A DNA stretch of 64,000 nt, taken from Alphaproteobacteria bacterium (GTDB lineage: Bacteria; Pseudomonadota; Alphaproteobacteria; Rs-D84). Positions within the stretch are counted from its first letter, which is position 1; each line of letters starts with the position of its first letter. Below are positions 1 to 64,000 of the stretch, one piece after another. The position numbers and the translations under genes were made by a program. The stretch lies in contig JAFQTD010000016.1 in the NCBI GenBank assembly GCA_017409215.1, positions 5,128 to 69,127 of the forward strand, written 5' to 3'. The notes beneath the pieces were generated by a model. That model had not been told where the DNA came from and ran no database searches. It was given only the letters and a program-made list of their open reading frames with translations.

Positions 1-1079
1 AATTTGTTAAGAACATTGGCGACCTGATTGCGTGCCGCACCCTTGGACGAAAATGCGCCAAATTGTACCCCTGCCCCGCCTTTGACCACTGCAGATTGTT
101 GTGGCGCGGTTTTTTGCGCAGAATATTTTGGTGCAGCCGCAGTGGTTGCAGCATTGTATGCAGACGCAAATGTGTTTGGCGCATCATAGCTGTCATTTGC
201 AACAGGCGCAACTGTCTTGGTAGGCTCTGTGGTTTGTACGGGCGGGACATAGGTGTTATTAACAATTCCCCCAGCCCCAGATTGCAACATAGAAAAACCC
301 TTGGTCAGCATTTGCGCAGCAATATTTGCGCGAACATCTTTGTTTTCAGCACCCAATACAACAGACATTAGACGATGACCATTGCGATGCGCAGTCGCAA
401 CCAGCGAATATTTCGATTTCTTGGTATAGCCGGTCTTCATACCATCGCAGCCGTTGTATGACGATAACAAACGGTTGCCATTTGTATAAGTCTTGCCATT
501 ATATGTCCATGATTTAATGCCAAAAAAATGCCAATACTGGGGAAAATGCTTGTACACAGCCATCGATAACAACGCGATATCACGTGCAGTTGACATATGG
601 TCATCATTCGGCAGACCAGATGAATTTTCAAAATTAGTCTTGTTTAGTCCGATTTCACGCGCGACACGTGTCATCAAGTCCGCAAATGATTCTTCTTGGC
701 CACCTTTTAGATTTTCCGCCAATACGCGCGCAACATCGTTTGCACTGTATACAGCAACCGCCTTTATCGCGTCTTCGACACGAATTTTAGAACCAGCAGA
801 TAATCCAAGCTTTACAGGTTCTGCATTCGCGGCGGATTTAGACACAATTAAATAATCATCCAATGACAGGCGACCATGTTCCAACGCATCAAAAGTTAAG
901 TACAGGGTCATAATCTTGGTAAGACTGGCCGGATAATTTAATTCGTTGGCGTTTTCTTGGTATAATACGCGCCCTGTATCCATATCCGCAACCAAGGCCG
1001 CACGATACTGCGCAGCGGTTGCACAGGCCATACTAAGGCACATGTATAATGTGCTAAAAAAGAAAAACATTCTTCTCAT
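1..1079 (-). CDS. D-alanyl-D-alanine carboxypeptidase (peptidase S11) with probable C-terminal SPOR domain; runs off the window edge
   Basis: Manual translation from ATG at 1079 gives a signal peptide, then YPASLTKIMT (SxxK) and a later KTG motif; GAFSSKGAA near the edge is SPOR-like. Not in the ORF track because it is truncated. Confidence 0.85.
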   Translation of the reverse strand, partial: MRRMFFFFSTLYMCLSMACATAAQYRAALVADMDTGRVLYQENANELNYPASLTKIMTLYLTFDALEHGRLSLDDYLIVSKSAANAEPVKLGLSAGSKIRVEDAIKAVAVYSANDVARVLAENLKGGQEESFADLMTRVAREIGLNKTNFENSSGLPNDDHMSTARDIALLSMAVYKHFPQYWHFFGIKSWTYNGKTYTNGNRLLSSYNGCDGMKTGYTKKSKYSLVATAHRNGHRLMSVVLGAENKDVRANIAAQMLTKGFSMLQSGAGGIVNNTYVPPVQTTEPTKTVAPVANDSYDAPNTFASAYNAATTAAAPKYSAQKTAPQQSAVVKGGAGVQFGAFSSKGAARNQVANVLNK

Positions 1080-1186
1080 AATCAGAATATTAGAAAAAAA
1101 TGCGCCACTTGGTCAACAGGTAAAATAAATATTGCAACTTGAAAAAAGAAAAAAATTTTTTAACAATCGTGAACAAAGGATGTGTT

Positions 1187-1753
1187 ATGAAACAAAAGCC
1201 TGTGATTTGCGCGATTGTCGCAGTTGGTCCAGAAAACGTTATTGGGCGCGATAAGGTTATGCCATGGCATTGCCCAGATGATTTAAAGCACTTTAGAAAA
1301 ATAACAATGGGATACCCCTGTTTATTTGGCAGAAAAACATTTGAAGGAATGGGCAAACAACCATTGGACGGCAGAATAAACCTGATATGCAGTTCAAAAA
1401 AACAAGAACCTGTAAATAATACAAATCTGCAATATGTTGACAGTATTGAATCTGCGATTGCCCAATCCCAGCACTGGGATAAGATATTTATTTGTGGCGG
1501 GGCACAGATTTATAAATACGCATTAGATATGGATTTAATCGATGTGTTCTATCTGACAAAAATTAAAAACGCAGAACTGCAACAACAAGTCCTGCAAAAT
1601 CCGAAAAAATATACGTACTTTCCTGTGAATGTCGATACTTTCTTTACACCTGAAAAATGGACAAAGCAAGAAATCATATATCAAGATTTAAAACAAAACA
1701 AAAAGTCCGCCTGTGACGCAACCTTTCTGATGTTCACCAGGCGAACCATATAA
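1187..1753 (+). CDS. folA: Dihydrofolate reductase
   Basis: AIVAV..VIG..MPWH.PDDLKHFR..T..GRKTFE..PL.GR; IFICGGAQIY. Confidence 0.93.
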   Translation: MKQKPVICAIVAVGPENVIGRDKVMPWHCPDDLKHFRKITMGYPCLFGRKTFEGMGKQPLDGRINLICSSKKQEPVNNTNLQYVDSIESAIAQSQHWDKIFICGGAQIYKYALDMDLIDVFYLTKIKNAELQQQVLQNPKKYTYFPVNVDTFFTPEKWTKQEIIYQDLKQNKKSACDATFLMFTRRTI

Positions 1754-1779
1754 TCTGGACTTTAACAGCCAATACGACA

Positions 1780-2973
1780 TCATAAAGGCTCGATGGTACC
1801 GATGGATTTGCCTTCTACTTTTATCATAGCGTTCATCATAATCTCTAACTCTTCAGGCGTCAGGTTTTTTAATAAAACAGTATCAAGGTCACTTCTGTTC
1901 ACACCTTTTTCCCGCATTTCGGCCTTAACATTTTTTGCATATCTCACAGGATCATTAGCACCGTCCCCCTTTGGTGCGTATGTTTTAATTGCATTATATA
2001 TATCTTGGTTAGCATATGTATCGGTTTTTAGCAGCCAACGCATTGCTTCCCAGCCCTCTTCCCTTGTTGCAAACACAGAGAACCCACCGCTTCCTGCAAC
2101 GCAAACACGACCACATTCGAATGGAGACTTCCGTAGGTTACCCGGATTATTATTACGCCAATTTGGATTTCCTTTGAAATGTATTTTTTTTGCATCCAAA
2201 TACTTAACCCTATAACCATCCCTGTTGTGTAGGTTACATTTCACGTATGTTCCGTTTTCTACAGCATCTATACCCCCCCAATTCTGACAGGATCTGGGCG
2301 GAGTTTCATTATTAGTTTCATACCATTGTGTAATCATTGATTTGGGCGTTCCATACCAGGTTTCCTCGCCCTGCGACGAAGGCACAGTCTGGTGGGGCTG
2401 CGAAGAGGAATTATTCGATGTATCAGCATTAGGCGTTTCAACGGGGGTGTTATCAGGCGTTTCAACGGGGGTGTTATCAGGCGTTTCAACCGGTGTGTTA
2501 TCAGGCGTTTCAACGGGGGCAACAACAACTTGGTCCACCTCTACATTTGGTGCAGGATGTTCAACCCCGTAATATGACTGCAATTCAGTTGCAAAAGCTT
2601 TGCAATAATTACGCGCTGTTTTTTCGTTAATCCTTTCTTTGTTCAAGCCTGCTTCAATTGCGACTGAAAAAACACCCTTGCAAAAATCGGCCACACATCC
2701 GGAATTAATAAGCAAATTAGGGTCATTTTCAATACAATCATTAAAATCTGAAATCGCCATAACAATTACCTGATTGAAAATATTTTCGATATAATCTGGC
2801 ATCGAACCAAATGTATCAACCCATAAACTGGGTGCAGAAATAGTAAAAAATTTATCGATTTTTTCCTGAACATATCGGGCCTCTAATAAAATACTGTCAG
2901 ACGAACCAGCGCATACAATATGCGTATCCAATACCGCAATACATCCAAATAAGAAACTGTATATTTTTTTCAT
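1780..2973 (-). CDS. Secreted protein with Pro/Thr-rich linker and C-terminal lysozyme-like (RNNNPGNLR) domain
   Basis: Signal peptide, PVETPDNT repeats, NWRNNNPGNLR...FAT.EEGW.AM..LL...YAP...NDP..Y. Confidence 0.6.
   Translation of the reverse strand: MKKIYSFLFGCIAVLDTHIVCAGSSDSILLEARYVQEKIDKFFTISAPSLWVDTFGSMPDYIENIFNQVIVMAISDFNDCIENDPNLLINSGCVADFCKGVFSVAIEAGLNKERINEKTARNYCKAFATELQSYYGVEHPAPNVEVDQVVVAPVETPDNTPVETPDNTPVETPDNTPVETPNADTSNNSSSQPHQTVPSSQGEETWYGTPKSMITQWYETNNETPPRSCQNWGGIDAVENGTYVKCNLHNRDGYRVKYLDAKKIHFKGNPNWRNNNPGNLRKSPFECGRVCVAGSGGFSVFATREEGWEAMRWLLKTDTYANQDIYNAIKTYAPKGDGANDPVRYAKNVKAEMREKGVNRSDLDTVLLKNLTPEELEIMMNAMIKVEGKSIGTIEPL
2431..2520. repeat. 24-bp coding tandem repeat, about 3.7 copies (PVETPDNT)
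   Basis: aggcgtttcaacgggggtgttatc repeated at 2431, 2455, 2479 and 2503. Confidence 0.95.
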
Positions 2974-3010
2974 TTTTTCAATCCTGTGTCGCCCAATATA
3001 AGGGCGTATA

Positions 3011-3994
3011 TTATTTTAAAAGCGCAGTGCACTTTTCTGACACCTGTGCCACCTTTTTTATCGCGGATATCTGGCGTGCGTTAAATACCGTTGCCGTCAC
3101 AGACGCAGCCGCCGCACCAGCCGACAATACGTTTGATGCAGTATTTAGATTTTTTTCCTTTTGCTTGCCAGATTCGGTATCATCTTCGCGAATCTTCTTG
3201 CTGTTGGCAGAAATGCTGGTCGCGGTTCCGACACCGCCCAACCCCGCGCCAACCGCCGAAGATACCATTGCCCCCCGACCACGTTTAGCAATCGCATCAA
3301 CATCAACAAATTCATACTCTGAACACGCATCGTATATCTGGTCAGCCTCTGTCACATCAAGACCATTTAATTTTGCAGACAAAATCGCATTACGCAAATC
3401 TTGAACCGCTGAAACACAGGTATTTATTTGTGTTGAAATATCGTTTTTATTTACAGTCTTGCTGGCAATAACAGCGCCCGCAATATTGGTTGCTGTATTT
3501 CCCGCCAGCAATCCAGTCCGCCAATTTCCCAGCTTTTTTGATTTTTTAACCATTTCGTTTTCTGGTGCGGTTTGTGTCTGTTGCGCTTGTTTAATTGCAT
3601 CAACAAATTTCTGATAATCTTTTGTCACAGCAAAATTTATATTATTTATTAGAGTATTCGCGTTAGCTGCAAACTCTGCTTTTGTTGACAAATCCTGACC
3701 ATCGCCTTGGTAAATATAATTAGTTGATGCCATATCGTCGTACAGACTTTCTATCCGTTTATCAAGTTCGGCCTTGGTCAATCCAACCGCCAATGCACCA
3801 ACCCCCAACGCAGACCCAACAGATGTGACAGCAGTATTTACACCAGCCAACACCTTTAAATCATGCAGATTATCATCAATATCAACGCACGCACGATACG
3901 TGTTTCGCAATGCAGCATCTAAATCCAGAAATTCCGCCCCATGGGCATTACATGAAATAGTGCCAAGTAATAAAAATGCAAATCTTCCTTTCAT
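3011..3994 (-). CDS. Hypothetical secreted/membrane protein with Gly/Ala-rich hydrophobic helices
   Basis: 327-aa ORF with signal peptide and glycine-zipper-like segments. Confidence 0.7.
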   Translation of the reverse strand: MKGRFAFLLLGTISCNAHGAEFLDLDAALRNTYRACVDIDDNLHDLKVLAGVNTAVTSVGSALGVGALAVGLTKAELDKRIESLYDDMASTNYIYQGDGQDLSTKAEFAANANTLINNINFAVTKDYQKFVDAIKQAQQTQTAPENEMVKKSKKLGNWRTGLLAGNTATNIAGAVIASKTVNKNDISTQINTCVSAVQDLRNAILSAKLNGLDVTEADQIYDACSEYEFVDVDAIAKRGRGAMVSSAVGAGLGGVGTATSISANSKKIREDDTESGKQKEKNLNTASNVLSAGAAAASVTATVFNARQISAIKKVAQVSEKCTALLK

Positions 3995-4121
3995 ATTTCT
4001 ATAATATCATATTTCATCATAATCGCACAACTAAAAAAAACATTTATACCAAAACTATACTGTTGACAATCGCGCTTTTTGTGTTATTATCGATTTGCAA
4101 TATCAACTAATGGTTTTGATT

Positions 4122-5996
4122 ATGAACGACTACTATGTGTCAGAAGCACAAATTAATAAAATAGCAACCCAAATTGAAAATTCTGATGAAAACCCATTGG
4201 AATTATTGTGGGATTTTTATGATACAATTAAATCCATTGACTTTTTTTTGGACTTGAATCCAACCGTTTCAAGATGTTATTTTCAATTATTAAACAAATT
4301 GAACGATGAAGCAATCAAAGATTCTATTCGTACTATTTCTAAAATCAAGCCATCCGTTTTATTGTTTGATGATAAAGGTATACGTGCGTTGGTAAAAAAG
4401 CACCCTGCCCTGACCAATTGGCTGTATAGGCATCTAAAAAAATTAATGACAGAATCAGAAAATTACGATTATATGTATATCAAACAACTATCTGGGATTA
4501 TCATAGCATCTATGGGCAATACGACACAGAAATTATTTAAAGACTTGGCCGGCGTGTCCGAGCATCTTAAAACCGTATTGATTTATGCGGGATTAAACTT
4601 TATTTACAAAAACAAGGCAAATCTTAGAAAAAATATCTTAGTGTTCTTGTGCTCTGCAACAAACAATGCTAATCAAGCGGTTGAAGCATATAAGCTGATG
4701 AATAAAATTATCGCGTACGATAAATCTGCAGCAAGTGCTTTCTTGGATACAATTGAAAAAACACTAAATACCGATATCACAAATAAATCGTTGTTGAAAT
4801 ATATCGTCTTATTACTGTCTGAAATTTATGAACTGCCTGAACACAGAATGCGCACTACAAAACTGTTATTACAGGCACAAAATATGGCCAAAGATGACTT
4901 GCAAACAGTTCGGGTCGCTGCGCGAAAATTGGGTCAGGAAGAATTGCTGTGCAGCAGAATGAAAATTGGACAACGTATAGAATCAGGTAAAGATAATAAC
5001 TGGAAATTCGTCGACTGTATTCCATTGGACACGCCTGCGGTCTTGATACTGGGGGGCGACGGGACAACCAATCCACGGGCTGCCAATGGATATGCAAAAA
5101 GAATATTAGAAAAATTGAAAAAAGAAAACATAACAAATACAAATGTATACAGCATCGTTTATGACTTTGGTGATACAATGATGGGATGCAAGCCACTAAA
5201 TGCAAGAAATATTCAGATGAAAAAATATGGACGAAAAATTATATTGGATGACATCTATACCAAAGAAAACATAAACCCAAATTATATAACAGAACTGTTC
5301 GAAATCGCAATACGACCAAGAATCGAAGAAAACGGAAAAAAATTACCAATTGATGTCGCAATGAAAAATATCAGAAAAATTAACTTTGTGACGCATTGTC
5401 ATGGCGCATATACATTCCAAAAACTGGAAGAAATGATGCAACAAAAAATGACTGATTTGGGCTATTCAAGCGCAGAAAAGAATCAAATCCAAAAACAAAT
5501 GGTATGTATCGCGCATGCACCACATTGCCCATTGGAAAAAGCAAAATCAACGGTAATAAATTTTGCATCTGCCAAGGACTTTGACACAAAACACTATAAT
5601 AAATTTCAAGAAATTCTGCAAAAACTGGATAAAAAACATCAATTGCATTTTTCGTTCTTTTCGGAAAAGTACGGAAATGTTTTTGTCGCACCACAGATAT
5701 ATGACATGTGGTTTCAACGCGATTTTGTCGGATTCGATGTAAACAGACTGGAACACGACTTTACGGATTATGACGACGATTATGAATTATTAACCACAGA
5801 AGGTGTGACAATCAAAAAATTATCTGGGAACGCACTGGTTAACGCAGTTAGAAGCTCTGAAAATAACACGCCTGTCACAAGTGTAAAAAGCCTGACATGT
5901 GAAAACGAAGATAAATTAGCAGAAATATTCGCAACACTGGAAAAAAACGGTGTTGAAATGTATCAACAAATCTTGGAAAAAGCACGCACAAGATAA
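4122..5996 (+). CDS. Hypothetical protein: helical N-terminus plus alpha/beta-hydrolase-like C-terminal domain (HCHGA)
   Basis: Long ORF with motifs LGGDG, THCHGAY, APHCPL and SAKD that are shared with 8980..10422. Confidence 0.7.
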   Translation: MNDYYVSEAQINKIATQIENSDENPLELLWDFYDTIKSIDFFLDLNPTVSRCYFQLLNKLNDEAIKDSIRTISKIKPSVLLFDDKGIRALVKKHPALTNWLYRHLKKLMTESENYDYMYIKQLSGIIIASMGNTTQKLFKDLAGVSEHLKTVLIYAGLNFIYKNKANLRKNILVFLCSATNNANQAVEAYKLMNKIIAYDKSAASAFLDTIEKTLNTDITNKSLLKYIVLLLSEIYELPEHRMRTTKLLLQAQNMAKDDLQTVRVAARKLGQEELLCSRMKIGQRIESGKDNNWKFVDCIPLDTPAVLILGGDGTTNPRAANGYAKRILEKLKKENITNTNVYSIVYDFGDTMMGCKPLNARNIQMKKYGRKIILDDIYTKENINPNYITELFEIAIRPRIEENGKKLPIDVAMKNIRKINFVTHCHGAYTFQKLEEMMQQKMTDLGYSSAEKNQIQKQMVCIAHAPHCPLEKAKSTVINFASAKDFDTKHYNKFQEILQKLDKKHQLHFSFFSEKYGNVFVAPQIYDMWFQRDFVGFDVNRLEHDFTDYDDDYELLTTEGVTIKKLSGNALVNAVRSSENNTPVTSVKSLTCENEDKLAEIFATLEKNGVEMYQQILEKARTR

Positions 5997-6114
5997 GATG
6001 TTTGACATCCATATTTTTTGTGATACAATTATATGCGAATTCGGATTATTCTGAAATTCAATGTGGATTTAACCTGACTTGTCCCACATTAACGGACTAA
6101 AAAAGGAATTTATT

Positions 6115-6603
6115 ATGAAAAAAATTATCGTAACGGCTGCAAAGCCAGAATTAGCTTCTATTTCTTTGTTGTTTGATAACATTGAAATTATATTGAAAAA
6201 CAAGCACCTTATATTAAACAATCCCGATTTTTATAACATACGTATTAATGGCATTGGCGCAGGCAGTGCATATACAGGCGAAATACTTATTCCGTTGGGG
6301 GTATTGTTGCGGCTGTGGGATGGTGACCTGTGGAAAAACAACAATCAATTTACATATCATATTGGTGGCAGTCCACTTAGCGGTCTGTGCTATGAGCACT
6401 GCTGGGATGCAAAAACAAAGTCTTTTGTCCAAAAAACCGGCAGAAACTTTGTTTCACTGGCACGTCCGGCATTCCGTATCATGAATAACGAAAGTGAATC
6501 TGCGACGGATTATCCGATACGTATCCCACACACAGAAAAAGCAATTAAAACAGTACAAATAAAAGATATACTGGATTACATTGCCGCATATAAATGCAAA
6601 TAA
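6115..6603 (+). CDS. Hypothetical protein
   Basis: ORF preceded by AAGGA RBS and a TTGACA promoter-like element near 6002. Confidence 0.6.
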   Translation: MKKIIVTAAKPELASISLLFDNIEIILKNKHLILNNPDFYNIRINGIGAGSAYTGEILIPLGVLLRLWDGDLWKNNNQFTYHIGGSPLSGLCYEHCWDAKTKSFVQKTGRNFVSLARPAFRIMNNESESATDYPIRIPHTEKAIKTVQIKDILDYIAAYKCK

Positions 6604-6668
6604 CATATCACTTTTCAAGACAAATCAGGCATTCACAATAATCAACACAGGCACAGCCTGTGTTTTTT

Positions 6669-6947
6669 TTATCTTTGGCGATTGTGTTTATTGATGTTTT
6701 TTAAGATTTCTTGGTGTTTTTCTTGGAACACACTGCCCAAATACAAGCAACACGCCCCCAACAAATACAAACACAACGCGTATTTTATATCATCTTTGAA
6801 ATGTCCAGAAACCGCAAGACCTGTTAGTGAAAGCAGACTAGCAATGCCGGCACCCTTTGATAATTGCCCCATTATTTTGGCGCGCTTTGCCTTTTTTAAT
6901 TGATTCTTATTACTTCGATCTGGGTCACTTGAATTATTTGATGCCAT
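6669..6947 (-). CDS. Small two-TM membrane protein
   Basis: Two hydrophobic segments. Confidence 0.55.
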   Translation of the reverse strand: MASNNSSDPDRSNKNQLKKAKRAKIMGQLSKGAGIASLLSLTGLAVSGHFKDDIKYALCLYLLGACCLYLGSVFQEKHQEILKNINKHNRQR

Positions 6948-7090
6948 ATTTTTTCCATTTATCTATATGTTTATCATACGCTTATTAGTTTTGCAATAAA
7001 AACAAATTTCTATTCTTTACTGCGAAAAAAATACCCTTTGACATAAAGATTAAAACTTTGCAATACTGTACTTGCACTGGCGGAGAGATT

Positions 7091-7456
7091 ATGAAACATC
7101 TGATTCAATTTGCAATTATTATGATTTTTGTGCTGTTGGGGGAAATTGTCGCGACGATTGTTCCATTGCCAATCGCAGGTAGTATTTATGGTTTGATTTT
7201 GCTGTTCTTGGCACTGTGCACAGGAATCGTGAAACTTAGGTGGGTTGATGATGTTGCAAACTGGTTGCATGGTATTATGGCACTGTTCTTTATCGGGCCA
7301 GCCGTCGCAATCATAGAAATTTGGCCACAAATCAAAGACACTTGGTGGAAGATAGTTATTCTGTTAATCGCTGTGTATGTGGTTTCTATGATAATGACCG
7401 CAGTCACAGCAGAATTCTTTTTGCGAAACAAAACAGAATCACAGGACAAAAAATGA
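7091..7456 (+). CDS. cidA: CidA/LrgA family holin-like protein
   Basis: QF.II..F.LLGE......PLPIAGSIYGLILLF..L; LFFIGPAV. Confidence 0.9.
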   Translation: MKHLIQFAIIMIFVLLGEIVATIVPLPIAGSIYGLILLFLALCTGIVKLRWVDDVANWLHGIMALFFIGPAVAIIEIWPQIKDTWWKIVILLIAVYVVSMIMTAVTAEFFLRNKTESQDKK

Positions 7457-8148
7457 TGGACCAAATAATATCAACACCTTATTTTGGAACGACGCTGACA
7501 CTGCTGGTTTTTATATTTGCTGTTTTTGTTAACAGGAAATGGCCCAATGCATTGACCACGCCTTTGTTGATATCGACAGCAATTATTGTTGTAATATTGA
7601 CCCTGATGAATGTGTCGTATACAGAATATAATAATGGTGCACAATACATAACATATTTTCTGACACCTGTGACGGTTTGCTTTGCGGTACCAATGTATAA
7701 AAATCTGGATGTGTTAAAGAAATATGCTGCGCCAATTATGCTGGCAATCCTTGTTGGGTCTTTGTCATCTGTGTTTTCAGTTGTTATCATAAGTATTGTT
7801 CTGGGGCTGGGGGATGTTATCGCAAAGTCACTGGCGGCAATTTCTACGACAACAGCGATTGCAATTGGTATTACACAAGAATTGGGTGGAAATACGGGGC
7901 TTACAACATCTGCAGTGATTATCACAGGTGTCCTGGGCGCATCTGTCAGTGATATTTTTTGCAGAAAGATGGGCTGGAAAAGCCCGATATCGTGTGGAAT
8001 CGCAATTGGCACATCGGCACATTCAGCCGGCACTATCAAGGCAATGGAAATGGGTAAATTAACCGGCGCAATGAGCAGTCTGGCAATCGTAATATCGGGT
8101 GTTATGACCGCTTTTATCGCACCAATTATTGTAAATATATTCTTTTAA
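7453..8148 (+). CDS. lrgB: LrgB/CidB family protein
   Basis: L.P.TV.FAVPMY; S.TTAIAI; G.AIGTSAH.AGT.KA.E; coupled to cidA by ATGA overlap. Confidence 0.9.
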   Translation: MMDQIISTPYFGTTLTLLVFIFAVFVNRKWPNALTTPLLISTAIIVVILTLMNVSYTEYNNGAQYITYFLTPVTVCFAVPMYKNLDVLKKYAAPIMLAILVGSLSSVFSVVIISIVLGLGDVIAKSLAAISTTTAIAIGITQELGGNTGLTTSAVIITGVLGASVSDIFCRKMGWKSPISCGIAIGTSAHSAGTIKAMEMGKLTGAMSSLAIVISGVMTAFIAPIIVNIFF

Positions 8149-8166
8149 AGTTGACACTTTGCTTTT

Positions 8167-8985
8167 TTGTGTTATTCTCACAAAAAAGAGGCTCTTTTGA
8201 CTATCGAATATAAAAATATTATCATTAACAAAAATAATATCGCTGAATATCAAAACCTTGATTATTTGACAGGTGGTGAATACGCGCCAAAATGGACTGC
8301 ATTGGGCGAGATTGCACCCGATGGCGATAAAGTCATTTTGTATAAATATAGCATCGATAGCGAATTAAATTTATCACCATATGATAAATTACGTGACCTT
8401 GTAAAAAGCTCTAACGAAGAAATGCCATATTCTTTAATACACGAATCCCATCACTCACATAATGCAAATACAGGGTTTTCTTTTAATCAAATCAATCGTA
8501 TTTGTTATACATATATCGCAGCATATTTATTAGATGAGATTTCTGCGCGTATGGCTGCAAATATGTATCGTGTACCAAACCCGAACACTCAATTCGATGG
8601 ATTGAATATAAAAGAACGCGCACTGCTGAGTGCAATACAATCATTTTCTGACAAGCAATTATGCATTGAATACTGCAATTTAGCGGCAACTACATATATG
8701 TGCTGTATTGTTGCAATGCTAAGAAACGGTCAAATCAATCACGCCCGCGATATTGTGTTGAAACAAATACCACTACATGCTGACTATAAAAAACATCGGC
8801 GATTCTATACAGACAATTTTTACAACACTGTAAATCAGTATTTTGTAATTGATAATATCGATGTTAAGCCAAGCATTGGTCAAGAAGCAAAGTTAAAATT
8901 TGAAAAAATATGGCAGACAATTACACCCATTATATTCAATATGTCGCAACAGTGTCTGATGTATATAAAGCAAAATTGTTTATAG
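8167..8985 (+). CDS. Hypothetical protein with HExxH (zincin-like) motif; start uncertain
   Basis: LIHESHH followed downstream by DEISA. Confidence 0.55.
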   Translation: MCYSHKKEALLTIEYKNIIINKNNIAEYQNLDYLTGGEYAPKWTALGEIAPDGDKVILYKYSIDSELNLSPYDKLRDLVKSSNEEMPYSLIHESHHSHNANTGFSFNQINRICYTYIAAYLLDEISARMAANMYRVPNPNTQFDGLNIKERALLSAIQSFSDKQLCIEYCNLAATTYMCCIVAMLRNGQINHARDIVLKQIPLHADYKKHRRFYTDNFYNTVNQYFVIDNIDVKPSIGQEAKLKFEKIWQTITPIIFNMSQQCLMYIKQNCL

Positions 8986-10422
8986 TCGCTCTGTTGTATC
9001 ACGATGCCTGACCACAGATGGTTCCGGCATCATGTTTTTTAATTTTTCCTGTGCATATTCACAAACCGTTTTCAGAAATTCACGTCCGTTCTGCTTTAAT
9101 TTTTTAAATACAGCAGATAGCTCTGAATCATTTTTGCCATCTAGTATTAATTCTTCAATTGGGGGCAAAGGAATAAAATCTGTTTCTTGGGCCAATGAAT
9201 TTTTTATGCCAGAAATAACTATATTGCGTGATATATCGGCCAATAACCTGCCGTCGGATGTGAATTTTTCAGATTCAAAGTGCGAACTGTTATGTTCATT
9301 CCAACTAATCTTTTTTGTACTGTCAACATCATCCAAGACAAAACGTTGCTTTACATAAAAAACATTACCATTCTTGCCGTCTAGAAAGCCTGTTTTTAAA
9401 TTCCATTCAGGGTCATTCTTTGACTGATTGATATTTTTTAATTCGCAAACGCGATTTTCTTGTACATATTGCGATACCCAATTGTTTGGACGTTCAACAA
9501 CAGAATCATACGCAGACATAAAACTGATAAATTGCGTTTTGGTTTTGCCCAGCGGGCATGATGGTGCCAATGCAACAACCAACAACTGGGATTGTATCAG
9601 GTCTATATCCTGTTTTGTATATCCCAATTCATACATCTTTTTTTGCATTTTTTCAGCCAGCATAGTCGCAACATACGCACCATGACAATGCGCCAAGATA
9701 TTAAGTTTTCTGATACGTTTTTGGGCGACATCTATCGGCAATTTGTTCCCGTTTTGGTCTGTAATTCTGGGCAATAAAATATTGTTGAATAAATTATCTA
9801 TATATTTTGGCTTAAAATGCGTGGAATATGCCACAGTGTTATTGTGCAGCGCATTTTTTATAGCATTGATATCAGAATCCGAAAAATCAAGTTCTGACTG
9901 TTTTTGCTTTAAATTATAATCCAGTGTATAAAGCACCTGTTCGCGATTGCCATCTGCAACAAGGTATAAATTATCGCCTATTAGTCGGCCATACTTTTTA
10001 ATCAAAGGGTATATTTTCTGTCTGAATACACTGTCGGCATTATCAGGTGTTATATAAATATTTTGCCTGCCTTCGGGATTTTTCAATATATTCTGCCCAT
10101 ATCTGTCAAACTGTATCTGACGTTCCATTGCAGTCTTGCTGACCACACCACTGCCACTGTTTATGATTTTTGCATCATATGCCAACACATAAATTGGGAC
10201 ATTCGCAACATCAGATAATATTTCGCGTGCAACAATACCCGCCAGTTTTGCAGCACGCCCCGTATCAACGATACCAGAACCACCCAGATACAAAACACAA
10301 GTTTCATCGGCAGCAATACCGTCAACCGCGCTTATACTACAATTATTGTCGTCTGTTTTGCTGTATAGATAAATTGTTGTATTATCAGATGGCATATATA
10401 TTTCCCTTGGCTTCACAGGCAT
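8980..10422 (-). CDS. Hypothetical alpha/beta-hydrolase-like protein (HCHGA), paralog of 4122..5996
   Basis: LGGSG, AHCHGAY, APSCPL, SAYD, NEH. Confidence 0.7.
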   Translation of the reverse strand: MPVKPREIYMPSDNTTIYLYSKTDDNNCSISAVDGIAADETCVLYLGGSGIVDTGRAAKLAGIVAREILSDVANVPIYVLAYDAKIINSGSGVVSKTAMERQIQFDRYGQNILKNPEGRQNIYITPDNADSVFRQKIYPLIKKYGRLIGDNLYLVADGNREQVLYTLDYNLKQKQSELDFSDSDINAIKNALHNNTVAYSTHFKPKYIDNLFNNILLPRITDQNGNKLPIDVAQKRIRKLNILAHCHGAYVATMLAEKMQKKMYELGYTKQDIDLIQSQLLVVALAPSCPLGKTKTQFISFMSAYDSVVERPNNWVSQYVQENRVCELKNINQSKNDPEWNLKTGFLDGKNGNVFYVKQRFVLDDVDSTKKISWNEHNSSHFESEKFTSDGRLLADISRNIVISGIKNSLAQETDFIPLPPIEELILDGKNDSELSAVFKKLKQNGREFLKTVCEYAQEKLKNMMPEPSVVRHRDTTERL

Positions 10423-10430
10423 TATAACAC

Positions 10431-10457
10431 AAAAAAGCCCTGAACGGGCTTTTTTTT
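10431..10457. terminator. Rho-independent terminator-like hairpin
   Basis: aaaaaagccc-tgaac-gggcttttttt. Confidence 0.7.
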
Positions 10458-10863
10458 ATATGCTAACTATTCTTGATCTTGATATTTCCTTGTTGGCAAT
10501 CATTTGTTTGCATTGTTTGAATAAATCTTCGGCATATTTTGCGCTAAAATTATTTTCCGTCACCTTGCAAGTTCCATTAACAGAATAACCACCGCTGTAG
10601 GTCTGAACACCCTTTTTATCTTTGTTCATTTGTACTTTTATTGTCGGCAATTTCATCGGTTTGTTTGGTTGCGCCTTTTCATATAACAGAATTGTTTCTG
10701 AATTTCTTACATTCGACAGAAAAACAGTATAATTCGCGTTTACAACCCCACACCTAATTGCCTTAATCAAATATGGCGAAACAGAATCCATATCTAAAAA
10801 GAACATAAAAGTGTAATAATTATCCTTCTTGGTTTCCTTTCTCGACTCTTTAAAATCTAGCAT
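10456..10863 (-). CDS. Hypothetical protein
   Basis: 135-aa ORF with AAAGGA RBS, downstream of rph. Confidence 0.6.
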   Translation of the reverse strand: MLDFKESRKETKKDNYYTFMFFLDMDSVSPYLIKAIRCGVVNANYTVFLSNVRNSETILLYEKAQPNKPMKLPTIKVQMNKDKKGVQTYSGGYSVNGTCKVTENNFSAKYAEDLFKQCKQMIANKEISRSRIVSI

Positions 10864-10877
10864 ATTTTTTCCTTTGT

Positions 10878-11594
10878 TTATTCTAAAATTTGATTTTGTA
10901 AATTTATTAATTTATTACACGCAGATGTTGCAATCTGCATCATTTCTGACATTTGTTCCGATGTAAACGGATGCGCTTCACCGGTGGCCTGAATCTCGAT
11001 AAAACGACCATCATCAGCCATCACAAAATTCGCATCAATTGCAGCTGCACAATCTTCTGCAAAATCCAAATCCAGAACCAGTTCATCTTGCCATACGCCA
11101 ACAGAAACCGCCGCAACATTAGACGATATAGGATTTTCATTAATTCGCCCCTGTGCAATCAACCACTTAACAGCCATTGCCATCGCAACAAAGCCACCTG
11201 TTATACTGGCGCAACGTGTGCCACCATCGCCTTGAATAACATCACAATCAATTGTTATTGTGTGCTTGCCCAGTTTTTCCATATCGACAACACTGCGCAA
11301 CGCACGACCAATCAGACGCGATATCTCAACCGAACGATTATCTTTTTGCATTGCTTCGTGACTTTTGCGCATACTGTTTGCACGTGGCAACATTGAATAC
11401 TCGGCCGTCACCCAGCCCCCCGTCTTGTTCTGCATACGTTTCCATGTGGGTTGCGAAAAATCAACCGTCGCAGTACATAATACTTGGGTTCCACCAACCT
11501 TGATAAGACATGAACCTTCGGCCCATTTGTTAACAGCAGTCTCCATCGATACTGGACGCATCTGATCAGGTTTTCTTAGTGATGGACGCAACAT
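10878..11594 (-). CDS. rph: Ribonuclease PH
   Basis: RPS.R..DQMRPV; GWVTAEYSMLP; EISRLIGRALR; DCDVIQGDGGTRCASITG. Confidence 0.97.
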   Translation of the reverse strand: MLRPSLRKPDQMRPVSMETAVNKWAEGSCLIKVGGTQVLCTATVDFSQPTWKRMQNKTGGWVTAEYSMLPRANSMRKSHEAMQKDNRSVEISRLIGRALRSVVDMEKLGKHTITIDCDVIQGDGGTRCASITGGFVAMAMAVKWLIAQGRINENPISSNVAAVSVGVWQDELVLDLDFAEDCAAAIDANFVMADDGRFIEIQATGEAHPFTSEQMSEMMQIATSACNKLINLQNQILE

Positions 11595-11717
11595 TTTTTA
11601 TCCTTTGTTTAAATACGAACAGCAATATAATAATCAAAGATACATAAAATGCAACTTTTTTGGGTTTGCTTTTTTTCATAATGTTGTTATGCTATCATAT
11701 CTGAACAAAGGATTTTT

Positions 11718-12740
11718 ATGTCGACACGTACAAAACGTTTGATAAAAAAAATTATTAGCTATTCCGGAATATTGTTTTTTGCACTGGCTGCTGGTATGCT
11801 GTGGTGGCAATTACGCACATATAGCCTGTCTGATATTGCACACGCAATACTGGATATACCGTTTACAAATTTAGTTTTAGCCGCAATGGCGTGTTTGGCG
11901 GGGTATTTGGTTTTGTCACTGTATGATTGTCTGGCACTGAAATATGTTGGTGGACGTGTTTCATGGTGGAAATGGATGCTGGCAGGAATGTTGGGGTTCG
12001 CAATCAGCAATAACGCAGGACACGCCGTTGTTAGTGGTGGCGCAATACGATACAGGTTGTATACACGTTGGCGTATCCGCGCAGGTGATATTGTAAAAAT
12101 GCTGACTTTTTCGGGCTTTACCTATTTCTTGGGTGCATCGGCAATTGTTGTTATTGGATACTTTTTAATTCCGCGCAGTATGTTTGATGGGTCGGTCGGG
12201 CTTAGTATTGGGCTGAATGCAATGTTTGCGTTTTGTTTGGCGGCCTTGTTGGCATATTTTGCAACAACAATTATCTTTGATGATAAAAGCATCAAGATTG
12301 GCAATTTGCGCTTTCAGGTACCCACGACCAGTACTGCATTTACACAAACTGTGCTGGGCATCGCAGACAGTGTGTTGGCGGGATTAGTACTGTATTTTTG
12401 TATGATTCCATTCGTTGAAATTCCGTTCACAACGTTTATCGGTCTGTTCGTTATCGCACAATCAACCGGTGTATTTAGTCAGGTACCCGGGGGAATCGGG
12501 GTTTTTGAAAGTGTTTTCTTGGTTGCCCTGCCCGATTCGGTTGACAAGGCAAACATATTCGGCGCATTGTTGGCGTATCGCATAATTTACTATGTGTTGC
12601 CACTGATTGGGTCGGGAATTTTATTCTTTGTTTATGAACGTTGGTTGCGTTCACGTGTAAAAAAATGGATTAATGATGCCAAAGAAAAAATCCCAACGAA
12701 AATCAAGCAGATAAAATCTTGGGAAAAAAATAAAAAATAA
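11718..12740 (+). CDS. Lysylphosphatidylglycerol synthase TM (MprF flippase-like) protein
   Basis: YD.LAL.Y; SGGAIRYRLY; SQVPGGIGVFE; LLAYRIIYY.LP. Confidence 0.85.
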   Translation: MSTRTKRLIKKIISYSGILFFALAAGMLWWQLRTYSLSDIAHAILDIPFTNLVLAAMACLAGYLVLSLYDCLALKYVGGRVSWWKWMLAGMLGFAISNNAGHAVVSGGAIRYRLYTRWRIRAGDIVKMLTFSGFTYFLGASAIVVIGYFLIPRSMFDGSVGLSIGLNAMFAFCLAALLAYFATTIIFDDKSIKIGNLRFQVPTTSTAFTQTVLGIADSVLAGLVLYFCMIPFVEIPFTTFIGLFVIAQSTGVFSQVPGGIGVFESVFLVALPDSVDKANIFGALLAYRIIYYVLPLIGSGILFFVYERWLRSRVKKWINDAKEKIPTKIKQIKSWEKNKK

Positions 12741-12949
12741 ATACCTTGATAATCTGTATATACACGTGTTAGAATAACCGTTGGTGTAATAAAATAAGGT
12801 TATAAATAACGTGTTTATGTTATCACTAATTTCGACAATTCGAATGGCACTGATGATTAACGTGGTGCATTCCCTTGGCATGGGCTGGGACGCCCCATGG
12901 GGACGGGTTGTTTGTCTGACCGACACCGTAAAAACAAAAGGATTACTAG

Positions 12950-14743
12950 ATGTCAAAAAAAATATACGTGGATGCAGTCCACCCAGAAGAAACACGCGTT
13001 GTTGTCGTTGATACAGCAACCAATCGTGTGTCTGATTTTGATGTTGAAACCACTACCAAGCCACAAATCAAAGGCAATATATATCTGGCCAAGGTGATAC
13101 GTGTTGAACCATCCTTGCAGGCGGCCTTTGTTGATTATGGAACTGGGAAAAATGGTTTCTTGCCATTTTCGGAAATTCATCCTGACTATTATCAGGTTTC
13201 TGCAGAACAGAAAAAAAAGTTGCTGGAATTGGCACACGCAAATATCGTTGACGATGACGATGACCCAAATGATGAAGAGGATGAAGTCGCAGAATACGAC
13301 GACCACAGCGCAGGTGAAGATAATAACGAATTCTTGAAACGCGCACGTGAATTTAAAATCCAAGATGTAATTAAACCTAAACAAATATTGCTGATACAAG
13401 GGGTCAAAGAAGAACGCGGCCAAAAAGGCGCATCGATGACAACATACTTGTCTTTGGCGGGTCGATTTGCTGTATTGATGCCAAATTCACGCAAGCGCAA
13501 CAGTTATGGTATTTCGAAAAAAATATCCGACAAGGCAGAACGTGCAAGACTGCGTGAAATATTACACAACCTTAAAATACCAAAGGGTATGACCGTCGTT
13601 CTGCGCACAGCCGCAATGGGCGCACAGGCATCTGATATCGCAGCAGATTATGATTATCTGGTAAATTTGTGGAACGATATCAGAAAGACAACATTGGAAT
13701 CAATCGCACCTGTCACAATTCATACCGAAGATTCATTGTTGCGTCGCGTTGTTCGCGATTTCTTGAGTGACAAGGAAGACGTTTTGGTAATCCAAGGCGA
13801 AGAAGCATACGATGCCGCAAAACAATATTTTCAGCAAATGTATGGGCGCGCACCACGCAAACAGTTGGTGAATTATAAAGATGTTGCTGTACCCTTGATG
13901 GTCAAGGCCGGTGTTGAAAAGCAACTGGAAGGTCTGCATGGGCCATACGTGACATTGCCATCGGGTGGTTCATTGGTGATTAATCAAACCGAAGCAATGG
14001 TGACAATTGATGTTAATTCTTCGCGTGCAATCAAGGAAAAAGATATTGAACAGACTGCACTGAACACTAATTTAGAAGCGGCCGAAGAAATCGCACTGCA
14101 ATTGCGCCTGCGTGATTTGGCGGGGATTGTTGCGATTGACTTTATCGATATGGAAGACGAAAAGAATAATCGCAAACTGGAACTGAAAATGCGCGAGGTT
14201 ATGAAACGCGACCGCGCCAGAACACAAGTTGCAAAGATTAATAACTTTGGTGTGTTGATGTTGTCGCGTCAAAGACTGCGCAGCAGTTTTATGGAATCTT
14301 CGTATGTGCCCTGCCCGCACTGTCTGGGCGCGGGGGTCGTGCCATCAATTCAAACAGCGGCGGTTATTATGTTCCGTCACCTGCAAGAAAAATTACTGGC
14401 CAAGGCAGCACAGAAAATCATTATGACGGTGCCAACAGATGTCGCGGTTTACCTGTTGAATCACAAACGCGCCGAATTGGCTGCGATGGAGGATGAGTTC
14501 GAAACAGAAATCGTAATCGTTGGTGACGACAGTATGATGAATATCGATCAATATTCAATTCAACGCGTCGCCCCAGAACAAATCAAGACAGATGAAATAC
14601 TGGGGGCGTACGTTCCATCGACTGATGCAAAAAAGAAAAATACACAGCATGTGGACGCAAAAAAAACAACTGTTAATGCACAACGCCGTAAGCGTAAAAA
14701 ACAACAGAAAAAGAAATCTTTCTGGCAAAAATGGTTGCGATAA
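12950..14743 (+). CDS. rne: Ribonuclease E/G family endoribonuclease
   Basis: IKGNIYLAKVIRVEPSLQAAFVDYG; IDVNS; QLRLRDLAGIVAIDFIDM; CPHC.G.G Zn link. Confidence 0.95.
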   Translation: MSKKIYVDAVHPEETRVVVVDTATNRVSDFDVETTTKPQIKGNIYLAKVIRVEPSLQAAFVDYGTGKNGFLPFSEIHPDYYQVSAEQKKKLLELAHANIVDDDDDPNDEEDEVAEYDDHSAGEDNNEFLKRAREFKIQDVIKPKQILLIQGVKEERGQKGASMTTYLSLAGRFAVLMPNSRKRNSYGISKKISDKAERARLREILHNLKIPKGMTVVLRTAAMGAQASDIAADYDYLVNLWNDIRKTTLESIAPVTIHTEDSLLRRVVRDFLSDKEDVLVIQGEEAYDAAKQYFQQMYGRAPRKQLVNYKDVAVPLMVKAGVEKQLEGLHGPYVTLPSGGSLVINQTEAMVTIDVNSSRAIKEKDIEQTALNTNLEAAEEIALQLRLRDLAGIVAIDFIDMEDEKNNRKLELKMREVMKRDRARTQVAKINNFGVLMLSRQRLRSSFMESSYVPCPHCLGAGVVPSIQTAAVIMFRHLQEKLLAKAAQKIIMTVPTDVAVYLLNHKRAELAAMEDEFETEIVIVGDDSMMNIDQYSIQRVAPEQIKTDEILGAYVPSTDAKKKNTQHVDAKKTTVNAQRRKRKKQQKKKSFWQKWLR

Positions 14744-14777
14744 AAAAATTCACCGCCCGTTTGGGCGGTGTTTTTTT
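14743..14777. terminator. Bidirectional terminator between convergent genes
   Basis: caccgccc-gttt-gggcggtg flanked by A and T runs. Confidence 0.8.
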
Positions 14778-17031
14778 AATCGTTAATTTTATGACTTTGC
14801 ATCCATTGTGCCATTATCGCTTCTTTGTTATTGACCAAGTTTTCTTGAGCCTTTTTTTTGTTAAGATAACGGAACCAATTATACATGGGGCCCGTTTTAG
14901 TGTTTCTGCCCGTTTCCAACCTGTTCCATAATGAAACAAGTTTTTCCATTTCGTCTACGTGGTTGGCATCCCAATTTTCAACCTGCTCTTTATTACGTTT
15001 ATATTGCTCGTTTAACTCTTTAAGAAGTTCGGCACCTTCTGTTAGGTCGTTATACTTTTTTTCTGTCTCTTTTTTTCTGCTATAAAAATCTTTTACAGCT
15101 TCTATTTCTTGCAATATATCGTTCTCAACTGACTCTTGTTCAGGTGTTTTTGTGCCGCCATTGTATGGTGACTGCACCGTTGCACTTTCGGGATCATCAA
15201 CAACATTTGATAAGAAATTTTCAACTATGTCTTCCCATTCTGGATGTTGATTATAAAGCGCTACTAGATTTGATAAATCGGGACCTTTCTTGTTTAATTC
15301 ACTAAATAGTTCTGCTTTCTTTTCATCAATTTTCTTCTTACTTATCGAACCGCCTGTTATTTTGCGTATATCCCGTCTTAAATCCTTTAGTTGATTTCTT
15401 TGGCTACCCACTGTTTCGGTTAACCTCTGTTTGTCATCTTCCATTTTTTTTGTATATTTGTCATGCTCTTTCTTGAAATAACCCTTCTTGTCAGTATATC
15501 TCTTTATTTTGCTGCCAGACAACCTAATTGCATTTCCAGCCATTGTAATACCATACCCAACCCCCATAAATGCAACCTTGACGGTTTTATCCAATGCCCT
15601 GGAAATTAATTGAACACTTTCGTTTTTATTCCATGATAGATTTGGGTCGGAAAAGAATGAAAAGTCCTTGAATTCAGTACCTAGTTTTTCCATTATATTG
15701 CTGGTAGTATAACCGTAGTGCAACACAGAAATTAATTCAAGCGCGGTTTCGGCCTCGGCCACTTTTCCTTCATTGACAGAACGTATGATGATTTCCTGCG
15801 CTAATGCACGCATTTTTCTGCCGTTTCTTAATGCACCCGACCATATTTTTTTACAATTTGGATCACTTTTGATATCTCCTAGAACTTTTTCAAACCATTC
15901 TAGGTGCTTGATGGATTTAAATTCACGTGCTTCCTTTAACTTTTCCTTTGTTGTTGATATATTTTTAAGCACTCCATCCAAGCCGTCCGTTTGTTTTAAA
16001 TCTTTTTTTAGATACTTGCAGATATTTTTAACCTCGTTAGAAAAATATAATTCATCGCCCCTTAATTTTGCATATTTTTCTATACAATCTGTATAGGTAT
16101 TACCCCACCATTCAGATATACGCTCTGTGACAGATAGTCTATCTTCGCGCTTTGGCTGAATGTAGTTATCACTTTTAGGGTCTCTATAGTTCATACTCTC
16201 AAGAGCCTTGTTCAAATGGCTGGTAATTGCCCCCCCATCATGAGCAGCAAAAACATTGCGAACTTTTGGTTTTTTGCGCAATTCGTTTAATAATTCAGGC
16301 AAAAATCCTTGAAACGCGCGCAATCTAGCGTCTGATAGATTCTGTTTAAACCATTTATCATAATCATATAAATCAGGCATATCAATGCCTGTTTCTTCAC
16401 GTATTGAGTATTTATAACTTTCAATAAAAGAAGCAACAGACAATAATTTGTTTCTAAACTTTGCGTTGGTGTTGTATTTTCTGTCTGTGTCTTCTAGCCC
16501 CTGTAAAAATTCTTCATACGTAAAATCCTTGTCAAAAACTCCATATCCCCGGGTAAAGCGATCTTCTAATTTATTTCTATTTCTTTTTAGAAATTCACGT
16601 AGGTCTCTAATTTTTAGTTCAGCTGTTGGTCTTGCTTTTGTATGTCCAAACAATTTTCCTTCACCAAAATACTTTTCAAAAAACTCCTTGGCGTCTGGAT
16701 TTTTTACACCATCGAATTCTGATGTGGAAGAAGCCATCGATTGAAATGCCTCTTGAAAGGCCTCGTATATTTTTGTTAATTCAACTTTGTTTAAATCCAC
16801 TGCGGCATCTGGTAAATTTTTTGGTGCATAAACCGTTCCTGACGGATCTTTTTCAAAAGCCCCTGTTGCATCCTTGGCCAGTAATTCATCAGCCCAAATT
16901 TTTTGTTCATCGGTCAATTTCTTTTTATCTATATACTCGCCAAACTGCAAAAGTTCTTCGTGTGACATCTCGCGAAATATCATACGTCTATAATATTCTG
17001 TCAAAAACTTCTTCATCTTCATATCTGCCAT
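14776..17031 (-). CDS. Large hypothetical helical/coiled-coil protein
   Basis: About 750-aa Lys/Glu-rich ORF with no recognised motif. Confidence 0.75.
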   Translation of the reverse strand: MADMKMKKFLTEYYRRMIFREMSHEELLQFGEYIDKKKLTDEQKIWADELLAKDATGAFEKDPSGTVYAPKNLPDAAVDLNKVELTKIYEAFQEAFQSMASSTSEFDGVKNPDAKEFFEKYFGEGKLFGHTKARPTAELKIRDLREFLKRNRNKLEDRFTRGYGVFDKDFTYEEFLQGLEDTDRKYNTNAKFRNKLLSVASFIESYKYSIREETGIDMPDLYDYDKWFKQNLSDARLRAFQGFLPELLNELRKKPKVRNVFAAHDGGAITSHLNKALESMNYRDPKSDNYIQPKREDRLSVTERISEWWGNTYTDCIEKYAKLRGDELYFSNEVKNICKYLKKDLKQTDGLDGVLKNISTTKEKLKEAREFKSIKHLEWFEKVLGDIKSDPNCKKIWSGALRNGRKMRALAQEIIIRSVNEGKVAEAETALELISVLHYGYTTSNIMEKLGTEFKDFSFFSDPNLSWNKNESVQLISRALDKTVKVAFMGVGYGITMAGNAIRLSGSKIKRYTDKKGYFKKEHDKYTKKMEDDKQRLTETVGSQRNQLKDLRRDIRKITGGSISKKKIDEKKAELFSELNKKGPDLSNLVALYNQHPEWEDIVENFLSNVVDDPESATVQSPYNGGTKTPEQESVENDILQEIEAVKDFYSRKKETEKKYNDLTEGAELLKELNEQYKRNKEQVENWDANHVDEMEKLVSLWNRLETGRNTKTGPMYNWFRYLNKKKAQENLVNNKEAIMAQWMQSHKIND

Positions 17032-17145
17032 CGTGTACCTCTTTTGTCTTATCAATTAATTATAGTGCAAAATTGTGTTTTTTTCAATATTTTCTGTACT
17101 TTTTTGCAGAAAGTTGCTTAGATATACCATCGAAAGGATGGTTTT

Positions 17146-18327
17146 ATGAAAAGATTGCTGTTTTCACTGTATGGTTTCGCGTTCTTTAATAAGTTCTTAT
17201 TGCTGACACCCGTATATGCAATATTTATGCAAGAAAATGGCCTAAACGATTTACAACTGTCGACTATGTTCATCGTGTCTGCAATCGGAACAATTGTCGC
17301 GCAGGCACCAATTACCATGCTGACAAATAAATTTGGACAACGTTGGTCTATGATTCTTGGTCAGATTTTAAAGGCTGTGGCAATATTGCTGTGGCTGGTA
17401 ATGCCGAATTATGTTGGGTTTGTCATCGGTATGTTTATGTGGGGCGCACAGGCCGGATTTCGCAGTGTCGCATTCGAAGGACTGGTGTACGATTCAGTCC
17501 ATGCATATGGCGCAAGACGCGAATACTCAAAAATCTTGGGACGCAAATCGACATACGAATCAATCGGAACTGCGTTGTCTGCGTTTGGGTCTTTACTGAT
17601 GTTTATGGGATATGATTGGGTGACATGGGCATCGGTTGGGGCGATACTTATTTCTATGGTTTGCTTGATGATGGTACCATACAGACCAAAACAAAATAAA
17701 AAAAGCATACGCGCAGGCAAGCAATATACTATGCGCGAAACTTTTAAGACAGGAATTAAAATCTGCAGAAAAACACCATGCCTGATGTCGATTATGGTGC
17801 TGACCCTGCTGGTGGTAAACGTTCCATTCTTGGATGATTTTTTAAGCCCAATCGCATTACAAATCGGAATCCAGACCGAATATGTTGGCGCTTTATCCTT
17901 TGTGTTGTTGGGGTGCGCAACACTGGGGCAAAGATTTGCCTATAAATTCAAGAAAATACCTGACTTGGTTTTATGTTGCCTGATTGGTGCCGTCGGTGTG
18001 GGATACTTGGTGTTTTCTGCGTTCTATTCTTTGTGGGGACTGGGGGCGCTGGGGGTGGCGTATATGCTGTTCTATGGGATTTATACGTTGCTGTATGCAC
18101 AATTTCAGCATATGATACCAACGCGCCATCGGTCGGTTGTATTATCCCTGTACACAACATTGACCTATGTCGTGTATATGATTGTGTGTGGTATTATCGG
18201 ATTGGGGGGCAGTCTGGGCAGCTGGCGATACAGTATTATGATTCAAGGCATCTTGATGATGGCGGTGTTTGCGTGGGCGATATTGGGGCTGTATAAAAAA
18301 TGCCCGCTGGCCGATGATACAGTCTGA
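17146..18327 (+). CDS. MFS transporter
   Basis: About 12 hydrophobic helices; F.S.A.EGLVYDS motif. Confidence 0.85.
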   Translation: MKRLLFSLYGFAFFNKFLLLTPVYAIFMQENGLNDLQLSTMFIVSAIGTIVAQAPITMLTNKFGQRWSMILGQILKAVAILLWLVMPNYVGFVIGMFMWGAQAGFRSVAFEGLVYDSVHAYGARREYSKILGRKSTYESIGTALSAFGSLLMFMGYDWVTWASVGAILISMVCLMMVPYRPKQNKKSIRAGKQYTMRETFKTGIKICRKTPCLMSIMVLTLLVVNVPFLDDFLSPIALQIGIQTEYVGALSFVLLGCATLGQRFAYKFKKIPDLVLCCLIGAVGVGYLVFSAFYSLWGLGALGVAYMLFYGIYTLLYAQFQHMIPTRHRSVVLSLYTTLTYVVYMIVCGIIGLGGSLGSWRYSIMIQGILMMAVFAWAILGLYKKCPLADDTV

Positions 18328-18389
18328 TCCCCCTGTATTAGGCATACGTTCTTGTTCGTATTTTGGGCCAGATTATCTACAATGAATGT

Positions 18390-19061
18390 ATGAAGTTTAA
18401 TTTTCGCACCTTTTTTTTAAAGTCTTTGCCATATTTGATGTCAATTACCGGCGGAATTATCCTGTACACTGGCGCAATCGATAATGCACCAAACGCAAAT
18501 CTGCGGGATTTGATTATAAATGTTTCTGCATCACTGCTGTCGATACCGCTGGTGTTCTTGCTGTACGATTATACAAATTCCAGGGTCGCACGACAAATGA
18601 AAAAAAATTTGGCCAATTCTATGTCGGATAGACTGAATATCTTGATGCTGAATATTATCTTGATGTTGCGCGAGATGATGGGGGTACGAACAAAACTTAA
18701 TACAGAAAACCTGAACAGAATGCTGATGTGGCGCGTACCAGAAATTAGTAGACGGTTGAAAATCACAACTAAAACAAACCAAGAACTGCGCGAATATCAC
18801 AATGAATTAGACACACTGCTGTATCGAAATGGGCAAAATGATGTGATTAATTCCGATGTGTTTCAGACTCTGTCCGCCCTGTCGCGCGAAATGACCCGAC
18901 TGATAAACGAAAGCAAGTTTCGTCGGAACAAACGACTGTCCGCTAAATACGTCGAAGGAATAATGGCACGTATTCTTGATTGGCTGGATTCCGACAGTGT
19001 TGCGGCACTAAACCTGCAAAAACATATATCCGCGCCATCAGAAAATCTGGAAAATAAATAA
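18390..19061 (+). CDS. Hypothetical membrane protein
   Basis: Two N-terminal TM segments. Confidence 0.65.
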   Translation: MKFNFRTFFLKSLPYLMSITGGIILYTGAIDNAPNANLRDLIINVSASLLSIPLVFLLYDYTNSRVARQMKKNLANSMSDRLNILMLNIILMLREMMGVRTKLNTENLNRMLMWRVPEISRRLKITTKTNQELREYHNELDTLLYRNGQNDVINSDVFQTLSALSREMTRLINESKFRRNKRLSAKYVEGIMARILDWLDSDSVAALNLQKHISAPSENLENK

Positions 19062-19172
19062 AAATTAGTATTTTTTATTATTTTTGCTTGATTTTTGTTT
19101 TTATATATGTCAAAATTGCCCCCGAACCACAGAAAAAGTGTTGCAAAACACTCCCTTTCTGGGTCCGGTTTT

Positions 19173-19248
19173 GGGGACATAGCTCAGTTGGTAGAGCAAA
19201 TGACTTTTAATCATTGGGTCCAGGGTTCGAGTCCCTGTGTCCCCACCA
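19173..19248 (+). tRNA. tRNA-Lys(TTT)
   Basis: GGGGACATAGCTCAGTTGGTAGAGC...CT TTT AA...GGTTCGAGTCC...CCCCACCA. Confidence 0.97.
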
Positions 19249-19419
19249 GAAATTCAACGACCGCTTGCCGGTCGTTTAATTTTTATGTGTATGAAAAAAA
19301 GAACAAATTAATCAACGAAACACAGCACCAACAAGAAACAAATTCTTAAAAAAATTACAGATTCAAATCCAAAGTGCTTGCAACAAAATTAATACCGCCA
19401 ATTCTGGCGGTTTGAATTT

Positions 19420-19496
19420 TGGCACGCCCTACAGGATTCGAACCTGTGACCTGCAGATTAGAAATCTGATGCTCTATCCAGCTGAGCTAAGGGCGC
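19420..19496 (-). tRNA. tRNA-Arg(TCT)
   Basis: Reverse complement GCGCCCTTAGCTCAGCTGGATAGAGC...TT TCT AA...GGTTCGAATCC...GCCA. Confidence 0.97.
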
Positions 19497-19598
19497 GTAC
19501 CAGTGTATTTTATACTATTTTTTTTAAATTTCAAGTCCGAAACAATCAACAAAAAATACTTTACATAAAACATACTTTTTTTACTAGGATTATATACA

Positions 19599-19675
19599 GA
19601 ATCATAGTTGTGTTGATTTTCGAACTCCCCGACCGTCGTTTTTCAGACGGTTTTATTAATTTTTAGAGGGAGTAT
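19599..19675 (+). promoter_or_regulatory. Truncated c4-like target/attenuator leader, similar to the 3' half of the 57.8-kb leader
   Basis: GAATCA-N9-TGATT..GAACTCCCCG-ACCGTC..GACGGT, followed by RBS GGGAG that is complementary to CTCCC. Confidence 0.55.
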
Positions 19676-19679
19676 ATTT

Positions 19680-20088
19680 ATGAAAAAGCTTCTTTTTATT
19701 ATATGCGTAACCTGCGTTCCGCATTTTACATTTGCGAACACAGACCCTATATACGACAGAATGGAACAACTTAAAGAAACAGGTATTGAAAACGCGAAAA
19801 TCTACAAACCGAAGTTCGTTATCACGTATCATTAAATGTTGAAGTTGATGATACTCTCATAAAAAAATTATTGGCAGAAAAATAGATAACGGAGTTGCAA
19901 TTGCATACGAAACATCTGCCGCAAGGATGGATATTGTGGACGATATTATAAACCAAGTAGCAAAAAAAGATGCTGGCGTGGCAGCGAAACTAAGAGCGGA
20001 TGGCAGATATTCTGTTGGCAATACAGAGGCACTACGCTTGTGGGCTAGTGATTTCTTGGGTTATACAATCGCCCCTGTAATACCATAA
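19680..20088 (+). pseudogene. Doubly frameshifted secreted-protein gene
   Basis: MKKLLFIICVTCVPHFTFA signal peptide; reading continues in two further frames (NLQTEVRYHV...; GRKIDNGVAIAYE...APVIP*) with breaks near A-runs. Confidence 0.55.
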
Positions 20089-20105
20089 AACAAAATTGAA
20101 GCCCC

Positions 20106-21374
20106 CTATTCCACCAACCCCAGATTTTCTGGGGTCAGTTTCCCCAGCGCAGATAAAACTGCAAAGAATGCCGATACTTGCGCATGCTGGGCGCGTGTGT
20201 GCGCAACGCGTGAATTTAATAATTCCTGCTCTGCATTCAATACATCCAACACTGTCCGCCGACCTTGTGCTTGCTCGTCCCGAATACCGTCCAATGCCAT
20301 TTTATTTGCATCCATACTGGCCTGCGCTGCACTGATTGCGACCTGTTGCGCCTGATACATATTCCATGCCTGATGTAAATTTTCTGTGATTACACGTCGC
20401 GCATTTATGATTTCCTGTTGTATTCCTGCGACATTTGCACGTACCTGTTCAACATTTGCAAAGGCATTTCCCTTATCATATAAAGGCATTTTCAAATACA
20501 CCCCTATTCTGCTATCCCGCACATCGTCCAGATATGGCAAATCATCTATCTTTTGAATTGTGCCACGCACATCAACCGACGGCAGCATCGAATTATATGC
20601 AACTGTGATATTTTGTTTTACTGCTTCTTCCTGTGCCGTCAGCGCCATTAAAATTGGATGCTTATTCAACACATCTTCCTGTGCGGAATCAATATCAATT
20701 GGAAAAAAATGTTCCACAGGTTCCAAATCAACATCCTTGCAATTTTTGTTTTCCGTACCAAAGATTCTTTTATATGTTTCCAGCGCATTATCATATTTTG
20801 CGTTTGCATCTGCGACACTATACTTTGCCATTTCTAGTCTTGCCGCCGCCTGTGCAACATCTGTCTTGGTTAATCTGCCGACGGCCTGAACGTCAGACAC
20901 ATATTTATAATATTCCCCCAGTACCCGCTGATTATTTTCATTAAGTTTCAAAACAGCCCCAGCATTAAGAACTTCTATATACGCATTTATCGCATCTAAA
21001 AAGACTTTTTGTTGGACCGCATATAGGTTTGCATTTGCAGCCGCCAATTCACTTTTAGCCCCCTTGATTTGTGCAAACACCGCACCGCCTTGGAACAAAT
21101 TCTGTTGAAATTCGATTCCATACTGCACAGGAGAATAATCAAAAGTATATTTGCCAATTTTTGTGCGCGCAGCCCCTGCATTTCCACTGATACCCAAATA
21201 TGGTTGCAATCCTGTTGCGGCAGATTTTACCCTGGCGCGTGCAGAATCAATAACTGTTCGCTGCTGTTCGATTATCGGATTTGTTTTATAAACTATATTT
21301 AGTGCCGAATACAAATCTGCACGCACCGGCTGAACCATACACATTACAAATAAACACAGAACTAGTTTTTTCAT
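20106..21374 (-). CDS. tolC: TolC family outer membrane efflux protein
   Basis: QNLFQGG; G.RTVLDVLNAEQEL. Confidence 0.9.
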   Translation of the reverse strand: MKKLVLCLFVMCMVQPVRADLYSALNIVYKTNPIIEQQRTVIDSARARVKSAATGLQPYLGISGNAGAARTKIGKYTFDYSPVQYGIEFQQNLFQGGAVFAQIKGAKSELAAANANLYAVQQKVFLDAINAYIEVLNAGAVLKLNENNQRVLGEYYKYVSDVQAVGRLTKTDVAQAAARLEMAKYSVADANAKYDNALETYKRIFGTENKNCKDVDLEPVEHFFPIDIDSAQEDVLNKHPILMALTAQEEAVKQNITVAYNSMLPSVDVRGTIQKIDDLPYLDDVRDSRIGVYLKMPLYDKGNAFANVEQVRANVAGIQQEIINARRVITENLHQAWNMYQAQQVAISAAQASMDANKMALDGIRDEQAQGRRTVLDVLNAEQELLNSRVAHTRAQHAQVSAFFAVLSALGKLTPENLGLVE

Positions 21375-21390
21375 ATATACCCCTTTGGTT

Positions 21391-22482
21391 TTATAAAGTT
21401 GTCTTAAAACGTCGTAGTGCCAGATACCATATCACAGCCCCAACCCCAATCATTGCGACCGCATTTTTCCAGAAATACAACCAATCAGCCCCCTTTAGCA
21501 TTATATTTCGAACCAGATATGAATAATGACTTAATGGATTTATATAACTTATCCAACGCAATACAAGGGGCATATTTTCCGTTGATATAATCGCACCCGA
21601 TAACATCAATGCCAAGAAAGCAACGATAATTAACCCTAGCAAAGCCTGTTGCTGGGTATGCGCATATGTTGCCAACCAAACCCCGATTCCAGATGCTGGC
21701 ACACAAAATATTAAAAACGACAACAGAAACATAAATTGAGAACCAACAAACGGCACACGAAACGCAATCACCCCAACGATAGCAATGCTGAGCATAACGA
21801 CAAAGGACACAACCACATACGGCAAAACTTTGCCCAAAACAATATCATACTTTGAAATTGGCGCAGATATTAGTGTCTCCATTGTTCCTGTTTCTTTTTC
21901 CTTGGCAATGGATACAGAAATCAAAATTAGCAATGCTAAAAAAACTAATACAGCAACCATTGATGGTACCATAAAAAATTTAGTATTCAATTGAGGGTTA
22001 AACAACACACGCACATTAAAATTTATCTGTGGCTTTACATTTTCCTGCTTATATTCTAACAAAGTCTGCATAATAATTCCGCGCAAATAAGACTCTATAC
22101 TATGTGCCTTTAAGATATTCATTGAATCAATCAGTATTTGTATTTCTGCACTTCCACGAACTAAATCTTTGGTCAGCCCCGACTGTGGCGCAATAATCGC
22201 AACGTCTGCCATCCCACTTTGCACTGCATCAATTGGCGAACGATTATCAATATTTACCGGCACAAAGAATCCAGTTCCAATTGCACGATTATAAATTTGT
22301 TCCATAACTGTATCATTTGGCGCATTTTGCATAACCAATCGTAAGTTAGTTGCCTGAAATGTTATCGCACCTGATAACAGAATCATCTGCACCACAGGCA
22401 TAATCAAAATTGCAACCATAAGTACAGGACTTCGCAACATTGCAATTATTTCTTTCTTAAAAAAACCTTTTATCACACTCAT
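21391..22482 (-). CDS. ABC-2 transporter permease (YbhR-like)
   Basis: FNP.LN...FMVP; EKETGTMETLI.API. Confidence 0.9.
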   Translation of the reverse strand: MSVIKGFFKKEIIAMLRSPVLMVAILIMPVVQMILLSGAITFQATNLRLVMQNAPNDTVMEQIYNRAIGTGFFVPVNIDNRSPIDAVQSGMADVAIIAPQSGLTKDLVRGSAEIQILIDSMNILKAHSIESYLRGIIMQTLLEYKQENVKPQINFNVRVLFNPQLNTKFFMVPSMVAVLVFLALLILISVSIAKEKETGTMETLISAPISKYDIVLGKVLPYVVVSFVVMLSIAIVGVIAFRVPFVGSQFMFLLSFLIFCVPASGIGVWLATYAHTQQQALLGLIIVAFLALMLSGAIISTENMPLVLRWISYINPLSHYSYLVRNIMLKGADWLYFWKNAVAMIGVGAVIWYLALRRFKTTL

Positions 22483-23603
22483 TCCAACGACCTTTTGAAC
22501 TTAACAATGCACATCAACAAAATCACAAGCGCCTGAAATGCTAAAATTGCATACAACCACCATATATCCACAAACAAACTACCTTTCAAGAACTGGTCGC
22601 GCGTTATATCCATATAAAATCTGGCTGGGAATATAGATGACACAAACCTGTATCCGCTGTTCATATATTCTATTGGGAAAACAAATCCAGATAAAATTAC
22701 TGTTGGCAACAAACCAATTATTGCAGCATATTGAATCGCGACTTCTTGCCTTTTTGTAGATACAGATATCAACAAGCCAATTGCCAAATATCCCAAAATG
22801 AATAACCAAGTTCCTAAGAACAATTGCCAATAACTGCCAACAAAAGGCACACCAAAAACTGTTCGGGCCACAAAAAAAACCAATATAAAGCCAACAAGAC
22901 TCAGAACTGCATATGGTCCAACCTTGCCAACTATTATATCCAATCGCGTTGCAGGTGTTGACAGCAGCATTTCCATAGACCCACGTTCCCATTCGCGACA
23001 AATCGTTAACGTGGTCAGCATTATTGCAACCAATGCAATAATAACTGCGCTTAGTCCTGGTACTGCAAACCACTTTGAATTTAATTCTGGATTAAATAAA
23101 TACCTAATTTTATATTTTGGATTTTCTATATAAGAATCCATTGGGATATCATGTATCTTAAAATAAGAACTTTTATTTACAGCCAGTAAATAATTTGCCA
23201 CAGATGCCATAGAAGAACTTTCCGTACCATCAACAATAATTTGCACATTTGCCCCATCATCACGATAGAATTCCTTGGTAAATTCTGGCGGTATAATCAG
23301 TGCAGCCCTTGCATGCCCCGCCACCAATTCATCAAATATCAAATTCGAATTTTGTATATCATAAGACCTAAAATAATTTGAACTATCAAATGCTTCGATT
23401 AATTTCCTAGATTCCATTGTTTGGTTATTATCTACGACCGCCAAATCAATTGATTTTATATTAAATTCGATTGAACTGCCCAAAATTAACACTATCAACA
23501 ATGGCAACAACAGTGCCATAATTAATGTAAAAGGATCACGTAAAATGTGCTTAAATTCCTTGGTAAAAATAGCCCCACTTCTGCGTGGTGAAAAGAATTT
23601 CAT
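22479..23603 (-). CDS. ABC-2 transporter permease (YbhS-like)
   Basis: KEF.HILRDP; FNPEL.S.WF.VPG; REWERGSME.LL.TP. Confidence 0.9.
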   Translation of the reverse strand: MKFFSPRRSGAIFTKEFKHILRDPFTLIMALLLPLLIVLILGSSIEFNIKSIDLAVVDNNQTMESRKLIEAFDSSNYFRSYDIQNSNLIFDELVAGHARAALIIPPEFTKEFYRDDGANVQIIVDGTESSSMASVANYLLAVNKSSYFKIHDIPMDSYIENPKYKIRYLFNPELNSKWFAVPGLSAVIIALVAIMLTTLTICREWERGSMEMLLSTPATRLDIIVGKVGPYAVLSLVGFILVFFVARTVFGVPFVGSYWQLFLGTWLFILGYLAIGLLISVSTKRQEVAIQYAAIIGLLPTVILSGFVFPIEYMNSGYRFVSSIFPARFYMDITRDQFLKGSLFVDIWWLYAILAFQALVILLMCIVKFKRSLE

Positions 23604-24511
23604 TTATTTTGTTCCTCGACTAACTTAATAAAAACATCTTCTAATGACGGACTAACTTGTGATATTTCCCAATCAGATTTCAAATCACGCAAATATTTTG
23701 CAACACGCACACTATCTTTAAAGTGCAAATGATAGCTTGCGCCGTATGGTTGCCACATATCCAGCAAATCTAAGTCCGGCATTTTAGGATTTTTTTTTCG
23801 CGGTCGTAATCTATACAAGGAATCACCAAAGACCTTTTGTTTTAAATTTTCTGGGCTATCAATTTCAATCAAACGCCCATCACGCATCAACGCAATACGA
23901 CCACAGTTTTCTGCTTCATCCATATAATGCGTTGTGACAAAAATTGTTTTACCGTCTTTTGCTAACTTTTTTATTAGTTTCCAAAAATTCAACCTAGCCC
24001 GCGGTGCGACACCTGCGGTTGGTTCGTCCAAGAATACAATTTTTGGATTATGCAATAACGCAACACACAGCGCAATTTGCTGTTTTAATCCTGCTGGCAG
24101 ATTTTTCACCACGACCCGCAAATTTCTGTCAAATCCGATAAATTCCAATAATTTTTTTCTTTGTTCCAGATATTGTTTTTTAGTCAGATTTCTTAATGCT
24201 GCTGCAAAATCAAAATTTTCCTTTACAGACAAATCATCATACAAGGTAAACCGTTGAGACATATAACCAACTTTTTTCTTAACCTCATTTTCGCGTCCTT
24301 GAAAAAATAAAACATCATCAACGATAACCACCCCACTACTGGCAGGCAACAGACCACACAACACCCGAATTGTCGTTGTTTTTCCTGCGCCATTTGCCCC
24401 CAAGAATCCAAATATTTCACCACGCGACACATCAAAAGACACATCACGCACCGCATAAAAATCGCCAAATTTTACGGACATATTTTTAACAACAACGGCT
24501 TTCTTAGTCAT
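23600..24511 (-). CDS. ABC transporter ATP-binding protein
   Basis: GANGAGKTT; LDEPTAGV; TTHYMDEAE. Confidence 0.93.
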   Translation of the reverse strand: MTKKAVVVKNMSVKFGDFYAVRDVSFDVSRGEIFGFLGANGAGKTTTIRVLCGLLPASSGVVIVDDVLFFQGRENEVKKKVGYMSQRFTLYDDLSVKENFDFAAALRNLTKKQYLEQRKKLLEFIGFDRNLRVVVKNLPAGLKQQIALCVALLHNPKIVFLDEPTAGVAPRARLNFWKLIKKLAKDGKTIFVTTHYMDEAENCGRIALMRDGRLIEIDSPENLKQKVFGDSLYRLRPRKKNPKMPDLDLLDMWQPYGASYHLHFKDSVRVAKYLRDLKSDWEISQVSPSLEDVFIKLVEEQNK

Positions 24512-25244
24512 CTACACTTCCCCTGCGACTTAAAAACAATTCATCAAAATTTCGACAATTGTATTGTTTTAATAAATCATCGGGGGCGCCCACCGCCAAC
24601 ACCCGTCCATTTTCCATCAAGACAACCGAAATACACCTTTCTGCTTCGTCCATATATGCTGTCGACATTAAAATCATAATTCCCTTATTTTTTGCATCAT
24701 GCAACAAGTTCCAAAATTCACGACGACTAATCGGATCAACACCATTTGTCGGCTCATCCAAGAACATAATTTGTGGTGACCGCAACAGCGCACATATCAA
24801 CCCTAATTTTTTATACATCCCCCCCGACAATTTTCCCGCTGGTCTGTCTAAGAAATCATTAAGTCGTGCCAACTGCACCAATTCGCGCTTTTTCTGTTCA
24901 TATTCATCATTATCCAGACCATATAATTTTCTAAAAAAATCAAGATGTTCATCCACTGATAAATCGGCATACAGACTTTGACTTTGTGGCATATATGCAA
25001 TATGTTCTTGAATTTCTTCAAACGGTATTTTGTTACCGTTTTTATTATAGAAAACCGCCCCTTGACTGGCATTCATCAGCCCCAGCATCACACGAAACAA
25101 TGTTGTTTTTCCCGCCCCTGCAGGTCCAATAATCCCATACAACTTTCCAGATTCAAATCGCATAGAAACATCATCCAAGGCCAAGATTTCCTTAAAGCGT
25201 TTTGATACATTTTCGATATGAATTTCTATATCTTTTTTATTCAT
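24504..25244 (-). CDS. ABC transporter ATP-binding protein
   Basis: GPAGAGKTT; LSGGM; LDEPTNGVDP. Confidence 0.93.
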   Translation of the reverse strand: MNKKDIEIHIENVSKRFKEILALDDVSMRFESGKLYGIIGPAGAGKTTLFRVMLGLMNASQGAVFYNKNGNKIPFEEIQEHIAYMPQSQSLYADLSVDEHLDFFRKLYGLDNDEYEQKKRELVQLARLNDFLDRPAGKLSGGMYKKLGLICALLRSPQIMFLDEPTNGVDPISRREFWNLLHDAKNKGIMILMSTAYMDEAERCISVVLMENGRVLAVGAPDDLLKQYNCRNFDELFLSRRGSVDD

Positions 25245-25992
25245 CTGGCAACAAACTACTTTCGATTGTCATACCTGCTTTTAGAATTAAATCAGGATTA
25301 TCAAATTTAACCTTTACCCCATAAACTAGACGTGTTCTTTCATCGCGTGTCTGAACATTTTTTGGTGTAAATTCTGCGATTTCATTAATTTTTATAATTT
25401 GCCCTTGAAATTTTATATTGTCTGCCTCTGGCAGGATACCAATAACTTCCTGCCCAACCTTTAACCTGTATAGCATCGAATAAGGCACATAAAAATAAGC
25501 CCATATATTATACGGATTTGCGATTGCCAACAAAGGCATCCCTGGTGCAACAACTTCGCCTGCTTCACGAAAAGCAGTTGTTATAATTCCATTTATTGGA
25601 CTTTTAACATTACACCAACTTAACTTCAAATCATTATCTTGTTTTGCGCGCACCAAAGAATCATATTCTGCATTTGAAATATGCCCACGCTCCATCAGTT
25701 TAATAACCCTGTCATAATCATTATCAATTTGCTTTGCTAATATCTTATATGCATCGCATGACAATACCATTAATGATTGCCCTGATTCTACTTCTGCGCC
25801 TTCTGCCACCAAGACATCTGCGATATCCGACGGAACACGTGCAGAAACAATTACTTTGGTTGTTTCCAAAGTTCCAGCATACAAAAACGGCTTTCTATTA
25901 AAAAAAATCAATACTATTACAAGCACAGCAATAACTGCACTTACAAAAATCAGCACACTTATCCAAAAGATTTTTGTATTCTTTAAATTCAT
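25237..25992 (-). CDS. HlyD family periplasmic adaptor (YbhG-like)
   Basis: AEFTPKNVQTRDERTRLVY.VKV. Confidence 0.9.
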   Translation of the reverse strand: MNLKNTKIFWISVLIFVSAVIAVLVIVLIFFNRKPFLYAGTLETTKVIVSARVPSDIADVLVAEGAEVESGQSLMVLSCDAYKILAKQIDNDYDRVIKLMERGHISNAEYDSLVRAKQDNDLKLSWCNVKSPINGIITTAFREAGEVVAPGMPLLAIANPYNIWAYFYVPYSMLYRLKVGQEVIGILPEADNIKFQGQIIKINEIAEFTPKNVQTRDERTRLVYGVKVKFDNPDLILKAGMTIESSLLPDE

Positions 25993-26096
25993 AACATTAC
26001 AATTATGTCAAAAAAGCAAATACAATTCGCCAGGTATGAAATCCCAGAAAAAAAATGGGACGCAGTTGCATCCCAAATTAAATACGAAAAACACAA

Positions 26097-27803
26097 CTAC
26101 ATTGAATCTGGCACACGCAATCCCATTAAATCAATCGCTGTATTTAATGTTTTTTGTGCCATATCAACAATATGCAAACGCATTTGTTTGATGTTTTCTG
26201 CAACATCATCACGTAATATCGGGCAATTATGATAGAATGTGTTTATATCCTGTGCCAAATCATAGGTATAGTTTGCCAATAAATCCGTTGCCCTGCGCGC
26301 AAACGCATTTTCCAGAACACGTCTAAAATCCAACAGGCGCAACAGCAAATTGCGTTCTTCTGGTTTTAATTGAATATCTGACACAGCTGCAGTCAGCCCC
26401 ATATCGGCTGCCTTTTTAACAACTGCATTCAATCTGACCGCAGTGTACAGGATGTATGGCCCTGTGCGTCCTTCAAACTGTGTCACAGAATCAACGTCAA
26501 AGACATAATCAGCCTTAACATCATGCATCAAATCGTTAAACTTTAATGCCGCCAATGCAATCATTTCGATTGTTTCATCTGGCAAATTTTTCCCAGATTC
26601 AACTGCACGTGCACGCACAGAATCACAAACCATATCCAACATTTCATCCATTTGTGGAACATTGCCATCACGTGTCTTGAATGGCTTGCCATCTGCACCT
26701 GTTATTGTACCGAATCCAACGTGTTGCAAACGCGCGGTGTCCAGACCCGCCTTGTTCGCGGCACGAAACACCTGTGTAAAGTGCAATTTCTGACGATTAT
26801 CTGTGAAATAGACAATATCATCAGGTTTATCTGTTGTTGTTCGGTAGTATATCGCCGCCAAGTCTGCAGCCGCATACGTTTGGGCGCCAGTACTGGACCG
26901 CCATAACACCGGTGGCATTGGTGCGGTATCAGAATCCAATTTCACAGGGATAATATCGGCACCATCATCACGCACCACCAAATTTTTTTCATCTAATATC
27001 TTCTGAACCTTTGGCACATATTCTGCAACCAGTCTTTCGCCCTTGTTTTCATCAAATGGTAAGATATTTAAGCGTTTCAAAATCTTTGAAATTTGGTCCA
27101 AAGACATTGGTGCGAAAGTATTATAAATCTGATTATATTCTGGATTTCCACTTTGCAATTCAACTGTCGCTTTTTGTGCAGTTTCCAGCCAACTTTTATC
27201 TTCCTTGGCGCGTGCAGTTGAAGCGGGGTACATTCTATTGATATCGTCCGCATTCTGTGGCATACCATTTTCCAGAATCCACGCAATAATCAATCCCATT
27301 GGTAGTCCCCAATCCCCCATGTGATTATACGATTTTGTTTTATGCCCCAGGAAACGCGCAATACGATTAAAAGTGTCACCCACAACTGTTGTACGTAAGT
27401 GTCCAATATGTAATTGCTTGCCAATATTATAACTGCCATAGTCCATATCAACCATCAGTTGTTTTTCAACCGTTTTATATCCTTGACAGAATTGTTCTGG
27501 CGCAATCAGGAAAGAATCTTTTAAGAATAAATTAATAAAACCAGGGCCTGCGATTTGTACATCTGCCACAAAGTCTAATTCTTTGATTTTTTCTGCGATT
27601 AATTGTGCGATATCACGTGGTGCTTTTTTCATCGGGCGTGCCAACAGCATCGCGACATTTGTTGAATAGTCCCCAAAATCACGAATTTTTGGTACTTCCA
27701 ACGCGATATTATTTTCGATATCTGCGGTCAAGACATCCTTGACATCGTCGATTTCTTGAATTTTAGATTTTATATTATCAGAAACAAATTTATATAGATT
27801 CAT
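26097..27803 (-). CDS. argS: Arginine--tRNA ligase
   Basis: FGDYSTN; LHIGHLR; HMGDWG; FKTR.G; FEGRTGPYILY. Confidence 0.97.
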   Translation of the reverse strand: MNLYKFVSDNIKSKIQEIDDVKDVLTADIENNIALEVPKIRDFGDYSTNVAMLLARPMKKAPRDIAQLIAEKIKELDFVADVQIAGPGFINLFLKDSFLIAPEQFCQGYKTVEKQLMVDMDYGSYNIGKQLHIGHLRTTVVGDTFNRIARFLGHKTKSYNHMGDWGLPMGLIIAWILENGMPQNADDINRMYPASTARAKEDKSWLETAQKATVELQSGNPEYNQIYNTFAPMSLDQISKILKRLNILPFDENKGERLVAEYVPKVQKILDEKNLVVRDDGADIIPVKLDSDTAPMPPVLWRSSTGAQTYAAADLAAIYYRTTTDKPDDIVYFTDNRQKLHFTQVFRAANKAGLDTARLQHVGFGTITGADGKPFKTRDGNVPQMDEMLDMVCDSVRARAVESGKNLPDETIEMIALAALKFNDLMHDVKADYVFDVDSVTQFEGRTGPYILYTAVRLNAVVKKAADMGLTAAVSDIQLKPEERNLLLRLLDFRRVLENAFARRATDLLANYTYDLAQDINTFYHNCPILRDDVAENIKQMRLHIVDMAQKTLNTAIDLMGLRVPDSM

Positions 27804-27890
27804 TTACAACGCCTTATGTTATTTCTATTTACAAATACTATGATAATCCATAAAAACGCAATATTCAATGAATTTTCTTGAAAAATTATG

Positions 27891-28082
27891 CTATCTAAAC
27901 CGTCTAAAACAAAAATCATTAATCAACGTATCTTGATATGGATTTGCAATCAAAGCCTCTTTTGCTTCGATTGGCACATCTGAACGTAAAATTAATTGTT
28001 TAACCCGATATGGCACCCACCCATCGCGCAATAACTGTTTTACACGCGGTTGCTGTAAAAAATCTTGGTGTTTTTGTTTCAT
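27891..28082 (-). CDS. Small hypothetical protein
   Basis: 63-aa ORF translationally coupled (ATGA) to the upstream remnant. Confidence 0.45.
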   Translation of the reverse strand: MKQKHQDFLQQPRVKQLLRDGWVPYRVKQLILRSDVPIEAKEALIANPYQDTLINDFCFRRFR

Positions 28083-28237
28083 TTTTTACCTTTTCTATGC
28101 GATATAAAATCAACATCTTTTGATTTTATCATGATATATTTTACACCAAACTTATCTGATTTTCTTTTTAAGTCAGGTAAATATTTTGCATATGTGGTTT
28201 TAACTGCGCCAGCCCCACCAGTAATATAAATCTTCAT
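28079..28237 (-). pseudogene. Remnant of a P-loop nucleotide kinase-like gene
   Basis: 52-aa ORF beginning MKIYITGGAGAVKTTYAK: a degenerate Walker A with the rest of the domain missing. Confidence 0.5.
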
Positions 28238-28259
28238 ACAAATTATTTTTTATTAAACC

Positions 28260-28303
28260 TATAAAATTATTAGAATATTTATATAAAATTATTAGAATAT
28301 TTA
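28260..28303. repeat. 22-bp tandem duplication
   Basis: tataaaattattagaatattta x2. Confidence 0.8.
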
Positions 28304-28448
28304 AAATATAATATTTCAACAAAAAACGTTCTTTTTAAGCAATTTTTGACTTCGTGTTTTTATTTATATATCAAATTTTAATTTATTGTTCGAATCCATA
28401 GTCCCACCAAACTAAATGAAAATACCGCATCAACTGCGGTATTTTTGT

Positions 28449-28656
28449 TTATCTCTGGTCGGGGCGACAATGAGTAAATTTGCCAAGTGCCAAACGCAGG
28501 CAAATTGTCAGGAATGCCACGCAGATTTATCACATTTTGTGATAAAGCGAGTGAAACGTTCGAACCTGACAAAAGAATTTTGTCGTTTGAATCCGTACGT
28601 TCCAAACAGAAAATTAAAACCGCCGCAAATGCGACGGTTTGAATTTTCTGGTCGGG
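28449..28656. repeat. tRNA-3'-end-linked multi-hairpin unit bounded by two copies of the tRNA-Pro 3' end
   Basis: Inverted repeats aatttgcc/ggcaaatt, tttatcaca/tgtgataaa, gacaaaa/ttttgtc and aaaccg/cggttt. Confidence 0.6.
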
Positions 28657-28916
28657 ATTGTTTTATCAACGGTATTCTACATCCATTACAAATCCCTGAT
28701 ACACACGAAATTTCAGGGAATTCATCTCAAAAACCGCCCTTTCCCGCCACAAAAACACCCTTTCCCATAAAATTAACAGGGAATAATTTGATAAAAACAA
28801 GGAACAACCCAACAACATCAAGGAAACACAACGATAAAATCTTGCAAAATCAATGCACTTTGCTAGAATTACCGACAAAAGAACCATACGTTTATGCATA
28901 ACACAAGGGGCACTCT

Positions 28917-29801
28917 ATGAAAATAGTAGAACGACTTGTTTCATCTGATGGCAGCATTAAATATATTTTTCAAAACCATAATGGCTATTATTGCGAGGCC
29001 ATTTATTACAGATTGCCGCCAAAGAATAACACACCATATGAAAGATACCATATATGTATATCTTCTCAGTTTGGTTGCAAAATGAAATGTTCTTTTTGTG
29101 ACACAGGAAACCTAGGATTTTGTCACAACCTTTCTTCTGAAGAAATGTTAGAAGAAATAAGTCTAGTTCGTCAAGACATCATAAAATCGGGAAAAGAAAA
29201 AGCATCTACAAAATATAGTGCTGTAATTATGGGAATGGGCGAACCGTTAAACAATCTTGAAAACACAGCCAAATTTTGCACAACACTAACAACAACAGAT
29301 CCAAAGTTAGAAACGATCCCAATTTCATCGGTCGGAATTGTTTCACAAATACCAAAATTAGCCCAAATGCAAAATCAATTAAAAAACATTAAATTTTTTG
29401 TATCTTTGCATTCCCCATATGATGAACAACGCAACCAAATTATGCCAATAAATAAAAGATATAACATTTCGTCTTTATTATCAGCATGCCAACAGTATCA
29501 TTTAGATACCAACAGTAAAGTCACCTTAAGTTATATGTTAATGGAAGGCGTAAATGATACTGACAAACATTTAAGCGATTTGACAAAACTGATTAGCCCA
29601 GAACATTTTAAGGTTCAATTATTATTGTATAACAACACAACCAATTCAAACTTTATACGTCCAGCAATTGAAACCGCCAACTTATTCAATGAACATCTGA
29701 ACAAAAATGGCATCTCTTCTATAATAAGAGTAAGCAAAGGTCAAGACATTAGCGGTGGCTGTGGTCAATTAATCGCACTTCAGAAAAACAAACAAAAATA
29801 A
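28917..29801 (+). CDS. RlmN/Cfr-family radical SAM RNA methyltransferase lacking the N-terminal domain
   Basis: CISSQFGCKMKCSFCDTG; MGMGEPL; SLH; GCGQL. Confidence 0.85.
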   Translation: MKIVERLVSSDGSIKYIFQNHNGYYCEAIYYRLPPKNNTPYERYHICISSQFGCKMKCSFCDTGNLGFCHNLSSEEMLEEISLVRQDIIKSGKEKASTKYSAVIMGMGEPLNNLENTAKFCTTLTTTDPKLETIPISSVGIVSQIPKLAQMQNQLKNIKFFVSLHSPYDEQRNQIMPINKRYNISSLLSACQQYHLDTNSKVTLSYMLMEGVNDTDKHLSDLTKLISPEHFKVQLLLYNNTTNSNFIRPAIETANLFNEHLNKNGISSIIRVSKGQDISGGCGQLIALQKNKQK

Positions 29802-29824
29802 ATCGCCTAAAAGGCGATTTATTT
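29796..29824. terminator. Bidirectional terminator
   Basis: aaataaatcgcct-aaa-aggcgatttattt. Confidence 0.8.
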
Positions 29825-30519
29825 TATAATTTATTCAAATCAATACAGCCATCTGAGACATTACATTGAATTTTTTCACCTTTTCTGAACATATAATAAT
29901 CACGATCACCAATAACCCTCACTCTGTCTCCATCTATAATAATACTATCCTCCTCTGGTAACGCAATTACAGGATAAGTTTTTGACAGTTCTGTTAAATG
30001 CTCCGTAGCTAATTTTGTTTTCTCTTCATTCTTATTCGTGTAATGAGCAGCAATAGAAAAGCCACCTACAAAGTTATAACCATCCAAATCCAACAATTCT
30101 ACATTATTCTTATCCGAACTTGTTTTAATTGTCTGGCCAAATATAATAGCACCGGCACTTGACCCATAAACCACACCCCCGTTCTTTAAATACTCATTAA
30201 TATTATGTAAAAACTGTGTACTTTTCAAATCTCGCAACAATTTATAAGTATTACCGCCACTAATGTATATCATGCCAAAATCTGACAAATTTAGTCCTGC
30301 CAAATGCTCAACTGAATCAGCCATGACCAATTCAGTATAATTTATATTTGCTATTTCCGCAGACAACCACTTTTTTGAGTTTTCATATCCCGATTCATCT
30401 TTTTCTCTGGCCAAAGGAATACATAATATTGGTTTTGTGTTATCTATCATGGAATTTAATACAGCATAAATATTTTGTGTTTTATCACTACAACCACCAC
30501 CATTCAAAATCAATTTCAT
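29824..30519 (-). CDS. Peptidase S51 (PepE/class I GATase-like) family protein
   Basis: L.GGG; IPLA; YISGGNT..L; GSSAGA; HY. Confidence 0.85.
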   Translation of the reverse strand: MKLILNGGGCSDKTQNIYAVLNSMIDNTKPILCIPLAREKDESGYENSKKWLSAEIANINYTELVMADSVEHLAGLNLSDFGMIYISGGNTYKLLRDLKSTQFLHNINEYLKNGGVVYGSSAGAIIFGQTIKTSSDKNNVELLDLDGYNFVGGFSIAAHYTNKNEEKTKLATEHLTELSKTYPVIALPEEDSIIIDGDRVRVIGDRDYYMFRKGEKIQCNVSDGCIDLNKL

Positions 30520-30566
30520 AGACGTCTCCTTTGTTGTGTAATTATAAACACTTTTTATTCACTAAC

Positions 30567-32699
30567 TCAACCCTTTTGACGAGTTTTTATCACTCTAAAT
30601 TTATTATTTTCAAACAAAATCTCACACATCTCGATATCTTCATACTTTTCTTTGGATATACAGGCCTTCAAATTACTCATTGCCGCACTATGCATAATAA
30701 TAGCAATATTTTTACAAGTACTTTCAAGCACAACTTTATTCAGGAAAGCCAACAAGCGTTTGTTTAACTGATTTATACTTTCTCCACCGGGGATTGGCAT
30801 ATTATGATATCTAAACGCGCGTTGCACAGGTTTTTCTTTCAGAAAATCCGAAAATTTCATCCCCTGATATACCCCCATATTTAATCCACGCAACTCCCTA
30901 TGAAAAGATAACGGCTTGCCTATCTGCTTATTGGCCAATACAGCCGTATTTTTTGCTCGTTCCAGATCAGAGGCATATATTTCTTCTATGTTATTTGCTA
31001 TAAAATATCTAGCAATTTCATTTATCTGTTCTAAACCTTTGGTTGTAAATTCTACGCCATAATCATCCATTTGACCTTTTACAAGTCCAGCAGCATTCCA
31101 TGTAGTTTCCCCGTGTCTATAAATATATATTTTCTTGGTGGCAGATTTTGTAGAACTTTCAGATAATTTCTTCATGGTCATAACCCTTTTAGTAAGCCGT
31201 CTCTCTACATCTAAGCCTGTTTCTTGAACAATCTCACTAATGCTATTAATATTATTGCCAGACAATCTGTTATAATGACTGATAGCTCTGTCTAATTCCT
31301 CTGTCGACAATCTATAATGTCCTAATTTTACCAACTCCAAAAAATCTCTAAATGTTGTAGCATCATGATCTTTTTTAAGCTCTTGATGTAAAATTGAATA
31401 CCCAGACTTTTTATAATTTCTTTTTAATTCATTTACACTTAAATCTAATGCTTTTTGCAATTCTAACGGCAATCTTGATAAAGCAAATTTGTTTACCCGA
31501 TTTTCTTTTATATAATCCTGCAATACTCTTATAGTATAATAAAGTCTAGTCTTTTCTTCTTCAAACAACAAGGTTCCAGCGTAATCGCGCACACTGACCG
31601 ATTTCATTAATGTCACACTATGTGGAGCAATCTCATTAATTATACCTTCTCTATATGCCGCACCCTTTTCGATAAACGACAGCGTCAAAGGATCGGCAAG
31701 AGTTTTCTTATAAACAGTATGATAATCATCTTCATATATATTTAAAAGATTATCTTGTACACGATTTTGCCAAGTACACACATTTCCATTATATTCAATA
31801 ATCCAGTCCAGCCCCCTCTTACCATTAGAATTAAAAGCTATAGACGGAAAATTTGACTGACTTTGCACAGTATCCTTATTATATACATCAATTGTTCGCG
31901 CAATAGAAGATTTATCATGCAAATTTGGGCGCAAATTAGAATCAAAAACCCTTGAACACCCAACTATAACCGAATAACCTGTATCAAAATTAATTTTGAA
32001 TTGTTTTGGCATTATCTTGACAACATTATTATCATCAGATTTATTTACCCCAACATAATCGATAGAAAATCCCGGCTTAAACTCTCTTAGATATTGCTCT
32101 AATGCCGTATCGCCGTCAAAAGTTTTCAATTGCAGCGTAAAATTTTTATTATCCTTGTATTTTGTTTCAAATATGTTCAACAAGTTAATCAAAGGATAAT
32201 GTTTTAGCTTTATACTGTGATCGTTACTAACACTTAATCGAATTGACAACCTGGTTGGCGTTTCCCTTTTGTTTAAAGCGTTTTCTAGATCTTGCAAATA
32301 ACTTAAAGCCTTCTTTCCATTATAAGCCCATATTCCACTAGTAACCAAAATAATTCTATCCGCTTTTATCTTTTCTATACTTTTTAGTATAGCCTCGCGC
32401 TCCAAAAACGGTTCTCCTCCACCAGATATTTGCAAATAACCAACATTTGCATTGTTTGCAAACTCTATAAATTTGTCAACCCCTTCCGATGAAAACTTAT
32501 CTTCTATCCCGCCAGATTTAGTAGGCGAAGGGCTTGAAAAGAAACAAAAAGGACACCCTACACCACAATAAGAAGTAAAGAACACACATATCAGAGATTT
32601 TCCCGCATACAAGGAATCATGAGTATTTATTAACGTCTTTTGTTCTAAAATACGTTCACGATAAAACTGTGGATTATCAAAAATATTTATCTCTGCCAT
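30567..32699 (-). CDS. Radical SAM domain fused to C-terminal histidine phosphatase
   Basis: CGVGCPFC (CxxxCxxC) and SGGGEPFL; C-terminal YIYRHGETTWN, SDLERA, PGGES, H. Confidence 0.85.
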   Translation of the reverse strand: MAEINIFDNPQFYRERILEQKTLINTHDSLYAGKSLICVFFTSYCGVGCPFCFFSSPSPTKSGGIEDKFSSEGVDKFIEFANNANVGYLQISGGGEPFLEREAILKSIEKIKADRIILVTSGIWAYNGKKALSYLQDLENALNKRETPTRLSIRLSVSNDHSIKLKHYPLINLLNIFETKYKDNKNFTLQLKTFDGDTALEQYLREFKPGFSIDYVGVNKSDDNNVVKIMPKQFKINFDTGYSVIVGCSRVFDSNLRPNLHDKSSIARTIDVYNKDTVQSQSNFPSIAFNSNGKRGLDWIIEYNGNVCTWQNRVQDNLLNIYEDDYHTVYKKTLADPLTLSFIEKGAAYREGIINEIAPHSVTLMKSVSVRDYAGTLLFEEEKTRLYYTIRVLQDYIKENRVNKFALSRLPLELQKALDLSVNELKRNYKKSGYSILHQELKKDHDATTFRDFLELVKLGHYRLSTEELDRAISHYNRLSGNNINSISEIVQETGLDVERRLTKRVMTMKKLSESSTKSATKKIYIYRHGETTWNAAGLVKGQMDDYGVEFTTKGLEQINEIARYFIANNIEEIYASDLERAKNTAVLANKQIGKPLSFHRELRGLNMGVYQGMKFSDFLKEKPVQRAFRYHNMPIPGGESINQLNKRLLAFLNKVVLESTCKNIAIIMHSAAMSNLKACISKEKYEDIEMCEILFENNKFRVIKTRQKG

Positions 32700-33649
32700 G
32701 TTATCCTACTTTGATAAGAATTATTTTTGAATTCTAAATCGATATAACGCTTCATGTACTCCAATATTTGCTCATCAGACAAGTGTAATTTTTCTTTCCA
32801 ATATGCTAGTGCTTTATTATATTGTCTAAAGTTCCACATAATAGCCTTACGATGAGAACGAACATTTTCAACGTTTTCATTTTGTAGGGTGGCAACAGCA
32901 ACCATTGTATCCGCCAATTTTATCTTTTCTATCGAATCTATTTCAAATACATCTGCCATACGACAACTTTGTAACGAATTATGATTCCCATATTTACACA
33001 TAGAAAAAACAATATTGCTCATTCCCATATCTACTGCAAGTTTGCGACCCTGTGTTTCCATCATTACAACCGCTGCAACAGCTAAAAATTCACTCGTTCC
33101 CGCTTTCCTTACAGCGATATTAAAATCCCTACCATATATCCCCTGTTCATCCAGACCGTACGAATGAACGTATCTAGAACTTTTTGAGTCCAGTTCTCTA
33201 TGAACTCGTTTATCTACATTTTTTATGGCCTCTAATAAATCTGTATCATTAGAACTGATTCTTATCGACAAATCTTCTGGCTTAATAGCTAAATAATTAG
33301 GATTCATCAAATAATCAAACGTATCATGTACAACTTCTTCCATACAAGGCAGACTCAAAGTTCCCATTCCTCTGAAACACGTTCCAAATTTGCTCCATTC
33401 TGTGTTTTGCAAATTCTTTCTGCCATGCAATCTAAAACAATCTTGAATCAAAACATGCCCCGATGGCGATATAGAATAATCGAGAACCTTATCTTTAAGA
33501 ACAGATATTTTAGAACCAATAAAATCAACGCTCTTATCAACTCTCGAGGTTATGTTTACTGGCTTTTCTTTAACATACCCCTTGGCACCAAAGCAATCAA
33601 GAAAACCTTCTTCCACAAAATCTAGAAAATCACTATATTTATTAGACAT
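32687..33649 (-). CDS. Alanyl-tRNA synthetase catalytic-domain paralog (no editing domain)
   Basis: FLDCFGAKGY, DKSVDF, QDCFR, TCFRGMGTLS, VDMGM and LADTM align by eye to AlaRS FLDFF.SKGH, DPTLLF, QRCVR, TFFEMLGNFS, VDTGMGLER and IADH. Confidence 0.7.
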   Translation of the reverse strand: MSNKYSDFLDFVEEGFLDCFGAKGYVKEKPVNITSRVDKSVDFIGSKISVLKDKVLDYSISPSGHVLIQDCFRLHGRKNLQNTEWSKFGTCFRGMGTLSLPCMEEVVHDTFDYLMNPNYLAIKPEDLSIRISSNDTDLLEAIKNVDKRVHRELDSKSSRYVHSYGLDEQGIYGRDFNIAVRKAGTSEFLAVAAVVMMETQGRKLAVDMGMSNIVFSMCKYGNHNSLQSCRMADVFEIDSIEKIKLADTMVAVATLQNENVENVRSHRKAIMWNFRQYNKALAYWKEKLHLSDEQILEYMKRYIDLEFKNNSYQSRITWQR

Positions 33650-33937
33650 GTCGCCCCCTGTTTAAATTTCAATTTGACGAACATATTATTAGACCACAAG
33701 GTACCAGCTATTTTGTTTTTGTCAATATATTTTTATAAAAACCCCACAAAAAACAGTAAATTATTTCGCACCAAGAGAAAAAACACTCGTTAAAACACCT
33801 ATTCAAATACAAAAAAACATATACTTCTCTTATTTTGTCTTATTTCCAACAAAAAACAAATTTATAAACGCATTTTACTTGCATCGTAGGTATATTTTGA
33901 CACAATTAGCATAACATAACTCATTTAGGATAAAAAC

Positions 33938-36900
33938 ATGCCAAAAAATAAAACAAACAGTATAAAAAAACCATATTTTATTACAGATAGCGAAAAATCT
34001 TTTAAACCAAATTCTAGAAGCATAATAGACCTAAACAAAGAAACAGAAGATCTATTAAATGCTTCTATATACTCTAATGCCATCAAAAAAGCCATTGAAA
34101 ACGCCCCTATCGACAACGGAACCTTTATCATAGGGATTTTCGGAGAATGGGGAATTGGCAAATCCACAATTATCAAAAATATTAAAGAAGAGCTAGAGTC
34201 GCAAGCTAAGCGAAAGAAATGCTATAAATTTATTATTTATGATGCATGGAAATTTGTAAAAGACAGTTTCAGAAGATCTTTTTTATTATACTTGGTTGAT
34301 GCTTTACTCTTGAACAAAACGCCTTATATGGAGAAAATCTACCAAAACAAAACCGAAGAAACTAATATAACTGTTAAATATAACTCAAAAAAATTCTGGT
34401 ATTTTACAGTTTTTCCTTGGATATTAAGTTTAGTTTCTATTGTTTGTATATGGGCATACGGGACGGGAAATGATACCTTAAAAATAATTTCAAGTATTAT
34501 ATTTCCTTTTATTTCATTGATTATAAATTCTCTCGGAAAAATTTTTGATGAATTAAAAACAACAAAACAAACGCCGGCAATATTCTCCGCTGAGCAGTTT
34601 ACAGAATGTTTTGCTGAAATATTGGCACAAAGCCTAAAAAAAACTAACTTTATAAAAAGAATTTGTAATTGGGTCAACGGCACTCCAACTTATGATAAAC
34701 TAATTATAGTAATAGACAATATTGACAGATGTAGTGCAGATACAACTTACGAACTCCTAAGTACCATCAAAACGTTTTTAATAAATCACGATAATCTAAT
34801 TTTAGTCATTCCGGTTGACGAAGTCGCCTTGTGCGAGCATTTACAATCCAGATTTGATAACAAACCAGATAGAGCAAAAGAATTTCTCCGCAAAATATTT
34901 AATTTAGAAGTTCGTATAAAGCCATTAGACAGCGTTGAATTATATGAATTTACTAACAAAATAAATCAAGACTATGATCTTGATTTCTCACCAGATGCCA
35001 TAGATATTATATCAAAAGAATATGCAACCAATCCAAGAAGGATCATTCAATTTTTTAATAACGCCCAAACCGAATGGGATATTGTCACACAAAGAATAAA
35101 AAACTTTTCCCCCAAAGACACAATATTAGCCAGAAATACGATGTGCAAATTACTGATTATTCGTGAAGAATGGCCATTTTACTATGAGCAAATAAGAAAA
35201 GATCCTAAAAAACTATTATCTGGTAAGTATACAAACAAACCAAATGAACAAAATAACCTTGCGCTAGATACATTTTTAAGGTCAACAGAATTCTATCCAA
35301 TACTAACAGATGAATTTAAATTGAACAGAATAATATCTAATAATAACATGTTTGATGCTTTGCCTATACAAACATTAGAAGACTTAAAGTCATTCGACAT
35401 TCCAAAACTTACCGCATTTATAAAAGCATCTAGTGAAAATGAAACAAAAACTTTCAAATATTTAGAAACGCAAATAAAAAATGCTATAAAACGTAATATT
35501 ACTGGTACCACAGCCACATTATTCAAATTTATATTGCAAATAAATAGAGCTATAGGCGGACTTTCAGAACAAAATAATATACGATTACAAACTATCCTAA
35601 ATGAACATGTTGGCCCCATCGTTTCTACCATACTAGAAAAAACACCAATAGAACACTTTGCTGACGAATTAATAGAATATATAAACGCACAAAATCAAAG
35701 TAAGCGCACATATTTATTCCACGAGATAATGAATAACTGTATTATTCCTACTATAAAAATCCCCCAAACATACGAAAAATACACCCCAACAAATACAGAT
35801 TTGCTATATGCAAAACTAATAACCAGTATCACAGACAAAAAATTATTCGATAAATATAAAAAACATTTCTGCCTATGGAAACAATATATATCAGACGACA
35901 TTGTCAATATTAACAACATAGCAGCAACAGACTTACAATACTTTATTACAAACGATTTTCAAGAAGAGCTCATAAACGGAATAAAATTGACCGAAAACGA
36001 CGAAACTACGCACTTAGATACTATAATACATTTACTAAACAACTATAGACAAAATAAATCATTGATACAAAACATCTTTAGCAAACTGAATACAATATAC
36101 CCAAACTATACTGTGGGTCAAAAAAGTAAAAGTATAAAGTTTCTTAAAAACGTATTAGAATTACTGAAAGTAATAAAACCGCAAAACATAGGTGACGAAC
36201 TTCATTCCTTAATAAAAAAACTCTTATATTCCAGAACATATGGACAAACCATCGTCACACACGAAACATATGCAGATAAAGACGAATATATAAAGATGAT
36301 AGACATTTTATGCAAACTACTTAATTTTTCATTGGACAATCGATCTTCATATAATGCACAAACCGAACTAAATACATTATTAATCTCCTATTTGGAGCGA
36401 CTTATAAATCGAAATATAGAATTGCAAACAGATTTACTTCACTCCATAAAAACAAATATTACAAACCCTCAAGCTTCTATATATAAGCTTGCTAATTTAA
36501 TATTTGGGAAAAAAATTTATAACAACGATTATTGCTCTATCATGAAAGACATTGTAGTATGGCACTATTCCAACCGAGACATAAACTCTCCAGAATATTG
36601 GTGTATTGCTGATAACGCATTAGCTACAGAAATACATAATTTGTTATCAGAACTAAAAACATCTAACACGACTCAAAAGACTTTGTTTCAAGATTTGATA
36701 GACTATTTAAGTAAAAAAAGAAAAAACTGCATCGATTCTGTACTACAAACAATAAACGACTGCGCTATTATTGCCAACTTACCATCCCAATCAAAGATAA
36801 TAGCAATGCAACACATATATACAAATTTGCACGAATACGAATCCAACACAATGATGTTAAAACTAGTGGCCCAAAACGCCGATGTTGAAACTATCAAAAA

Positions 36901-37030
36901 CTTAGTGGAAGGCATACTGTTAAAGAAAATGCTATCACCTGACACAAAAGAAATGGCATTAGAAATTTTTGATTCTATCCCAAAGAATAAGTCCACAAAA
37001 TATAGACGCAAAATAAATGCATTAAAATAA
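33938..37030 (+). CDS. KAP-family P-loop NTPase with two TM helices and a long C-terminal region
   Basis: GEWGIGKST; YDAWK; TM pair; IDNIDRC; FLRKIF; NPRRI. Confidence 0.88.
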   Translation: MPKNKTNSIKKPYFITDSEKSFKPNSRSIIDLNKETEDLLNASIYSNAIKKAIENAPIDNGTFIIGIFGEWGIGKSTIIKNIKEELESQAKRKKCYKFIIYDAWKFVKDSFRRSFLLYLVDALLLNKTPYMEKIYQNKTEETNITVKYNSKKFWYFTVFPWILSLVSIVCIWAYGTGNDTLKIISSIIFPFISLIINSLGKIFDELKTTKQTPAIFSAEQFTECFAEILAQSLKKTNFIKRICNWVNGTPTYDKLIIVIDNIDRCSADTTYELLSTIKTFLINHDNLILVIPVDEVALCEHLQSRFDNKPDRAKEFLRKIFNLEVRIKPLDSVELYEFTNKINQDYDLDFSPDAIDIISKEYATNPRRIIQFFNNAQTEWDIVTQRIKNFSPKDTILARNTMCKLLIIREEWPFYYEQIRKDPKKLLSGKYTNKPNEQNNLALDTFLRSTEFYPILTDEFKLNRIISNNNMFDALPIQTLEDLKSFDIPKLTAFIKASSENETKTFKYLETQIKNAIKRNITGTTATLFKFILQINRAIGGLSEQNNIRLQTILNEHVGPIVSTILEKTPIEHFADELIEYINAQNQSKRTYLFHEIMNNCIIPTIKIPQTYEKYTPTNTDLLYAKLITSITDKKLFDKYKKHFCLWKQYISDDIVNINNIAATDLQYFITNDFQEELINGIKLTENDETTHLDTIIHLLNNYRQNKSLIQNIFSKLNTIYPNYTVGQKSKSIKFLKNVLELLKVIKPQNIGDELHSLIKKLLYSRTYGQTIVTHETYADKDEYIKMIDILCKLLNFSLDNRSSYNAQTELNTLLISYLERLINRNIELQTDLLHSIKTNITNPQASIYKLANLIFGKKIYNNDYCSIMKDIVVWHYSNRDINSPEYWCIADNALATEIHNLLSELKTSNTTQKTLFQDLIDYLSKKRKNCIDSVLQTINDCAIIANLPSQSKIIAMQHIYTNLHEYESNTMMLKLVAQNADVETIKNLVEGILLKKMLSPDTKEMALEIFDSIPKNKSTKYRRKINALK

Positions 37031-37044
37031 AGAGTATAGCTGCA

Positions 37045-38025
37045 TTAATATTTACGGAATAAAAAGTTTTTATGTCCAGACAAGTACCATTGGAACAAAT
37101 GCTGGACATCTTCTGTGGTTAAGTCATACTTTGGTATCCAATTCGCAAACGGGAAATCCCGTGTCATAAAATCATCATACGCACGTCTGCGTGTCGACAA
37201 CAATGCCTGTAAATTTTTGAGTATACTTTTATCAATACCGCTGATATTTTCTGATTTAGACCGCCGTATATCACGCACCGTACTTTTAATCAATGGCATA
37301 TCGGCATAAATATCGCGATATGCCATATACCACATATCGCACTGATGTCGCATTCGGGCGCATAATTCCACAGATTTCTGCAACATCTCAACCGTTGGGC
37401 GTTCATACGCCCGAAGTTGTAAAGTCTGCTGATACACCATTTCACGCTGACCGTCCGATAAACCCATTGTATCCCAACCGGTCTCCACATCTACCCAGAA
37501 CTCAAATTCTGCAAAAACCGCACATCTAATACGTTCGGCCCACAACGACACTTCTTCCATGATATTAAAATACGCAATTGCTTCCAGCATGCCGACAGCA
37601 CCAATCGCACGAATACGACTAACCTGTTCCTGTTTCAAAACGCCCATATTTAATTTTAGTCTGTCACGTTTGTTCGCATAGTCGCGCGCAGCATCTGGTT
37701 CTATAAAGCCGTCCGCCAAGAACCTGTCCCAAAACATTTGAGCCAACTGCTTACCTTCAGCTTTATGCACCTCTTTTAATACAACCAATATATTTTTCAA
37801 ATCCCCCTTGGTTGCGCCATTTACCAGATTTTTAAACATAGCATCCATTTTGGTCATTTTTTGACCATCTTTGGTCTGAACAACTTCGTTCATCTCACGC
37901 AACAAAACATCACTATATCCCGTCTTAGGCTTTGGCGGTCGCCCCATCGGGTTTCCTGAACGTCCCTTTTGAAATTGTCCACTTTTTGGCGGTTTGCGGT
38001 ATCCAACTGTATAATCTTTATTCAT
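37045..38025 (-). CDS. DUF5681 (TerS-like) domain protein with C-terminal extension
   Basis: VGYRKPPKSGQFQKGRSGNPMGRP. Confidence 0.85.
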   Translation of the reverse strand: MNKDYTVGYRKPPKSGQFQKGRSGNPMGRPPKPKTGYSDVLLREMNEVVQTKDGQKMTKMDAMFKNLVNGATKGDLKNILVVLKEVHKAEGKQLAQMFWDRFLADGFIEPDAARDYANKRDRLKLNMGVLKQEQVSRIRAIGAVGMLEAIAYFNIMEEVSLWAERIRCAVFAEFEFWVDVETGWDTMGLSDGQREMVYQQTLQLRAYERPTVEMLQKSVELCARMRHQCDMWYMAYRDIYADMPLIKSTVRDIRRSKSENISGIDKSILKNLQALLSTRRRAYDDFMTRDFPFANWIPKYDLTTEDVQHLFQWYLSGHKNFLFRKY

Positions 38026-39322
38026 TTCTTGCCCCCATCAATAATTCATTATATGTACGTTCCAAACCCACATTCACCGCATTTTTACCCGTCAACTTTT
38101 GCCAGCGCAGTATTGCAACATCAACATACTTGGGTTCTATCTCAATCCCGCGACAAACGCGCCCAACCCGTTCACATGCCAATAAAGTGGTTCCTGAACC
38201 TAAGAATGAATCTAGCACCACATCACCACGGTTAGTCACATCCATAATCGCATCTGCAACCATCTGAACATTTTTCACCGTTGGATGCAGTTTCAAATCA
38301 TCACGATTTTCACCAAAACTGTTTACCCCCGGATAATCCCAAACATTTGTACGATAACGACCATTCGCCCCAAGTTCCACATTGTTGATATGTGGCGCAC
38401 GACCATTTTTATAAACAAATATCAGTTCATGCTTTGACCGATATAACGATCCCATACCCCCAGACGCCTTATTCCACACGCACAGATTCTTCATTTCTGT
38501 ATAAACATCATCACAGGCTGCTGTAATCTCTATAATATGTCGCCAATCCATGCACAAATAATGCAACGAACCATCAACAGACCAATCACGCAGATTTGTA
38601 AATGCCGTCCGCAGGAATTGTGTAAACTGCTCACGCGACATTTCGCCAGATGCCATCGCAAATTCATCATGATGTACACGTCCTGCACCACATACATGTC
38701 CATCAACAGGTACATTATATGGCGCATCTGCAAACACCATCTGGGCAAGAAGGCCATCAGACATCAGCTTTTCAAAACTTTCGCATTTTAATGCATCACC
38801 GCAATAAATCAAATGCTGGCCCAATCGCCACAAATCCCCAGGGCGCGAAACAATGTGTCCATTATCAACATCCGGCATATCATCGGCATGGTCATACTCC
38901 ATCAAGTCATCATTTTGTCCCTGAATCAAAACATCTAATTCGGCCGTTTCAAAACCAATAACATCCAGGTTAAAGTCCAAATCAGACAAATCTTTCAGTT
39001 CCAGCCCCAACAAATCCCTGTCCCAATCACCATTTATCGTCAGTTGATTGTCTGTTATACGATATGCGCGCTTTTGGGCATCTGTCAAATAATCAATCCG
39101 TACACATGGCACAGAATCCAAACCTAACTTTTTAGCCGCCAATAAACGCCCATGCCCCGTTAACAAGACATTATCTTCATCAACCAGCAACGGATTAGTA
39201 AAATCAAATTCAGTAATAGAATTTGCAATTTGACAAACGTGTTTATCGTTATGCAATCGCGCATTACGAGAATACGGTCTAATATCACATGGGTTTTGAT
39301 ATATAATTTTTAATTCTGTCAT
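38018..39322 (-). CDS. ParB-like domain plus N6/N4 DNA methyltransferase
   Basis: PY.RNAR.H; GHGRL.AA; DAPYN; HPTVKN; DSFLGSG. Confidence 0.9.
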   Translation of the reverse strand: MTELKIIYQNPCDIRPYSRNARLHNDKHVCQIANSITEFDFTNPLLVDEDNVLLTGHGRLLAAKKLGLDSVPCVRIDYLTDAQKRAYRITDNQLTINGDWDRDLLGLELKDLSDLDFNLDVIGFETAELDVLIQGQNDDLMEYDHADDMPDVDNGHIVSRPGDLWRLGQHLIYCGDALKCESFEKLMSDGLLAQMVFADAPYNVPVDGHVCGAGRVHHDEFAMASGEMSREQFTQFLRTAFTNLRDWSVDGSLHYLCMDWRHIIEITAACDDVYTEMKNLCVWNKASGGMGSLYRSKHELIFVYKNGRAPHINNVELGANGRYRTNVWDYPGVNSFGENRDDLKLHPTVKNVQMVADAIMDVTNRGDVVLDSFLGSGTTLLACERVGRVCRGIEIEPKYVDVAILRWQKLTGKNAVNVGLERTYNELLMGARNE

Positions 39323-39641
39323 ACATATTCCTTTCTTTATCAAACATATTCACCAGAAAGGAAGTACATAATATGTACGGAATAGCAAGGAAAGGCAAAA
39401 AATGCCTTGTACACATTATGACATCCTTTCCTTTACTTTCCGAAACCATCATACACAAAACACGCGAACAAAGCAAGAAAAACCGCAGTTTTCTGCGGCT
39501 TTGAAAAGAGAATCTCTTTTTTTATTTTTTATAGAAATATCACCCTGATAATTCCCTGTTTTTATAAAAGCGCCCCAAATAAAGCCGACATAAAAAATAT
39601 CTTCAACATAAATTTTTTTACTAATTTCTGCAGGGTAAAAC

Positions 39642-39670
39642 TTGAATAAGAACATATTCTATGATAGAAT
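39642..39670 (+). promoter_or_regulatory. Sigma70-type promoter of the structured leader
   Basis: TTGAAT-17bp-TAGAAT. Confidence 0.7.
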
Positions 39671-39850
39671 CGGTGCGATGCATGGGATCATCTTGCATTG
39701 GGGTGTAGTAACCCATTTACGAGCGTCTGCAGAGACGATAAAAACTCCAACCATATTTGGTTGGAGGGTTGTGAATATATTGAATAAGCAACACAATTCT
39801 CGTAAATTGTTACTAACCTCCAACCACCAATCCCATTTGGTGGTTTTTAA
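39671..39850 (+). ncRNA. Structured c4/CI-like antisense RNA plus attenuator leader (candidate)
   Basis: Multiple hairpins; TAGTAAC and ATTTACGAG are complementary to downstream CTCGTAAAT-T-GTTACTA; GGTTGGAGG/CCTCCAACC overlaps the terminator AACCACCAA..TTGGTGGTT-TTT. Confidence 0.65.
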
Positions 39851-39870
39851 CTGATACGGAGGATACGTAC

Positions 39871-40359
39871 ATGTCGCAATTTTTTATAAAAACATTCATT
39901 GCCTATGCGCTGGTTCTAATTCTTTCTGGATGCGGCATGGGGCCAGGATACGAATTAAAATATACTGATGGCGCATACAAATGCACCTATCAAGAAAACG
40001 TCAATTATTTGATAAATGATAAATACTTTGAAATATCTGACTATGAAAATGACAAAAATAAAGCACAATCTGCGTGCAAATCTATTCAGAAAAAATTAAA
40101 AAACAAGCATAGATGTCTGGATTATGTAGAAATTGATTCACTAAACAAACAGTCATACATCGGGATATTCTTTGCCAACCGCCTTTATCAACAATGTATC
40201 GCAAACGACAATGATGACTGCCTAAAATATTACCCTTTTGCAGACTGTATAGCTGCTAAATGCACATATAAATCACAAAAAATAAAATACCAAAAATACA
40301 AACAAGAAGATTGGATATCTGATGACGATTGGTCTGCTTGCACGCAACAACACCTATAA
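39871..40359 (+). CDS. Cys-rich lipoprotein
   Basis: Lipobox LSGC; GGAGG RBS. Confidence 0.75.
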   Translation: MSQFFIKTFIAYALVLILSGCGMGPGYELKYTDGAYKCTYQENVNYLINDKYFEISDYENDKNKAQSACKSIQKKLKNKHRCLDYVEIDSLNKQSYIGIFFANRLYQQCIANDNDDCLKYYPFADCIAAKCTYKSQKIKYQKYKQEDWISDDDWSACTQQHL

Positions 40360-40372
40360 CTAAAGGATTACT

Positions 40373-40973
40373 ATGACGCGTGGAATTATATATGTAATGT
40401 GGAATGAACTGTTCCCGGAACTTGTAAAAATAGGCATAACCAAAGGCAATTCATCAACAGATGTTGAAAAACGTCGCAGAGAATTATCTTGTGGTGAAAA
40501 CATGCCACAACCATTTGAAGCCAAGTTTGCAATTTGTGTTAACAATTACGAAAAAATAGAACGTATAATTCACAAGGGGTTAACGAAATTGCGTCACAAC
40601 CCACATCGGGAATTCTTTAAATTAAGTGTGGACGAAGCCATAAACCTGTTATCAGGCTATATAATCAGTGGCAGTGCCGTTGAAGTCCCAATCAAAAACT
40701 CTTTCAAATCCGATGAGAAAGCAGCAATCAAAAACATGCAAAAACAACGTGACAGCATATCGTTCCGTTCTTTAAATATACCAGTTGGCACAACATTAAC
40801 GTTTGCAAACGCAAAACACCTGACAGTTAAGACAGCCAATGACGGGCGTCGCATAATTTTACCAAATGGGAAAACCGCCACATTATCCATCGCCGCCAAA
40901 AGATTTCACATACCGTGGCAAAACCCTGTGGGAATTGTCGCTAGAAAAACAACGCACCAACATCGAAGCATAA
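40373..40973 (+). CDS. T5orf172/GIY-YIG domain protein, apparently frameshifted near 40900
   Basis: GIIYVM.N..FPELVKIGIT; E..IH..L...R.NP.REFF; an alternative frame gives FTYRGKTLWEL..* followed by a terminator. Confidence 0.7.
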
Positions 40974-41000
40974 TAAAACCGCCCAACTGGGCGGTTTGTT

Positions 41001-41273
41001 TTAAACGGCCTTACACAATGTACAATCCACATAAAACGGCGTCACGTTATTAGGATTGTTGCATTCTGCACACAAGGGAACAATATAAACAGTGTCATCA
41101 AAACTTTCATATTTACGCACATGCGCCCCATGCTCTGCACGTTTCGTGCAACCACAACACGCACAATAAACAGCATGGTTTCCTGTTTTCTTTTCCCAAT
41201 ATTCCAACCAAGATGAATACAAAAATGGCGGATTCATATTGGCCGTTCTTCTTGCATTTATTACTTTGAACAT
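41001..41273 (-). CDS. Small Cys-rich HNH-like protein
   Basis: CACCGC...GAHV...YIVPLCAECN. Confidence 0.6.
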   Translation of the reverse strand: MFKVINARRTANMNPPFLYSSWLEYWEKKTGNHAVYCACCGCTKRAEHGAHVRKYESFDDTVYIVPLCAECNNPNNVTPFYVDCTLCKAV

Positions 41274-41610
41274 AATTTTACCTCCTATTTCAAAGCATTT
41301 TCACAAAAATGGAAAATCCTTTTGCGAAATGTAAAATTATGATAAAATTACACCGTACTCGAATCGGATTTTCCGGTTTATTTTCGTCTTCGGGTTCAGC
41401 GCTAACAAAAACCCGAAGGCGGAAGTTTAAAAATCAACATATAGTTTTTATTTCCAAACTTCACATACAACATATTGAGAAAAAGTGCAAAAATCTAGGT
41501 ATTTTTTTGCATTTTTAACACATTTTTTCCTTTACTTTTAAAAAGCTATGTTTTCCGCCCATCACAGACCTTCAACCTACTGAAAAACCAACGTTTTTTA
41601 TTCGTTTTTC

Positions 41611-41646
41611 AACTTGACTTACCTGTGTTTGTAAGCAGTAATTGCG
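41611..41646 (+). promoter_or_regulatory. Island-conserved promoter motif, copy 1
   Basis: AACTTGACT-N14-AGCAGTAATTGC. Confidence 0.65.
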
Positions 41647-41672
41647 TAACCTTATAAACACAGGAGTAAAAC

Positions 41673-41867
41673 ATGCCAAAATATCCAGAAATAACGGTAC
41701 CATTAACCAACCGCGATGGCAACGCATTCGCCATCTTAGGACGTTGCCAAACCGCACTACGTTTGGCAAAAAAGTTAGATAAATGGCCCGAATTTTATAC
41801 CCAGGCCACCAGTGGTGACTATACCACCCTACTAATTACAGTTATGAAATGGTTTACGGTGGAATAA
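41673..41867 (+). CDS. Small phage-like hypothetical protein
   Basis: DGNAFAILGR...SGDY..LL; AGGAG RBS. Confidence 0.7.
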   Translation: MPKYPEITVPLTNRDGNAFAILGRCQTALRLAKKLDKWPEFYTQATSGDYTTLLITVMKWFTVE

Positions 41868-42353
41868 ATGTCATATTATCACACATCAAAACCAGAAACA
41901 TTAGCCGAACTGCGCCGACTGCCATTTGCACAGCGCGCCACCATGTGGGAAAAGTACACAGGATATACATTCCATCGTCAAAATACTGCATTGTGGTATT
42001 ACATCCAATGCGAACGCAAAAAACTTAAAATCGCAGCTAAACACATCAATAAAATTCAAACATATATCAACAATCCAGACAAATGCCTGACACAAATACC
42101 CAAGAACCGATACAACCTACACCCAGGCAAAACGATGACCAAAGAATTTCACGGGACAACCCATAATGTATTGGTCGCTGACGGATATTTCCTGTATCAC
42201 GACAAAATGTACAAAACATTATCCGCTGTTGCACGTGCAATCGCGGGCTTCAAGGTATCTGGGCCCGACTTTTTCGGCCTTGTAAAAAGGAAATCACAAT
42301 GCAAAAAATTAAATGCGCAATCTATACCAGAAAATCCACAGAACATGGACTAG
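41868..42353 (+). CDS. DUF2924 domain protein
   Basis: L.PG....KEFHG..H.V.V..G.F.Y....YKTLSAVARAIAG...SGPDFFGL. Confidence 0.85.
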   Translation: MSYYHTSKPETLAELRRLPFAQRATMWEKYTGYTFHRQNTALWYYIQCERKKLKIAAKHINKIQTYINNPDKCLTQIPKNRYNLHPGKTMTKEFHGTTHNVLVADGYFLYHDKMYKTLSAVARAIAGFKVSGPDFFGLVKRKSQCKKLNAQSIPENPQNMD

Positions 42354-43873
42354 AACTAGAATTTAATTCCCTGCAAAATCAAGAAGAATCCTGTAAAGCA
42401 TATATCGCATCACAGGCATTTAATGGTTGGGAATATGTCAAAACATATTCAGACGCTGCAATTTCTGGTGGCACAATGTACCGGCCTGCATTACAACAAA
42501 TGCTGACTGATATGGCACATGGATTGATAAATACAGTCGTTGTGTACAAGGTCGACCGCCTATCACGTTCCATACTAGATTTTCACAAAATGATGCAATA
42601 TTTTGAAAAACACAATGCAAATTTTGTATCAATAACCCAATCATTTGACACATCAAATTCCATGGGCAAATTAACACTGAACATGCTGTTGTCCTTTGCC
42701 CAATTTGAACGTGAAGTATCCAGTGAACGTGTTCGCGATAAATTATATGCCAGCAAAGCAAAAGGAATGTGGATTGGCGGATTACCAACATTGGGGTACA
42801 ATCTGGAAGACAAAAAACTGGTTATCAACCCGACCGAAGCAGAAACAGTAAAACATCTGTTTGAAAAATATCTAGAATTAGAATCTGTGGTTGAATTGGC
42901 ACAATATGCACGAAAAAACGGGATAAAAAATAAATACTGGATAACACAAAACGGCACACCGCACGGTGGTGGGGAATTATACCCCAGCATTTTACATCGT
43001 CTATTGCGGGACAAAGTATACATTGGTAAAATCACACATAAAAAAACAAGTGAAGTGTTTGACGGAATACACAAACCAATAATCACCCAAGAATTGTTCG
43101 ATCAAGTCCAAAAAGTACTGGAAAAGAACGCAAATCATCGCCATAAAAACACACGCAGTTCCGCAAACCTACTAAGCAGAAAATTATTTGATGTAAACGA
43201 TTGCCGTTTCATAAATCAAATGACACTTAATCGCGGCAAAGGCGATAAATACTATTATGCAATCCCAGGCTTTTATATATCCGCCCCAACTGTTGATGAA
43301 ATCATAAGTACTAAAATCACAGATTTTTTGAACAGCGATATGAACACGTTGCCTGAATCCGCCAAAACAATCCTGAAAAGCATCGATATAAATACAATGC
43401 TGTTTGAACGCAAACGAGAATTGTTCAGAACGCTTATTGAAAAAGTTATTTATACGGACAACTTGTTAACCATATACTTGAACACAACCAACGAAAATCT
43501 AACCCAATATTCAACCACAGGTTTTATAAATCAAAATTTTAACACTATGGATTATACGATCGTCAATAACACAATCATCATAAAGGCGGCAATTATCATA
43601 CGCAAAACCAATCACAACAACGCAATTACTGTAACCCACAATAACCACCTAATAATGCATGCGATTGCAACCGCATTCAAATATCGTAAAATTTATGAAC
43701 AAACCGGCTCTATAACCCAAATAATGAAATCCGACAAAATATCAAACCGCACCGCATACCGCTATCTAAGTATTGCGTACATGAATCCAAATGTATTGAA
43801 CGAGATTATGGATGGCAAACTGGGGTGCAATGTTGATGAGCTGTATGCGCTGGCGGCAAAAAATCAATTATAA
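42299..43873 (+). CDS. Large serine recombinase (island integrase)
   Basis: CAIYTRKST; VVYKVDRLSRS; LLSFAQFERE; G.W.GG.P.LGY. Confidence 0.95.
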   Translation: MQKIKCAIYTRKSTEHGLELEFNSLQNQEESCKAYIASQAFNGWEYVKTYSDAAISGGTMYRPALQQMLTDMAHGLINTVVVYKVDRLSRSILDFHKMMQYFEKHNANFVSITQSFDTSNSMGKLTLNMLLSFAQFEREVSSERVRDKLYASKAKGMWIGGLPTLGYNLEDKKLVINPTEAETVKHLFEKYLELESVVELAQYARKNGIKNKYWITQNGTPHGGGELYPSILHRLLRDKVYIGKITHKKTSEVFDGIHKPIITQELFDQVQKVLEKNANHRHKNTRSSANLLSRKLFDVNDCRFINQMTLNRGKGDKYYYAIPGFYISAPTVDEIISTKITDFLNSDMNTLPESAKTILKSIDINTMLFERKRELFRTLIEKVIYTDNLLTIYLNTTNENLTQYSTTGFINQNFNTMDYTIVNNTIIIKAAIIIRKTNHNNAITVTHNNHLIMHAIATAFKYRKIYEQTGSITQIMKSDKISNRTAYRYLSIAYMNPNVLNEIMDGKLGCNVDELYALAAKNQL

Positions 43874-44050
43874 TCCCCACGAACTGGCAGTGCGAAAAAG
43901 CCCATTGGATGTAAATGGGGCTTTTTTATGCATTTTTGCATCCGCAAAAACACATCCGTTTGCACACATCAAAAAACATCACCCGCAACCCCGCAGAACT
44001 CTGGGATATAAAAAATAAACGTGTGCCGAACACACGTCTATTATTATCTC

Positions 44051-44127
44051 TGGTCGGGGCGAAAGGATTCGAACCTTCGACACCTTGGTCCCAAACCAAG
44101 TACTCTACCAGACTGAGCTACACCCCG
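44051..44127 (-). tRNA. tRNA-Pro(TGG)
   Basis: Reverse complement CGGGGTGTAGCTCAGTCTGGTAGAG...TT TGG GA...GGTTCGAATCC...CGACCA. Confidence 0.97.
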
Positions 44128-44225
44128 AGAACGACAAGTATTATAACAACTTTTTTTTCAAATGCAACTATTATTGTAAATTTTTATGCTTGTCTGAATG
44201 CATTAAGTTTTCTATGATATAAATA

Positions 44226-45209
44226 ATGAGAAAAAGAACCGCGATTTTTATTATCATATCAATTATTACAACGGCTGCCTGGGGCGCAACACGCGATGCG
44301 CAACTGACTGATACAACGCCATATAATTACAACTATATGTATCCGTATATGAATAATCAAATGCGTACAAACCTGAACCCTGGCACCATAAATTCGCAAT
44401 CACAAAACCCAATAAATACCGTTGTTAAAACACAACAATTGTCCGGGCAACGCCGGGTTGTTGCGCGCCCACATCTGGTGCATGGGGCGACACAAAACGC
44501 CAATTATCGGGCTGCGAATCGCCCCCTGCAAACGACCACGCAAAAAAATTCGTCTGCACGTCGGGTTGTGCCACGCCCAAACATTGCACGCAGTTCAATG
44601 CAAGCGCCCACCGCCCGTTCCGGTGTACGTGTGTATCGTGGTCGGTCCGGTCGGGACGAAAATACACTGCAACAACCAACAAGCACACAAGCACGAATGA
44701 GTGAGCCTGTGACAAGCCGTCAATCAAGTGTGCGCTGTATGGCAGATTATGCAGAGTGTATGAACCAATACTGCGAACGCCCAAAAACAGCATACAATCG
44801 TTGCTATTGCAGTTCAAAACTGTCACAAATCGATTATAAATATCAAAATGAAATTGATGCTCTTATCAAAAAGATATTAACCATTCAGGGAACAAACAAG
44901 TGGACAGATGACGAAATGAACGAATACTGGATGGAAACAATGGGGAAATATAGCAACAGCAATTCATGGACGAACATTGAAAGTGCGCTGAATATCGACT
45001 GGTCCAGTATGGAGAGTCGCGTACGCGGACAAACAGCATTTACAACAGGTCACGATTATTGTGTTCAACACCTGCGCGGTTGTTCATATATGGCATCTAA
45101 TTTACGCGATGCATACAAATCCGAAATCGGTCGCGATTGCGCAGCATATGAAGAATCGCTAATCCGGTTAAAGAATGTTGCAGAAAGCCTTGTTTCATCA
45201 AATCAATAG
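44226..45209 (+). CDS. Hypothetical secreted protein with Arg-rich linker and Cys-rich domain
   Basis: Signal peptide; C..DY..CM..YC.......RCYCS. Confidence 0.75.
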   Translation: MRKRTAIFIIISIITTAAWGATRDAQLTDTTPYNYNYMYPYMNNQMRTNLNPGTINSQSQNPINTVVKTQQLSGQRRVVARPHLVHGATQNANYRAANRPLQTTTQKNSSARRVVPRPNIARSSMQAPTARSGVRVYRGRSGRDENTLQQPTSTQARMSEPVTSRQSSVRCMADYAECMNQYCERPKTAYNRCYCSSKLSQIDYKYQNEIDALIKKILTIQGTNKWTDDEMNEYWMETMGKYSNSNSWTNIESALNIDWSSMESRVRGQTAFTTGHDYCVQHLRGCSYMASNLRDAYKSEIGRDCAAYEESLIRLKNVAESLVSSNQ

Positions 45210-45213
45210 TTGT

Positions 45214-45411
45214 TTACTTGTTATAGGTTTCGCATAATTTATTGTGTCGATAAATATTTCGCGCCAAGTCATCACTGATAATGTTCCAATCGCTGGTTCT
45301 GCCATAGATAGGCTGGCATACCAAACGCGCACAATCATTATTCTGCGATGGTGTATTTTTTGCGCAGGCAGTCACGAATATAATTAGTACTGTGATTAAA
45401 AGTTTCTGCAT
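45214..45411 (-). CDS. Small lipoprotein (o-spanin-like)
   Basis: Lipobox VTAC; overlaps the 3' end of the upstream ORF in another frame. Confidence 0.6.
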   Translation of the reverse strand: MQKLLITVLIIFVTACAKNTPSQNNDCARLVCQPIYGRTSDWNIISDDLARNIYRHNKLCETYNK

Positions 45412-45565
45412 TTATTTTCTCTTGAATCTTGATTATTTTCAACTGATTTGCAGATTTATTTTCCTGCACTTCAACCATAATTTGATGTCGCCCAATACGA
45501 ATACCGGCAAAAAAGACAACCGATATCGCGACAATACAAAAAATAACAAAATATCGTAACTTCAT
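45338..45565 (-). CDS. Small N-terminally anchored protein (i-spanin-like)
   Basis: N-terminal TM followed by a helical region; GGGGA RBS. Confidence 0.6.
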   Translation of the reverse strand: MKLRYFVIFCIVAISVVFFAGIRIGRHQIMVEVQENKSANQLKIIKIQEKINAETFNHSTNYIRDCLRKKYTIAE

Positions 45566-45653
45566 TATTTTCCCCTTTTTTTATTCCTAAAAAATACCGA
45601 CAATAAATCTATGTCGGTATTTTTTTTTAATAATATTGAGATATACACTATAA

Positions 45654-46733
45654 CTATTTCCAGGTCGTTGGGATATCTTCATAATCAGTCAATCCCGTAC
45701 AGCCATAATACATACCATCAACAGTTGAAAAATTACCATTGGTCCAACGTGTATATAAAAACTGCATAAAGGACTTATCTGCACTAAGAATCTTGGCAGA
45801 TAATCCCGATAAATTCACACAACCTTTGAACATATTCGAGAATGTTTTCGATTGTAAATCACCACTAAGTTCGCCAAACAAATACGTCGGTATTGTTGAT
45901 AAACTTGAGCAATTCTGAAATGTCTTGTAAAACAAGCCTGCTGTAAGTGTTCCTTTTAAGCCAGCAAACAGATAGTCAGGAATCTGTTTTAGGCTGGAAC
46001 AGCCATCAAACGTTGCATAAAACATATTTGATTTTGGTTGCCCGTAAACACCATCAAATAAATTATCCGATATAGATGTTAGATTTTTACAATCTGCAAA
46101 TGTAGCATAAAAATTGGGCTGAGAACCATTGTCAAGTGTACCAAAAACAGCACCCACAGAGCCATCAATCATGGCAATATTATTATTGTATTCAAAACTT
46201 ACTGCAGCCGTATTTGCGGTTTTACTGTATGCACTTGCCCGACCCGTAATTTTAATTTTATATTCATCGGCAATCTGATAATTATGTTCATATGTTGTAT
46301 CTGTTGTGCCGGTTTTTGTTATGGTTTTTGTTTCTCCATCCCCCCAATCAATAACAAAATTACCCGCTGCGCTGATTTCAAAGCTAAAATATGTGGTATC
46401 GGGTGTTGTAGTTATGATAACCGCTTTCTTTACCAGTGTGTCAACAGCCTGAATAGCGACAGTGGTATCTGCCGCCTGGGTCGTGGCATATTCACCATTA
46501 CCATAATCGGTTGTCTTGTTGTTATTTAGAATTTCATTCGTTGCATCTACTGCTGTCAGCAAATACTTCATATTTGCAACAGCCTTTACATTTTGTAATT
46601 CAGGATTATAAGGCAGTTCAACCCCCCAATTGCTTTTAATTAGATTGTGAATATATTCCACATTCGCAACCTGGGCAGCATGCGCCCCAACAAAGACAAA
46701 AAATGTAAAAATCGCAATAAATATTCTTTTCAT
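45654..46733 (-). CDS. Secreted surface protein with PKD-like (IDWGDG) and BspA-like leucine-rich repeats
   Basis: TF..C..L..IP..LF repeats; signal peptide. Confidence 0.75.
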   Translation of the reverse strand: MKRIFIAIFTFFVFVGAHAAQVANVEYIHNLIKSNWGVELPYNPELQNVKAVANMKYLLTAVDATNEILNNNKTTDYGNGEYATTQAADTTVAIQAVDTLVKKAVIITTTPDTTYFSFEISAAGNFVIDWGDGETKTITKTGTTDTTYEHNYQIADEYKIKITGRASAYSKTANTAAVSFEYNNNIAMIDGSVGAVFGTLDNGSQPNFYATFADCKNLTSISDNLFDGVYGQPKSNMFYATFDGCSSLKQIPDYLFAGLKGTLTAGLFYKTFQNCSSLSTIPTYLFGELSGDLQSKTFSNMFKGCVNLSGLSAKILSADKSFMQFLYTRWTNGNFSTVDGMYYGCTGLTDYEDIPTTWK

Positions 46734-46761
46734 AAACGCACACTTTTTCAACCTGGTCCAA

Positions 46762-47703
46762 TTATGGCAATGCAGGCGTATCTACATACAATTTGCCACT
46801 AACCGAATATTGTCCTTGCAACGTCTGTACCGCATCCTGTGATGTACCAACAAACGCATCTGACAGATTATCAAGACGATTGTTAAGGCCGTCAAGACGA
46901 TTGTTAAGGTCGTCAACCTCTGCCTTGTCTGCCTTGTTTGCGAACTGAGAATCCAAACCCTTTAACAAATCATACGATTGTGGCGCAACACCAGGCTGAA
47001 TCAAAGTCAGGATACCATTTTCATAGGTTATCTGAATCTGTTCGCCTGCAATTTCAGACAATCTTTCTTGCAATTCCAGAATACCGGCAGAATTTTCACC
47101 AACAACCCTATCAATTTCATCAATACGTGTCACCTCTGCGGATAAATTCGTCACATTATCTGATACAGTGGACACTTTTTCATCTAGGCTGGTCACAGTC
47201 TCATTTAGGCCAGTCACAGTTTCATCTAGGCCGGTCACAGTTTCATCTAGGCCAGCCACAGTTTCATCTAGGCTGCTCACAGTTTCATCTAGGCCGGTCA
47301 CAGTTTTTGCGATAGTATCGCCTATTTCAGAGTATCCAACAAAATTTTCCAAGGCGGCAACACTGTCCCGAACGACCTTTAAATCATCATCGCTTGCAAC
47401 ACCTGACAAGTCTGGGGTCACAGACGGCTTGGACGCAGAACCACTGATTGTACTGGCCCCGCCCAAATATTTACCAATTGACAACCTTGAATTTGATGCA
47501 ATACGTCCCACATTTGTCGCGCCATCGGCACGCACTGATGACGAACGAATATTTTTTGTTGTGTTTGCTTTGGCCGCTTGCGCCTTGTTCGAACCATCAA
47601 ATGTCCCCGCCCCACCCAAAGTACGCACAGATGGTGCCGCACCCAAGGAAAATGGGATAATAGTACAAATAAGAGCAATTGCTAAATTTCTTGTGCGGTT
47701 CAT
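46762..47703 (-). CDS. Secreted coiled-coil protein with heptad repeats
   Basis: Signal peptide; TVTGLDE about x6; LNNRLD x2. Confidence 0.7.
   Translation of the reverse strand: MNRTRNLAIALICTIIPFSLGAAPSVRTLGGAGTFDGSNKAQAAKANTTKNIRSSSVRADGATNVGRIASNSRLSIGKYLGGASTISGSASKPSVTPDLSGVASDDDLKVVRDSVAALENFVGYSEIGDTIAKTVTGLDETVSSLDETVAGLDETVTGLDETVTGLNETVTSLDEKVSTVSDNVTNLSAEVTRIDEIDRVVGENSAGILELQERLSEIAGEQIQITYENGILTLIQPGVAPQSYDLLKGLDSQFANKADKAEVDDLNNRLDGLNNRLDNLSDAFVGTSQDAVQTLQGQYSVSGKLYVDTPALP
47181..47305. repeat. 21-bp coding tandem repeat, about 6 copies
   Basis: catctaggccggtcacagttt and variants. Confidence 0.9.
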
Positions 47704-47811
47704 ATTGTTTTCTCCCCCTGTATTTTGTTTAATAATATCAAAAAATCGCATTTAGTGCAACAAATAAATAGTTTAAGACAACATAAAACCCGCACTAAGG
47801 CGGGCCTGTTT

Positions 47812-49080
47812 TTACTGATTCATCGAACTAAAAAAGTCCGAATTGGTTTTAGTTAGACGCAATTTATCCAACAGGAATTCCATTGCCTCTAGCGTTCCCA
47901 TCGGGTTAATTATGCGACGCAGGACATACATCTTGGACAAGACGTCTTTGCCCACCAACAAATCCTCTTTACGAGTACCTGATTTTGTAATATCAATCGC
48001 AGGATATACACGTTTATCCGACAATTTTCTGTCCAAGATTATTTCGCTGTTTCCAGTTCCTTTGAATTCTTCAAAGATAACTTCGTCCATTTTGGACCCA
48101 GTATCAACCAATGCAGTTGCAATAATCGTCAGCGAACCACCACCTTCGATATTACGCGCGGCACCAAAGAAACGCTTTGGACGTTGTAATGCATATGCAT
48201 CAACACCACCGGTTAAAACCTTGCCACTGGATGGGACAACCGTATTATATGCACGACCCAAACGTGTGATAGAATCCAACAAAATCACAACATCTTGACC
48301 AGATTCAACCAAACGCTTTGCCTTTTCGATAACCATTTCGGCAACTTGGATATGACGTGTTGCAGGCTCATCAAACGTAGAGGAAATAACCTCTCCCTTG
48401 ACACTGCGTTGCATATCCGTCACTTCTTCTGGTCTTTCGTCAATCAACAATACAATCAACTTAACATCAGGGTAATTTGTTGCGATACTGTGTGCAATAT
48501 TCTGCAACATAACTGTTTTACCTGTACGTGGTGGCGCAACAATCAAAGAACGCTGCCCCTTGCCTGTTGGGGAAATCAAATCAATTACACGTGCAGACAA
48601 ATTTCGACCTTTGTCAGAATCTTCTGGAACCTCCATCTTTAACTGCTCATCCGGATACAATGGGGTCATATCATCAAAAGACACACGATGCTTTAATTTT
48701 TCTGGACTATCACCATTGACACGTTCAATTGTTTCCAGTGCAAAATACCTTTCTGTCTCGGCTGCAGGTGCCTGAATTTGTCCTTCTACATAGTCACCGG
48801 TCTTTAAACCATATTTTTTTATCAAATTTGGCGAAACATATAAATCATCTGGTCCCGCTAGATAATTAGACTCTGGCGCGCGCAAGAACCCAAAACCATC
48901 TTGCATACGTTCCAGAACACCATCGCCAATCAATGTCACCTTTTTATCCGCAGCAAAGACACGCATCACAGCGAAACGTAGCTGCTGCACATTTAACTGT
49001 GCAGGATTTTCGATTCCCATATCTTCTGCCATCTTCAGCAATTGCTGTGGCGACTTTGCCTTTAATTCATTAATATGCAT
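47812..49080 (-). CDS. rho: Transcription termination factor Rho
   Basis: DGFGFLR; [17 protein letters not shown]; [12 protein letters not shown]; DSITRL. Confidence 0.98.
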
Positions 49081-49249
49081 AAATTTTTCCTTTTGGAGAT
49101 TGTTTCAGCGCAGAACAGCGCCATTTGACACGACATATATTACACTAAACTAACAAAAAAGTCAAGTATATTTCTGGGGCACGTACCAATAAACAAATTG
49201 ACAACTATATGCTTTTTGTGTATAAACACACAAGAAAAGGTTTGTTGTC

Positions 49250-50062
49250 ATGGCAAAAAAATTGAATAACGGCAAAGTGTTTTCCTGGAATATAAACAAT
49301 GTGAATAATTTTATCAAAGAAACAGATAACGACAAAGCTGTGCAGATTTCTTTGCAAGAAATACAGAAACAAGAAAAATTATTGGGACATGCCCCAAAGG
49401 TTTTAGAGGCCGGTTGTGGCAACGGTCGTGTTGTCGTTTGGCTTGGGATGCATGGTGTAAAAAACATTTGCGGCATAGAGGCCAACAAAGAAATTACGCA
49501 GGATTTTAAAATCAAATTTCCACAATTTGATGTTCGTTATGGCGATATAATGTCTTTGCCAAAAGATTTAAAAAACCATGATGTGGTTTTAAGTTATGGT
49601 GTTATTGAACACTTTTTAGACGGCCCACACAGACCCCTAAATCAAATGTATAAAGATTTGGCTGATTCTGGTGTTGCAGTTGTAACCATACCATTTCTTT
49701 CTGTATTTCGTAAAATAAAATATTTAATATATGAAGGCAGAAAATGGGATAAAAATAAATATCTTTATTGTCCAGAGTTTTACGAAAATGGCGAATTTTA
49801 TATGTATTTGCTTACAAAAAAACAGTTCCAAAATGAATTAAAAAATGCTGGTTTCAAGATTGTAAAATTTGCTTATACCGCACCAGAATGTGGCGTATTA
49901 GAAGCATTAAACCACAAAAACATACCAGGAAAATTTATATGGCGTGACGATAAAAGACATTTTCATTTCACATTTGTCGGCAGAATTTTGTACTTTATAA
50001 TGAAAAATATGCCATGGTGTTTTTCACATATACAGCTGTGTGTTTGCAAAAAAGTAATATAA
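49250..50062 (+). CDS. Class I SAM-dependent methyltransferase
   Basis: VLEAGCGNG; SYGVIEHF. Confidence 0.85.
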   Translation: MAKKLNNGKVFSWNINNVNNFIKETDNDKAVQISLQEIQKQEKLLGHAPKVLEAGCGNGRVVVWLGMHGVKNICGIEANKEITQDFKIKFPQFDVRYGDIMSLPKDLKNHDVVLSYGVIEHFLDGPHRPLNQMYKDLADSGVAVVTIPFLSVFRKIKYLIYEGRKWDKNKYLYCPEFYENGEFYMYLLTKKQFQNELKNAGFKIVKFAYTAPECGVLEALNHKNIPGKFIWRDDKRHFHFTFVGRILYFIMKNMPWCFSHIQLCVCKKVI

Positions 50063-50520
50063 ATACAAATCATATCCTACAGGTAATTGGTGTAAAAAAC
50101 ACTCGTTCACATAAGTGTTTTTTATGTTTTTCTTCATTTTGTTATCCATTGGCTGTTTTAAAGACACACAATCTATGCGTGGCACTTATTTTTGGGTTGC
50201 TTCTGACAAAAATTGATGTTGTGCCTGCGCGGCAACCGTTACGATTTTTGCAGTAGAAACCGCAAAAATCTACTTGTTGTCGAACCCTTGGGGGTTCTCA
50301 TCCAACCATCGCAACATAAAAATTAAATGCCTCATCAGGGCATTTGATTTTTATGGCGGAGTTGTAAGATTTGACGGTATTGGATATCCAATTTACAGGG
50401 ATTTGCAGGGAATTTTTGATATAAATCCCGCGATTTTTATGAGAAATGTAAGGCCCTAAATCAAAAATTGCATAAAACAACAGGGAATTATGGGTATAAA
50501 AAACCAAAATAATCAGAATA

Positions 50521-52221
50521 TTATGAACTTAATGTTCCGTTTTTAGCTTTCTCTACCAAATTTTCTACAAATACTTTTATCTTGCTTTGATCGTGATACG
50601 TATAGTTGTCACTTATATCCCTTTTTAATTGTTCTATATCATCCTTGGACATATTTGCTGTATTTTCAGAAAAAGATTTTGTTGGGTCGTAATTTTCTTT
50701 GTGCGGCATTATATCATCTGGTTCTAAGATGTCTTCAAAAACACACCTTTGGGGTAAAATGTTCAATATATCTTTAACAGAAAACAAATTAGTGCATTCA
50801 ATTCCTAATTCTTTAGCAACTTCTTGAATTTGTTTTTTTATTTTATTTCCACCAGTATCTTCATCGTGTATAACCGTTAAATTAAGGTTGTCTATAGATG
50901 AATATCTGTACATTTTTGGCATTTCAGAACCGTTACAACTTTGAATGAAAATTTCCCTTATGTTCATGCTTTCTAGAACTTTATTTAATATAATTTTATC
51001 CGTGTTACCTTCAACTAATACTATGTATTGTGGCAAAAGTTCTTTCCAATAATTTAAGCCGAATCCGACTCTCATAACTTCATCACTCAATATATATGAG
51101 TCTGATTTTGCTCGTTCAATCGTTGTTTTGCCTTTCTTTTTAGAAACTACAATATGACTTTCAGGGGTTGTCTTATCGATCATAAAAGGCGAATGAGTAG
51201 CGCATATGATAACATTGTTTTTACTCATCCCAATAAGACGATCCCTTAAAAATTGGATTCCACTAGGATGTAAATGAACATCCGGTTCGTCTAATAAAAT
51301 AATACTGTTTTCAATATCTTTTGTAGCTTCTTCACAAGATACAGATAATATGAACGAAATGAATTGTCTAAAACCATCGCTTCTATCTTTTGTATCAAAT
51401 AATATACTTTCTCGGTCCTTGTCTTCGATTAAACATGTACAAATACCAGTTTGTTCTATATCTATATTTATTTTTACATTAGCCTCGAAAGATTTCCAAA
51501 CGGCTTTAAAATGTTTATTAATTGCCGACTCTAATTGTCTGCTTATAGTTTTTCGATTGCTAGCATCTTTTAAATCACCTAAGTTATAAATATCTAACTT
51601 TGCCAACTTAAAAATATTTTCTATTGGCTTGTTTTTTAATGTTTTATTTATTATTTGATTCAAATCAATTGATGATGGCAATAAAAATTCTTCACTATAA
51701 TCCCAATATATAATTTTGGGTTTATTTGGAGCTATTACCTCGTTCCATAAGAATTTATCATGTTCTTCTTTTATTTGTTCTAATGTTGAATCACCAGTAT
51801 ACCAAGCGTTGTTAAGATAATACCTATTATTTTTGATACCAGTTGACGACAACTCAAAATTATATATTATGTGCTTGATATCATCAAATTTTTTTATACT
51901 GAGCCCCTTTTGTTCGGCAAATATTTGAGATTTTTCTTGTAATAATTTATTAGTAGCTTTATCTATTTCAAAATATATTTTGACTTCTACAATATTATCT
52001 TCTGCATTATTAACATTCGGCTTATACATGGTTTTTGTATACTTAAGTTCTGATGAGTATACATTGTTGATAGCCTGTAAAATTGAACTTTTCCCAGATT
52101 CGTTCAAGCCGATAAGAAGATTAAACGCTCGTTCTGATTTATCTTTGTTTTGATAAAATCTATCAATAGTTAAATTTTCTATACTTCTAAAATTATGAAT
52201 AGTAATTTTTTCTAATTTCAT
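50521..52221 (-). CDS. OLD-family-like ABC ATPase plus TOPRIM nuclease
   Basis: I.NFRSI; GLNESGKSS; SDG; LLDEPDVHLHP; THSPF; LVEGNTD; DED. Confidence 0.85.
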   Translation of the reverse strand: MKLEKITIHNFRSIENLTIDRFYQNKDKSERAFNLLIGLNESGKSSILQAINNVYSSELKYTKTMYKPNVNNAEDNIVEVKIYFEIDKATNKLLQEKSQIFAEQKGLSIKKFDDIKHIIYNFELSSTGIKNNRYYLNNAWYTGDSTLEQIKEEHDKFLWNEVIAPNKPKIIYWDYSEEFLLPSSIDLNQIINKTLKNKPIENIFKLAKLDIYNLGDLKDASNRKTISRQLESAINKHFKAVWKSFEANVKINIDIEQTGICTCLIEDKDRESILFDTKDRSDGFRQFISFILSVSCEEATKDIENSIILLDEPDVHLHPSGIQFLRDRLIGMSKNNVIICATHSPFMIDKTTPESHIVVSKKKGKTTIERAKSDSYILSDEVMRVGFGLNYWKELLPQYIVLVEGNTDKIILNKVLESMNIREIFIQSCNGSEMPKMYRYSSIDNLNLTVIHDEDTGGNKIKKQIQEVAKELGIECTNLFSVKDILNILPQRCVFEDILEPDDIMPHKENYDPTKSFSENTANMSKDDIEQLKRDISDNYTYHDQSKIKVFVENLVEKAKNGTLSS

Positions 52222-52407
52222 TTGTGACCTCTTATTATCATGTAACATAATATTTTTTGCCTAAAAAATCCAGTTTTTTATTGGTAAATTGAAATAGTTA
52301 TATATTTTTTCACAAAATCAAAAAAATTTTTCAAGGCAGCTGGTCGCAACAATGTATATTATTAAGAATAAGGGTATTCCTTATTCGTTAAACATAAGGA
52401 GTATACT

Positions 52408-53673
52408 ATGCTTTTAACAATTGTTGATAAAAACATTAATCAAATTAAACCATATAAAAACAACCCAAAACTTCACAGTAAACATCAGATTAAACAGATT
52501 GCGGATTCTATTAAAGAATTTGGATTTGTGAACCCTGTGTTGTTGGATGAAAATGGGGAAATCATAGCTGGACATGGACGATATTTGGCTGCAAAACAGT
52601 TAAATATGGAAAATATCCCCACAATAACACTGTCTCATTTAAATGATGAGCAGAAACGTCTGTATCGCATTGCCGATAACAAACTGACCGAATTAGGCAA
52701 ATGGGATGTGTCTTTGTTGCAAATGGAATTTAAAGAACTGGAAAATTTAAATCTGGATCTAGAAATTACAGGGTTTGAAACCGAAGAAATAGATAACTTT
52801 ATTATAAATAAGTCTGGTCCTACAAATCTGAAAGAAGAACATATCCCAGAATTATCAACTAACGATTACCAATGCAAATTTGGTGATATATGGCAATTGG
52901 GTCGACATTTCCTTATTTGTGGTGATGCATTAAAAGCGAAAACGTATGCAAATTTAATAGGAAACAATCGTGCCCAAATGATTTTAACAGATCCACCATA
53001 TAATGTCCGTGTAAAAGATATTGGTTCAAGCGGTAAAATTAAGCATGATGAATTTGCGATGGCATCTGGCGAGATGTCATCTGATGAATTCATCACGTTT
53101 TTAAATACATTTATGAAACATGCAAAAGAATATTCCATCGATGGTTCTTTGCATTACTTGTTTATGGATTGGCGACACGGAATAGAAATTGGTCTGGCCG
53201 CATCAATCGTTTATGAAGAATTAAAAAACATCTGCGTTTGGGTCAAAAACAATGGTGGTATGGGCAGCCTGTATCGTTCACAGCATGAATTGTGCTTTAT
53301 ATACAAAAACGGCAAAGGCCCACATACGAATAATATAAATCTGGGGGCGCATGGGCGATATCGCACAAATGTTTGGGAATACGCAGGTGCCAATGGTTCC
53401 GCAGATGGTAAAGAAAATTTAAAATTACACCCAACGGTTAAGCCCGTTGCAATGTTAAAAGATGCAATTCTGGATGTCACAAAACGTGGCAATATTGTAT
53501 TGGATTGCTTCTTGTGGTCTGGTTCAACCTTAATCGCATGCGAACAAACAGGTCGTACATGTTATGGCATCGAAATAGAACCAAAATATTGTGATGTGAC
53601 AATTAAACGTTATGAAGAACTAACCGGTGAAAAAGCCATAAAAATAGGAGATGCAGATGACAGGATATGCTAA
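52408..53673 (+). CDS. ParB-like domain plus N6/N4 DNA methyltransferase
   Basis: AGHGRY.AA; DPPYN; HPTVKP; the SAM motif reads FLWSG. Confidence 0.9.
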   Translation: MLLTIVDKNINQIKPYKNNPKLHSKHQIKQIADSIKEFGFVNPVLLDENGEIIAGHGRYLAAKQLNMENIPTITLSHLNDEQKRLYRIADNKLTELGKWDVSLLQMEFKELENLNLDLEITGFETEEIDNFIINKSGPTNLKEEHIPELSTNDYQCKFGDIWQLGRHFLICGDALKAKTYANLIGNNRAQMILTDPPYNVRVKDIGSSGKIKHDEFAMASGEMSSDEFITFLNTFMKHAKEYSIDGSLHYLFMDWRHGIEIGLAASIVYEELKNICVWVKNNGGMGSLYRSQHELCFIYKNGKGPHTNNINLGAHGRYRTNVWEYAGANGSADGKENLKLHPTVKPVAMLKDAILDVTKRGNIVLDCFLWSGSTLIACEQTGRTCYGIEIEPKYCDVTIKRYEELTGEKAIKIGDADDRIC

Positions 53674-54031
53674 CCCACCAAAAGAAACACAATTCAAAAA
53701 AGGACAATCTGGTAATCCCAAAGGACGTCCCAAGGGCGATAAAAATTATTTGGCTCTTGCAAACAGAGAGTTATCACAAAAGGTTTCAATTATGGAAAAT
53801 GGTCGACGTAAAACACTTAGCAAAAAGGAGGTGTTTGTCAAAACGACGATAAACAAGGGTATTGCTGGCGATAAAAAATTTACAAATATTGCATATACAA
53901 TGATGCAGGATGCCGAAAGATATAATGAACGCAAAAAACACGATGAAAAAGAACAGTCTAAAATAAATCAGAAAATTATTGAAAATTTCCGAAAACGGGT
54001 TTTAGAAGAGAATAAAGAGGTGGAAGAATGA
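53657..54031 (+). CDS. DUF5681 (TerS-like) protein
   Basis: GY.NPPKETQFKKGQSGNPKGRPKG; directly upstream of TerL. Confidence 0.85.
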   Translation: MTGYANPPKETQFKKGQSGNPKGRPKGDKNYLALANRELSQKVSIMENGRRKTLSKKEVFVKTTINKGIAGDKKFTNIAYTMMQDAERYNERKKHDEKEQSKINQKIIENFRKRVLEENKEVEE

Positions 54032-55473
54032 CACAAAATCTGGCTAATGCTTTAATAAAGGAAGATTTTTACAGTTTTGTGCAACGGGCTTATTTTGAAA
54101 CAAGCGGTGGGCAAATACTGATTCCAAATTGGCACATTGAAATATTGTGTGATCGGCTGGAAAAAGCACGCAAAGGCGAAATAAAACGTCTTATTATAAA
54201 TGTTCCGCCACGCAGTTTAAAATCACAAATTGTAAATGTTGCATTTACCGCTTGGGTATTAGGTCATAATCCAACAGAAAAAATTGTTAGCGCATCGTAT
54301 TCTGCAGAATTAGCGGAAACTTTTGCACGCGATTGCAAACGTGTTATGCAATCTGAGTGGTATAAACAACTATTTCCGAAAAGTGAGATTTCAAATGACC
54401 AATCGTCAGCCTATGATTTTAAAACAATTTCACGCGGTGGACGCTTTGCCGCATCTGTCGAAGGATCTTTAACGGGTCGCGGCGGCAATATAATAATCAT
54501 CGACGACCCGATAAAAACAACAGATATGGCAAATGAGAATGCCCTAAATAAAGTACAAGAATGGTATACGGGTACACTGTTAAGCCGTTTAGATAATCAA
54601 GAATACGGGGTGATTATTTTGATAATGCAACGTGTTCACGAAAACGATTTAACAGGTTATCTGTTAGATAAAGAGTCTGATAAATGGGAGCATATAGTTA
54701 TGCCTATGATTGCAACCGAAGAAGAACAATGGGAAGTTGAGAATAAAACTTTTATAAGGCATAAAGGCGATGTATTAAACAAGCAATATATCAGTTTTGA
54801 AAAGTGTAATGAATTAAAAACAGAATTAGGGGAATATGTATGGAATGCCCAATATCAACAAGAACCATGTCCTGTTGGGGGTGGTATCGTAAAAGAAGAA
54901 TGGATGCAATATTATCCAAACCAACGTTTGAATCCTGATGAAGTTTATAAAATATTATTAAGTTGGGATACAGCTAATAAAACAGGAGAAAACAATGCAT
55001 ATTCTGCTTGTTCTGTCGTAGCAGTAATGAGAAACAGGACATTTTATTTGTTACAAGTTGCGCGTGCCCGACTGGATATGACCAAACTCTTAGAATCTGT
55101 TTTGCAAGCATACAATTCTGTAGTTCAAGAGTCTGGATTTTTCAGAATCAAACCAGTATTACTAATAGAAGATGCTGCGAGCGGAACTCCGCTTATAAAT
55201 TTGTTAAGAAATTTAAAAGATATATATGGCCGCGTATTAAATATCGAGGCAATAAAGCCTAAAGGGAATAAAATTGACCGACTTTATGGTATAACACCAT
55301 ATATTGAAAATGGACAATTGTTGTTTCCGCCAGATGGTGTGGAAGGGAAAGAACGATGGTGGCCAGATTTTAAAAAAGAATTGTTAAGCTTTCCAAATTC
55401 AAAATATAAAGATCAAGTTGATTCTTTGACACAGGCTATTTCATATGCTCAAGAATTATTGGCATACCAATAA
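54028..55473 (+). CDS. Phage terminase large subunit
   Basis: RLIINVPPRSLKS; TGRGG.IIIIDDP; MQRVHE.DL.G; AQYQQ.P; SWDTA; EL..FP..KY.DQVD. Confidence 0.92.
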   Translation: MTQNLANALIKEDFYSFVQRAYFETSGGQILIPNWHIEILCDRLEKARKGEIKRLIINVPPRSLKSQIVNVAFTAWVLGHNPTEKIVSASYSAELAETFARDCKRVMQSEWYKQLFPKSEISNDQSSAYDFKTISRGGRFAASVEGSLTGRGGNIIIIDDPIKTTDMANENALNKVQEWYTGTLLSRLDNQEYGVIILIMQRVHENDLTGYLLDKESDKWEHIVMPMIATEEEQWEVENKTFIRHKGDVLNKQYISFEKCNELKTELGEYVWNAQYQQEPCPVGGGIVKEEWMQYYPNQRLNPDEVYKILLSWDTANKTGENNAYSACSVVAVMRNRTFYLLQVARARLDMTKLLESVLQAYNSVVQESGFFRIKPVLLIEDAASGTPLINLLRNLKDIYGRVLNIEAIKPKGNKIDRLYGITPYIENGQLLFPPDGVEGKERWWPDFKKELLSFPNSKYKDQVDSLTQAISYAQELLAYQ

Positions 55474-55500
55474 AATAAATACTGGGTAAAATCTCGGTAT

Positions 55501-56139
55501 TTATTTTGGCATATGTTTATGTATACATGCGTTATGCAAATCACTAATCAAATTCTTGCCAGTATAAGATTTTATAAACCGTTTAAATTGGTCTATTTGT
55601 TTAATAAAATCATCACATGATATAAAATATGAATAATCATGTTTAGAAAAAGCATCAAATACAATCATATCTATTTCTTTGTTGTGCTTTTTTATCCACT
55701 GATATACTGTTTCAAAATCTATATATAAAAACATATGATTTGTGGCCGCGCCGTGTATTTCGCGCATTGATAGAAAACCACTAAAAATCCTGGTTTTATC
55801 TGCTAGTTTTATTTGTGGAGCAATATTTACATTTTTCATATATAAAAAACTGTCATTTTTACAATCTGGCAATTTCATAATACTCGTATCGTTTTTACCC
55901 GGCGGACAAATATAAATAGGTATCAGTATTTTTGATCGCAACAACGTCGCTATGAAATACGCCAAACTTTCATCATCTTTGAACACGTTATATTCTGCTA
56001 ATGCACTGGCCAATGTCCCATTAAAATAATCGGTATTATTTTCTTGGTGAATAATACAGTAATCAAATTCATATTCGAAATCTTTAAAATGGCTCTCGTC
56101 CAATACATATTCTGTTAAAGTTTTTCGTATGTTTGTCAT
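55501..56139 (-). CDS. Hypothetical protein, possibly SseB-like
   Basis: ILIP...F.S..EI pattern; weak similarity only. Confidence 0.55.
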   Translation of the reverse strand: MTNIRKTLTEYVLDESHFKDFEYEFDYCIIHQENNTDYFNGTLASALAEYNVFKDDESLAYFIATLLRSKILIPIYICPPGKNDTSIMKLPDCKNDSFLYMKNVNIAPQIKLADKTRIFSGFLSMREIHGAATNHMFLYIDFETVYQWIKKHNKEIDMIVFDAFSKHDYSYFISCDDFIKQIDQFKRFIKSYTGKNLISDLHNACIHKHMPK

Positions 56140-56140
56140 A

Positions 56141-56638
56141 TTATTTTTCCAAATTTATGCCACATTCTGTATAGCACTTTTTCCAATCAAATCGCGATGA
56201 TTTATATTTTTTGTTTAATTTTGCATTTTCTTCTTTGGTAATCCATACGGTTTTCAAATTATTCAAAACATATTTAACACTTTTATCATCATCCATAAAA
56301 GCATGAAATAATTCAGATAACGGCACACAGTGTTCCAATATTAAATCTTTCAATTTCGGGAAATCTTTTTGATTTGTGCGTTTTTTGCCGACCAATAAAT
56401 TATGCAAATCCCCATTTATACCAGATTTGCACCAAATATTTTGCGCCGATACCGATATAAAATCTGCCGGTCTTGATTCAGAAATCACATACAATATATT
56501 GCGAAATGATAATTTTACAATTTTCTTTGCGTTATCACTTGCTTTACGATATGTATCACGCAGATTATTCAATAGTAAATCTACATCTTTATCAGTAAAT
56601 TTATTCGCCGGTTTGCTTATTGTTATTTGTGGTTTCAT
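56141..56638 (-). CDS. Hypothetical protein with HNH-like motif
   Basis: LEHCVP...WITKEEN..LN. Confidence 0.6.
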   Translation of the reverse strand: MKPQITISKPANKFTDKDVDLLLNNLRDTYRKASDNAKKIVKLSFRNILYVISESRPADFISVSAQNIWCKSGINGDLHNLLVGKKRTNQKDFPKLKDLILEHCVPLSELFHAFMDDDKSVKYVLNNLKTVWITKEENAKLNKKYKSSRFDWKKCYTECGINLEK

Positions 56639-57113
56639 GGTTCTCTGCCGCTTGTTTTTCTTGCCATTTTTTATATTCTGGATTTGGAATCTGGGATTCT
56701 ATCATCTTTAACTTTCGAATAGTTTTCTTTGTGCCTATCGTATTGTAATAAGTATAAGTTCCATCTAATACCATACAATATGCCCCAAATGTAACCGTAT
56801 ATCCATCATACAATTTTTTTGATTCTGTTTTCCAGTCTTTTTCGCCTATAACCTGTCGCATATCGGTTGCAAAAACTTCGCCACCAAACATCTGTTGCCG
56901 TCGTGCCTTGCATGAACGTGCCACATCTGTGTCGCCATCTGCCGGATGACAATAATATAATTGAATCAAAGAATACTTGTCATTCACTTGAAATACTTTT
57001 AATTCATGACTTGGAAAGCAATCTGGATTGCGTATGGTTTTTGGAGGAACCGGTTGTGTTGTTAAACCAACACAAGAACACAATAACAAACCTAATAAAA
57101 TTACTTTCTTCAT
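56601..57113 (-). CDS. Lipoprotein
   Basis: Lipobox LCSC. Confidence 0.7.
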   Translation of the reverse strand: MKKVILLGLLLCSCVGLTTQPVPPKTIRNPDCFPSHELKVFQVNDKYSLIQLYYCHPADGDTDVARSCKARRQQMFGGEVFATDMRQVIGEKDWKTESKKLYDGYTVTFGAYCMVLDGTYTYYNTIGTKKTIRKLKMIESQIPNPEYKKWQEKQAAENHETTNNNKQTGE

Positions 57114-57115
57114 AT

Positions 57116-57793
57116 TTAATCCTTTTTGTTTTTGGGTGGAATTTCTATAAACAATGATTTGAATTGTCCGTATTTATCGCCAGTATCGCAAAAATCTTGC
57201 CATTGAAAATTATAGGCATTTTGCATAAACAAATCTGGTTTATCTTTAAGATGTTTGGAATTGGTGTCATTTTTTACATTCCACTTATGCCATCCAGACA
57301 TTTTTTCGCCTTCAGTTGTCCTGAATGCATATGCCATAGAATTTGGGTTGCTTTTTGCACACCAAAACGACTTGTTGTTCGAGATAAAAATGCATACGCC
57401 TGATTTTGCGTATCCTTTATCAATTAACCATTCAATGCGATTTATATCTGCCCATACATGGTAACAATTATCATCGTTTCCCTTGTGATCTGCCAACAGG
57501 TCTGATACAGGTATTTTTGTATTTTCATAAAGTTTTTCTGATTTTATCGGTCTGGTTTTATATTTCAATTCTATGGGGTAAAAATCGCCGTCTTTGATGA
57601 CCATTATATCTATGTGAATAATGCGTTGTTCGCCTGGCTTTTTAATTGGAAATTCCAAAATTATTTGTGCAGCATTATTGAATATCTTGTGTAATTCAAT
57701 TGCTAATGAATGTTGAAAATCTGCTTCCGAGACAAAGAACCTTTGTCTACTTATGCTAGAAAATGCTTCTTTAATTCCGCTGATTACATCCAT
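57116..57793 (-). CDS. PD-(D/E)XK-like nuclease-fold protein
   Basis: SEADFQ..LA; E.P; IDI; IELKY. Confidence 0.65.
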   Translation of the reverse strand: MDVISGIKEAFSSISRQRFFVSEADFQHSLAIELHKIFNNAAQIILEFPIKKPGEQRIIHIDIMVIKDGDFYPIELKYKTRPIKSEKLYENTKIPVSDLLADHKGNDDNCYHVWADINRIEWLIDKGYAKSGVCIFISNNKSFWCAKSNPNSMAYAFRTTEGEKMSGWHKWNVKNDTNSKHLKDKPDLFMQNAYNFQWQDFCDTGDKYGQFKSLFIEIPPKNKKD

Positions 57794-58033
57794 CTTTATC
57801 CCCGCATAAAATGTTGACCGCCAACTAAGAATCGGCGGCCGGGGAGTTCCTAATCAGTTTATCATTGATTCCGTGGCTTTCGGGTTGCCCCTATTGTATG
57901 GCGCACGACTCCCCGACCATAACGTCAGGGACATTACGGTGCAAAAAGCACCGAAACATCAGTAATAACGATGCTTTCGCACCGGATAAACGGGCTAGGA
58001 CAGCCCCGAACCCAACTCTCATTGGATTCACCG
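57794..58033 (-). ncRNA. Structured c4/CI-like antisense RNA plus attenuator leader (candidate)
   Basis: GC-rich hairpins including GAAA and GCAA tetraloops; loop TCCTA and GTTTATC are complementary to downstream GATAAAC-TGAT-TAGGA; GGTCGGGGAGT/ACTCCCCGGCC stem. Confidence 0.7.
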
Positions 58034-58035
58034 AA

Positions 58036-58064
58036 AACATACCTTAAAACAATATAAAAATCAA
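58036..58064 (-). promoter_or_regulatory. Sigma70-type promoter of the structured leader
   Basis: TTGATT-17bp-TATGTT on the minus strand. Confidence 0.55.
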
Positions 58065-58082
58065 GTTATTATAACAACGAAT

Positions 58083-59525
58083 CTAGCATTTTGCATATTT
58101 AATGTATTTATAAGAAGAATGTGTTTGAATAAACGCGTTGATGTGTTTATTAATTATTTCCTTAGGTATAGAATATATATCGTTCATTACGCCATTTATA
58201 AATGCACCGGCTAATATACCATAAACATTTTGCAATGCTAATTCATCATTTGCGATTGCATAATATTTACCGTTATTTTTCTTATGCGATTTTGGGTGAA
58301 CTATTACGTTGCGTATTTCGCACAAAGCGTTACCCAGATTTTTATCTTGTTTTTGGGAATATTTTAGTATGCGTTTTATTTTTGTTTTCCATGATGTTGA
58401 TAAATTTTCTGAAACAAAACCATCTATATCATTGTTTTTAGGTTTCCCTCGTAAGTTTTGTAAAGTTTCTATATAAGAAATCAACATTACATAATCTTTT
58501 TGACCAATTATCGACTGATGCTCGTTCAACATATCTTCAATTCCTGTAATCAAATTATGCCAACCAGGTTCGTCATAGACACTTAACCACCTGTTAATTG
58601 ATGTATTTAACAAATTATTATCTTTATTTATTACAAAATCCCTTATGGTTATTGGCATAAAAACATGTGATAATTTTTTATGATTATGCACAGAAGAATA
58701 AGCAAAATCCCTGCAAAGCATAGGATATGCTTTGTGATATATTTTGTCATTTCTATCGTGTTTCACAACATCAATCCAGCTAAAATTTATACCTATCTTA
58801 CAATCTACTAAAAATTCTAAAAACAACCGCAACTTATGTTCAAGCATTCTATAAATAGAGAATTTGTTATAACCTGACTTTATATGAATAGCAATATTCG
58901 TGTGGAGACGTTTTAATAAATTATATTTGTTTTCATCTAAGAATGGTTGAATATGCTTTTTAAATGAATTTATAATATTATTAGATTCTGCAGAAAAAGA
59001 ACAAATGATATCATCAAAATCATCAGCGGAATAAATGGTATGAGCTGTTGCATTCACTATTTTAAGCGAAATTTGTGTTTTACCTATTACAACTGGTATT
59101 TGTGCAAATTTCACCATAGAACTAACGTTTTTATTTGTAGACAAAAATTGATAGAAATTGTCATCATAGTCTATATATAAGCCACTTATTATAAAATTTT
59201 TTAGTAAATCACCAAAAACAATTGCTCTAGCAGATCCTGTAACAAATTCTGAAAAGACGAGATGCATACTCATTCCAGAACGTTGTAAAAACACTTCAAA
59301 TAATGTAATCGGTACGGTTTCTTCTCCATGACGAATTATACCATGCATTATACGTAAAGATTTATTAACAAGTGGTTTTGCATCTGTATTAAACACCGAG
59401 ATTTGAATCCCTGTTTCTGGAGAATAACTCAATTTGCCAGAAAATTCCTTACCCGGTTTATTTGGCATCCAAAAAGTGCCTATCCATTCATAATTTTTAT
59501 GATGATCTAAATCCAAAGTCGACAT
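58083..59525 (-). CDS. ApeA-like HEPN domain protein
   Basis: N-terminal G.FW.P......SG.LSY.P..GI resembles the ApeA NTD; HEPN RNVIVH (Rx4H). Confidence 0.75.
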   Translation of the reverse strand: MSTLDLDHHKNYEWIGTFWMPNKPGKEFSGKLSYSPETGIQISVFNTDAKPLVNKSLRIMHGIIRHGEETVPITLFEVFLQRSGMSMHLVFSEFVTGSARAIVFGDLLKNFIISGLYIDYDDNFYQFLSTNKNVSSMVKFAQIPVVIGKTQISLKIVNATAHTIYSADDFDDIICSFSAESNNIINSFKKHIQPFLDENKYNLLKRLHTNIAIHIKSGYNKFSIYRMLEHKLRLFLEFLVDCKIGINFSWIDVVKHDRNDKIYHKAYPMLCRDFAYSSVHNHKKLSHVFMPITIRDFVINKDNNLLNTSINRWLSVYDEPGWHNLITGIEDMLNEHQSIIGQKDYVMLISYIETLQNLRGKPKNNDIDGFVSENLSTSWKTKIKRILKYSQKQDKNLGNALCEIRNVIVHPKSHKKNNGKYYAIANDELALQNVYGILAGAFINGVMNDIYSIPKEIINKHINAFIQTHSSYKYIKYAKC

Positions 59526-59536
59526 ATTTTTAATGA

Positions 59537-60079
59537 TTATTTATCAGTTGGAACCGGTAACCCAAATTTTTGTAATGGAATATATTCAAAATAATACGAA
59601 CAACCGACAGATACGATGTAATCTAATACATCTTGATAGCATGGCTGTTTGAACCAGTCACTTAACAGGTAGATATATTCGACTTCCATGTTCAGTTGTG
59701 CCAACAATTTTTTATATTGCTTTTTCTTAAAATCGCATGTTTGTAATTTTTCGTCTACAGAACCGGCAACACGTTGAAACTTACATTCAATAACAAAAAA
59801 CGTATTGTTTATAACAACATAGATAGAATCATCTGGCAAAAGTTTTTTAGATAATATGGATTTCCAATCGATACCACGATATTCTAAGAATTTATATAAT
59901 GCCGTTTTCTTAAAGATAGATGCTACTTCTTCGCCTTTGTATAAAACAGAAACCCAGCCACGTTTATCATCAATGCAACTGTATCCTGGTTGGGAACACA
60001 AAAAAGTGCGTAAATCGGTTTTCCCTTCAAAAACTAAACCCGTTTTGGTATTTGCACCACCAATTCCATTCGCTTTCAT
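59537..60079 (-). CDS. Putative type II restriction endonuclease (PD-(D/E)XK)
   Basis: LLPDD...IECKFQ..AGSVDEKLQT; coupled to two MTase genes. Confidence 0.7.
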   Translation of the reverse strand: MKANGIGGANTKTGLVFEGKTDLRTFLCSQPGYSCIDDKRGWVSVLYKGEEVASIFKKTALYKFLEYRGIDWKSILSKKLLPDDSIYVVINNTFFVIECKFQRVAGSVDEKLQTCDFKKKQYKKLLAQLNMEVEYIYLLSDWFKQPCYQDVLDYIVSVGCSYYFEYIPLQKFGLPVPTDK

Positions 60080-60861
60080 TTTTTATCCTTTTTTTCAGAT
60101 ACATCATAGAGTCTTTTTTCCGCCAGGTCAACAAATTGTGGCTCTTGGTCTATACCCACAAATAGACGACCATGCTTTAATGCTGCAACGCCTGTGGTAC
60201 CGCTGCCCATAAACGGATCCAAAATTAAGTCACCAGGGTTTGTTGATGCCAAAATAATGCGTTCCAATAAATCAACCGGTTTTTGCGTTGGATGTTTGCC
60301 GAACTTCTTTTCTTCCTTGGTGGGTGTGCCAATAGCCCAAACACTTCGCATTTGGCAACCCGGCTTTTTAATGAAGTCCTTTGGAAAAACACCGTTTTTC
60401 ATCGCTTCATAATTAAAAGTGTGTTTAGCCTTTTTGTTTTTGCGCGCCCATAGCAAAGTTTCGTGACTGGCGGTAAAATACCGGCAGGACATATTAGGAC
60501 TGGCGTTTGGCTTAAACCAAGTAATGTCGTTCAAAATATGAAAACCGAGTAATTGCATGGCAAAACCGCACGAATATATACTGTGATATGTACCACTAAC
60601 CCACAATGTGCCGTTTGGTTTCAAGATACGATGACAGGCACAGAGCCATTTTTTATGAAATTCAAAATCATCACTCAGACCATGTGATTTATCCCAATCA
60701 CCTTTGTTCACGGATACAACACAGCCATTTTGGCATGTGATGCCACCATTGGAAAGCAGGTACGGCGGATCCGCAAAAATCATATCAAATGTATTTTCTG
60801 GAAGTTCGAGCAACTTTTCAAGGCAATCTGCACAATAAAGACGATACTGCTTCTTAGTCAT
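60076..60861 (-). CDS. Beta-class N6/N4 DNA methyltransferase (DpnA-like)
   Basis: FADPPY.LSNGG; HPTQKP; DPFMGSGTT. Confidence 0.9.
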   Translation of the reverse strand: MTKKQYRLYCADCLEKLLELPENTFDMIFADPPYLLSNGGITCQNGCVVSVNKGDWDKSHGLSDDFEFHKKWLCACHRILKPNGTLWVSGTYHSIYSCGFAMQLLGFHILNDITWFKPNASPNMSCRYFTASHETLLWARKNKKAKHTFNYEAMKNGVFPKDFIKKPGCQMRSVWAIGTPTKEEKKFGKHPTQKPVDLLERIILASTNPGDLILDPFMGSGTTGVAALKHGRLFVGIDQEPQFVDLAEKRLYDVSEKKDKK

Positions 60862-61786
60862 AATTTGTAATCAATAATTCACGAATTGCATCACGACCAT
60901 CAGCCTTGGAATTTATAAGACGTTTAGCCAAAATACGGTTAATTTTATAATCTTTGTACAAATCATCAAAGAACGGGTCTTCAATATAATTTGTTGGATC
61001 TGAATTGCTTAACATCTGTAAAGCTCCTGTTTGATGACATTTATCAAAGACCTGTTTCAAACGTTCTTGTTCTGCGTCATCAAAATCACCGACAGCATAA
61101 GAATTAAAAGATGATGTTTCACGAATTGGACGATATGGAGGGTCGTAATAAATGAATGTATCAGCTTTTACATAATCTGGTGTAGCACCAAAGTCTGCCT
61201 GCATAATAGTAGCAATTTGCAAAGCTTCAGACACGTTGCGCAAGTTTTCTTCATCCAAAATACGCGGGTTTGTATATTTGCCCATCGGAACATTGAATTT
61301 GTTTTTACTGTTTACGCGGAACAATCCATTAAAGCATGTCCGATTCAAGAATATCGTTAGGGCAGCGCGGCGAACAAAACTTGTACGGTATACATTGGCA
61401 TCTATGTTCTTATCAAGGTCATTATATTCGTCGCGCCTTGCATAATAATATGCCTTTGTGTCATCTGTATGTCTGTATTCAGTTTGAATCTTGGTCAGCT
61501 CAACAATCAAACTTTCAACATCGCATTTTATAACGTTGTAAAGAATCACCAGTTCCGGATTGATATCAAACAAGAAGGCTTCTTGGATATTATACCGATT
61601 ATATATATCAAAGAATACAGCACCGCCACCAACAAATGGTTCAATATAGCGTTTAATGCCGTTCATTTTTAATTTTAATGGGAGTTTTTGTTCGATTTGT
61701 TCCAACAATTGCCCTTTGCCGCCGGCCCACTTCAAAACAGGGCGGCATTCTGTATAATCTGGCAATCTGACTGGTATTGCTATCAA
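60854..61786 (-). CDS. Dam/DpnM-like adenine DNA methyltransferase
   Basis: LKWAGGK; EPFVGGG; LNRTCFNGL.RVN; DPPY. Confidence 0.92.
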   Translation of the reverse strand: MIAIPVRLPDYTECRPVLKWAGGKGQLLEQIEQKLPLKLKMNGIKRYIEPFVGGGAVFFDIYNRYNIQEAFLFDINPELVILYNVIKCDVESLIVELTKIQTEYRHTDDTKAYYYARRDEYNDLDKNIDANVYRTSFVRRAALTIFLNRTCFNGLFRVNSKNKFNVPMGKYTNPRILDEENLRNVSEALQIATIMQADFGATPDYVKADTFIYYDPPYRPIRETSSFNSYAVGDFDDAEQERLKQVFDKCHQTGALQMLSNSDPTNYIEDPFFDDLYKDYKINRILAKRLINSKADGRDAIRELLITNYD

Positions 61787-61848
61787 AATTCATCCTTTCT
61801 TTACCGTTATATTAGAAGAAAATAATAGATAAAATCAAGGTCTTTATT

Positions 61849-61884
61849 AACTTGACTTTCGGCGACTTTAGAGCGGTAATTGCG
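61849..61884 (+). promoter_or_regulatory. Island-conserved promoter motif, copy 2
   Basis: AACTTGACT-N14-AGCGGTAATTGC. Confidence 0.65.
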
Positions 61885-61904
61885 TGACGCTAAAAGGAGT
61901 TGAT

Positions 61905-62330
61905 ATGTCATATAAAGACAAACTACCAAAGACGATGGAAGTGCTAAAAGCTTTGCCGTTTGATGAACGGGCACGATTATGGGATAAATACTCACAACAC
62001 CCGTTCAAACGGCAAATGCGGTCACTTTGGTATTATATTCAATGCGACAGGTTAAATCTTCAAATTGAACATAAATATTTGGTAAAAATTCGTAAATATA
62101 AGGATAATCCAGAACAATGTTTAGACCATGCATGTCCAAATAAGTATAACTTTGTTCCTGGCACAATTTTAACCAGATATTTCAAGGGCATAAAACACAC
62201 TATCTTAGTCAATGATGACGGCAGTTTTTCTTATAACGGTGATAAATATTCAACATTATCGGCCGTTGCAACAAAGATAGCAGGCATGAAACTATCTGGG
62301 CCAAAATTTTTTAATCTAACCATAAAATGA
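61905..62330 (+). CDS. DUF2924 domain protein
   Basis: Homologous to 41868..42353 (LWYYIQC; PGT.L.R; TLSAVA..I.G...SGP.FF). Confidence 0.85.
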   Translation: MSYKDKLPKTMEVLKALPFDERARLWDKYSQHPFKRQMRSLWYYIQCDRLNLQIEHKYLVKIRKYKDNPEQCLDHACPNKYNFVPGTILTRYFKGIKHTILVNDDGSFSYNGDKYSTLSAVATKIAGMKLSGPKFFNLTIK

Positions 62331-63015
62331 CATTTTTGATGTATGGTATTAATTCTTCCATAAGACTTGATTGTTTGAATTCTACACCCGTATGGCTTTC
62401 CGCATTATTACCGCTACCGTCATCATAAATTTCTACAGTTGTAGAGGTATGAACTTTTATAAAGTAAAGCCCAGTGCGTAGTAATGCGTATCGTATAGTA
62501 TTTATATCTGCAGGAATTTTTAGTTGTTTTATAAAATTTTCTCTGTCTTCTCGCCATAATTTGTGATTTTCACACTCGTATATCTCTGTAACGCCATTTT
62601 TAACAACCACTGATGTTTCATCAGAATGTTTAGGTTGAGGGTTTAAAATGGGCCAGAGATCATAAGCGATAACTTTTATTTCTTCTTCTGTTAATCCTTC
62701 TAAAATTTGAGCAAATTTTAAAAAGTTTTGAGCAGTTAATTTATTATTGTTATGCAAACCTGCGATCATGGCACATAGTAGGCGTAAATTATTTTTAGCA
62801 ATTCCTTCCATAGCATCTTTCTGCAATCTGTAACTTATCCCCACTAAATCATCACTATCAACATTAGAAAAATCTCCTTGTCTTATTTCTGATAAAATAA
62901 CCTCCCTTAACATTGTTATTTTCTTCTTTTTATACTTATTCCAAAAAAATTCAACCCCCCTTGCTAAAGGATTATTTGTAAGTTTATCTATTGTGCTTAG
63001 AAAGTTCATAATCAC
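62311..63015 (-). CDS. Hypothetical protein inserted between DUF2924 and the recombinase
   Basis: 234-aa ORF with AGGAG RBS. Confidence 0.65.
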   Translation of the reverse strand: MIMNFLSTIDKLTNNPLARGVEFFWNKYKKKKITMLREVILSEIRQGDFSNVDSDDLVGISYRLQKDAMEGIAKNNLRLLCAMIAGLHNNNKLTAQNFLKFAQILEGLTEEEIKVIAYDLWPILNPQPKHSDETSVVVKNGVTEIYECENHKLWREDRENFIKQLKIPADINTIRYALLRTGLYFIKVHTSTTVEIYDDGSGNNAESHTGVEFKQSSLMEELIPYIKNVILWLD

Positions 63016-63063
63016 TCCTTTTGTATCAAATATACGTTTTTTTACGCTTTTTTCAATCTAATT

Positions 63064-63099
63064 AACTTGACTAATCACTTACTACAAGCACTAATTGCA
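63064..63099 (+). promoter_or_regulatory. Island-conserved promoter motif, copy 3
   Basis: AACTTGACT-N14-AGCACTAATTGC. Confidence 0.65.
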
Positions 63100-63118
63100 A
63101 GCAATATAGGAGTTAAAT

Positions 63119-64000
63119 ATGACGATTAAATGTGCGGTTTATACGCGTAAGTCAACTGAACACGGACTTGAACAAGAGTTTAATTCTCTGCAAAACCAAG
63201 AAGAGTCGTGCAAGGCCTATATTGCATCACAATCGTTTAATGGTTGGCAATATTATAAAACTTACAGTGATGCGGCGATATCTGGCGGAACCATGGAACG
63301 CCCCGCTTTAAAACAAATGCTAGATGATATGGCACATGGGTTAGTAAATACTGTGGTAGTGTATAAGGTTGATCGCTTATCACGTTCAATCTTGGATTTC
63401 CACAATATGATGAAATATTTTGAAAAATACGGTGCAAACTTCGTATCTATTACCCAGTCATTTGACACCAGCACATCTATGGGAAAACTAACACTTAATA
63501 TGCTGTTATCATTCGCCCAATTTGAACGTGAAGTATCAAGTGAACGCGTTCGGGATAAAATCCGTGCATCAAAAGCCAAAGGTCTATGGATGGGTGGTGC
63601 GCCACGGCTGGGTTATGACCTGATAAACAAAAAATTGGTAGTAAACCCAACCGAAGCAGAACAAGTACGACATTTGTTTGAAAAATATCTGGAACTGCAA
63701 TCTGTGAATGATTTAACTGAATATGCAAAACAAAATGGTATATTTGGTAAACAATGGGAGACAGCAAAACGACAAATACGTGGTGGTAATCCGATTAGTA
63801 AAATGAGTATGCATCGTATATTGCGGGATAAAGTTTACATCGGTCAAATCGAAAACAAAAAAGAAGGTACTTTTGCCAAAGGTGAACACGAACTGATTAT
63901 ATCAAACGATTTGTTTAATCGTGTCCAAGTTGCGTTGGCTAATAACACAAACAACAAATCCCAAAGCACACATGCGCCGAATATATTGACCGGAAAATTA
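63119..64000 (+). CDS. Large serine recombinase, truncated by the window end
   Basis: MTIKCAVYTRKSTEHGLEQEFNSL...; close paralog of 42299..43873. Confidence 0.93.
   Translation, partial: MTIKCAVYTRKSTEHGLEQEFNSLQNQEESCKAYIASQSFNGWQYYKTYSDAAISGGTMERPALKQMLDDMAHGLVNTVVVYKVDRLSRSILDFHNMMKYFEKYGANFVSITQSFDTSTSMGKLTLNMLLSFAQFEREVSSERVRDKIRASKAKGLWMGGAPRLGYDLINKKLVVNPTEAEQVRHLFEKYLELQSVNDLTEYAKQNGIFGKQWETAKRQIRGGNPISKMSMHRILRDKVYIGQIENKKEGTFAKGEHELIISNDLFNRVQVALANNTNNKSQSTHAPNILTGKL

Follow-up and report, generated by a model that had tools for sequence, protein, structure and literature searches.

Two tRNA-associated, capsid-less islands in a gut alphaproteobacterium as candidate phage-derived, satellite-like integrative elements

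The window analysed here, a stretch of 64,000 nucleotides, contains two islands in which recombinase and phage-type genes lie among defence genes, and the question raised by this locus is what such islands are and how they could travel. The host is a tiny gut bacterium. A sequence-only reading had interpreted the islands as a satellite-like family that targets tRNA 3′ ends, lacks capsid genes and shares an RNA immunity switch and a promoter. Our analysis supports a real family with tRNA 3′ targeting and no capsid genes, and does not support the shared switch and promoter. Genes were called with Pfam, PHROGs and NCBIfam, and defence models were taken from PADLOC.

The island genes originally described were recovered, and the borders of both islands had to be redrawn. 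Island 1 had been delimited by joining 28449 or 28647 to 44062; comparison with the empty site of a relative (G004), in which no island separates the trailer unit from tRNA-Pro, places the insertion at 28657–44048 (15,392 bp, or 15.4 kb). It is bracketed by 10-bp direct repeats, TCTGGTCGGG, at 28647–28656 and 44049–44058, and its attachment site is the 3′ end of tRNA-Pro(tgg) (44051–44127, minus strand). A tRNA-Pro trailer unit of ~200 bp (28449–28656), with a copy of the tRNA-Pro 3′ end at each end, pre-dates the island and lies outside it; two such units stand in tandem at the G004 empty site. The 19-bp repeat at 28449–28467 was considered as a border and rejected because it is the head of this unit.

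Island 2 occupies 50354–66066 (15.7 kb) at a tRNA-Ser(tga) site and thus runs past the window end at 64000. It does not start directly after Rho: the left end recurs, beside unrelated flanks, in the three further species G063, G064 and G067. The 7-bp sequence TGGCGGA is common to this left end and to the 3′ end of tRNA-Ser(tga), which forms the right end of the island (66067–66156 in window numbering, beyond the window). TGGCGGA also begins a conserved segment of ~135 bp (50354–50487), shared at 87–95% identity with G064 and G067 and followed there by different cargo; this segment is a candidate att arm or packaging/regulatory site. Genes at 44226–49080, including Rho, and a methyltransferase (49250–50062) lie outside both islands. 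Inspection of the rest of island 2, which had been suggested as a check, revealed no structural genes beyond 64000: the remainder of the recombinase gene, a 226-aa gene, an HNH gene and tRNA-Ser are followed by Lgt and Bax1-I, so that the island ends 2 kb past the window against host genes. Both islands are integrated elements with a large serine recombinase (LSR) of their own and att borders defined by comparison. The LSR end faces tRNA-Ser(tga/gga/cga), tRNA-Pro or tRNA-Tyr in nine of the relatives' loci as well as in both islands, in keeping with the proposed targeting of tRNA 3′ ends.

All genes that had been named as common to the islands were found, namely DUF2924 and the LSR at the right end, and a pair consisting of a ParB-N/Srx domain fused to an N6/N4 DNA methyltransferase (ParB-MTase) and a DUF5681 protein. 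They are true paralogues, with 57% identity for the LSRs, 51% for the ParB-MTases and 48% for DUF2924; the DUF5681 proteins are 39% identical over 74 aa. Both LSRs (524 and 539 aa) carry PF00239 and PF07508, matching the resolvase catalytic domain, Recombinase domain and length above 500 aa that define the class. The cargo is wholly different, as had been observed, with no cargo gene common to both islands, and Pfam and PHROGs gave no match to capsid, portal, tail or replication families inside either of them. The shared RNA immunity switch found no support in comparison: blastn found no non-coding DNA common to the two islands, and the sole RNA-family match was a sub-threshold sRNA-Xcc1-like element in island 2 (57830–57917, minus strand; RF02221, E 0.0054, scoring 36.7 bits where the gathering score is 53), with none in island 1 at E ≤ 0.1. 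Nor was a conserved promoter apparent, as the regions upstream of ParB-MTase can be aligned only within the clade of island 2.

Island 2 is an intact family member. It has what we term architecture A, in which ParB-MTase, DUF5681 and TerL come first and DUF2924, LSR and the tRNA come last. The packaging module (52408–55473, plus strand) comprises ParB-MTase (52408–53673), the DUF5681 gene, a small-terminase candidate (53651–54031), and TerL (54028–55473), whose reported presence was corroborated by matches to phrog_38 (E 1.5e-101) and, above cut-off, to TIGR01630; Pfam gave no match for this protein. Downstream of the module, and preceded by the sRNA-Xcc1-like element, is a four-gene operon of unknown function on the minus strand (55501–57793; 225, 170, 165 and 212 aa) that matched no Pfam, PHROGs or PADLOC family. 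It belongs to a 96–97% conserved block and occurs in island 2's clade only; atlas leads for its proteins are limited to PD-(D/E)xK-like and SseB-like. Hot spot 1 holds an OLD-family ATPase-TOPRIM nuclease resembling Gabija GajA/Old (50521–52248, minus strand), and hot spot 2 (58083–61786, minus strand) an ApeA-like protein (58083–59525), a PD-(D/E)xK protein (59537–60079), an N4/N6 MTase (60076–60861) and a Dam MTase (60854–61786). In G034, G064 and G067 other genes replace the OLD-family nuclease and a VbhA/Fic pair occupies hot spot 2. DUF2924 (61884–62330, plus strand) and the 539-aa LSR (63119–64738, plus strand, running past the window end) are separated by an inserted 234-aa gene (62311–63015, minus strand), the slot of which is filled differently in another sample.

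Island 1 has architecture B, with LSR and DUF2924 divergent from ParB-MTase and DUF5681. DUF2924 (41868–42353, plus strand) overlaps the start of the 524-aa LSR (42299–43873, plus strand) in the integration module. ParB-MTase (38018–39343, minus strand; PF01555, phrog_498 and phrog_620) adjoins a 326-aa DUF5681 gene (37045–38025, minus strand), in which the domain is limited to the first ~92 aa; the remainder had no match in the compared relatives' loci, Pfam or PHROGs. No TerL follows. The designation of both islands as terminase-module islands consequently holds for island 2 and fails for island 1 in its present state. Island 1 is a derivative from which TerL has gone; at most, it could now be mobilised in trans. 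Its cargo begins at 28917–33649 with an RlmN/Cfr-like radical-SAM protein missing its first ~70 residues (28917–29801, plus strand), host RlmN-like copies of which are found elsewhere in the genome, an S51 peptidase (29824–30519), a radical-SAM and histidine-phosphatase fusion (30567–32699) and an unknown 320-aa protein (32687–33649), the last three on the minus strand. A 1030-aa KAP-family P-loop NTPase (33938–37030, plus strand; PF07693, E 5.5e-22) is weakly QatA/PifA-like (PADLOC QatA, E 1e-13), and a T5orf172/GIY-YIG-like protein (40373–41053, plus strand), a PDC-S57 candidate defence gene, lies between ParB-MTase and DUF2924. The claim of defence cargo is sustained, in the form of variable defence genes at fixed hot spots.

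Small terminases (TerS) are oligomerising helical proteins with a DNA-binding N-terminus and a C-terminus that binds the N-terminus of TerL. DUF5681 matched no TerS family or recognisable small-terminase fold. The gene is immediately upstream of TerL in 73 of 80 loci, and its structure model consists of a basic arm, a small domain and a long helix. A model of the DUF5681-TerL complex scored 0.71, compared with 0.00 for the best of three controls; of 157 solved complexes 116 attain that mark, as do 2 of 215 mismatched pairs. Agreement between runs extends to at least 78% of contacts, with a partner pLDDT of at least 69, and residues 101–120 of DUF5681 are placed against residues 2–38 of TerL. 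The model supports binding of DUF5681 to the TerL N-terminus, as small terminases do.

We consider it probable, on balance, that both islands are phage-derived, helper-dependent, satellite-like integrative elements that package themselves. An element that carries a packaging enzyme and no genes for a virus shell is probably transported in shells of foreign origin. Probably assisted by the DNA-binding DUF2924 protein, the LSR would integrate a circular form of the element at the final bases of a tRNA gene and would also excise it. ParB-MTase, DUF5681 as small terminase and a complete TerL would constitute the element's own packaging machine, recognising and cutting its DNA and pumping it into capsids encoded elsewhere, and the methyltransferase probably marks that DNA against restriction in the next host. 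Anti-phage systems gathered in two or three hot spots between the backbone genes may be the payment to the host for carrying the element.

The same backbone was found well beyond the genus. Among the best 11 IMG/VR contigs, nine have ParB-MTase and DUF5681 beside TerL, and seven of these also have DUF2924 and LSR, within 4–7.5 kb; a GenBank record of 5.4 kb (MT839917.1) contains the same five genes. In genome loci from many phyla, the triad of ParB-MTase, DUF5681 and TerL was present in 64 of 80, with DUF2924 and LSR nearby in 37. These surveys covered 8–10 kb on each side and ORFs of at least 100 aa with PHROGs only; within that range, tailed-phage capsid, portal or connector families were matched by none of 102 downstream proteins (13 loci) and none of 89 upstream proteins (14 loci). 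In a FastTree phylogeny with midpoint root, a supported split separates the TerLs with an upstream DUF5681 from 67 TerLs without DUF5681. The family is widespread and apparently undescribed, and the surveys across genus and phyla bear out the notion of a family.

Could the triad be a DNA-targeting system rather than a packaging machine, riding on an LSR island that is moved by, for example, transformation, general transduction or mobilisation? The methylase would mark self, and the terminase-like ATPase-nuclease would cut or translocate foreign or phage DNA, or sabotage phage packaging. The triad always lies among defence genes, the adjacency of a methylase and a nuclease-ATPase is reminiscent of restriction-modification, genes for replication or helper sensing were not seen, and packaging genes of satellites can double as interference, according to the accessible text of one account (PMC9618062). 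Yet the triad is the invariant backbone around which known defence systems, matching many PADLOC systems, come and go, and it is tied across phyla to one recombinase/DUF2924 family in two fixed arrangements. TerL and DUF5681, like DUF2924 and LSR, match no PADLOC model; the backbone ParB-MTase matches type II methyltransferase models. Moreover, in a prophage remnant of the present genome the order ParB-MTase, small terminase, TerL, portal belongs to packaging, as the same module order does in phage WO, so far as the excerpted descriptions of that phage go. We regard the DNA-targeting explanation as unlikely.

Relatives within Candidatus Enterousia bear on whether the islands are instead ordinary remnants of a WO-like temperate phage, with structural genes lost, the integration and packaging ends decaying, and TerL kept by chance or briefly. 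Of 121 species genomes, 39 contain TerL relatives (E ≤ 1e-10) and 45 LSR relatives. In phage AcaML1 and, in partial descriptions, phage WO, attP is flanked by these same backbone genes, and decay is frequent: fragmentary or stop-bearing TerL genes and broken LSR genes occur in several species, and TerL is gone from island 1, so that many copies must be dead. Against this, search tables list, across 24 genomes, 26 TerL genes that are nearly full-length and free of stops, and about 20 of these have an LSR on the same contig, 1.6–14.3 kb away. The same capsid-less gene set, free of structural remnants, recurs across many phyla and in no fewer than 24 species of this genus. Fourteen relatives' loci read gene by gene had, like both islands, no capsid, portal or tail family in PHROGs; as a positive control, that database picks up the portal, capsid and tail genes of a genuine prophage from this genus (L024) and recognises the decayed prophage of the present genome, where portal and tail pieces remain. 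Defence systems differ among the loci of the genus.

Selection and spread likewise argue against decay. The Walker A/B and nuclease acidic motifs of TerL are invariant in 11 family members at 41–75% identity, giving the expected N-terminal ATPase and C-terminal RNase-H-like nuclease by sequence; identity to TerLs of cultured phages is ~31–33%, and the island-type TerLs form their own clade. With dN/dS of 0.08–0.16, and 0.08–0.25 for the other two module genes, TerL is, as judged from its coding sequence, intact and under purifying selection. A 5.8-kb packaging block (52309–58108) is 96–97% identical in four other species (G034, G064, G067 and G090). Between G000 and G090, TerL is 97.7% identical (dS 0.12), whereas the host ArgRS shows 68% identity and saturation at synonymous sites (pS 0.79); this disparity indicates that the element moved recently between species. 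The LSRs of this pair are just 61% identical and sit at different tRNAs, which indicates modular exchange. We find the remnant explanation improbable.

That the islands are complete small viruses or self-transmissible elements, with structural or transfer genes unrecognised among conserved ORFs that lack a family (the operon at 55501–57793 and the 226- and 234-aa genes), is scarcely credible, since these ORFs are absent from most members and only five genes are family-wide, compact forms leave <1 kb between TerL and DUF2924, and relaxase, coupling-protein and capsid-like families were not matched.

Several observations speak against the satellite-like reading itself. No circular junction was present among reads or contigs of public runs, none of which was a particle preparation. 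No replication gene (primase, helicase or Rep) was recognised in either island, although known satellites usually replicate before packaging. The frequent decay of TerL and LSR genes in the genus, the loss of TerL from island 1 and the lack of a recognisable small-terminase fold or family in DUF5681 weigh in the same direction.

Among known satellites, PICIs, cf-PICIs and PLEs are likewise site-specifically integrated islands of 10–20 kb that lack a full virion gene set and carry packaging genes of their own together with defence cargo. In partial accounts, known PICIs encode a small terminase (or Ppi/Rpp) but rely on the helper for TerL, and in cf-PICIs TerS and TerL are accompanied by genes for capsid and portal. 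The present family differs from both in combining a TerS-like gene and a full TerL with the absence of capsid and portal. The PICI core used in SatelliteFinder-type searches reportedly consists of an integrase, an AlpA-type regulator, a primase/replicase and a packaging gene; no primase, helicase, Rep or AlpA family was found among the island proteins in Pfam, PHROGs or NCBIfam. As for cf-PICIs, TerL is present and capsid, portal and head-tail connector matches are lacking in Pfam and PHROGs. PLEs, as covered in part by one source, also use a large serine recombinase (PMC9618062).

Tycheposons of Prochlorococcus and marine VEIMEs are also cargo islands that integrate at the 3′ ends of tRNA genes and are associated with partial copies of the tRNA, as found here. 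In the accessible portions of two sources, some carry large serine recombinases, a likeness by class, and tRNA-Ser(tga) is one of the tycheposon sites (bioRxiv 10.1101/2020.12.28.424599; PMC9618062). Tycheposons mostly use tyrosine recombinases (910 of 937) and carry replication genes, according to the former source in excerpt (bioRxiv 10.1101/2020.12.28.424599), and the same portions of both descriptions do not mention a TerL-bearing form (bioRxiv 10.1101/2020.12.28.424599; PMC9618062). The present islands share the tRNA 3′-end integration with partial tRNA repeats, and have an LSR without a replication gene in place of the hallmark tyrosine, or rarely large serine, recombinase linked to a replication module of primase, helicase and polymerase.

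The same backbone genes are present in temperate phages. In the excerpted descriptions of Wolbachia phage WO, one prophage end carries a ParB_N_Srx-methylase, a hypothetical protein, an ankyrin protein and a terminase, and at the other DUF2924 adjoins the recombinase (PMC10299305, PMC11376236). Acidithiobacillus phage AcaML1 similarly has a recombinase and a DUF2924 homologue side by side, as the islands do. These are phages of 59–65 kb with portal, head, tail and lysis genes after the terminase; in contrast, no such genes were found within the att borders of the islands, which are 15 kb or less. The islands are likely descended from temperate phages of this kind, in which LSR and DUF2924 were already combined with ParB-methylase and terminase.

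The genome studied is assembled in 37 contigs (1.13 Mb, 95.7% complete); all relatives searched have genomes of 0.5–1.1 Mb, and public records with near-identical DNA come from animal guts. Scans of the main open reading frames between 26 and 64 kb with Pfam, PHROGs, NCBIfam and PADLOC recovered every gene that had been named from the sequence alone. An alternative genetic code was rejected: the in-frame stop between 28416–28901 and 28917–29801 is TAA, and ORF statistics agree with the standard code. Island 1 (28657–44048) carries as cargo an RlmN/Cfr-like radical-SAM protein, an S51 peptidase, a radical-SAM/histidine-phosphatase fusion, an unknown 320-aa protein and a 1030-aa KAP NTPase. Its further genes encode DUF5681 (326 aa), a ParB-methyltransferase (ParB-MTase), a T5orf172 protein, DUF2924 and a 524-aa large serine recombinase (LSR) adjoining tRNA-Pro(tgg). 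The RlmN/Cfr-family methyltransferase (28917–29801, plus strand) begins at about position 70 of the family model and is just 28–31% identical to the two other RlmN-like genes of the genome.

The left part of island 2 (50354–66066) contains an OLD-family nuclease, a ParB-MTase, a 126-aa DUF5681 and a 481-aa large terminase (TerL), which matches phrog_38 at E 1.5e-101 and TIGR01630 above its cut-off, with no Pfam family. TerL is followed by four unknown genes on the opposite strand (the four-gene operon, 55501–57793, minus strand), an ApeA-like protein, a PD-(D/E)xK protein and two DNA methyltransferases; the right part consists of DUF2924, an inserted 234-aa gene (62311–63015, minus strand) and the LSR. 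The genes common to both islands are paralogues (LSR 57% identical, ParB-MTase 51%, DUF2924 48%, DUF5681 39% over 74 aa), and the cargo is wholly different, as had been noticed, with no cargo gene in common. Both had been described as terminase-module islands. This holds for island 2, whose TerL is intact, and not for island 1, where DUF5681 is followed by the convergent KAP NTPase gene and no TerL is present. Only the first ~92 residues of the island 1 DUF5681 match other family members, and TerL is present in three relatives with island 1's divergent layout (G092, G125 and G144). Judged by gene content, island 1 is best read as a family member that lost its terminase.

The borders of island 1 were delineated using a related genome (G004) that has the same neighbourhood from ArgRS to tRNA-Pro without the island. 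There, a unit of about 187 bp with copies of the final 14 bases of tRNA-Pro on either side occurs twice in tandem, abutting the tRNA; the genome studied has one copy, at 28449–28656. The empty site places the insert of 15,392 bp between TCTGGTCGGG at 28647 and the identical ten bases at 44049. Of the two left borders proposed by the sequence-only reading, 28647 is therefore correct, while 28449 heads the unit that is also present in the empty site.

For island 2, an exact direct-repeat search (11-mers) gave no border. Its left-end segment, which starts with TGGCGGA at 50354, is common to elements in G063, G064 and G067 with unrelated flanks, and TGGCGGA also starts the 3′ end of tRNA-Ser at 66067, giving a length of 15.7 kb. 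Synteny from Rho to Lgt yielded no empty site in G004 or G006 because the neighbourhood is different in both. At least part of the stretch is present in 20 public runs from 10 studies, in every case as assembled contigs. Evidence for a circular junction had been suggested as a check for island 1; for island 2, no such junction was found in the contigs of four public runs compared over the whole island. A contig joint connecting 50286/7 to 66066, which skips 15,778–15,779 bases, occurs in one DNA run and one RNA-library run; as its short side is 20–23 letters long, it is a weak hint at best of an empty site. Public contigs also reveal another strain in which the 234-aa gene is replaced. The contig extends 4.8 kb past the window, where the LSR of island 2 ends (539 aa in total); beyond it lie an unknown gene of 226 aa, an HNH endonuclease and tRNA-Ser(tga) with its 3′ end toward the island, then Lgt, a Bax1-I protein and tRNA-Ala. 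No structural phage genes lie in this remaining 4.8 kb, so the check for such genes beyond 64000 does not refute the satellite reading proposed from the sequence.

Rho and three other host genes (44226–49080), as well as a methyltransferase gene (49250–50062), are outside both islands. The segment between Rho and island 2 (49250–50353) consists of this class I methyltransferase gene (270 aa) and an 80-aa ORF, and ends in a 67-bp stretch (50287–50353) with a T-arm-like tRNA fragment and a hairpin; it may represent a small cassette in its own right or a scar left by an earlier element. At 45654–46751 (minus strand) a 365-aa protein is a member of a repeat-rich family; the genome matches this family in more than 20 places, distributed over at least 12 contigs and often located at contig ends, and its members are probably variable surface proteins. 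Elsewhere in the window, tRNA-Lys(ttt) and tRNA-Arg(tct) are convergent within a lower-G+C stretch (19173–19496).

We surveyed 121 species genomes of Candidatus Enterousia for relatives. TerL relatives were found in 39 (E ≤ 1e-10), including 32 of the 87 high-quality genomes, and LSR relatives in 45 (E ≤ 1e-20). By our reading of the search tables, 26 TerL genes in 24 genomes are near full length and free of stops, and in about 20 cases an LSR lies on the same contig, 1.6–14.3 kb distant. The order ParB-MTase, DUF5681, TerL (the triad) was observed in 14 of 14 loci read gene by gene, although in one of them (G014) the DUF5681 position has no ORF call on that strand. DUF2924 and the LSR lie either downstream on the same strand (layout A) or upstream and divergent (layout B). 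The targeting of tRNA 3′ ends read from the two islands extends to the genus, where the tRNA opposite the LSR end is tRNA-Ser (tga, gga or cga), tRNA-Pro or tRNA-Tyr, often with one variable gene between. Dead copies also occur, with TerL fragments or stops in six genomes (G003, G007, G013, G022, G036 and G088) and broken LSRs in G063 and G064. Isolated C-terminal LSR fragments (the last ~80–180 residues) are common in the genus, and the genome studied has one (contig 9, 36981–37464).

Capsid, portal, connector and tail families were absent among the proteins of the 14 genus loci in PHROGs and Pfam searches, and the same searches detected no capsid, portal or tail genes in the two islands, in agreement with their initial description. 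Controls include a prophage of G016, where PHROGs detects portal/adaptor, major head, tail and internal virion proteins after a distant phrog_38 TerL, and a decayed prophage on contig 18 of the genome studied, where it detects TerS, TerL, portal and tail pieces. This decayed prophage (~38–50 kb; loci L003:11969–20000 and L004:1–2113) reads ParB-MTase, TerS (phrog_57), TerL (phrog_15), cytosine methyltransferase, portal, a tape-measure-like fragment, two tail proteins and a lysin-like fragment, with no major capsid gene seen, and shows what the decay of a true prophage looks like in this genome.

Relatives outside the genus were also identified. TerL is 31–33% identical to TerL of cultured phages, among them Roseobacter phages CRP-901/902 and Pelagibacter phage HTVC027P. 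The nearest database record is GenBank MT839917.1 (locus L037; 5,365 bp, “Bacteriophage sp.”, human faeces), which contains LSR, DUF2924, ParB-MTase, DUF5681 and TerL only, and has no terminal repeat. In IMG/VR, a scan with a single TerL sequence returned nothing and an alignment-based scan gave matches. The best 11 contigs (4–7.5 kb, 36–41% identity) include 10 with DUF5681 and nine with both ParB-MTase and DUF5681 beside TerL; seven of these nine also have DUF2924 and LSR.

A wider survey of 80 loci, drawn from one-genome-per-species contigs, found DUF5681 upstream of TerL in 73 and the whole triad in 64. The taxa include Alphaproteobacteria, Burkholderiaceae, Gammaproteobacteria, Acidobacteriota, Elusimicrobia, Nitrospirales, Vulcanimicrobiota, Melainabacteria, Gracilibacteria, Bdellovibrionales and others. 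An LSR was present within the retrieved stretch in 40 loci, 37 of them with DUF2924 too, and the layouts of these 40 were A in 26, B in 11 and other in three. By our reading, in 16 of the 40 a tRNA or tmRNA lies no more than about 3 kb away, its 3′ end toward the LSR, and 13 of these 16 are tRNA-Ser. The synteny survey that had been called for thus reveals a real family, as the triad recurs in the genus and across phyla in two layouts with LSR and DUF2924. Capsid, portal and connector PHROGs matched none of 102 ORFs (≥100 aa) downstream of TerL in 13 loci (E ≤ 1e-8) and none of 89 ORFs (≥110 aa) upstream in 14 loci. The lone tail-type match downstream was a “minor tail protein with lysin activity”, and the one “head and packaging” match upstream was to a filamentous-phage secretin family. 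Flanking genes instead encode methyltransferases, restriction enzymes, RtcB, toxin-antitoxin systems, helicases and transposases. In a FastTree phylogeny of 169 TerLs, rooted at the midpoint only, one side of a split with support 96 holds the 94 TerLs with DUF5681 upstream and eight others, at least two of which are cut at a contig end; the other side holds 67 TerLs without DUF5681, including that of the G016 phage. The DUF5681 label changes 6 times on this tree, versus about 55 in shuffles.

The ATPase and nuclease motifs of TerL are invariant over 41–75% identity, and dN/dS values are low for TerL (0.08–0.16), ParB-MTase (0.08–0.25), DUF5681 (0.08–0.18) and the four-gene operon (0.08–0.40). 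The block at 52309–58108 is 96–97% identical in G034, G064, G067 and G090, and G063 is 93.5% identical over 50350–61845, whereas host genes in the same genome comparisons are 70–83% identical. Between the genome studied and G090, ArgRS is 68% identical at the protein level (pS 0.79) and TerL 97.7% (dS 0.12), while the LSRs are just 61% identical, the G090 element being at tRNA-Tyr. The packaging block, near-identical despite diverged host genes and LSRs, has thus passed between species in recent times and been recombined with different integration modules. The G090 locus itself (L032, contig 1, 62000–81999), in which the 97%-identical packaging block of island 2 adjoins ArgRS and a different recombinase lies beside tRNA-Tyr/tRNA-Gly, illustrates how integration and packaging modules are swapped.

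Three stretches vary and have species-specific content: from the left end to ParB-MTase, from TerL (or the four-gene operon) to DUF2924, and from the LSR to the tRNA. The proposal of defence cargo was borne out, as these stretches match many defence models that differ by species. PADLOC matches in the genome studied are OLD/Gabija-like, ApeA, methyltransferases and a KAP/QatA-like NTPase. Relatives carry SIR2 (pAgo-associated) and VbhA/Fic (G034); a CBASS cyclase with SAVED-HNH, UzuA and type I restriction-modification (G033); type I restriction-modification (G029); IetA/IetS (G092); HamB (G144); a reverse transcriptase, a PtuA-like ATPase and PDC-S01 (G009); MkoA-like and SoFic (G125); PDC-M46 (G113); beta/capP (G011); and PDC-M30A (G090). 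TerL, DUF5681, DUF2924 and LSR matched no PADLOC model.

We also considered the roles of the backbone proteins. In the contig-18 prophage remnant, ParB-MTase lies immediately before TerS and TerL and, in the parts of the phage WO reports consulted, likewise precedes terminase genes (PMC10299305, PMC11376236); the association of ParB-MTase with packaging modules is thus a general one. At E ≤ 0.001, 141 relatives of DUF5681 were found, each of them either unnamed or annotated as DUF5681, and a published report lists DUF5681 in the virion proteome of a Salmonella phage. The DUF5681 model (pLDDT 83.8) comprises a basic, disordered arm that bears an invariant Gly/Pro/Arg-rich motif, as well as a small helix-hairpin domain and a helix of 50 residues. 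Fold searches matched no solved fold (best Foldseek E 0.18; VIA-align gave only coiled-coil rows, Z about 6). A complex model of TerL and DUF5681 scored 0.71, a mark that 116 of 157 solved complexes and 2 of 215 mismatched pairs attained, and the best of three controls scored 0.00; runs, with our own alignments as input, agree in at least 78% of contacts, with partner pLDDT at least 69. The modelled contact joins the C-terminal helix of DUF5681 (101–120) to the first 38 residues of TerL. Small terminases bind TerL at its first residues, as in this contact. The modelling supports, but does not show, that DUF5681 binds TerL.

DUF2924 overlaps the LSR start in island 1, and the consulted parts of the Wolbachia reports place it beside the WO recombinase (PMC10299305, PMC11376236). 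The C-terminal part of its model (pLDDT 73.5) weakly matches the RAMA-type DNA-binding domain of MPND and the C-terminus of CcrM (E 0.1–0.2), in agreement with a weak Pfam RAMA match; a RAMA-like C-terminus is a lead, not a result. DUF2924 may bind DNA and assist recombination, perhaps as the directionality factor. For the 225- and 212-aa proteins of the four-gene operon, the protein Atlas gave no more than leads.

The sequence-only reading had further given both islands their own RNA switch and conserved promoter, which was not supported. Blastn found no non-coding similarity between islands 1 and 2. A promoter-like stretch upstream of ParB-MTase, with a perfect hairpin before the ribosome-binding site, is common to the genome studied, G034 and G011; island 1 and other clades do not align there, and a promoter consensus scan of 52200–52450 gave no informative signal. 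An sRNA-Xcc1-like element before the four-gene operon, in island 2 only, scores 36.7 bits against a gathering score of 53. Short RNA-library contigs cover ParB-MTase to the four-gene operon, possibly through DNA carry-over.

The existence of the family, its tRNA targeting, the absence of capsid genes, the defence cargo and the recent spread were demonstrated at the level of sequence comparison. The best-supported mechanism, which we hold to be somewhat probable, is putative packaging of the island by its own terminase into borrowed capsids. One conceivable source of particles was found by searching with the portal of the G016 phage, which brought up a single gene of ~410 aa, present in 108 of the 121 genus genomes. 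In the genome studied this portal-like gene (contig 18, 140.0–141.2 kb) belongs to a podovirus-like gene set outside the window (131.3–141.5 kb; locus L200:1378–11446) with capsid, tail-tube-like proteins, portal and a split terminase. The set includes a homologue of the T7-type major capsid protein (PDB 9eg4, E 3.7e-24) with a tail-tube B-like protein nearby. The N-terminal terminase piece (209 aa) is an ATPase resembling T7 gp19 (PDB 4bij, E 3e-22); the C-terminal piece (292 aa) matches, in a profile comparison, the nuclease part of the TerL alignment with a probability of 58%. Three minus-strand genes lie between the pieces, one a DnaB-like helicase by our reading of its translation. The capsid gene is 64–93% identical in 53 of 61 relatives and occurs in 10 of 12 genera of the order. 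The set looks like, and may be, a domesticated podovirus-like (GTA-like) particle system, and it is a candidate for what the islands' terminase exploits. It seems quite unlikely, though conceivable, that the islands parasitise this host-encoded system rather than an infecting phage, with the intact island TerS-like/TerL pair, of the same T7-like class, capturing chromosomally made capsids to move island and cargo between species; if so, the island would be a “satellite of a gene-transfer agent”.

If the islands are packaged by their own terminase into borrowed capsids, they would constitute a large, phylum-spanning class of phage satellites, probably missed by current satellite finders because the primase, AlpA and capsid markers of known families are absent. 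Packaging would account for the movement of defence systems (CBASS, Hachiman, retron/DRT-type reverse transcriptases, SIR2/pAgo-associated genes, restriction-modification and others) among tiny-genome gut species without conjugation machinery and for the role of tRNA-Ser loci as defence hot spots, and would give functions to the orphan families DUF5681 and DUF2924. The five-gene backbone (LSR, DUF2924, ParB-MTase, DUF5681, TerL) is a simple, searchable marker, and LSR/att pairs are candidate genome-engineering tools.

A search of the main text of papers found no description of a capsid-less, LSR-borne island with TerL and a TerS-like gene. For tycheposons and VEIMEs, the portions of the reports consulted describe small-terminase or capsid genes, not TerL (bioRxiv 10.1101/2020.12.28.424599; PMC9618062). 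Elements of this family would be a variant of the satellite or “hitcher” kind, and unlike known satellite families, which are marked by primase, AlpA or capsid genes, they would bring both terminase subunits instead.

Follow-up and report, generated by a model that had tools for sequence, protein, structure and literature searches.

A mobile gene cassette encoding an AlaRS-like protein, a radical SAM-phosphatase fusion and an S51 hydrolase, with a possible role in aminoacyl-nucleoside synthesis

Introduction

Three adjoining genes in the window (the whole 64,000-nucleotide stretch of alphaproteobacterial DNA analysed here) raise the question of what an AlaRS-like protein, a radical SAM-histidine phosphatase fusion (rSAM-HP) and a PepE-like hydrolase could accomplish together. 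A preliminary description of the locus proposed a compact pathway in which a nucleotide or small molecule is modified, dephosphorylated and aminoacylated. In the current study the three proteins, their relatives and their gene neighbourhoods were compared with known families, and the results suggest that the cassette probably makes an undescribed compound, for which a nucleoside tagged with an amino acid is the likeliest candidate. The literature searched contained no account of the cassette.

Results

The three ORFs were recovered on the minus strand, with the extent and the overlap of the first two genes that had been described (Table 1). No Rfam elements were found in the 288-nt leader, and across positions 28200-34000 promoter-like sites were no more frequent than in shuffled sequences. 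In alignment with the RlmN model, the product of the convergent RlmN-like gene begins to match only after ~70 positions.

Table 1. Features of the cassette and of the island that carries it (positions in the window).
Feature	Position	Strand	Remarks
AlaRS catalytic-fragment paralog P0001, 320 aa	32687..33649	-	ORF list, profiles, AlphaFold2 model
rSAM-HP fusion P0002, 710 aa	30567..32699	-	13-nt overlap with AlaRS-like gene
Radical SAM domain of P0002, residues 1-510	31170..32699	-	CX3CX2C at 45-52
Histidine phosphatase (His_Phos_1) domain of P0002, residues ~524-710	30567..31130	-	RHG at 528
S51 (PepE-like) serine hydrolase P0003, 231 aa	29824..30519	-	GSSAG nucleophile at residue 119
RlmN-like radical SAM methylase, 294 aa, recurrent accessory gene	28917..29801	+	convergent with operon
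Palindromic terminator-like hairpin	29795..29825	both	between convergent S51 and RlmN-like genes
288-nt leader and divergent promoter region	33650..33937	-	upstream of AlaRS-like gene
Left 19-nt direct repeat	28449..28467		copy of tRNA-Pro 3' end plus 7 nt
Right 19-nt direct repeat	44044..44062		overlaps 3' end of tRNA-Pro(UGG)
tRNA-Pro(UGG)	44051..44127	-	right border of island
DUF2924 protein and large serine recombinase	41868..43873	+	tRNA end of island
Large serine recombinase	42299..43873	+	within island

Pfam searches gave no match for P0001, and TIGR00344 (alaS) matched with only E 9.6e-4 (17.5 bits vs. a cut-off of 457). Profile-profile comparison of its family (n=139) with canonical AlaRS N-termini (n=18) aligned 315 columns (Prob 99.3%, E 3.9e-20). 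When the AlphaFold2 model (pLDDT 91.8) was searched with Foldseek, AlaRS catalytic fragments ranked first (3hxu, E 3.3e-15; 1riq, E 1.6e-14; TMq 0.70–0.74 for the E. coli and A. aeolicus fragments), ahead of the remaining class II synthetases (E about 1e-6). The proposed similarity to AlaRS therefore survived both kinds of comparison. P0001 is a protein with the AlaRS catalytic fold, and it is a paralog, since a separate canonical AlaRS (808.5 bits) is encoded in the same genome.

P0001 corresponds to the class II core of AlaRS plus the start of the tRNA-recognition domain (its first helices), and ends near AlaRS position 350. It shares with canonical AlaRS the fold, a collinear sequence profile and motif 2 (Q-x-C-x-R, the Arg being R73), whereas the GLER of motif 3 (VDMGMSN is aligned to VDTGxGLER), the GGKHND loop and the editing and C-Ala domains are absent; no room is left for an editing domain in a protein of only 320 aa. 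The retained Arg, the replaced GLER and the missing editing domain had all been pointed out before and were borne out. Across the wider AlaRS-like family, Glu takes the place of the VDTG Asp in most members (127 of 139). The subfamily of P0001 retains the Asp (21/21) and lacks the canonical WN Asn.

The reading of P0002 as a radical SAM enzyme joined to an RHG phosphatase was correct. The cluster motif is CGVGCPFC, Fer4_12 scored 38.7 bits (cut-off 22) and Radical_SAM 24.5 bits, below its cut-off of 29.5, while His_Phos_1 matched residues 524-705 with 111.2 bits (cut-off 21.7). A second catalytic histidine may be His670, picked by eye from the motif listing. The radical SAM domain contains six cysteines, and because only C38 and C308 (the latter within a conserved motif) are conserved beyond the SAM cluster, it has no cysteines for an auxiliary cluster.

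The family to which this domain belongs is uncharacterised. Among solved structures the peptide epimerase EpeE is nearest (Z 18.7, rmsd 3.8 A, 293 residues), well ahead of BlsE (Z 12.5), viperin (12.3) and MoaA (11.0). Of the 317 residues of EpeE/YydG (PDB 8ai1), 293 align to model residues 32-400 at 16% identity, and EpeE/YydG is also the best sequence neighbour across the cluster-binding region; PDB 8ai6 was matched with E 3.2e-8 by sequence and 2.7e-8 by Foldseek, and TIGR04078 reached 35.8 bits, far under its 300-bit cut-off. Unlike EpeE, P0002 lacks auxiliary-cluster cysteines, has an extra helical half of ~180 residues and a fused phosphatase, and is encoded in a cassette with no precursor peptide gene. 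A viperin-like identity, suggested by the antiviral viperins that had been cited as precedent, was ruled out: NF038283 gave 18.4 bits vs. a cut-off of 180, and EpeE is the nearest structure. Since this is so, the substrate could also be a peptide or an aminoacyl group; an EpeE-like fold suits such a C-alpha at least as well as a nucleotide, which tells against the nucleotide pathway discussed below.

The PepE-like peptidase call also held for P0003, which matched Peptidase_S51 with 100.7 bits (cut-off 23.9) and has an intact catalytic triad, the His and the acidic residue being aligned in 14 homologues. Most other loci carry an S51 lineage to which P0003 is only 16–24% identical, yet the catalytic residues are kept in 14 of 14 aligned proteins.

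The genes co-occur elsewhere. The trio was found in MAGs of Alphaproteobacteria, Patescibacteria, Bacilli and Clostridia, starting from two independent seeds. The AlaRS-like seed gave 14 genome loci, with a full rSAM-HP gene in 11 and an adjoining S51 gene in 13; two loci (L002 and L007) are cut at contig ends, L011 is a decayed copy and L003 uses another radical SAM enzyme. The radical SAM seed gave 35 metagenome loci, with an AlaRS-like gene in 15 and S51 in 13, and the AlaRS-like gene was present at 12 of 17 fused rSAM-HP loci vs. none of 14 stand-alone ones; all these counts overstate the independence of the loci, because many are close relatives. Gene order differs between loci (S51-Ala-rSAM, Ala-rSAM-S51 or rSAM-B12-Ala-S51-MBL), and between loci the pairwise identity of the AlaRS-like proteins correlates with that of the rSAM-HP proteins (r = 0.92; 45 pairs, 10 loci).

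Natural fusions and substitutions were also detected. P0084 (951 aa) unites rSAM, His_Phos_1 and S51, and P0148, a close AlaRS-like relative, carries an HD (phosphohydrolase) domain. In another genome of the same genus (G204), a different AlaRS-like lineage of 373 aa occupies the same position (AlaRS motif 3 and helical domain, Prob 70%, E 4.2e-5). The genes of L003 encode, in this order, a protein of 437 aa, a radical SAM enzyme resembling viperin, S51, AlaRS-like and S51, so that the viperin-like enzyme and the weakly HAD-like protein stand in for rSAM-HP. The former matched PADLOC pVip (E 5.7e-25) and NF038283 (78.5 bits, below the 180 cut-off); the latter, which contains a DxDxT motif, matched HAD_2 weakly (19.2 bits, below cut-off) and the NT5C and HIT models not at all. 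That both proteins fall under their cut-offs weakens what this locus says for a nucleotide pathway.

Genes for RlmN-like proteins, B12-radical-SAM methylases, MBL hydrolases and HAD-type proteins were present in some loci only. Two loci (L046 and L047) have rSAM-HP without the other trio genes, and L041 has no AlaRS-like gene and a bona fide LysRS (578.8 bits), which may simply be a housekeeping gene. No exporter, regulator or sensor was found within the cassette. These features, too, fit the pathway favoured below poorly. No conserved small ORF was found beside the cassettes.

Several neighbours of the radical SAM relatives are nucleotide-handling genes. Nucleotide kinases adjoin stand-alone relatives in L037 (a weak dTMP-kinase-like protein, TIGR00041 36.7 bits, cut-off 83.25, and an adenylate kinase) and L038. 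Other stand-alone relatives lie beside a CYTH protein (G037) and a Ppx/GppA phosphatase (L057), further relatives beside an ITPase-type NTPase and HAD (L041) and NUDIX and phosphodiesterase proteins (L009), and the rSAM-HP genes of L046 and L047 beside an ANT(2'')-like nucleotidyltransferase.

The mobile, defence-rich island of the preliminary description was confirmed. The window cassette lies inside a 15.6-kb island bounded by perfect 19-nt direct repeats at tRNA-Pro, with a DUF2924 protein and a large serine recombinase as the presumed integration module, and with a KAP/QatA-like NTPase, a type II methyltransferase and a T5orf172/PDC-S57 protein as neighbours. In gut MAG loci of the Bacilli/Erysipelotrichaceae type, the trio and one large serine recombinase form a 5.9-kb element within an S11 D-Ala-D-Ala carboxypeptidase gene (L013 has an 11-nt repeat at positions 7793 and 13655). 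This element has no other cargo, and the one short ORF in it encodes the N-terminus cut off from the disrupted carboxypeptidase. The cassette is rare: in the order to which the window belongs, 2 of 201 genomes gave a full-length match, and among 399 scored Bacilli genomes the A1 profile matched 2, both of them seed genomes. It travels on mobile DNA between unrelated small-genome bacteria.

Discussion

The reading that we tentatively prefer, while giving it somewhat less than an even chance, is a self-contained pathway in which a universal metabolite, probably a nucleotide, is radical-modified, dephosphorylated, aminoacylated by an AcmF-like transferase and deacylated by the S51 enzyme. A self-sufficient and horizontally mobile cassette would have as substrates only metabolites common to every cell. 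The radical SAM domain, using SAM and a single [4Fe-4S] cluster, would take a hydrogen from its substrate, a small molecule that carries phosphate and is most likely a nucleotide, leading to rearrangement or epimerisation, with conserved Cys308 as the candidate hydrogen-atom donor. The fused histidine phosphatase would then remove phosphate. Its product may be held in the former ATP/adenylate pocket of the AlaRS-like protein, where the motif 3 Arg is lost, and receive an aminoacyl group, probably from aminoacyl-tRNA, as with AcmF. The Ser-His-acid hydrolase would cut the aminoacyl bond, as AcmE does, for self-protection, activation or proofreading. The RlmN-like and B12-radical-SAM methylases, MBL hydrolase and HAD-type proteins of some loci may provide optional tailoring, and the end product could be an aminoacyl-nucleoside type antimetabolite against competitors or phages.

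The compact nucleotide-modifying pathway first proposed is thus supported in part. The rSAM-phosphatase-S51 and HD fusions, the nucleotide-gene neighbours and the viperin-like enzyme of L003 add to it; the viperin likeness of P0002 does not stand, and an ATP-dependent ligase is the less likely role for the AlaRS-like protein. A transferase appears more likely because GLER is lost, because the Asp-to-Glu change of the wider family has also been reported for AcmF and because AcmF is Ala-tRNA-dependent (PMC12945691). ATP-PPi exchange may therefore well be negative.

An alternative, which we consider unlikely, is that the system targets tRNA or aminoacyl-tRNA. The AlaRS-like protein would dock the acceptor end of (Ala-)tRNA, the radical SAM domain would alter or epimerise the amino acid or terminal nucleotide, the phosphatase would trim a terminal phosphate and S51 would deacylate, and the altered or disabled tRNA would work as a toxin, against phages or in repair. 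The first tRNA-recognition helices retained in P0001, the C-alpha epimerase as nearest fold of the radical SAM domain, the recurrent accessory gene derived from the tRNA/rRNA adenine methylase RlmN and the defence-rich island of the window cassette are consistent with this, and tRNA, being universal, suits a cassette without other cargo. However, the part of AlaRS that reads the G3:U70 pair is probably missing from P0001, and the part of the RlmN model left unaligned by the RlmN-like proteins is probably its RNA-binding domain; both shortenings suggest that the proteins have adapted to a smaller target than RNA. Moreover, the kinases, NTPase, CYTH, NUDIX and HD proteins that occur as fusion partners or neighbours indicate free nucleotides, and no tRNA gene was found inside the cassettes of the 31 loci scanned, in which tRNAs only flank.

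Anti-phage defence with viperin-like logic seems quite improbable. Here the radical SAM enzyme would make, on infection, a nucleotide analogue that blocks replication or transcription, and the other proteins would tune its level or give a storage or prodrug form. The sporadic distribution, the integrative elements, the window neighbours and the viperin-like enzyme of L003 agree with such a role, as do SoFic (E 5.4e-47) in L002, a type IIG restriction-modification enzyme (1191 bits) in L014 and PDC-M45C in L039. Yet PADLOC models matched neither P0001 nor P0003, and P0002 only over ~75 residues (pVip, E 5.4e-4); most of the 102 neighbour proteins at 14 loci had no PADLOC match at E 1e-5 or better, and several loci lie amid housekeeping genes such as rnpA-yidC-jag, proS and spoIVB. 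Searches of phage collections did not yield the radical SAM domain, for either direction of the arms race, a sensor or regulator is absent, and the variable tailoring enzymes resemble a biosynthetic cluster more.

Maturation of a ribosomal peptide, epimerised by the radical SAM domain, extended by the AlaRS-like protein and trimmed by S51, is very improbable: EpeE/YydG as best sequence and structure match and the peptidase activity of S51 enzymes recommend it, but there is no conserved small ORF, no auxiliary cluster, a TIGR04078 score far from its cut-off and no obvious role for a fused phosphatase.

The aminoacyl-nucleoside pathway that we prefer resembles known systems in different parts. 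With the pVips, radical SAM enzymes that have NTPs as substrates and are frequently mobile, the cassette shares the enzyme class; in L003 the rSAM-HP position is taken by a viperin-like enzyme, and the kinases beside stand-alone P0002 relatives recall pVips with nucleotide kinases. P0002 itself differs, its viperin match lying well below that of EpeE in structure. In OxsB/OxsA (oxetanocin) and PolH/PolJ or NikJ/NikL (polyoxin, nikkomycin), a radical rearrangement of a nucleotide precedes dephosphorylation; in polyoxin and nikkomycin, which are peptidyl nucleosides, an ATP-grasp type ligase then attaches the amino acid. The pathway proposed for the cassette shares this logic; in contrast to those systems, its radical SAM and phosphatase parts are fused and its amino-acid-adding enzyme would be AlaRS-like.

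For ascamycin biosynthesis in Streptomyces sp. 80H647, a review describes AcmF as a truncated AlaRS-like, Ala-tRNA-dependent transferase that has lost the residues for ATP binding and alanine activation, retains the aminoacylation and tRNA-recognition domains, has a D-to-E change at the VDTG Asp and places a nucleoside analogue in the adenylate pocket as acceptor; its partner AcmE, a hydrolase of alpha/beta-hydrolase fold, takes the alanyl group off (PMC12945691). Compared by this description, P0001 is likewise truncated, AlaRS-like, without GLER and accompanied by a hydrolase, and most of its wider family has the same Asp-to-Glu change. The analogy is incomplete, because P0001 is shorter and its subfamily keeps that Asp and loses the WN Asn. 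Furthermore, the hydrolase of the cassette is an S51 enzyme, the partner chemistry is that of a radical SAM enzyme and a phosphatase instead of sulfamate formation, and the genes are mobile, with small-genome gut and candidate-phyla bacteria as hosts.

Organization of the cassette

The genes for P0001 (AlaRS-like protein), P0002 (rSAM-HP, a radical SAM domain fused to a histidine phosphatase) and P0003 (S51 hydrolase) are listed with the other features in the table. According to the Pfam models, P0002 contains a phosphatase domain (His_Phos_1, 111.2 bits, cut-off 21.7, residues 524-705) and an N-terminal region matching Fer4_12 (38.7 bits, cut-off 22, residues 33-135); Radical_SAM scored just below its cut-off (24.5 versus 29.5 bits). 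The motif CGVGCPFC at residues 45-52 holds the cysteines C45, C49 and C52 of a CX3CX2C pattern, the RHG motif is at 528, and His670 is a candidate for the second catalytic histidine. The phosphatase domain can be assigned by sequence to branch 1 of the histidine phosphatase superfamily, and it reached no equivalog cut-off, the best score being that of CobC (79.1 versus 162.9 bits).

P0003 matched Peptidase_S51 (100.7 bits, cut-off 23.9) and carries the nucleophile motif GSSAG at 119. It is predicted to be a member of Peptidase S51 (PepE / cyanophycinase) with a Ser-His-acid triad, and did not reach the PepE equivalog (80.9 versus 156 bits). The convergent RlmN-like gene scored 241.9 bits (cut-off 290) over model positions 70-349 only; by this score, and with the N-terminal part of the model missing, it does not appear to be an RlmN/Cfr equivalog. 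A full RlmN is encoded elsewhere in the same genome (332.9 bits), as is a second N-terminally truncated RlmN-like gene on a 1.5-kb contig, which is 27.5% identical to the window copy.

No riboswitch, T-box or other leader was detected near the cassette (Rfam, E up to 1), and none at gathering score in 10 related loci. A promoter scan gave 31 sites versus 28.4 +/- 5.8 in shuffles, i.e. no excess. All three genes are matched in part, at 90-99% identity, by short contigs in the RNA libraries of two studies; DNA carry-over is possible for these, and they do not establish transcription.

Features of the window and of related loci (L, gene loci from homologue searches; G000, the window's genome)
Feature	Sequence	Position	Strand	Remarks
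P0001, AlaRS-like, 320 aa	window	32687-33649	-	ORF
P0002, rSAM-HP, 710 aa	window	30567-32699	-	ORF; start overlaps P0001 end by 13 nt
P0003, S51, 231 aa	window	29824-30519	-	ORF; 47 nt past P0002
Palindromic terminator-like hairpin	window	29795-29825		between operon and convergent RlmN-like gene
RlmN-like gene	window	28917-29801		convergent with operon
Perfect 19-nt direct repeat	window	28449-28467, 44044-44062		second copy overlaps tRNA-Pro 3' end
161-aa ORF	window	28416-28901		upstream of RlmN-like gene; begins before left repeat; matches neither a family nor any protein of related loci; perhaps not a true gene
Perfect 22-nt tandem duplication	window	28260-28303		just upstream of 161-aa ORF
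KAP/QatA-like NTPase, 1030 aa	window	33938-37030		in island
Type II DNA methyltransferase	window	38018-39343		in island; PADLOC MTase_II, E 2e-88
T5orf172 protein	window	40373-41053		in island; PDC-S57, E 9e-39
OLD-family ATPase-TOPRIM nuclease	window	50521-52248		outside island; E 2e-30
5.9-kb integrative element	L013	7793-13665		AlaRS-like, rSAM-HP, S51, large serine recombinase; 11-nt direct repeat at both junctions
Variant locus	L003	4940-9790		437-aa protein, 284-aa radical SAM enzyme, S51, AlaRS-like, S51; between spoIVB and spoIIM
Variant locus	L041	2464-10867		ITPase-type NTPase, S51, B12-radical SAM, LysRS (578.8 bits), rSAM-HP, RlmN-like, HAD
LOOT RNA (RF03000)	L041	10959-11076		79.6 bits
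Decayed cassette	L011	7977-9257		AlaRS-like gene split in two; rSAM-HP a 95-aa remnant
Decayed cassette	L066	5376-7709		radical SAM gene in three pieces
Operon with stand-alone radical SAM gene	L050	5889-14552		example of the type
Short canonical AlaRS	G000, contig 9	1313-3373		L015
N-terminally truncated RlmN-like gene	G000, contig 19	170-991		L079; 257.3 bits, model positions 68-349

The AlaRS-like protein

P0001 had no match in Pfam or in a PDB sequence search, and TIGR00344 gave 17.5 bits (E 9.6e-4) versus a cut-off of 457 bits. A 21-sequence profile found AlaRS at E 0.19 only, beside chance CD81 matches, and reached a Prob of 70% against AlaRS in hhalign. In an exhaustive profile search at the 50% identity level, 487 representatives of the family, mostly of 300-420 aa, were returned with an E of 1e-3 or below, of which 347 reached 1e-10. 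When a profile of 139 members was aligned to the first 480 residues of 18 canonical AlaRS proteins from the window's genome and relatives, hhalign gave Prob 99.3% and E 3.9e-20 over 315 collinear columns, which span the catalytic core and extend into the first helices of the domain for tRNA recognition; P0001 ends at about AlaRS position 350. For the AlphaFold2 model of P0001 (pLDDT 91.8, pTM 0.90), AlaRS catalytic fragments were the best 14 among the Foldseek matches listed (among them 3hxu, E 3.3e-15, and 1riq, E 1.6e-14, with TMq values of 0.70-0.74, that of 1riq being 0.74), followed by GlyRS-alpha, HisRS and ThrRS at about 1e-6 and a TM of about 0.4. It took the 139-sequence profile and the fold to make the AlaRS link firm, and with these P0001 has the AlaRS catalytic-domain fold and collinear homology, as the preliminary description had proposed in calling it an AlaRS paralog. 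Of the more distant family members tested, five passed the PF01411 cut-off of 30.3 bits (P0238, 40.1; P0285, 39.6; P0255, 35.2; P0267, 33.1; P0172, 32.9).

The Q-x-C-x-R of motif 2 is kept in the family (Q in 139/139, R in 132/139), and within the 21-sequence subfamily of P0001 the R position holds R in 13 sequences and K in the other 8. Missing are the GGKHND loop, the glutamate of FFEMLGN and GLER. In motif 3, VDMGMSN of P0001 aligns to VDTGxGLER; the Asp of VDTG is Asp in all 21 close relatives and Glu in 127 of 139 members of the wider family. Judged by its sequence, P0001 lacks the motif 3 GLER and the full tRNA-recognition, editing and C-Ala domains. A normal AlaRS is retained in the window's genome (808.5 bits). 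The canonical AlaRS of this genus is itself short (about 690 aa, model positions 1-696 of 847), so that its C-terminal part is missing; elsewhere in the order the enzyme has about 860-900 aa.

P0148, which is closely related to P0001, carries a fused HD phosphohydrolase. Fusions in the wider family (P0227, P0260 and P0267) join a GNAT domain or a response-regulator receiver to an AlaRS-like domain, or an AlaRS-like domain to a class I SAM methyltransferase, and the family may serve in several pathways.

The radical SAM domain

The radical SAM domain belongs to a well-conserved family, of which at least 200 relatives were found in a word-index search at the 90% identity clustering level, being 43-96% identical among the matches listed. 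They occur as fusions of about 710 aa and as stand-alone proteins of 510-545 aa. The cluster cysteines and a W-Q-N...D motif are invariant in the family, and Cys308 is present in at least 90% of the sequences. Only the first ~140 residues could be matched by sequence to known families, the best being YydG (TIGR04078, 35.8 bits, cut-off 300). The viperin model NF038283 gave 18.4 bits (cut-off 180) and PADLOC pVip an E of 5.4e-4 over residues 37-113 only; by these scores P0002 would not be classed as a viperin.

The structural model of the domain (pLDDT 94.1) was nearest to the fold of the peptide epimerase EpeE (Foldseek E 2.7e-8), with a VIA Z of 18.7 and an rmsd of 3.8 A over 293 of 317 residues. 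SuiB (13.5), SkfB (12.6), BlsE (12.5), viperin (12.3) and MoaA (11.0) scored clearly lower, and the top VIA matches were all radical SAM enzymes. From the CX3CX2C motif and the partial TIM-barrel of the model, P0002 is predicted to belong to the radical SAM superfamily. Residues 1-510 contain six cysteines in all, and outside the SAM cluster none but C38 and C308 is conserved; the cysteines for an auxiliary [4Fe-4S] cluster are absent, and P0002 falls outside the YydG/EpeE family, yet the EpeE fold is the nearest one. The additional helical half (residues ~326-510) was not covered well by any match listed.

The genes next to the stand-alone forms indicate a link with nucleotides. They include a weakly dTMP-kinase-like protein with an adenylate kinase (L037, L038), a CYTH protein (G037), and an Exo_endo_phos protein, a Ppx/GppA phosphatase and an ABC exporter (L050, L057). 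An ITPase-type NTPase, a HAD protein, a B12-radical SAM enzyme, an RlmN-like protein and LysRS lie beside the radical SAM gene of L041, and an ANT(2'')-like nucleotidyltransferase adjoins in L046 and L047. The L041 LysRS is bona fide, and could be either dedicated to the cluster or a housekeeping enzyme.

Stand-alone relatives were also seen in another conserved operon (L048-L052, L055, L057), which is probably a second undescribed pathway. It encodes a pair of unknown paralogues, each of about 360 aa, together with a ~287-aa unknown, an Exo_endo_phos protein, an ABC-2 exporter, and a ~190-aa unknown which on visual inspection resembles a minimal nucleotidyltransferase. Profile comparison gave no similarity between the unknowns of the stand-alone rSAM operons (about 362, 190 and 287 aa) and the AlaRS-like, S51 or phosphatase families (Prob <1%).

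Gene linkage and protein replacement

Among species-representative genomes, the AlaRS-like seed led to 14 loci, from Patescibacteria, Bacilli, Erysipelotrichaceae and Clostridia, of which 11 had the full rSAM-HP gene and 13 an adjoining S51 gene; the exceptions were two contig ends (L002, L007), the decayed L011, and L003. The radical SAM domain, used as an independent seed, led to 35 metagenome loci. The fused form was present in 17 of these, 12 of them with the AlaRS-like gene, and two of the five without it start at the radical SAM gene, so that their upstream side is unseen. Four of the 35 loci were cut or broken, and three of these had the AlaRS-like gene. The 14 stand-alone loci had neither an AlaRS-like nor an S51 gene. 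The co-occurrence of these genes elsewhere, which the preliminary description had named as a check, was borne out by both seeds. The KAP NTPase of the window was rejected as a part of the cassette, having no counterpart in any other locus.

As many loci are near-identical, independent architectures weigh more than raw counts, and at least six were found. The order AlaRS-like, rSAM-HP, S51 occurs with a convergent RlmN-like gene (the window, L039 and the same-genus genome G204), beside rnpA-yidC-jag (L004, L005) and inside a recombinase element (L006, L008, L013 and others). The order S51, AlaRS-like, rSAM-HP is that of L001, L002, L043 and L045; rSAM-HP, B12-radical SAM, AlaRS-like, S51 and MBL genes follow each other in L009, L010, L012 and others; and L014 has a co-directional RlmN-like gene. 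Identities between pairs of AlaRS-like proteins were correlated with those between the rSAM-HP proteins (r = 0.92, 45 pairs, 10 loci), and P0084 combines radical SAM, phosphatase and S51 in one protein.

In several loci a part of the cassette was replaced. The S51 protein of the window has only 16-24% identity to the S51 lineage of most loci, and despite this divergence the GxSAG serine, the His and the acidic residue align in 14/14 sequences. In G204, a 373-aa protein precedes rSAM-HP (67% identical), S51 and the RlmN-like gene. This protein was missed by the family HMM, matched AlaRS motif 3 and the next helical domain (Prob 70%, E 4.2e-5), and has YER where LER stands. L003 is without rSAM-HP, and a complete cassette lies on another contig of the same MAG (L010). 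Its radical SAM enzyme matched PADLOC pVip over nearly its full length (E 5.7e-25) and PDB viperins (E ~3e-5), and NF038283 at 78.5 bits, which is below the cut-off of 180 and the best of six radical SAM matches in that genome; it may be described as viperin-like, below the family cut-off. In the 437-aa protein of L003 a DxDxT motif can be made out by eye, and HAD_2 matched weakly (19.2 bits, below the cut-off of 23.8); the NT5C and HIT models did not match. These replacements suggest that radical SAM, phosphatase, AlaRS-like and S51 functions are four required activities, which appear to be supplied by different proteins in different loci.

Mobility and distribution

The island between the 19-nt repeats is 15.6 kb long, has a GC content of 0.30-0.36 over most of its length versus about 0.38-0.41 outside, and carries a DUF2924 protein and a large serine recombinase at its tRNA end. 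Borders could not be drawn by synteny, as only ArgRS was matched (about 53% identity) in two same-genus genomes, and were set by the repeat instead. Ten Bacilli-type loci have a 61-aa ORF upstream of the cassette that represents the cut-off N-terminal end of an S11 D-Ala-D-Ala carboxypeptidase gene; the remainder of this gene follows the large serine recombinase that comes right after S51. The gene is split at its SxxK motif into this stub and a C-terminal ORF. From the junction structure in L013, the trio is the sole cargo of the element, which was also seen in L006, L008, L053, L054, L056, L058, L059, L066 and L071. Other cassettes adjoin tRNA genes (tRNA-Ser in G204, tRNA-Lys in L043).

The cassette is rare. 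Among 201 genomes of the order, two had a full-length match to P0002, one more had a radical SAM relative of the stand-alone type, and in a further 14 the phosphatase alone was matched; the AlaRS-like profile was matched in two of 399 scored Bacilli-class genomes, both of them seed genomes. With decayed copies in L011 and L066, it is evidently dispensable in some hosts. Five host genomes that were looked up have sizes of 0.9-1.8 Mb, and that of the window is 1.13 Mb; the ArgRS of the latter is closest (73-78% identity) to proteins of alphaproteobacterial MAGs. Near-identical DNA was found in animal gut metagenomes of several studies.

Proposed function

An element of 5.9 kb that brings only three enzymes and works in very different bacteria must use universal substrates, which could be SAM, nucleotides, amino acids or aminoacyl-tRNA. 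The radical SAM domain would modify a phosphorylated small molecule, most likely a nucleotide, the fused phosphatase would take off the phosphate, the AlaRS relic would aminoacylate the product, and S51 would deacylate it. That the product is such an aminoacyl-nucleoside is our leading reading, put forward by analogy and tentatively, at somewhat less than an even chance. The nearest fold of the radical SAM domain, that of a peptide C-alpha epimerase, speaks against it, as do the incomplete AcmF analogy of the P0001 subfamily (see below), the L003 assignments, which lie below family cut-offs, and the lack of an exporter or regulator in the cassette.

A role directed at tRNA is unlikely. No tRNA gene was found inside the cassettes of 31 loci scanned. 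The pI of P0001 is close to neutral (7.1) and uninformative as to RNA binding. A dedicated anti-phage role appears more doubtful still: PADLOC-DB 2.0 has no families for P0001 and P0003 and one weak one for P0002, IMG/VR held no relative of the radical SAM domain, and INPHARED and PLSDB gave matches to the phosphatase part only. Peptide maturation, which the EpeE-like fold would fit, is very improbable.

The aminoacyl-nucleoside reading could be taken further, with rather low confidence, to a previously unrecognised mobile mini-pathway shared across phyla, in which a new radical SAM family with its own fused phosphatase would turn a common nucleotide into a modified nucleoside that, once aminoacylated, would poison translation, with S51 as the antidote. 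The product would mimic an aminoacyl-adenylate or an aminoacyl-tRNA end and act against competitors or in phage-infected cells, the degenerate AlaRS drawing its amino acid from aminoacyl-tRNA. If this is true, no antimetabolite pathway of the kind would have been found before in bacteria other than actinomycetes, and it would be the sole cargo of a 5.9-kb integrative element in gut bacteria.

Significance and comparison with known systems

Searches of the main text of papers turned up no description of the gene combination or of the rSAM-HP family, the review on AcmF being the only paper among the results to mention an AlaRS-like protein, and PADLOC 2.0 has no model for the cassette. The cassette is built on two uncharacterised families, i.e. 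a radical SAM family without a characterised member and a large, unnamed AlaRS-derived family. If the aminoacyl-nucleoside reading is true, uncultured gut and candidate-phyla bacteria would have a minimal, transferable route to an antimetabolite of this type. Even with a tRNA or peptide substrate, these three conserved and mobile genes make up a functional unit that is uncharacterised, small and directly testable.

The best precedent for the aminoacylation step is AcmF of ascamycin biosynthesis, described as a truncated AlaRS-like protein that has lost its activation residues and transfers alanine from Ala-tRNA to a nucleoside analogue held in the adenylate site, a step that the hydrolase AcmE undoes (PMC12945691). 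With GLER lost and a hydrolase partner present, P0001 is a candidate for an AcmF-type aminoacyl-tRNA-dependent transferase; the Asp is kept in 21/21 members of the P0001 subfamily, unlike the wider family (Glu in 127/139), and for this subfamily the analogy appears to be incomplete. If the aminoacyl-nucleoside reading is right, the recently found principle that synthetase relics serve as aminoacyl transferases would extend far past Streptomyces, and new chemistry would be added to the viperin-like radical-modified nucleotides. The variable methylases and hydrolases around the core resemble enzymes that tailor the products of biosynthetic clusters. All parts of the cassette fall into known superfamilies, and its proposed logic is similar to that of known nucleoside-antibiotic and viperin pathways.

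Follow-up and report, generated by a model that had tools for sequence, protein, structure and literature searches.

A Two-Gene Unit Behind a Structured Leader

The window, that is, the whole 64,000-nucleotide stretch of DNA that was analysed, carries on its forward strand a two-gene unit headed by a promoter and a long structured leader. The first gene encodes a predicted lipoprotein, for which a Pfam search returned no family, and the second encodes a T5orf172/GIY-YIG-like protein. A preliminary description of this locus had listed the promoter TTGAAT-17-TAGAAT, a series of hairpins, and several long-range complements, and all of these were present at 39642-39870 on direct reading. The parts of this copy of the leader (hereafter the window copy) and the genes behind it are as follows.

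39642-39670, + strand: sigma-70-type promoter, with -35 TTGAAT at 39642-47, a 17-nt spacer, TG at 39662-63, and -10 TAGAAT at 39665-70
G39677, + strand: predicted transcription start, at the foot of the 5′ hairpin P0
39677-39699, + strand: P0, the 5′-terminal hairpin (RNAfold); its pairing is kept and its sequence differs among copies
39700-03, + strand: segment 0, GGGG, whose alternative partner is CUCC of segment 3 (helix P1a)
39701-04 with 39711-14, + strand: Pa, local hairpin GGGU-GUAGUA-ACCC, read from the sequence
39706-10, + strand: 5′ strand of helix P1b, UAGUA, inside the Pa loop
39715-39723, + strand: X, AUUUACGAG, the 5′ side of P2, a long-range helix whose sequence is specific to each copy
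39724-39737, + strand: P3 hairpin, CGUCU-GCAG-AGACG (RNAfold)
39738-44, + strand: A-rich linker AUAAAAA, conserved in the copy alignments
39745-39766, + strand: P4 hairpin, CUCCAACC(A)/(U)GGUUGGAG, 9 nt, 100% complementary
39745-52, + strand: segment 1, CUCCAACC, the 5′ arm of P4
39759-68, + strand: segment 2, GGUUGGAGGG, the 3′ arm of P4 and also the 5′ strand of the antiterminator
39768-71 with 39789-92, + strand: P5, a 4-bp stem capped by the conserved 17-nt loop UGAAUAUAUUGAAUAAG at 39772-88
39793-98 with 39805-10, + strand: P6 hairpin, ACAAUU/AAUUGU (RNAalifold)
39799-39807, + strand: Y, CUCGUAAAU, the P6 loop plus the start of the P6 3′ arm; partner of X
39811-15, + strand: 3′ strand of P1b, UACUA, pairing with UAGUA at 39706-10
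39817-25, + strand: segment 3, CCUCCAACC, which pairs with GGGG (P1a) and joins the terminator, or pairs with segment 2 (antiterminator)
39822-30 with 39837-45, + strand: intrinsic terminator AACCACCAA/UUGGUGGUU, a 9-bp stem, 100% complementary, with loop UCCCAU, then UUU at 39846-48
39858-62, + strand: Shine-Dalgarno (SD) sequence GGAGG, read from the sequence; the ATG follows at 39871
39871-40359, + strand: predicted lipoprotein gene, 162 aa, lipobox LSGC; first gene behind the leader
40373-41053, + strand: T5orf172/GIY-YIG-like protein, 226 aa (PF10544, E = 6.4e-14); second gene of the unit

The window-copy promoter scored 9 of 12 matches plus the TG in a promoter scan that, taken alone, did not rise above chance (11 sites vs 9.1 expected). 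The terminator lies ~10 nt 5′ of the SD, in agreement with the proposed structured, promoter-proximal leader whose terminator immediately precedes the ribosome binding site (RBS). A simple terminator scan did not list this + strand terminator because just three U follow its 9-bp stem; on the minus strand, the same scan did flag a terminator-like hairpin, that of CUCCAACC. X (AUUUACGAG) and Y (CUCGUAAAU) are 100% complementary over 9 nt. Also present in the window copy are the 80% complementarity of UUGGGGUGUAGUAAC and GUUACUAACCUCCAA, which corresponds to the long-range complement GUAGUAAC/GUUACUA, and the 87% complementarity of GGUUGGAGGGUUGU and ACUAACCUCCAACCA, which matches the GGUUGGAGG/CCUCCAACC antiterminator pairing.

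Two other features of the leader were considered and rejected. An internal promoter in the P5 loop (TTGAAT with the -10-like 3′ arm of P6) was discarded because the distance between its elements varies with the length of the P6 loop, from 3 to 12 nt. A leader peptide or mini-ORF was also discarded; the 70-aa frame at 39642-39854 starts inside the promoter, and start codons after GGAGG are not conserved.

Expression data consisted of contigs from four runs, which do not give starts, ends, or levels. A metatranscriptome contig of 649 nt (39683-40331, eight differences) begins 6 nt past the predicted start and spans the terminator into the lipoprotein gene. Coming from one library and possibly from DNA, this contig gives a faint hint that fits the predicted start and read-through. 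A contig of the DNA run also breaks nearby, at 39656. High depth at 39740-39813 reflects the conserved core gathering other copies and is likewise seen in the DNA run.

Copy Number, Distribution, and Downstream Genes

The leader is not confined to this locus. A BLAST search with 234 nt matched 15 places in the source genome (1.13 Mb, 37 contigs, 40% G+C) and also hit 33 of 36 congeneric genomes. A covariance model was built from a 19-copy MAFFT alignment, and it returned 28 matches in the source genome, 20 of them with E < 1e-6, four of which are cut by contig ends. Across 100 fetched loci, the model found 115 matches. Matches occurred in 135 of 151 genomes of the same order and in 106 of 107 genomes of the genus, with more than 1,200 family matches in total across the 151 genomes, each genome contributing at most 17 because counts were cut off at that number. 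Among other alphaproteobacterial families, 13 of 149 genomes matched, eight with E < 1e-10, and these distant copies retain the entire architecture. The preliminary description had treated the leader as a device of a single genomic island ("Island 1"). This assignment was abandoned, given ~20 copies in the genome, the >1,200 matches in related genomes, and the many unrelated genes found behind the copies.

The host order of the family is probably Rs-D84 (Candidatus Enterousia and relatives). Records with the conserved motif are labelled Candidatus Enterousia, uncultured Alphaproteobacteria, or Rickettsiales bacterium, and all are metagenome-assembled genomes (MAGs) from animal or human gut. 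Passages of one study (PMC12306168) present Enterousia (order Rs-D84) as gut bacteria that are uncultured, lack biosynthetic pathways, and have genomes of ~0.75-1.0 Mb.

Each copy follows one cassette order: a sigma-70 promoter, a 5′ hairpin, a structured leader of ~170 nt, an intrinsic terminator, an RBS, and a gene. The promoter layout first noted in the window was kept upstream of 113 copies, with TTG at -36 to -34, TGnTATAAT at -16 to -8, and G at -1 in 74%. A same-orientation, SD-led ORF lies no more than a few tens of nucleotides past the terminator in 100 of the 115 copies. The remaining 15 had no ORF by the criteria used. Four of these 15 stand first in a tandem pair whose downstream copy carries a separate promoter, and ~8 are orphan-looking leaders. 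In another species, an 87%-identical core (39697-39848 in the window) is attached to a different promoter, P0, and gene.

Downstream genes encode mostly orphan secreted proteins or lipoproteins, together with small XRE/Cro-type regulators and ABC exporters. By a crude hydropathy test, 58 of the 100 downstream ORFs have a strongly hydrophobic, signal-peptide-like N-terminus. About one-fifth of the copies precede XRE-type regulators. Among 17 small regulator candidates picked by eye, 12 gave E ≤ 0.01 for HTH_3, HTH_31, or HTH_19, and six of the 12 passed the Pfam cut-off. In the source genome, the leaders are followed by a repeated two-gene cassette, composed of a 72-78-aa signal-peptide protein and a 400-745-aa protein (one with PKD domains), by two 312-aa paralogues, and by several more signal-peptide proteins with no Pfam family. 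An MsbA-like ABC exporter, a DUF378 protein, and a small HTH-like protein also lie behind leaders in this genome.

No catalogued RNA family was matched by the element. A scan of the whole window with Rfam 15 at gathering thresholds returned three tRNAs and nothing else, a permissive scan (E up to 10) of 39300-40100 gave no match inside 39642-39870, and the same permissive scan of 16 other copies gave no match at the leader coordinates. A literature search around Enterousia, in which one query was poorly aimed, returned metagenome surveys and no description of this RNA. That the element is a conserved RNA family is, in our judgement, nearly certain.

Covariation and Mutually Exclusive Helices

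The leader is far more stable than expected for its composition. RNAfold gave -70.1 kcal/mol for 39677-39875 vs a shuffled mean of -45.7 kcal/mol (sd 4.2; z = -5.88), and 0 of 200 shuffles folded as well. At minimum energy, a long-range helix closes a multi-branched domain, and the AACCACCAA/UUGGUGGUU hairpin, the U-run, GGAGG, and ATG follow.

Covariation among homologs, which had been put forward as a check, was found for both the terminator fold and the competing helices. In the 19-copy MAFFT alignment, a seven-helix structure was 90.8% paired and 24 of 43 pairs had changed on both sides, values reached by 0 of 500 shuffles. This alignment was not fitted to the model, and it agrees with the 115-copy result. 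In the 115-copy alignment, the terminator fold was 94.4% paired and both-sided changes occurred at 34 of 43 pairs; none of 500 shuffles did as well. These figures are inflated by the fitting of this alignment to the model structure; slid controls were 39-53% paired. Pa and the antiterminator are absent from the model, and they were 96.6% paired in the same alignment, with 9 of 13 pairs changed on both sides and again 0 of 500 shuffles as good.

The support extends through most individual helices. Over the 115 copies, both-sided changes were found in 6 of 6 pairs of P0 (93.3% of cells paired), 5 of 5 pairs of P3, 4 of 4 pairs of the P5 stem, 6 of 6 pairs of P6 (93.4% paired), and 5 of 5 pairs of P1b (99.1% paired), and P4 was 94.7% paired. 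P1a was 92.4% paired with one-sided changes only, and terminator helices 8-9 were 87.7% and 96.7% paired, with one pair changed from A-U to G-C in 38 copies; P1a and most of the terminator stem are too invariant for proof by covariation. The 17-nt P5 loop UGAAUAUAUUGAAUAAG is highly conserved and holds two GAAUA repeats, and all six of its exact genomic occurrences lie inside leader copies. Conserved G-U pairs, for example in 106 of 115 copies at one P1a pair, make the structure strand-specific and therefore point to RNA rather than to a DNA repeat.

The helices that exclude the terminator fold are likewise maintained. Pa was 92.9% paired, and 4 of its 4 pairs had changed on both sides; GGAG changed with ACUCC, GAGG with ACCUC, and GGAU with AUCC, with segment 3 constant. 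The 9-bp antiterminator, GGUUGGAGG with CCUCCAACC, was 97.9% paired, with both-sided changes in 5 of 9 pairs. One antiterminator pair that lies outside P4 was GC in 83 copies, UA in 18, UG in 7, AU in 1, and other in 6. Segments 1, 2, and 3 vary in concert among at least five variants (CUCCUGAC, CUCCUGCC, CCCCGACC, CCCGACC, and UUCCUGCC). We take this concerted change as a sign that selection maintains 1:2 pairing as well as 2:3 pairing. A helix that uses one terminator strand and excludes the terminator, segment 2 with segment 3, is thus supported by covariation. The proposed alternative pairing of GGUUGGAG, either with upstream CUCCAACC or with the terminator-overlapping CCUCCAACC, is backed by covariation over the 115 copies. 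A separate trans RNA carrying GGUUGGAG was sought and rejected; the 30 genomic sites comprised 26 leader copies, two truncated copies, and two unrelated sites.

The long-range helix behaves differently from these conserved segments. X and Y differ in nearly all copies yet match within each copy, and X:Y duplexes averaged -7.9 kcal/mol for cognate vs -1.4 kcal/mol for non-cognate pairs. The cognate partner was the best of 112 in 76 of 112 copies and among the top three in 99. The bases that pair with X include the P6 loop, the whole of it in the median copy, and in 100 of 107 copies the pairing continues for 1-5 nt into the 3′ arm of P6. Since X takes the P6 loop and 3′ arm, P6 and the extended long-range helix compete. 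Both strands belong to one folded domain, in which Y lies 75 nt downstream of X; from Y to the SD there are a further 51 nt. The preliminary description had assigned these segments to an antisense and its target. Their complementarity is real and copy-specific, but no sign of trans action was seen and Y does not lie at an RBS; the pair instead forms an intramolecular, domain-closing helix. Judged from sequence comparison, the divergence of X:Y would be the pattern of a purely structural helix in a paralogous family and need not imply trans-acting specificity. The segments engaged in alternative pairing are, as expected, the conserved ones because they are under double constraint.

A Candidate Attenuator and Its Rivals

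The energetics favour termination. In the window copy, the terminator fold was computed at -66.5 kcal/mol vs -48.2 kcal/mol for the forced-antiterminator fold, and the gap was 11-13 kcal/mol before the terminator 3′ arm was made. Over 111 copies, the terminator fold was favoured by a median of 13.0 kcal/mol, or 9.4 kcal/mol before the terminator 3′ arm exists, and in 13 copies the truncated-transcript gap was at most 3 kcal/mol. Alternative structures had been suggested for examination with RNAfold, and the result was a favoured terminator fold and an antiterminator fold higher in energy. Since the terminator fold is the ground state, the default state would be OFF. Given the large energy gap to the antiterminator fold, switching would need kinetic control or a strong stabiliser.

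These observations suggest the following scheme. Transcription would start at about G39677, and the ~170-nt leader would adopt one of two mutually exclusive folds. In fold T, X (39715-23) would pair with Y (39799-39807), and this helix, continued by P1b and GGGG:CUCC, would close the multi-branched domain; GGUUGGAGG would be locked in P4 and the terminator at 39822-48 formed, so that transcription would stop ~10 nt 5′ of the RBS. In fold A, GGGG would be kept in the local GGGU/ACCC hairpin, P6 would stay intact, and GGUUGGAGG would pair with CCUCCAACC. This pairing would remove the 5′ base of the terminator, and RNA polymerase would therefore read into the gene. The decision probably falls while the RNA is still being transcribed; it would rest either on X:Y nucleating the long-range closure or on an effector that holds fold A, for which a protein, a small molecule, or a physical signal are candidates.

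The family, its promoter, its two sets of helices, and the classes of gene behind it are established by the data; control of termination in cis by the two folds, an OFF default, and the existence of an effector are what we infer. A default-OFF transcription attenuator that responds to some effector by cis terminator/antiterminator switching is in our view the probable function of the leader, held with some reserve. The short U-tract of the window copy and the failure of the simple scan to list its terminator were counted against this reading. Domain searches of the source genome, a 96%-complete draft that also encodes RNase E, turned up a single NusG, a single cold-shock-domain gene, and three sigma-70-family genes. 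The same searches of this draft found no NusG paralogue, GGDEF, DAC, RelA/SpoT, Hfq, or ProQ; CsrA gave a sub-threshold match only, with none above the family cut-off. Thus, no effector candidate came from the domain searches of this 96%-complete genome.

Among the other explanations, the one that survives best is a stand-alone small RNA, in which ~170-nt terminator-ended transcripts from ~20 strong promoters act in trans or sequester a protein, with read-through being secondary. This reading draws on the near-consensus promoter and the terminator that each copy possesses, on the separate promoters of tandem copies, and on the conserved 17-nt loop, whose two GAAUA repeats could be a protein site; the ~8 orphan-looking copies also fit it better. 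However, 100 of 115 copies are followed directly by a co-oriented ORF with its SD, leaving no space for a second promoter, and the covarying antiterminator would have no role in such an RNA. In addition, the variable X and Y pair within one molecule, and Hfq, ProQ, and CsrA were not found in the source genome, apart from the sub-threshold CsrA match. We consider this explanation unlikely.

A constitutive structured 5′ UTR would protect the message from RNase E, with a leaky terminator setting a fixed low expression and no switching. It fails to explain the covariation of Pa and the antiterminator, both of which exclude the ground-state fold, and it fails to explain why segments 1, 2, and 3 are near-invariant or change together. 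We judge it quite improbable, even though P0 begins at the predicted +1, RNase E is encoded, the terminator fold dominates thermodynamically, and the effector search came back empty.

The preliminary description had favoured a c4/CI-like RNA switch. Taken as an immunity RNA of this type, the leader would yield a processed antisense piece that binds a bipartite target in its own transcript and causes premature termination in an element-specific manner. The complementary pair is indeed bipartite in the window copy, the X:Y preference is copy-specific (-7.9 vs -1.4 kcal/mol), the window copy lies in an island, and about one-fifth of the copies precede XRE-type regulators. The claimed kinship was not borne out, however; Rfam searches that included C4 and c4-a1b1 gave no match to these or any other model even at permissive settings, and the "target" lies 75 nt downstream in the same domain, where it forms a closing helix with no RBS overlap. 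Moreover, most copies precede chromosomal genes for secreted proteins and not antirepressors, and a purely structural helix would diverge identically. We therefore retain the terminator/antiterminator part of the preliminary reading and regard its c4/CI-like part as very doubtful.

Least credible is a DNA-level dispersed repeat (a MITE, a Rickettsia palindromic element, or a Correia-like element) that happens to fold, a plain-repeat reading first suggested by the many partial copies that BLAST alone gives on both strands and at contig ends, and compatible with the 87%-identical core joined elsewhere to a different promoter, P0, and gene, but set aside as very improbable after alignment and covariation. 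The aligned copies combine a constant architecture with freely varying helices, unlike a plain repeat, and compensatory changes are abundant. In 100 of 115 copies the leader keeps one fixed orientation with respect to the gene behind it, and a conserved promoter accompanies every copy. On the opposite strand, the conserved G-U pairs would become A-C mismatches.

The attenuator reading can be set against known systems. In the C4 family (P1/P7 c4 and P4 CI), a leader-encoded RNA carries short segments complementary to downstream sites, acts in an element-specific manner, and has termination as its output. The present leader shares the complementary segments within one transcript. It differs in that its pairing is intramolecular and closes a multi-helix domain, Y is not at the RBS, ~20 copies per genome stand mostly before secreted-protein genes, and a terminator/antiterminator pair shows three-way covariation. 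The phage or plasmid antirepressor (icd/ant-type) context of the C4 family is also absent here, with a lipoprotein and a T5orf172 gene downstream instead.

T-box leaders occur in many copies as long structured leaders, sometimes in tandem, in which terminator and antiterminator share one strand. Copy number, the shared-strand choice, and tandem copies are common to both. Unlike T-box leaders, our family has no Rfam match, no specifier-loop architecture, and downstream genes with no amino-acid link, and its variable segment pairs inside the leader, not with a tRNA. In Clostridioides and Geobacter, c-di-GMP-I (GEMM) regulons cover many surface or secreted genes, and terminators frequently serve as the expression platform. 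They resemble our family as one RNA class with at least a dozen copies per genome before adhesin-like or secreted proteins, and differ from it in that the leader has no Rfam match and no GGDEF, DAC, or RelA/SpoT domain was found in the source genome. By analogy, the copy number and gene class appear to resemble most closely those of T-box leaders or second-messenger riboswitch regulons.

Four-segment attenuators (trp/pyr) and antitermination leaders (RAT/BglG, ANTAR, and LoaP targets) choose between 1:2 plus 3:4 and 2:3 pairing. The same logic is seen here, with the default terminator just 5′ of the RBS. Differences from these classical attenuators are that no conserved leader peptide is present, no NusG paralogue was found in the source genome, and an extra layer of long-range closure and local alternatives (Pa vs P1a, P6 vs the extended helix) is added. 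Rickettsia palindromic elements and Neisseria Correia elements are dispersed structured repeats, some of which carry promoters. Units of ~150 nt, strong structure, many copies, and a reduced alphaproteobacterial genome are points of likeness, whereas fixed orientation and position relative to genes, an own promoter, strand-specific G-U pairs, and helix-by-helix covariation set our family apart. The RNA family is uncatalogued and probably of a familiar kind, the cis-acting attenuator, and it combines an unusual copy number with a three-layer bistable design.

A broader reading, which we offer as a tentative possibility, is that the family serves as a master switch. One RNA fold, in at least 17 copies per 1-Mb genome, would place most of the secreted and surface proteome, along with the XRE-type regulators of islands, under a single RNA-sensed signal. 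The host or a partner cell might supply a ligand as this signal; alternatively, the RNA might sense a physical or kinetic cue with no protein involved. The copy-specific X:Y "latch" might be the kinetic element that decides the fold. The hosts appear to be uncultured, metabolically dependent gut Alphaproteobacteria with few conventional regulators. We know of no description of regulation of any kind in these organisms.

The more than 1,200 matches in 151 genomes are enough for rigorous covariation statistics, structure determination, and a hunt for a ligand or protein. The leader also offers a compact natural three-layer bistable RNA, in which a local hairpin opposes long-range closure, P6 opposes the extended helix, and the antiterminator opposes the hairpin plus terminator. 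In genomes of mostly orphan proteins, the covariance model can be used in annotation to flag transcription starts and operon heads. If the proposed reading is true, one uncatalogued RNA family would govern much of the accessory and cell-surface gene set in widespread, uncultured bacteria of animal and human guts.

Leader copies, tRNA genes and the surrounding island

The leader copy in the window (39642-39870, plus strand) lies in an island, for which the context is given at 33938-44127, and other genes follow further on.

Features of the island and further on
33938-37030, KAP/QatA-like NTPase (1030 aa)
38018-39343, minus strand, ParB-domain DNA methyltransferase, starting at 39343 and divergent from the leader
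42299-43873, large serine recombinase, adjoining a tRNA gene
44054-44127, minus strand, tRNA gene, beside the recombinase
50521-52248, defence-type AAA ATPase (further on)
52408-53673, second ParB-methyltransferase (further on)
54028-55473, phage terminase large subunit (further on)

As in the window, tRNA genes were found at most 1-1.5 kb from leader copies at five other loci (L010, L011, L012, L017, and L190). This proximity is consistent with tRNA genes serving as integration sites for accessory islands.

Tandem copies and apparent exchange of leader cores

Leaders also occur in tandem. In the window's own genome, locus L033 carries one such pair (G000:C6:34285-34467 and 34530-34706). Loci L128, L125, and L080 hold further pairs, with separations of 40-80 nt and a 25 nt spacer at L125. 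In all three pairs examined (L033, L128, and L080), the spacer held a promoter-like sequence that would serve the second copy. Another genome contained a row of three copies (G062:C1:71248-71917).

Compared with window positions 39697-39848, the cores of L009 (G036:C5:33121-33299) and L101 were 87% identical from UGGGG to the terminator, including an identical sequence for X:Y, the copy-specific long-range helix. The promoter, the 5'-terminal hairpin P0, and the downstream gene all differed; the gene encodes a 383-aa protein with no Pfam assignment. The cassettes seem to exchange leader cores among themselves.

Minus-strand signals

Reading the window sequence on the minus strand revealed a terminator-like hairpin with a T-run:
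39502-39479, minus strand, within region 39476-39554

This hairpin has the leader promoter on one side and the start (39343) of the divergent methyltransferase gene on the other. It is overlapped by a weak STnc40-like Rfam match (28 bits, E 0.013, below gathering). For the 39476-39554 element, a small RNA of the minus strand and an attenuator acting on the methyltransferase gene are both possible readings. Within the leader, the P4 hairpin (39745-39766), taken together with the conserved A-rich linker that precedes it, reads as an intrinsic terminator on the minus strand; thus, each leader copy may also stop antisense transcription entering from downstream.

A two-gene family behind the leaders

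A leader copy precedes each pair of a multigene family, in which a 72-81-aa secreted protein sharing the motif IPSTAYVQQQ is followed by a large variable protein.

Pairs in the window's own genome
Contigs C34, C36, C8, C4, and C12 (G000), loci L032, L034, L036, L037, L047, and L029

Several copies sit at contig ends, indicating that this family breaks the assembly. The family looks like a variable surface-protein system.
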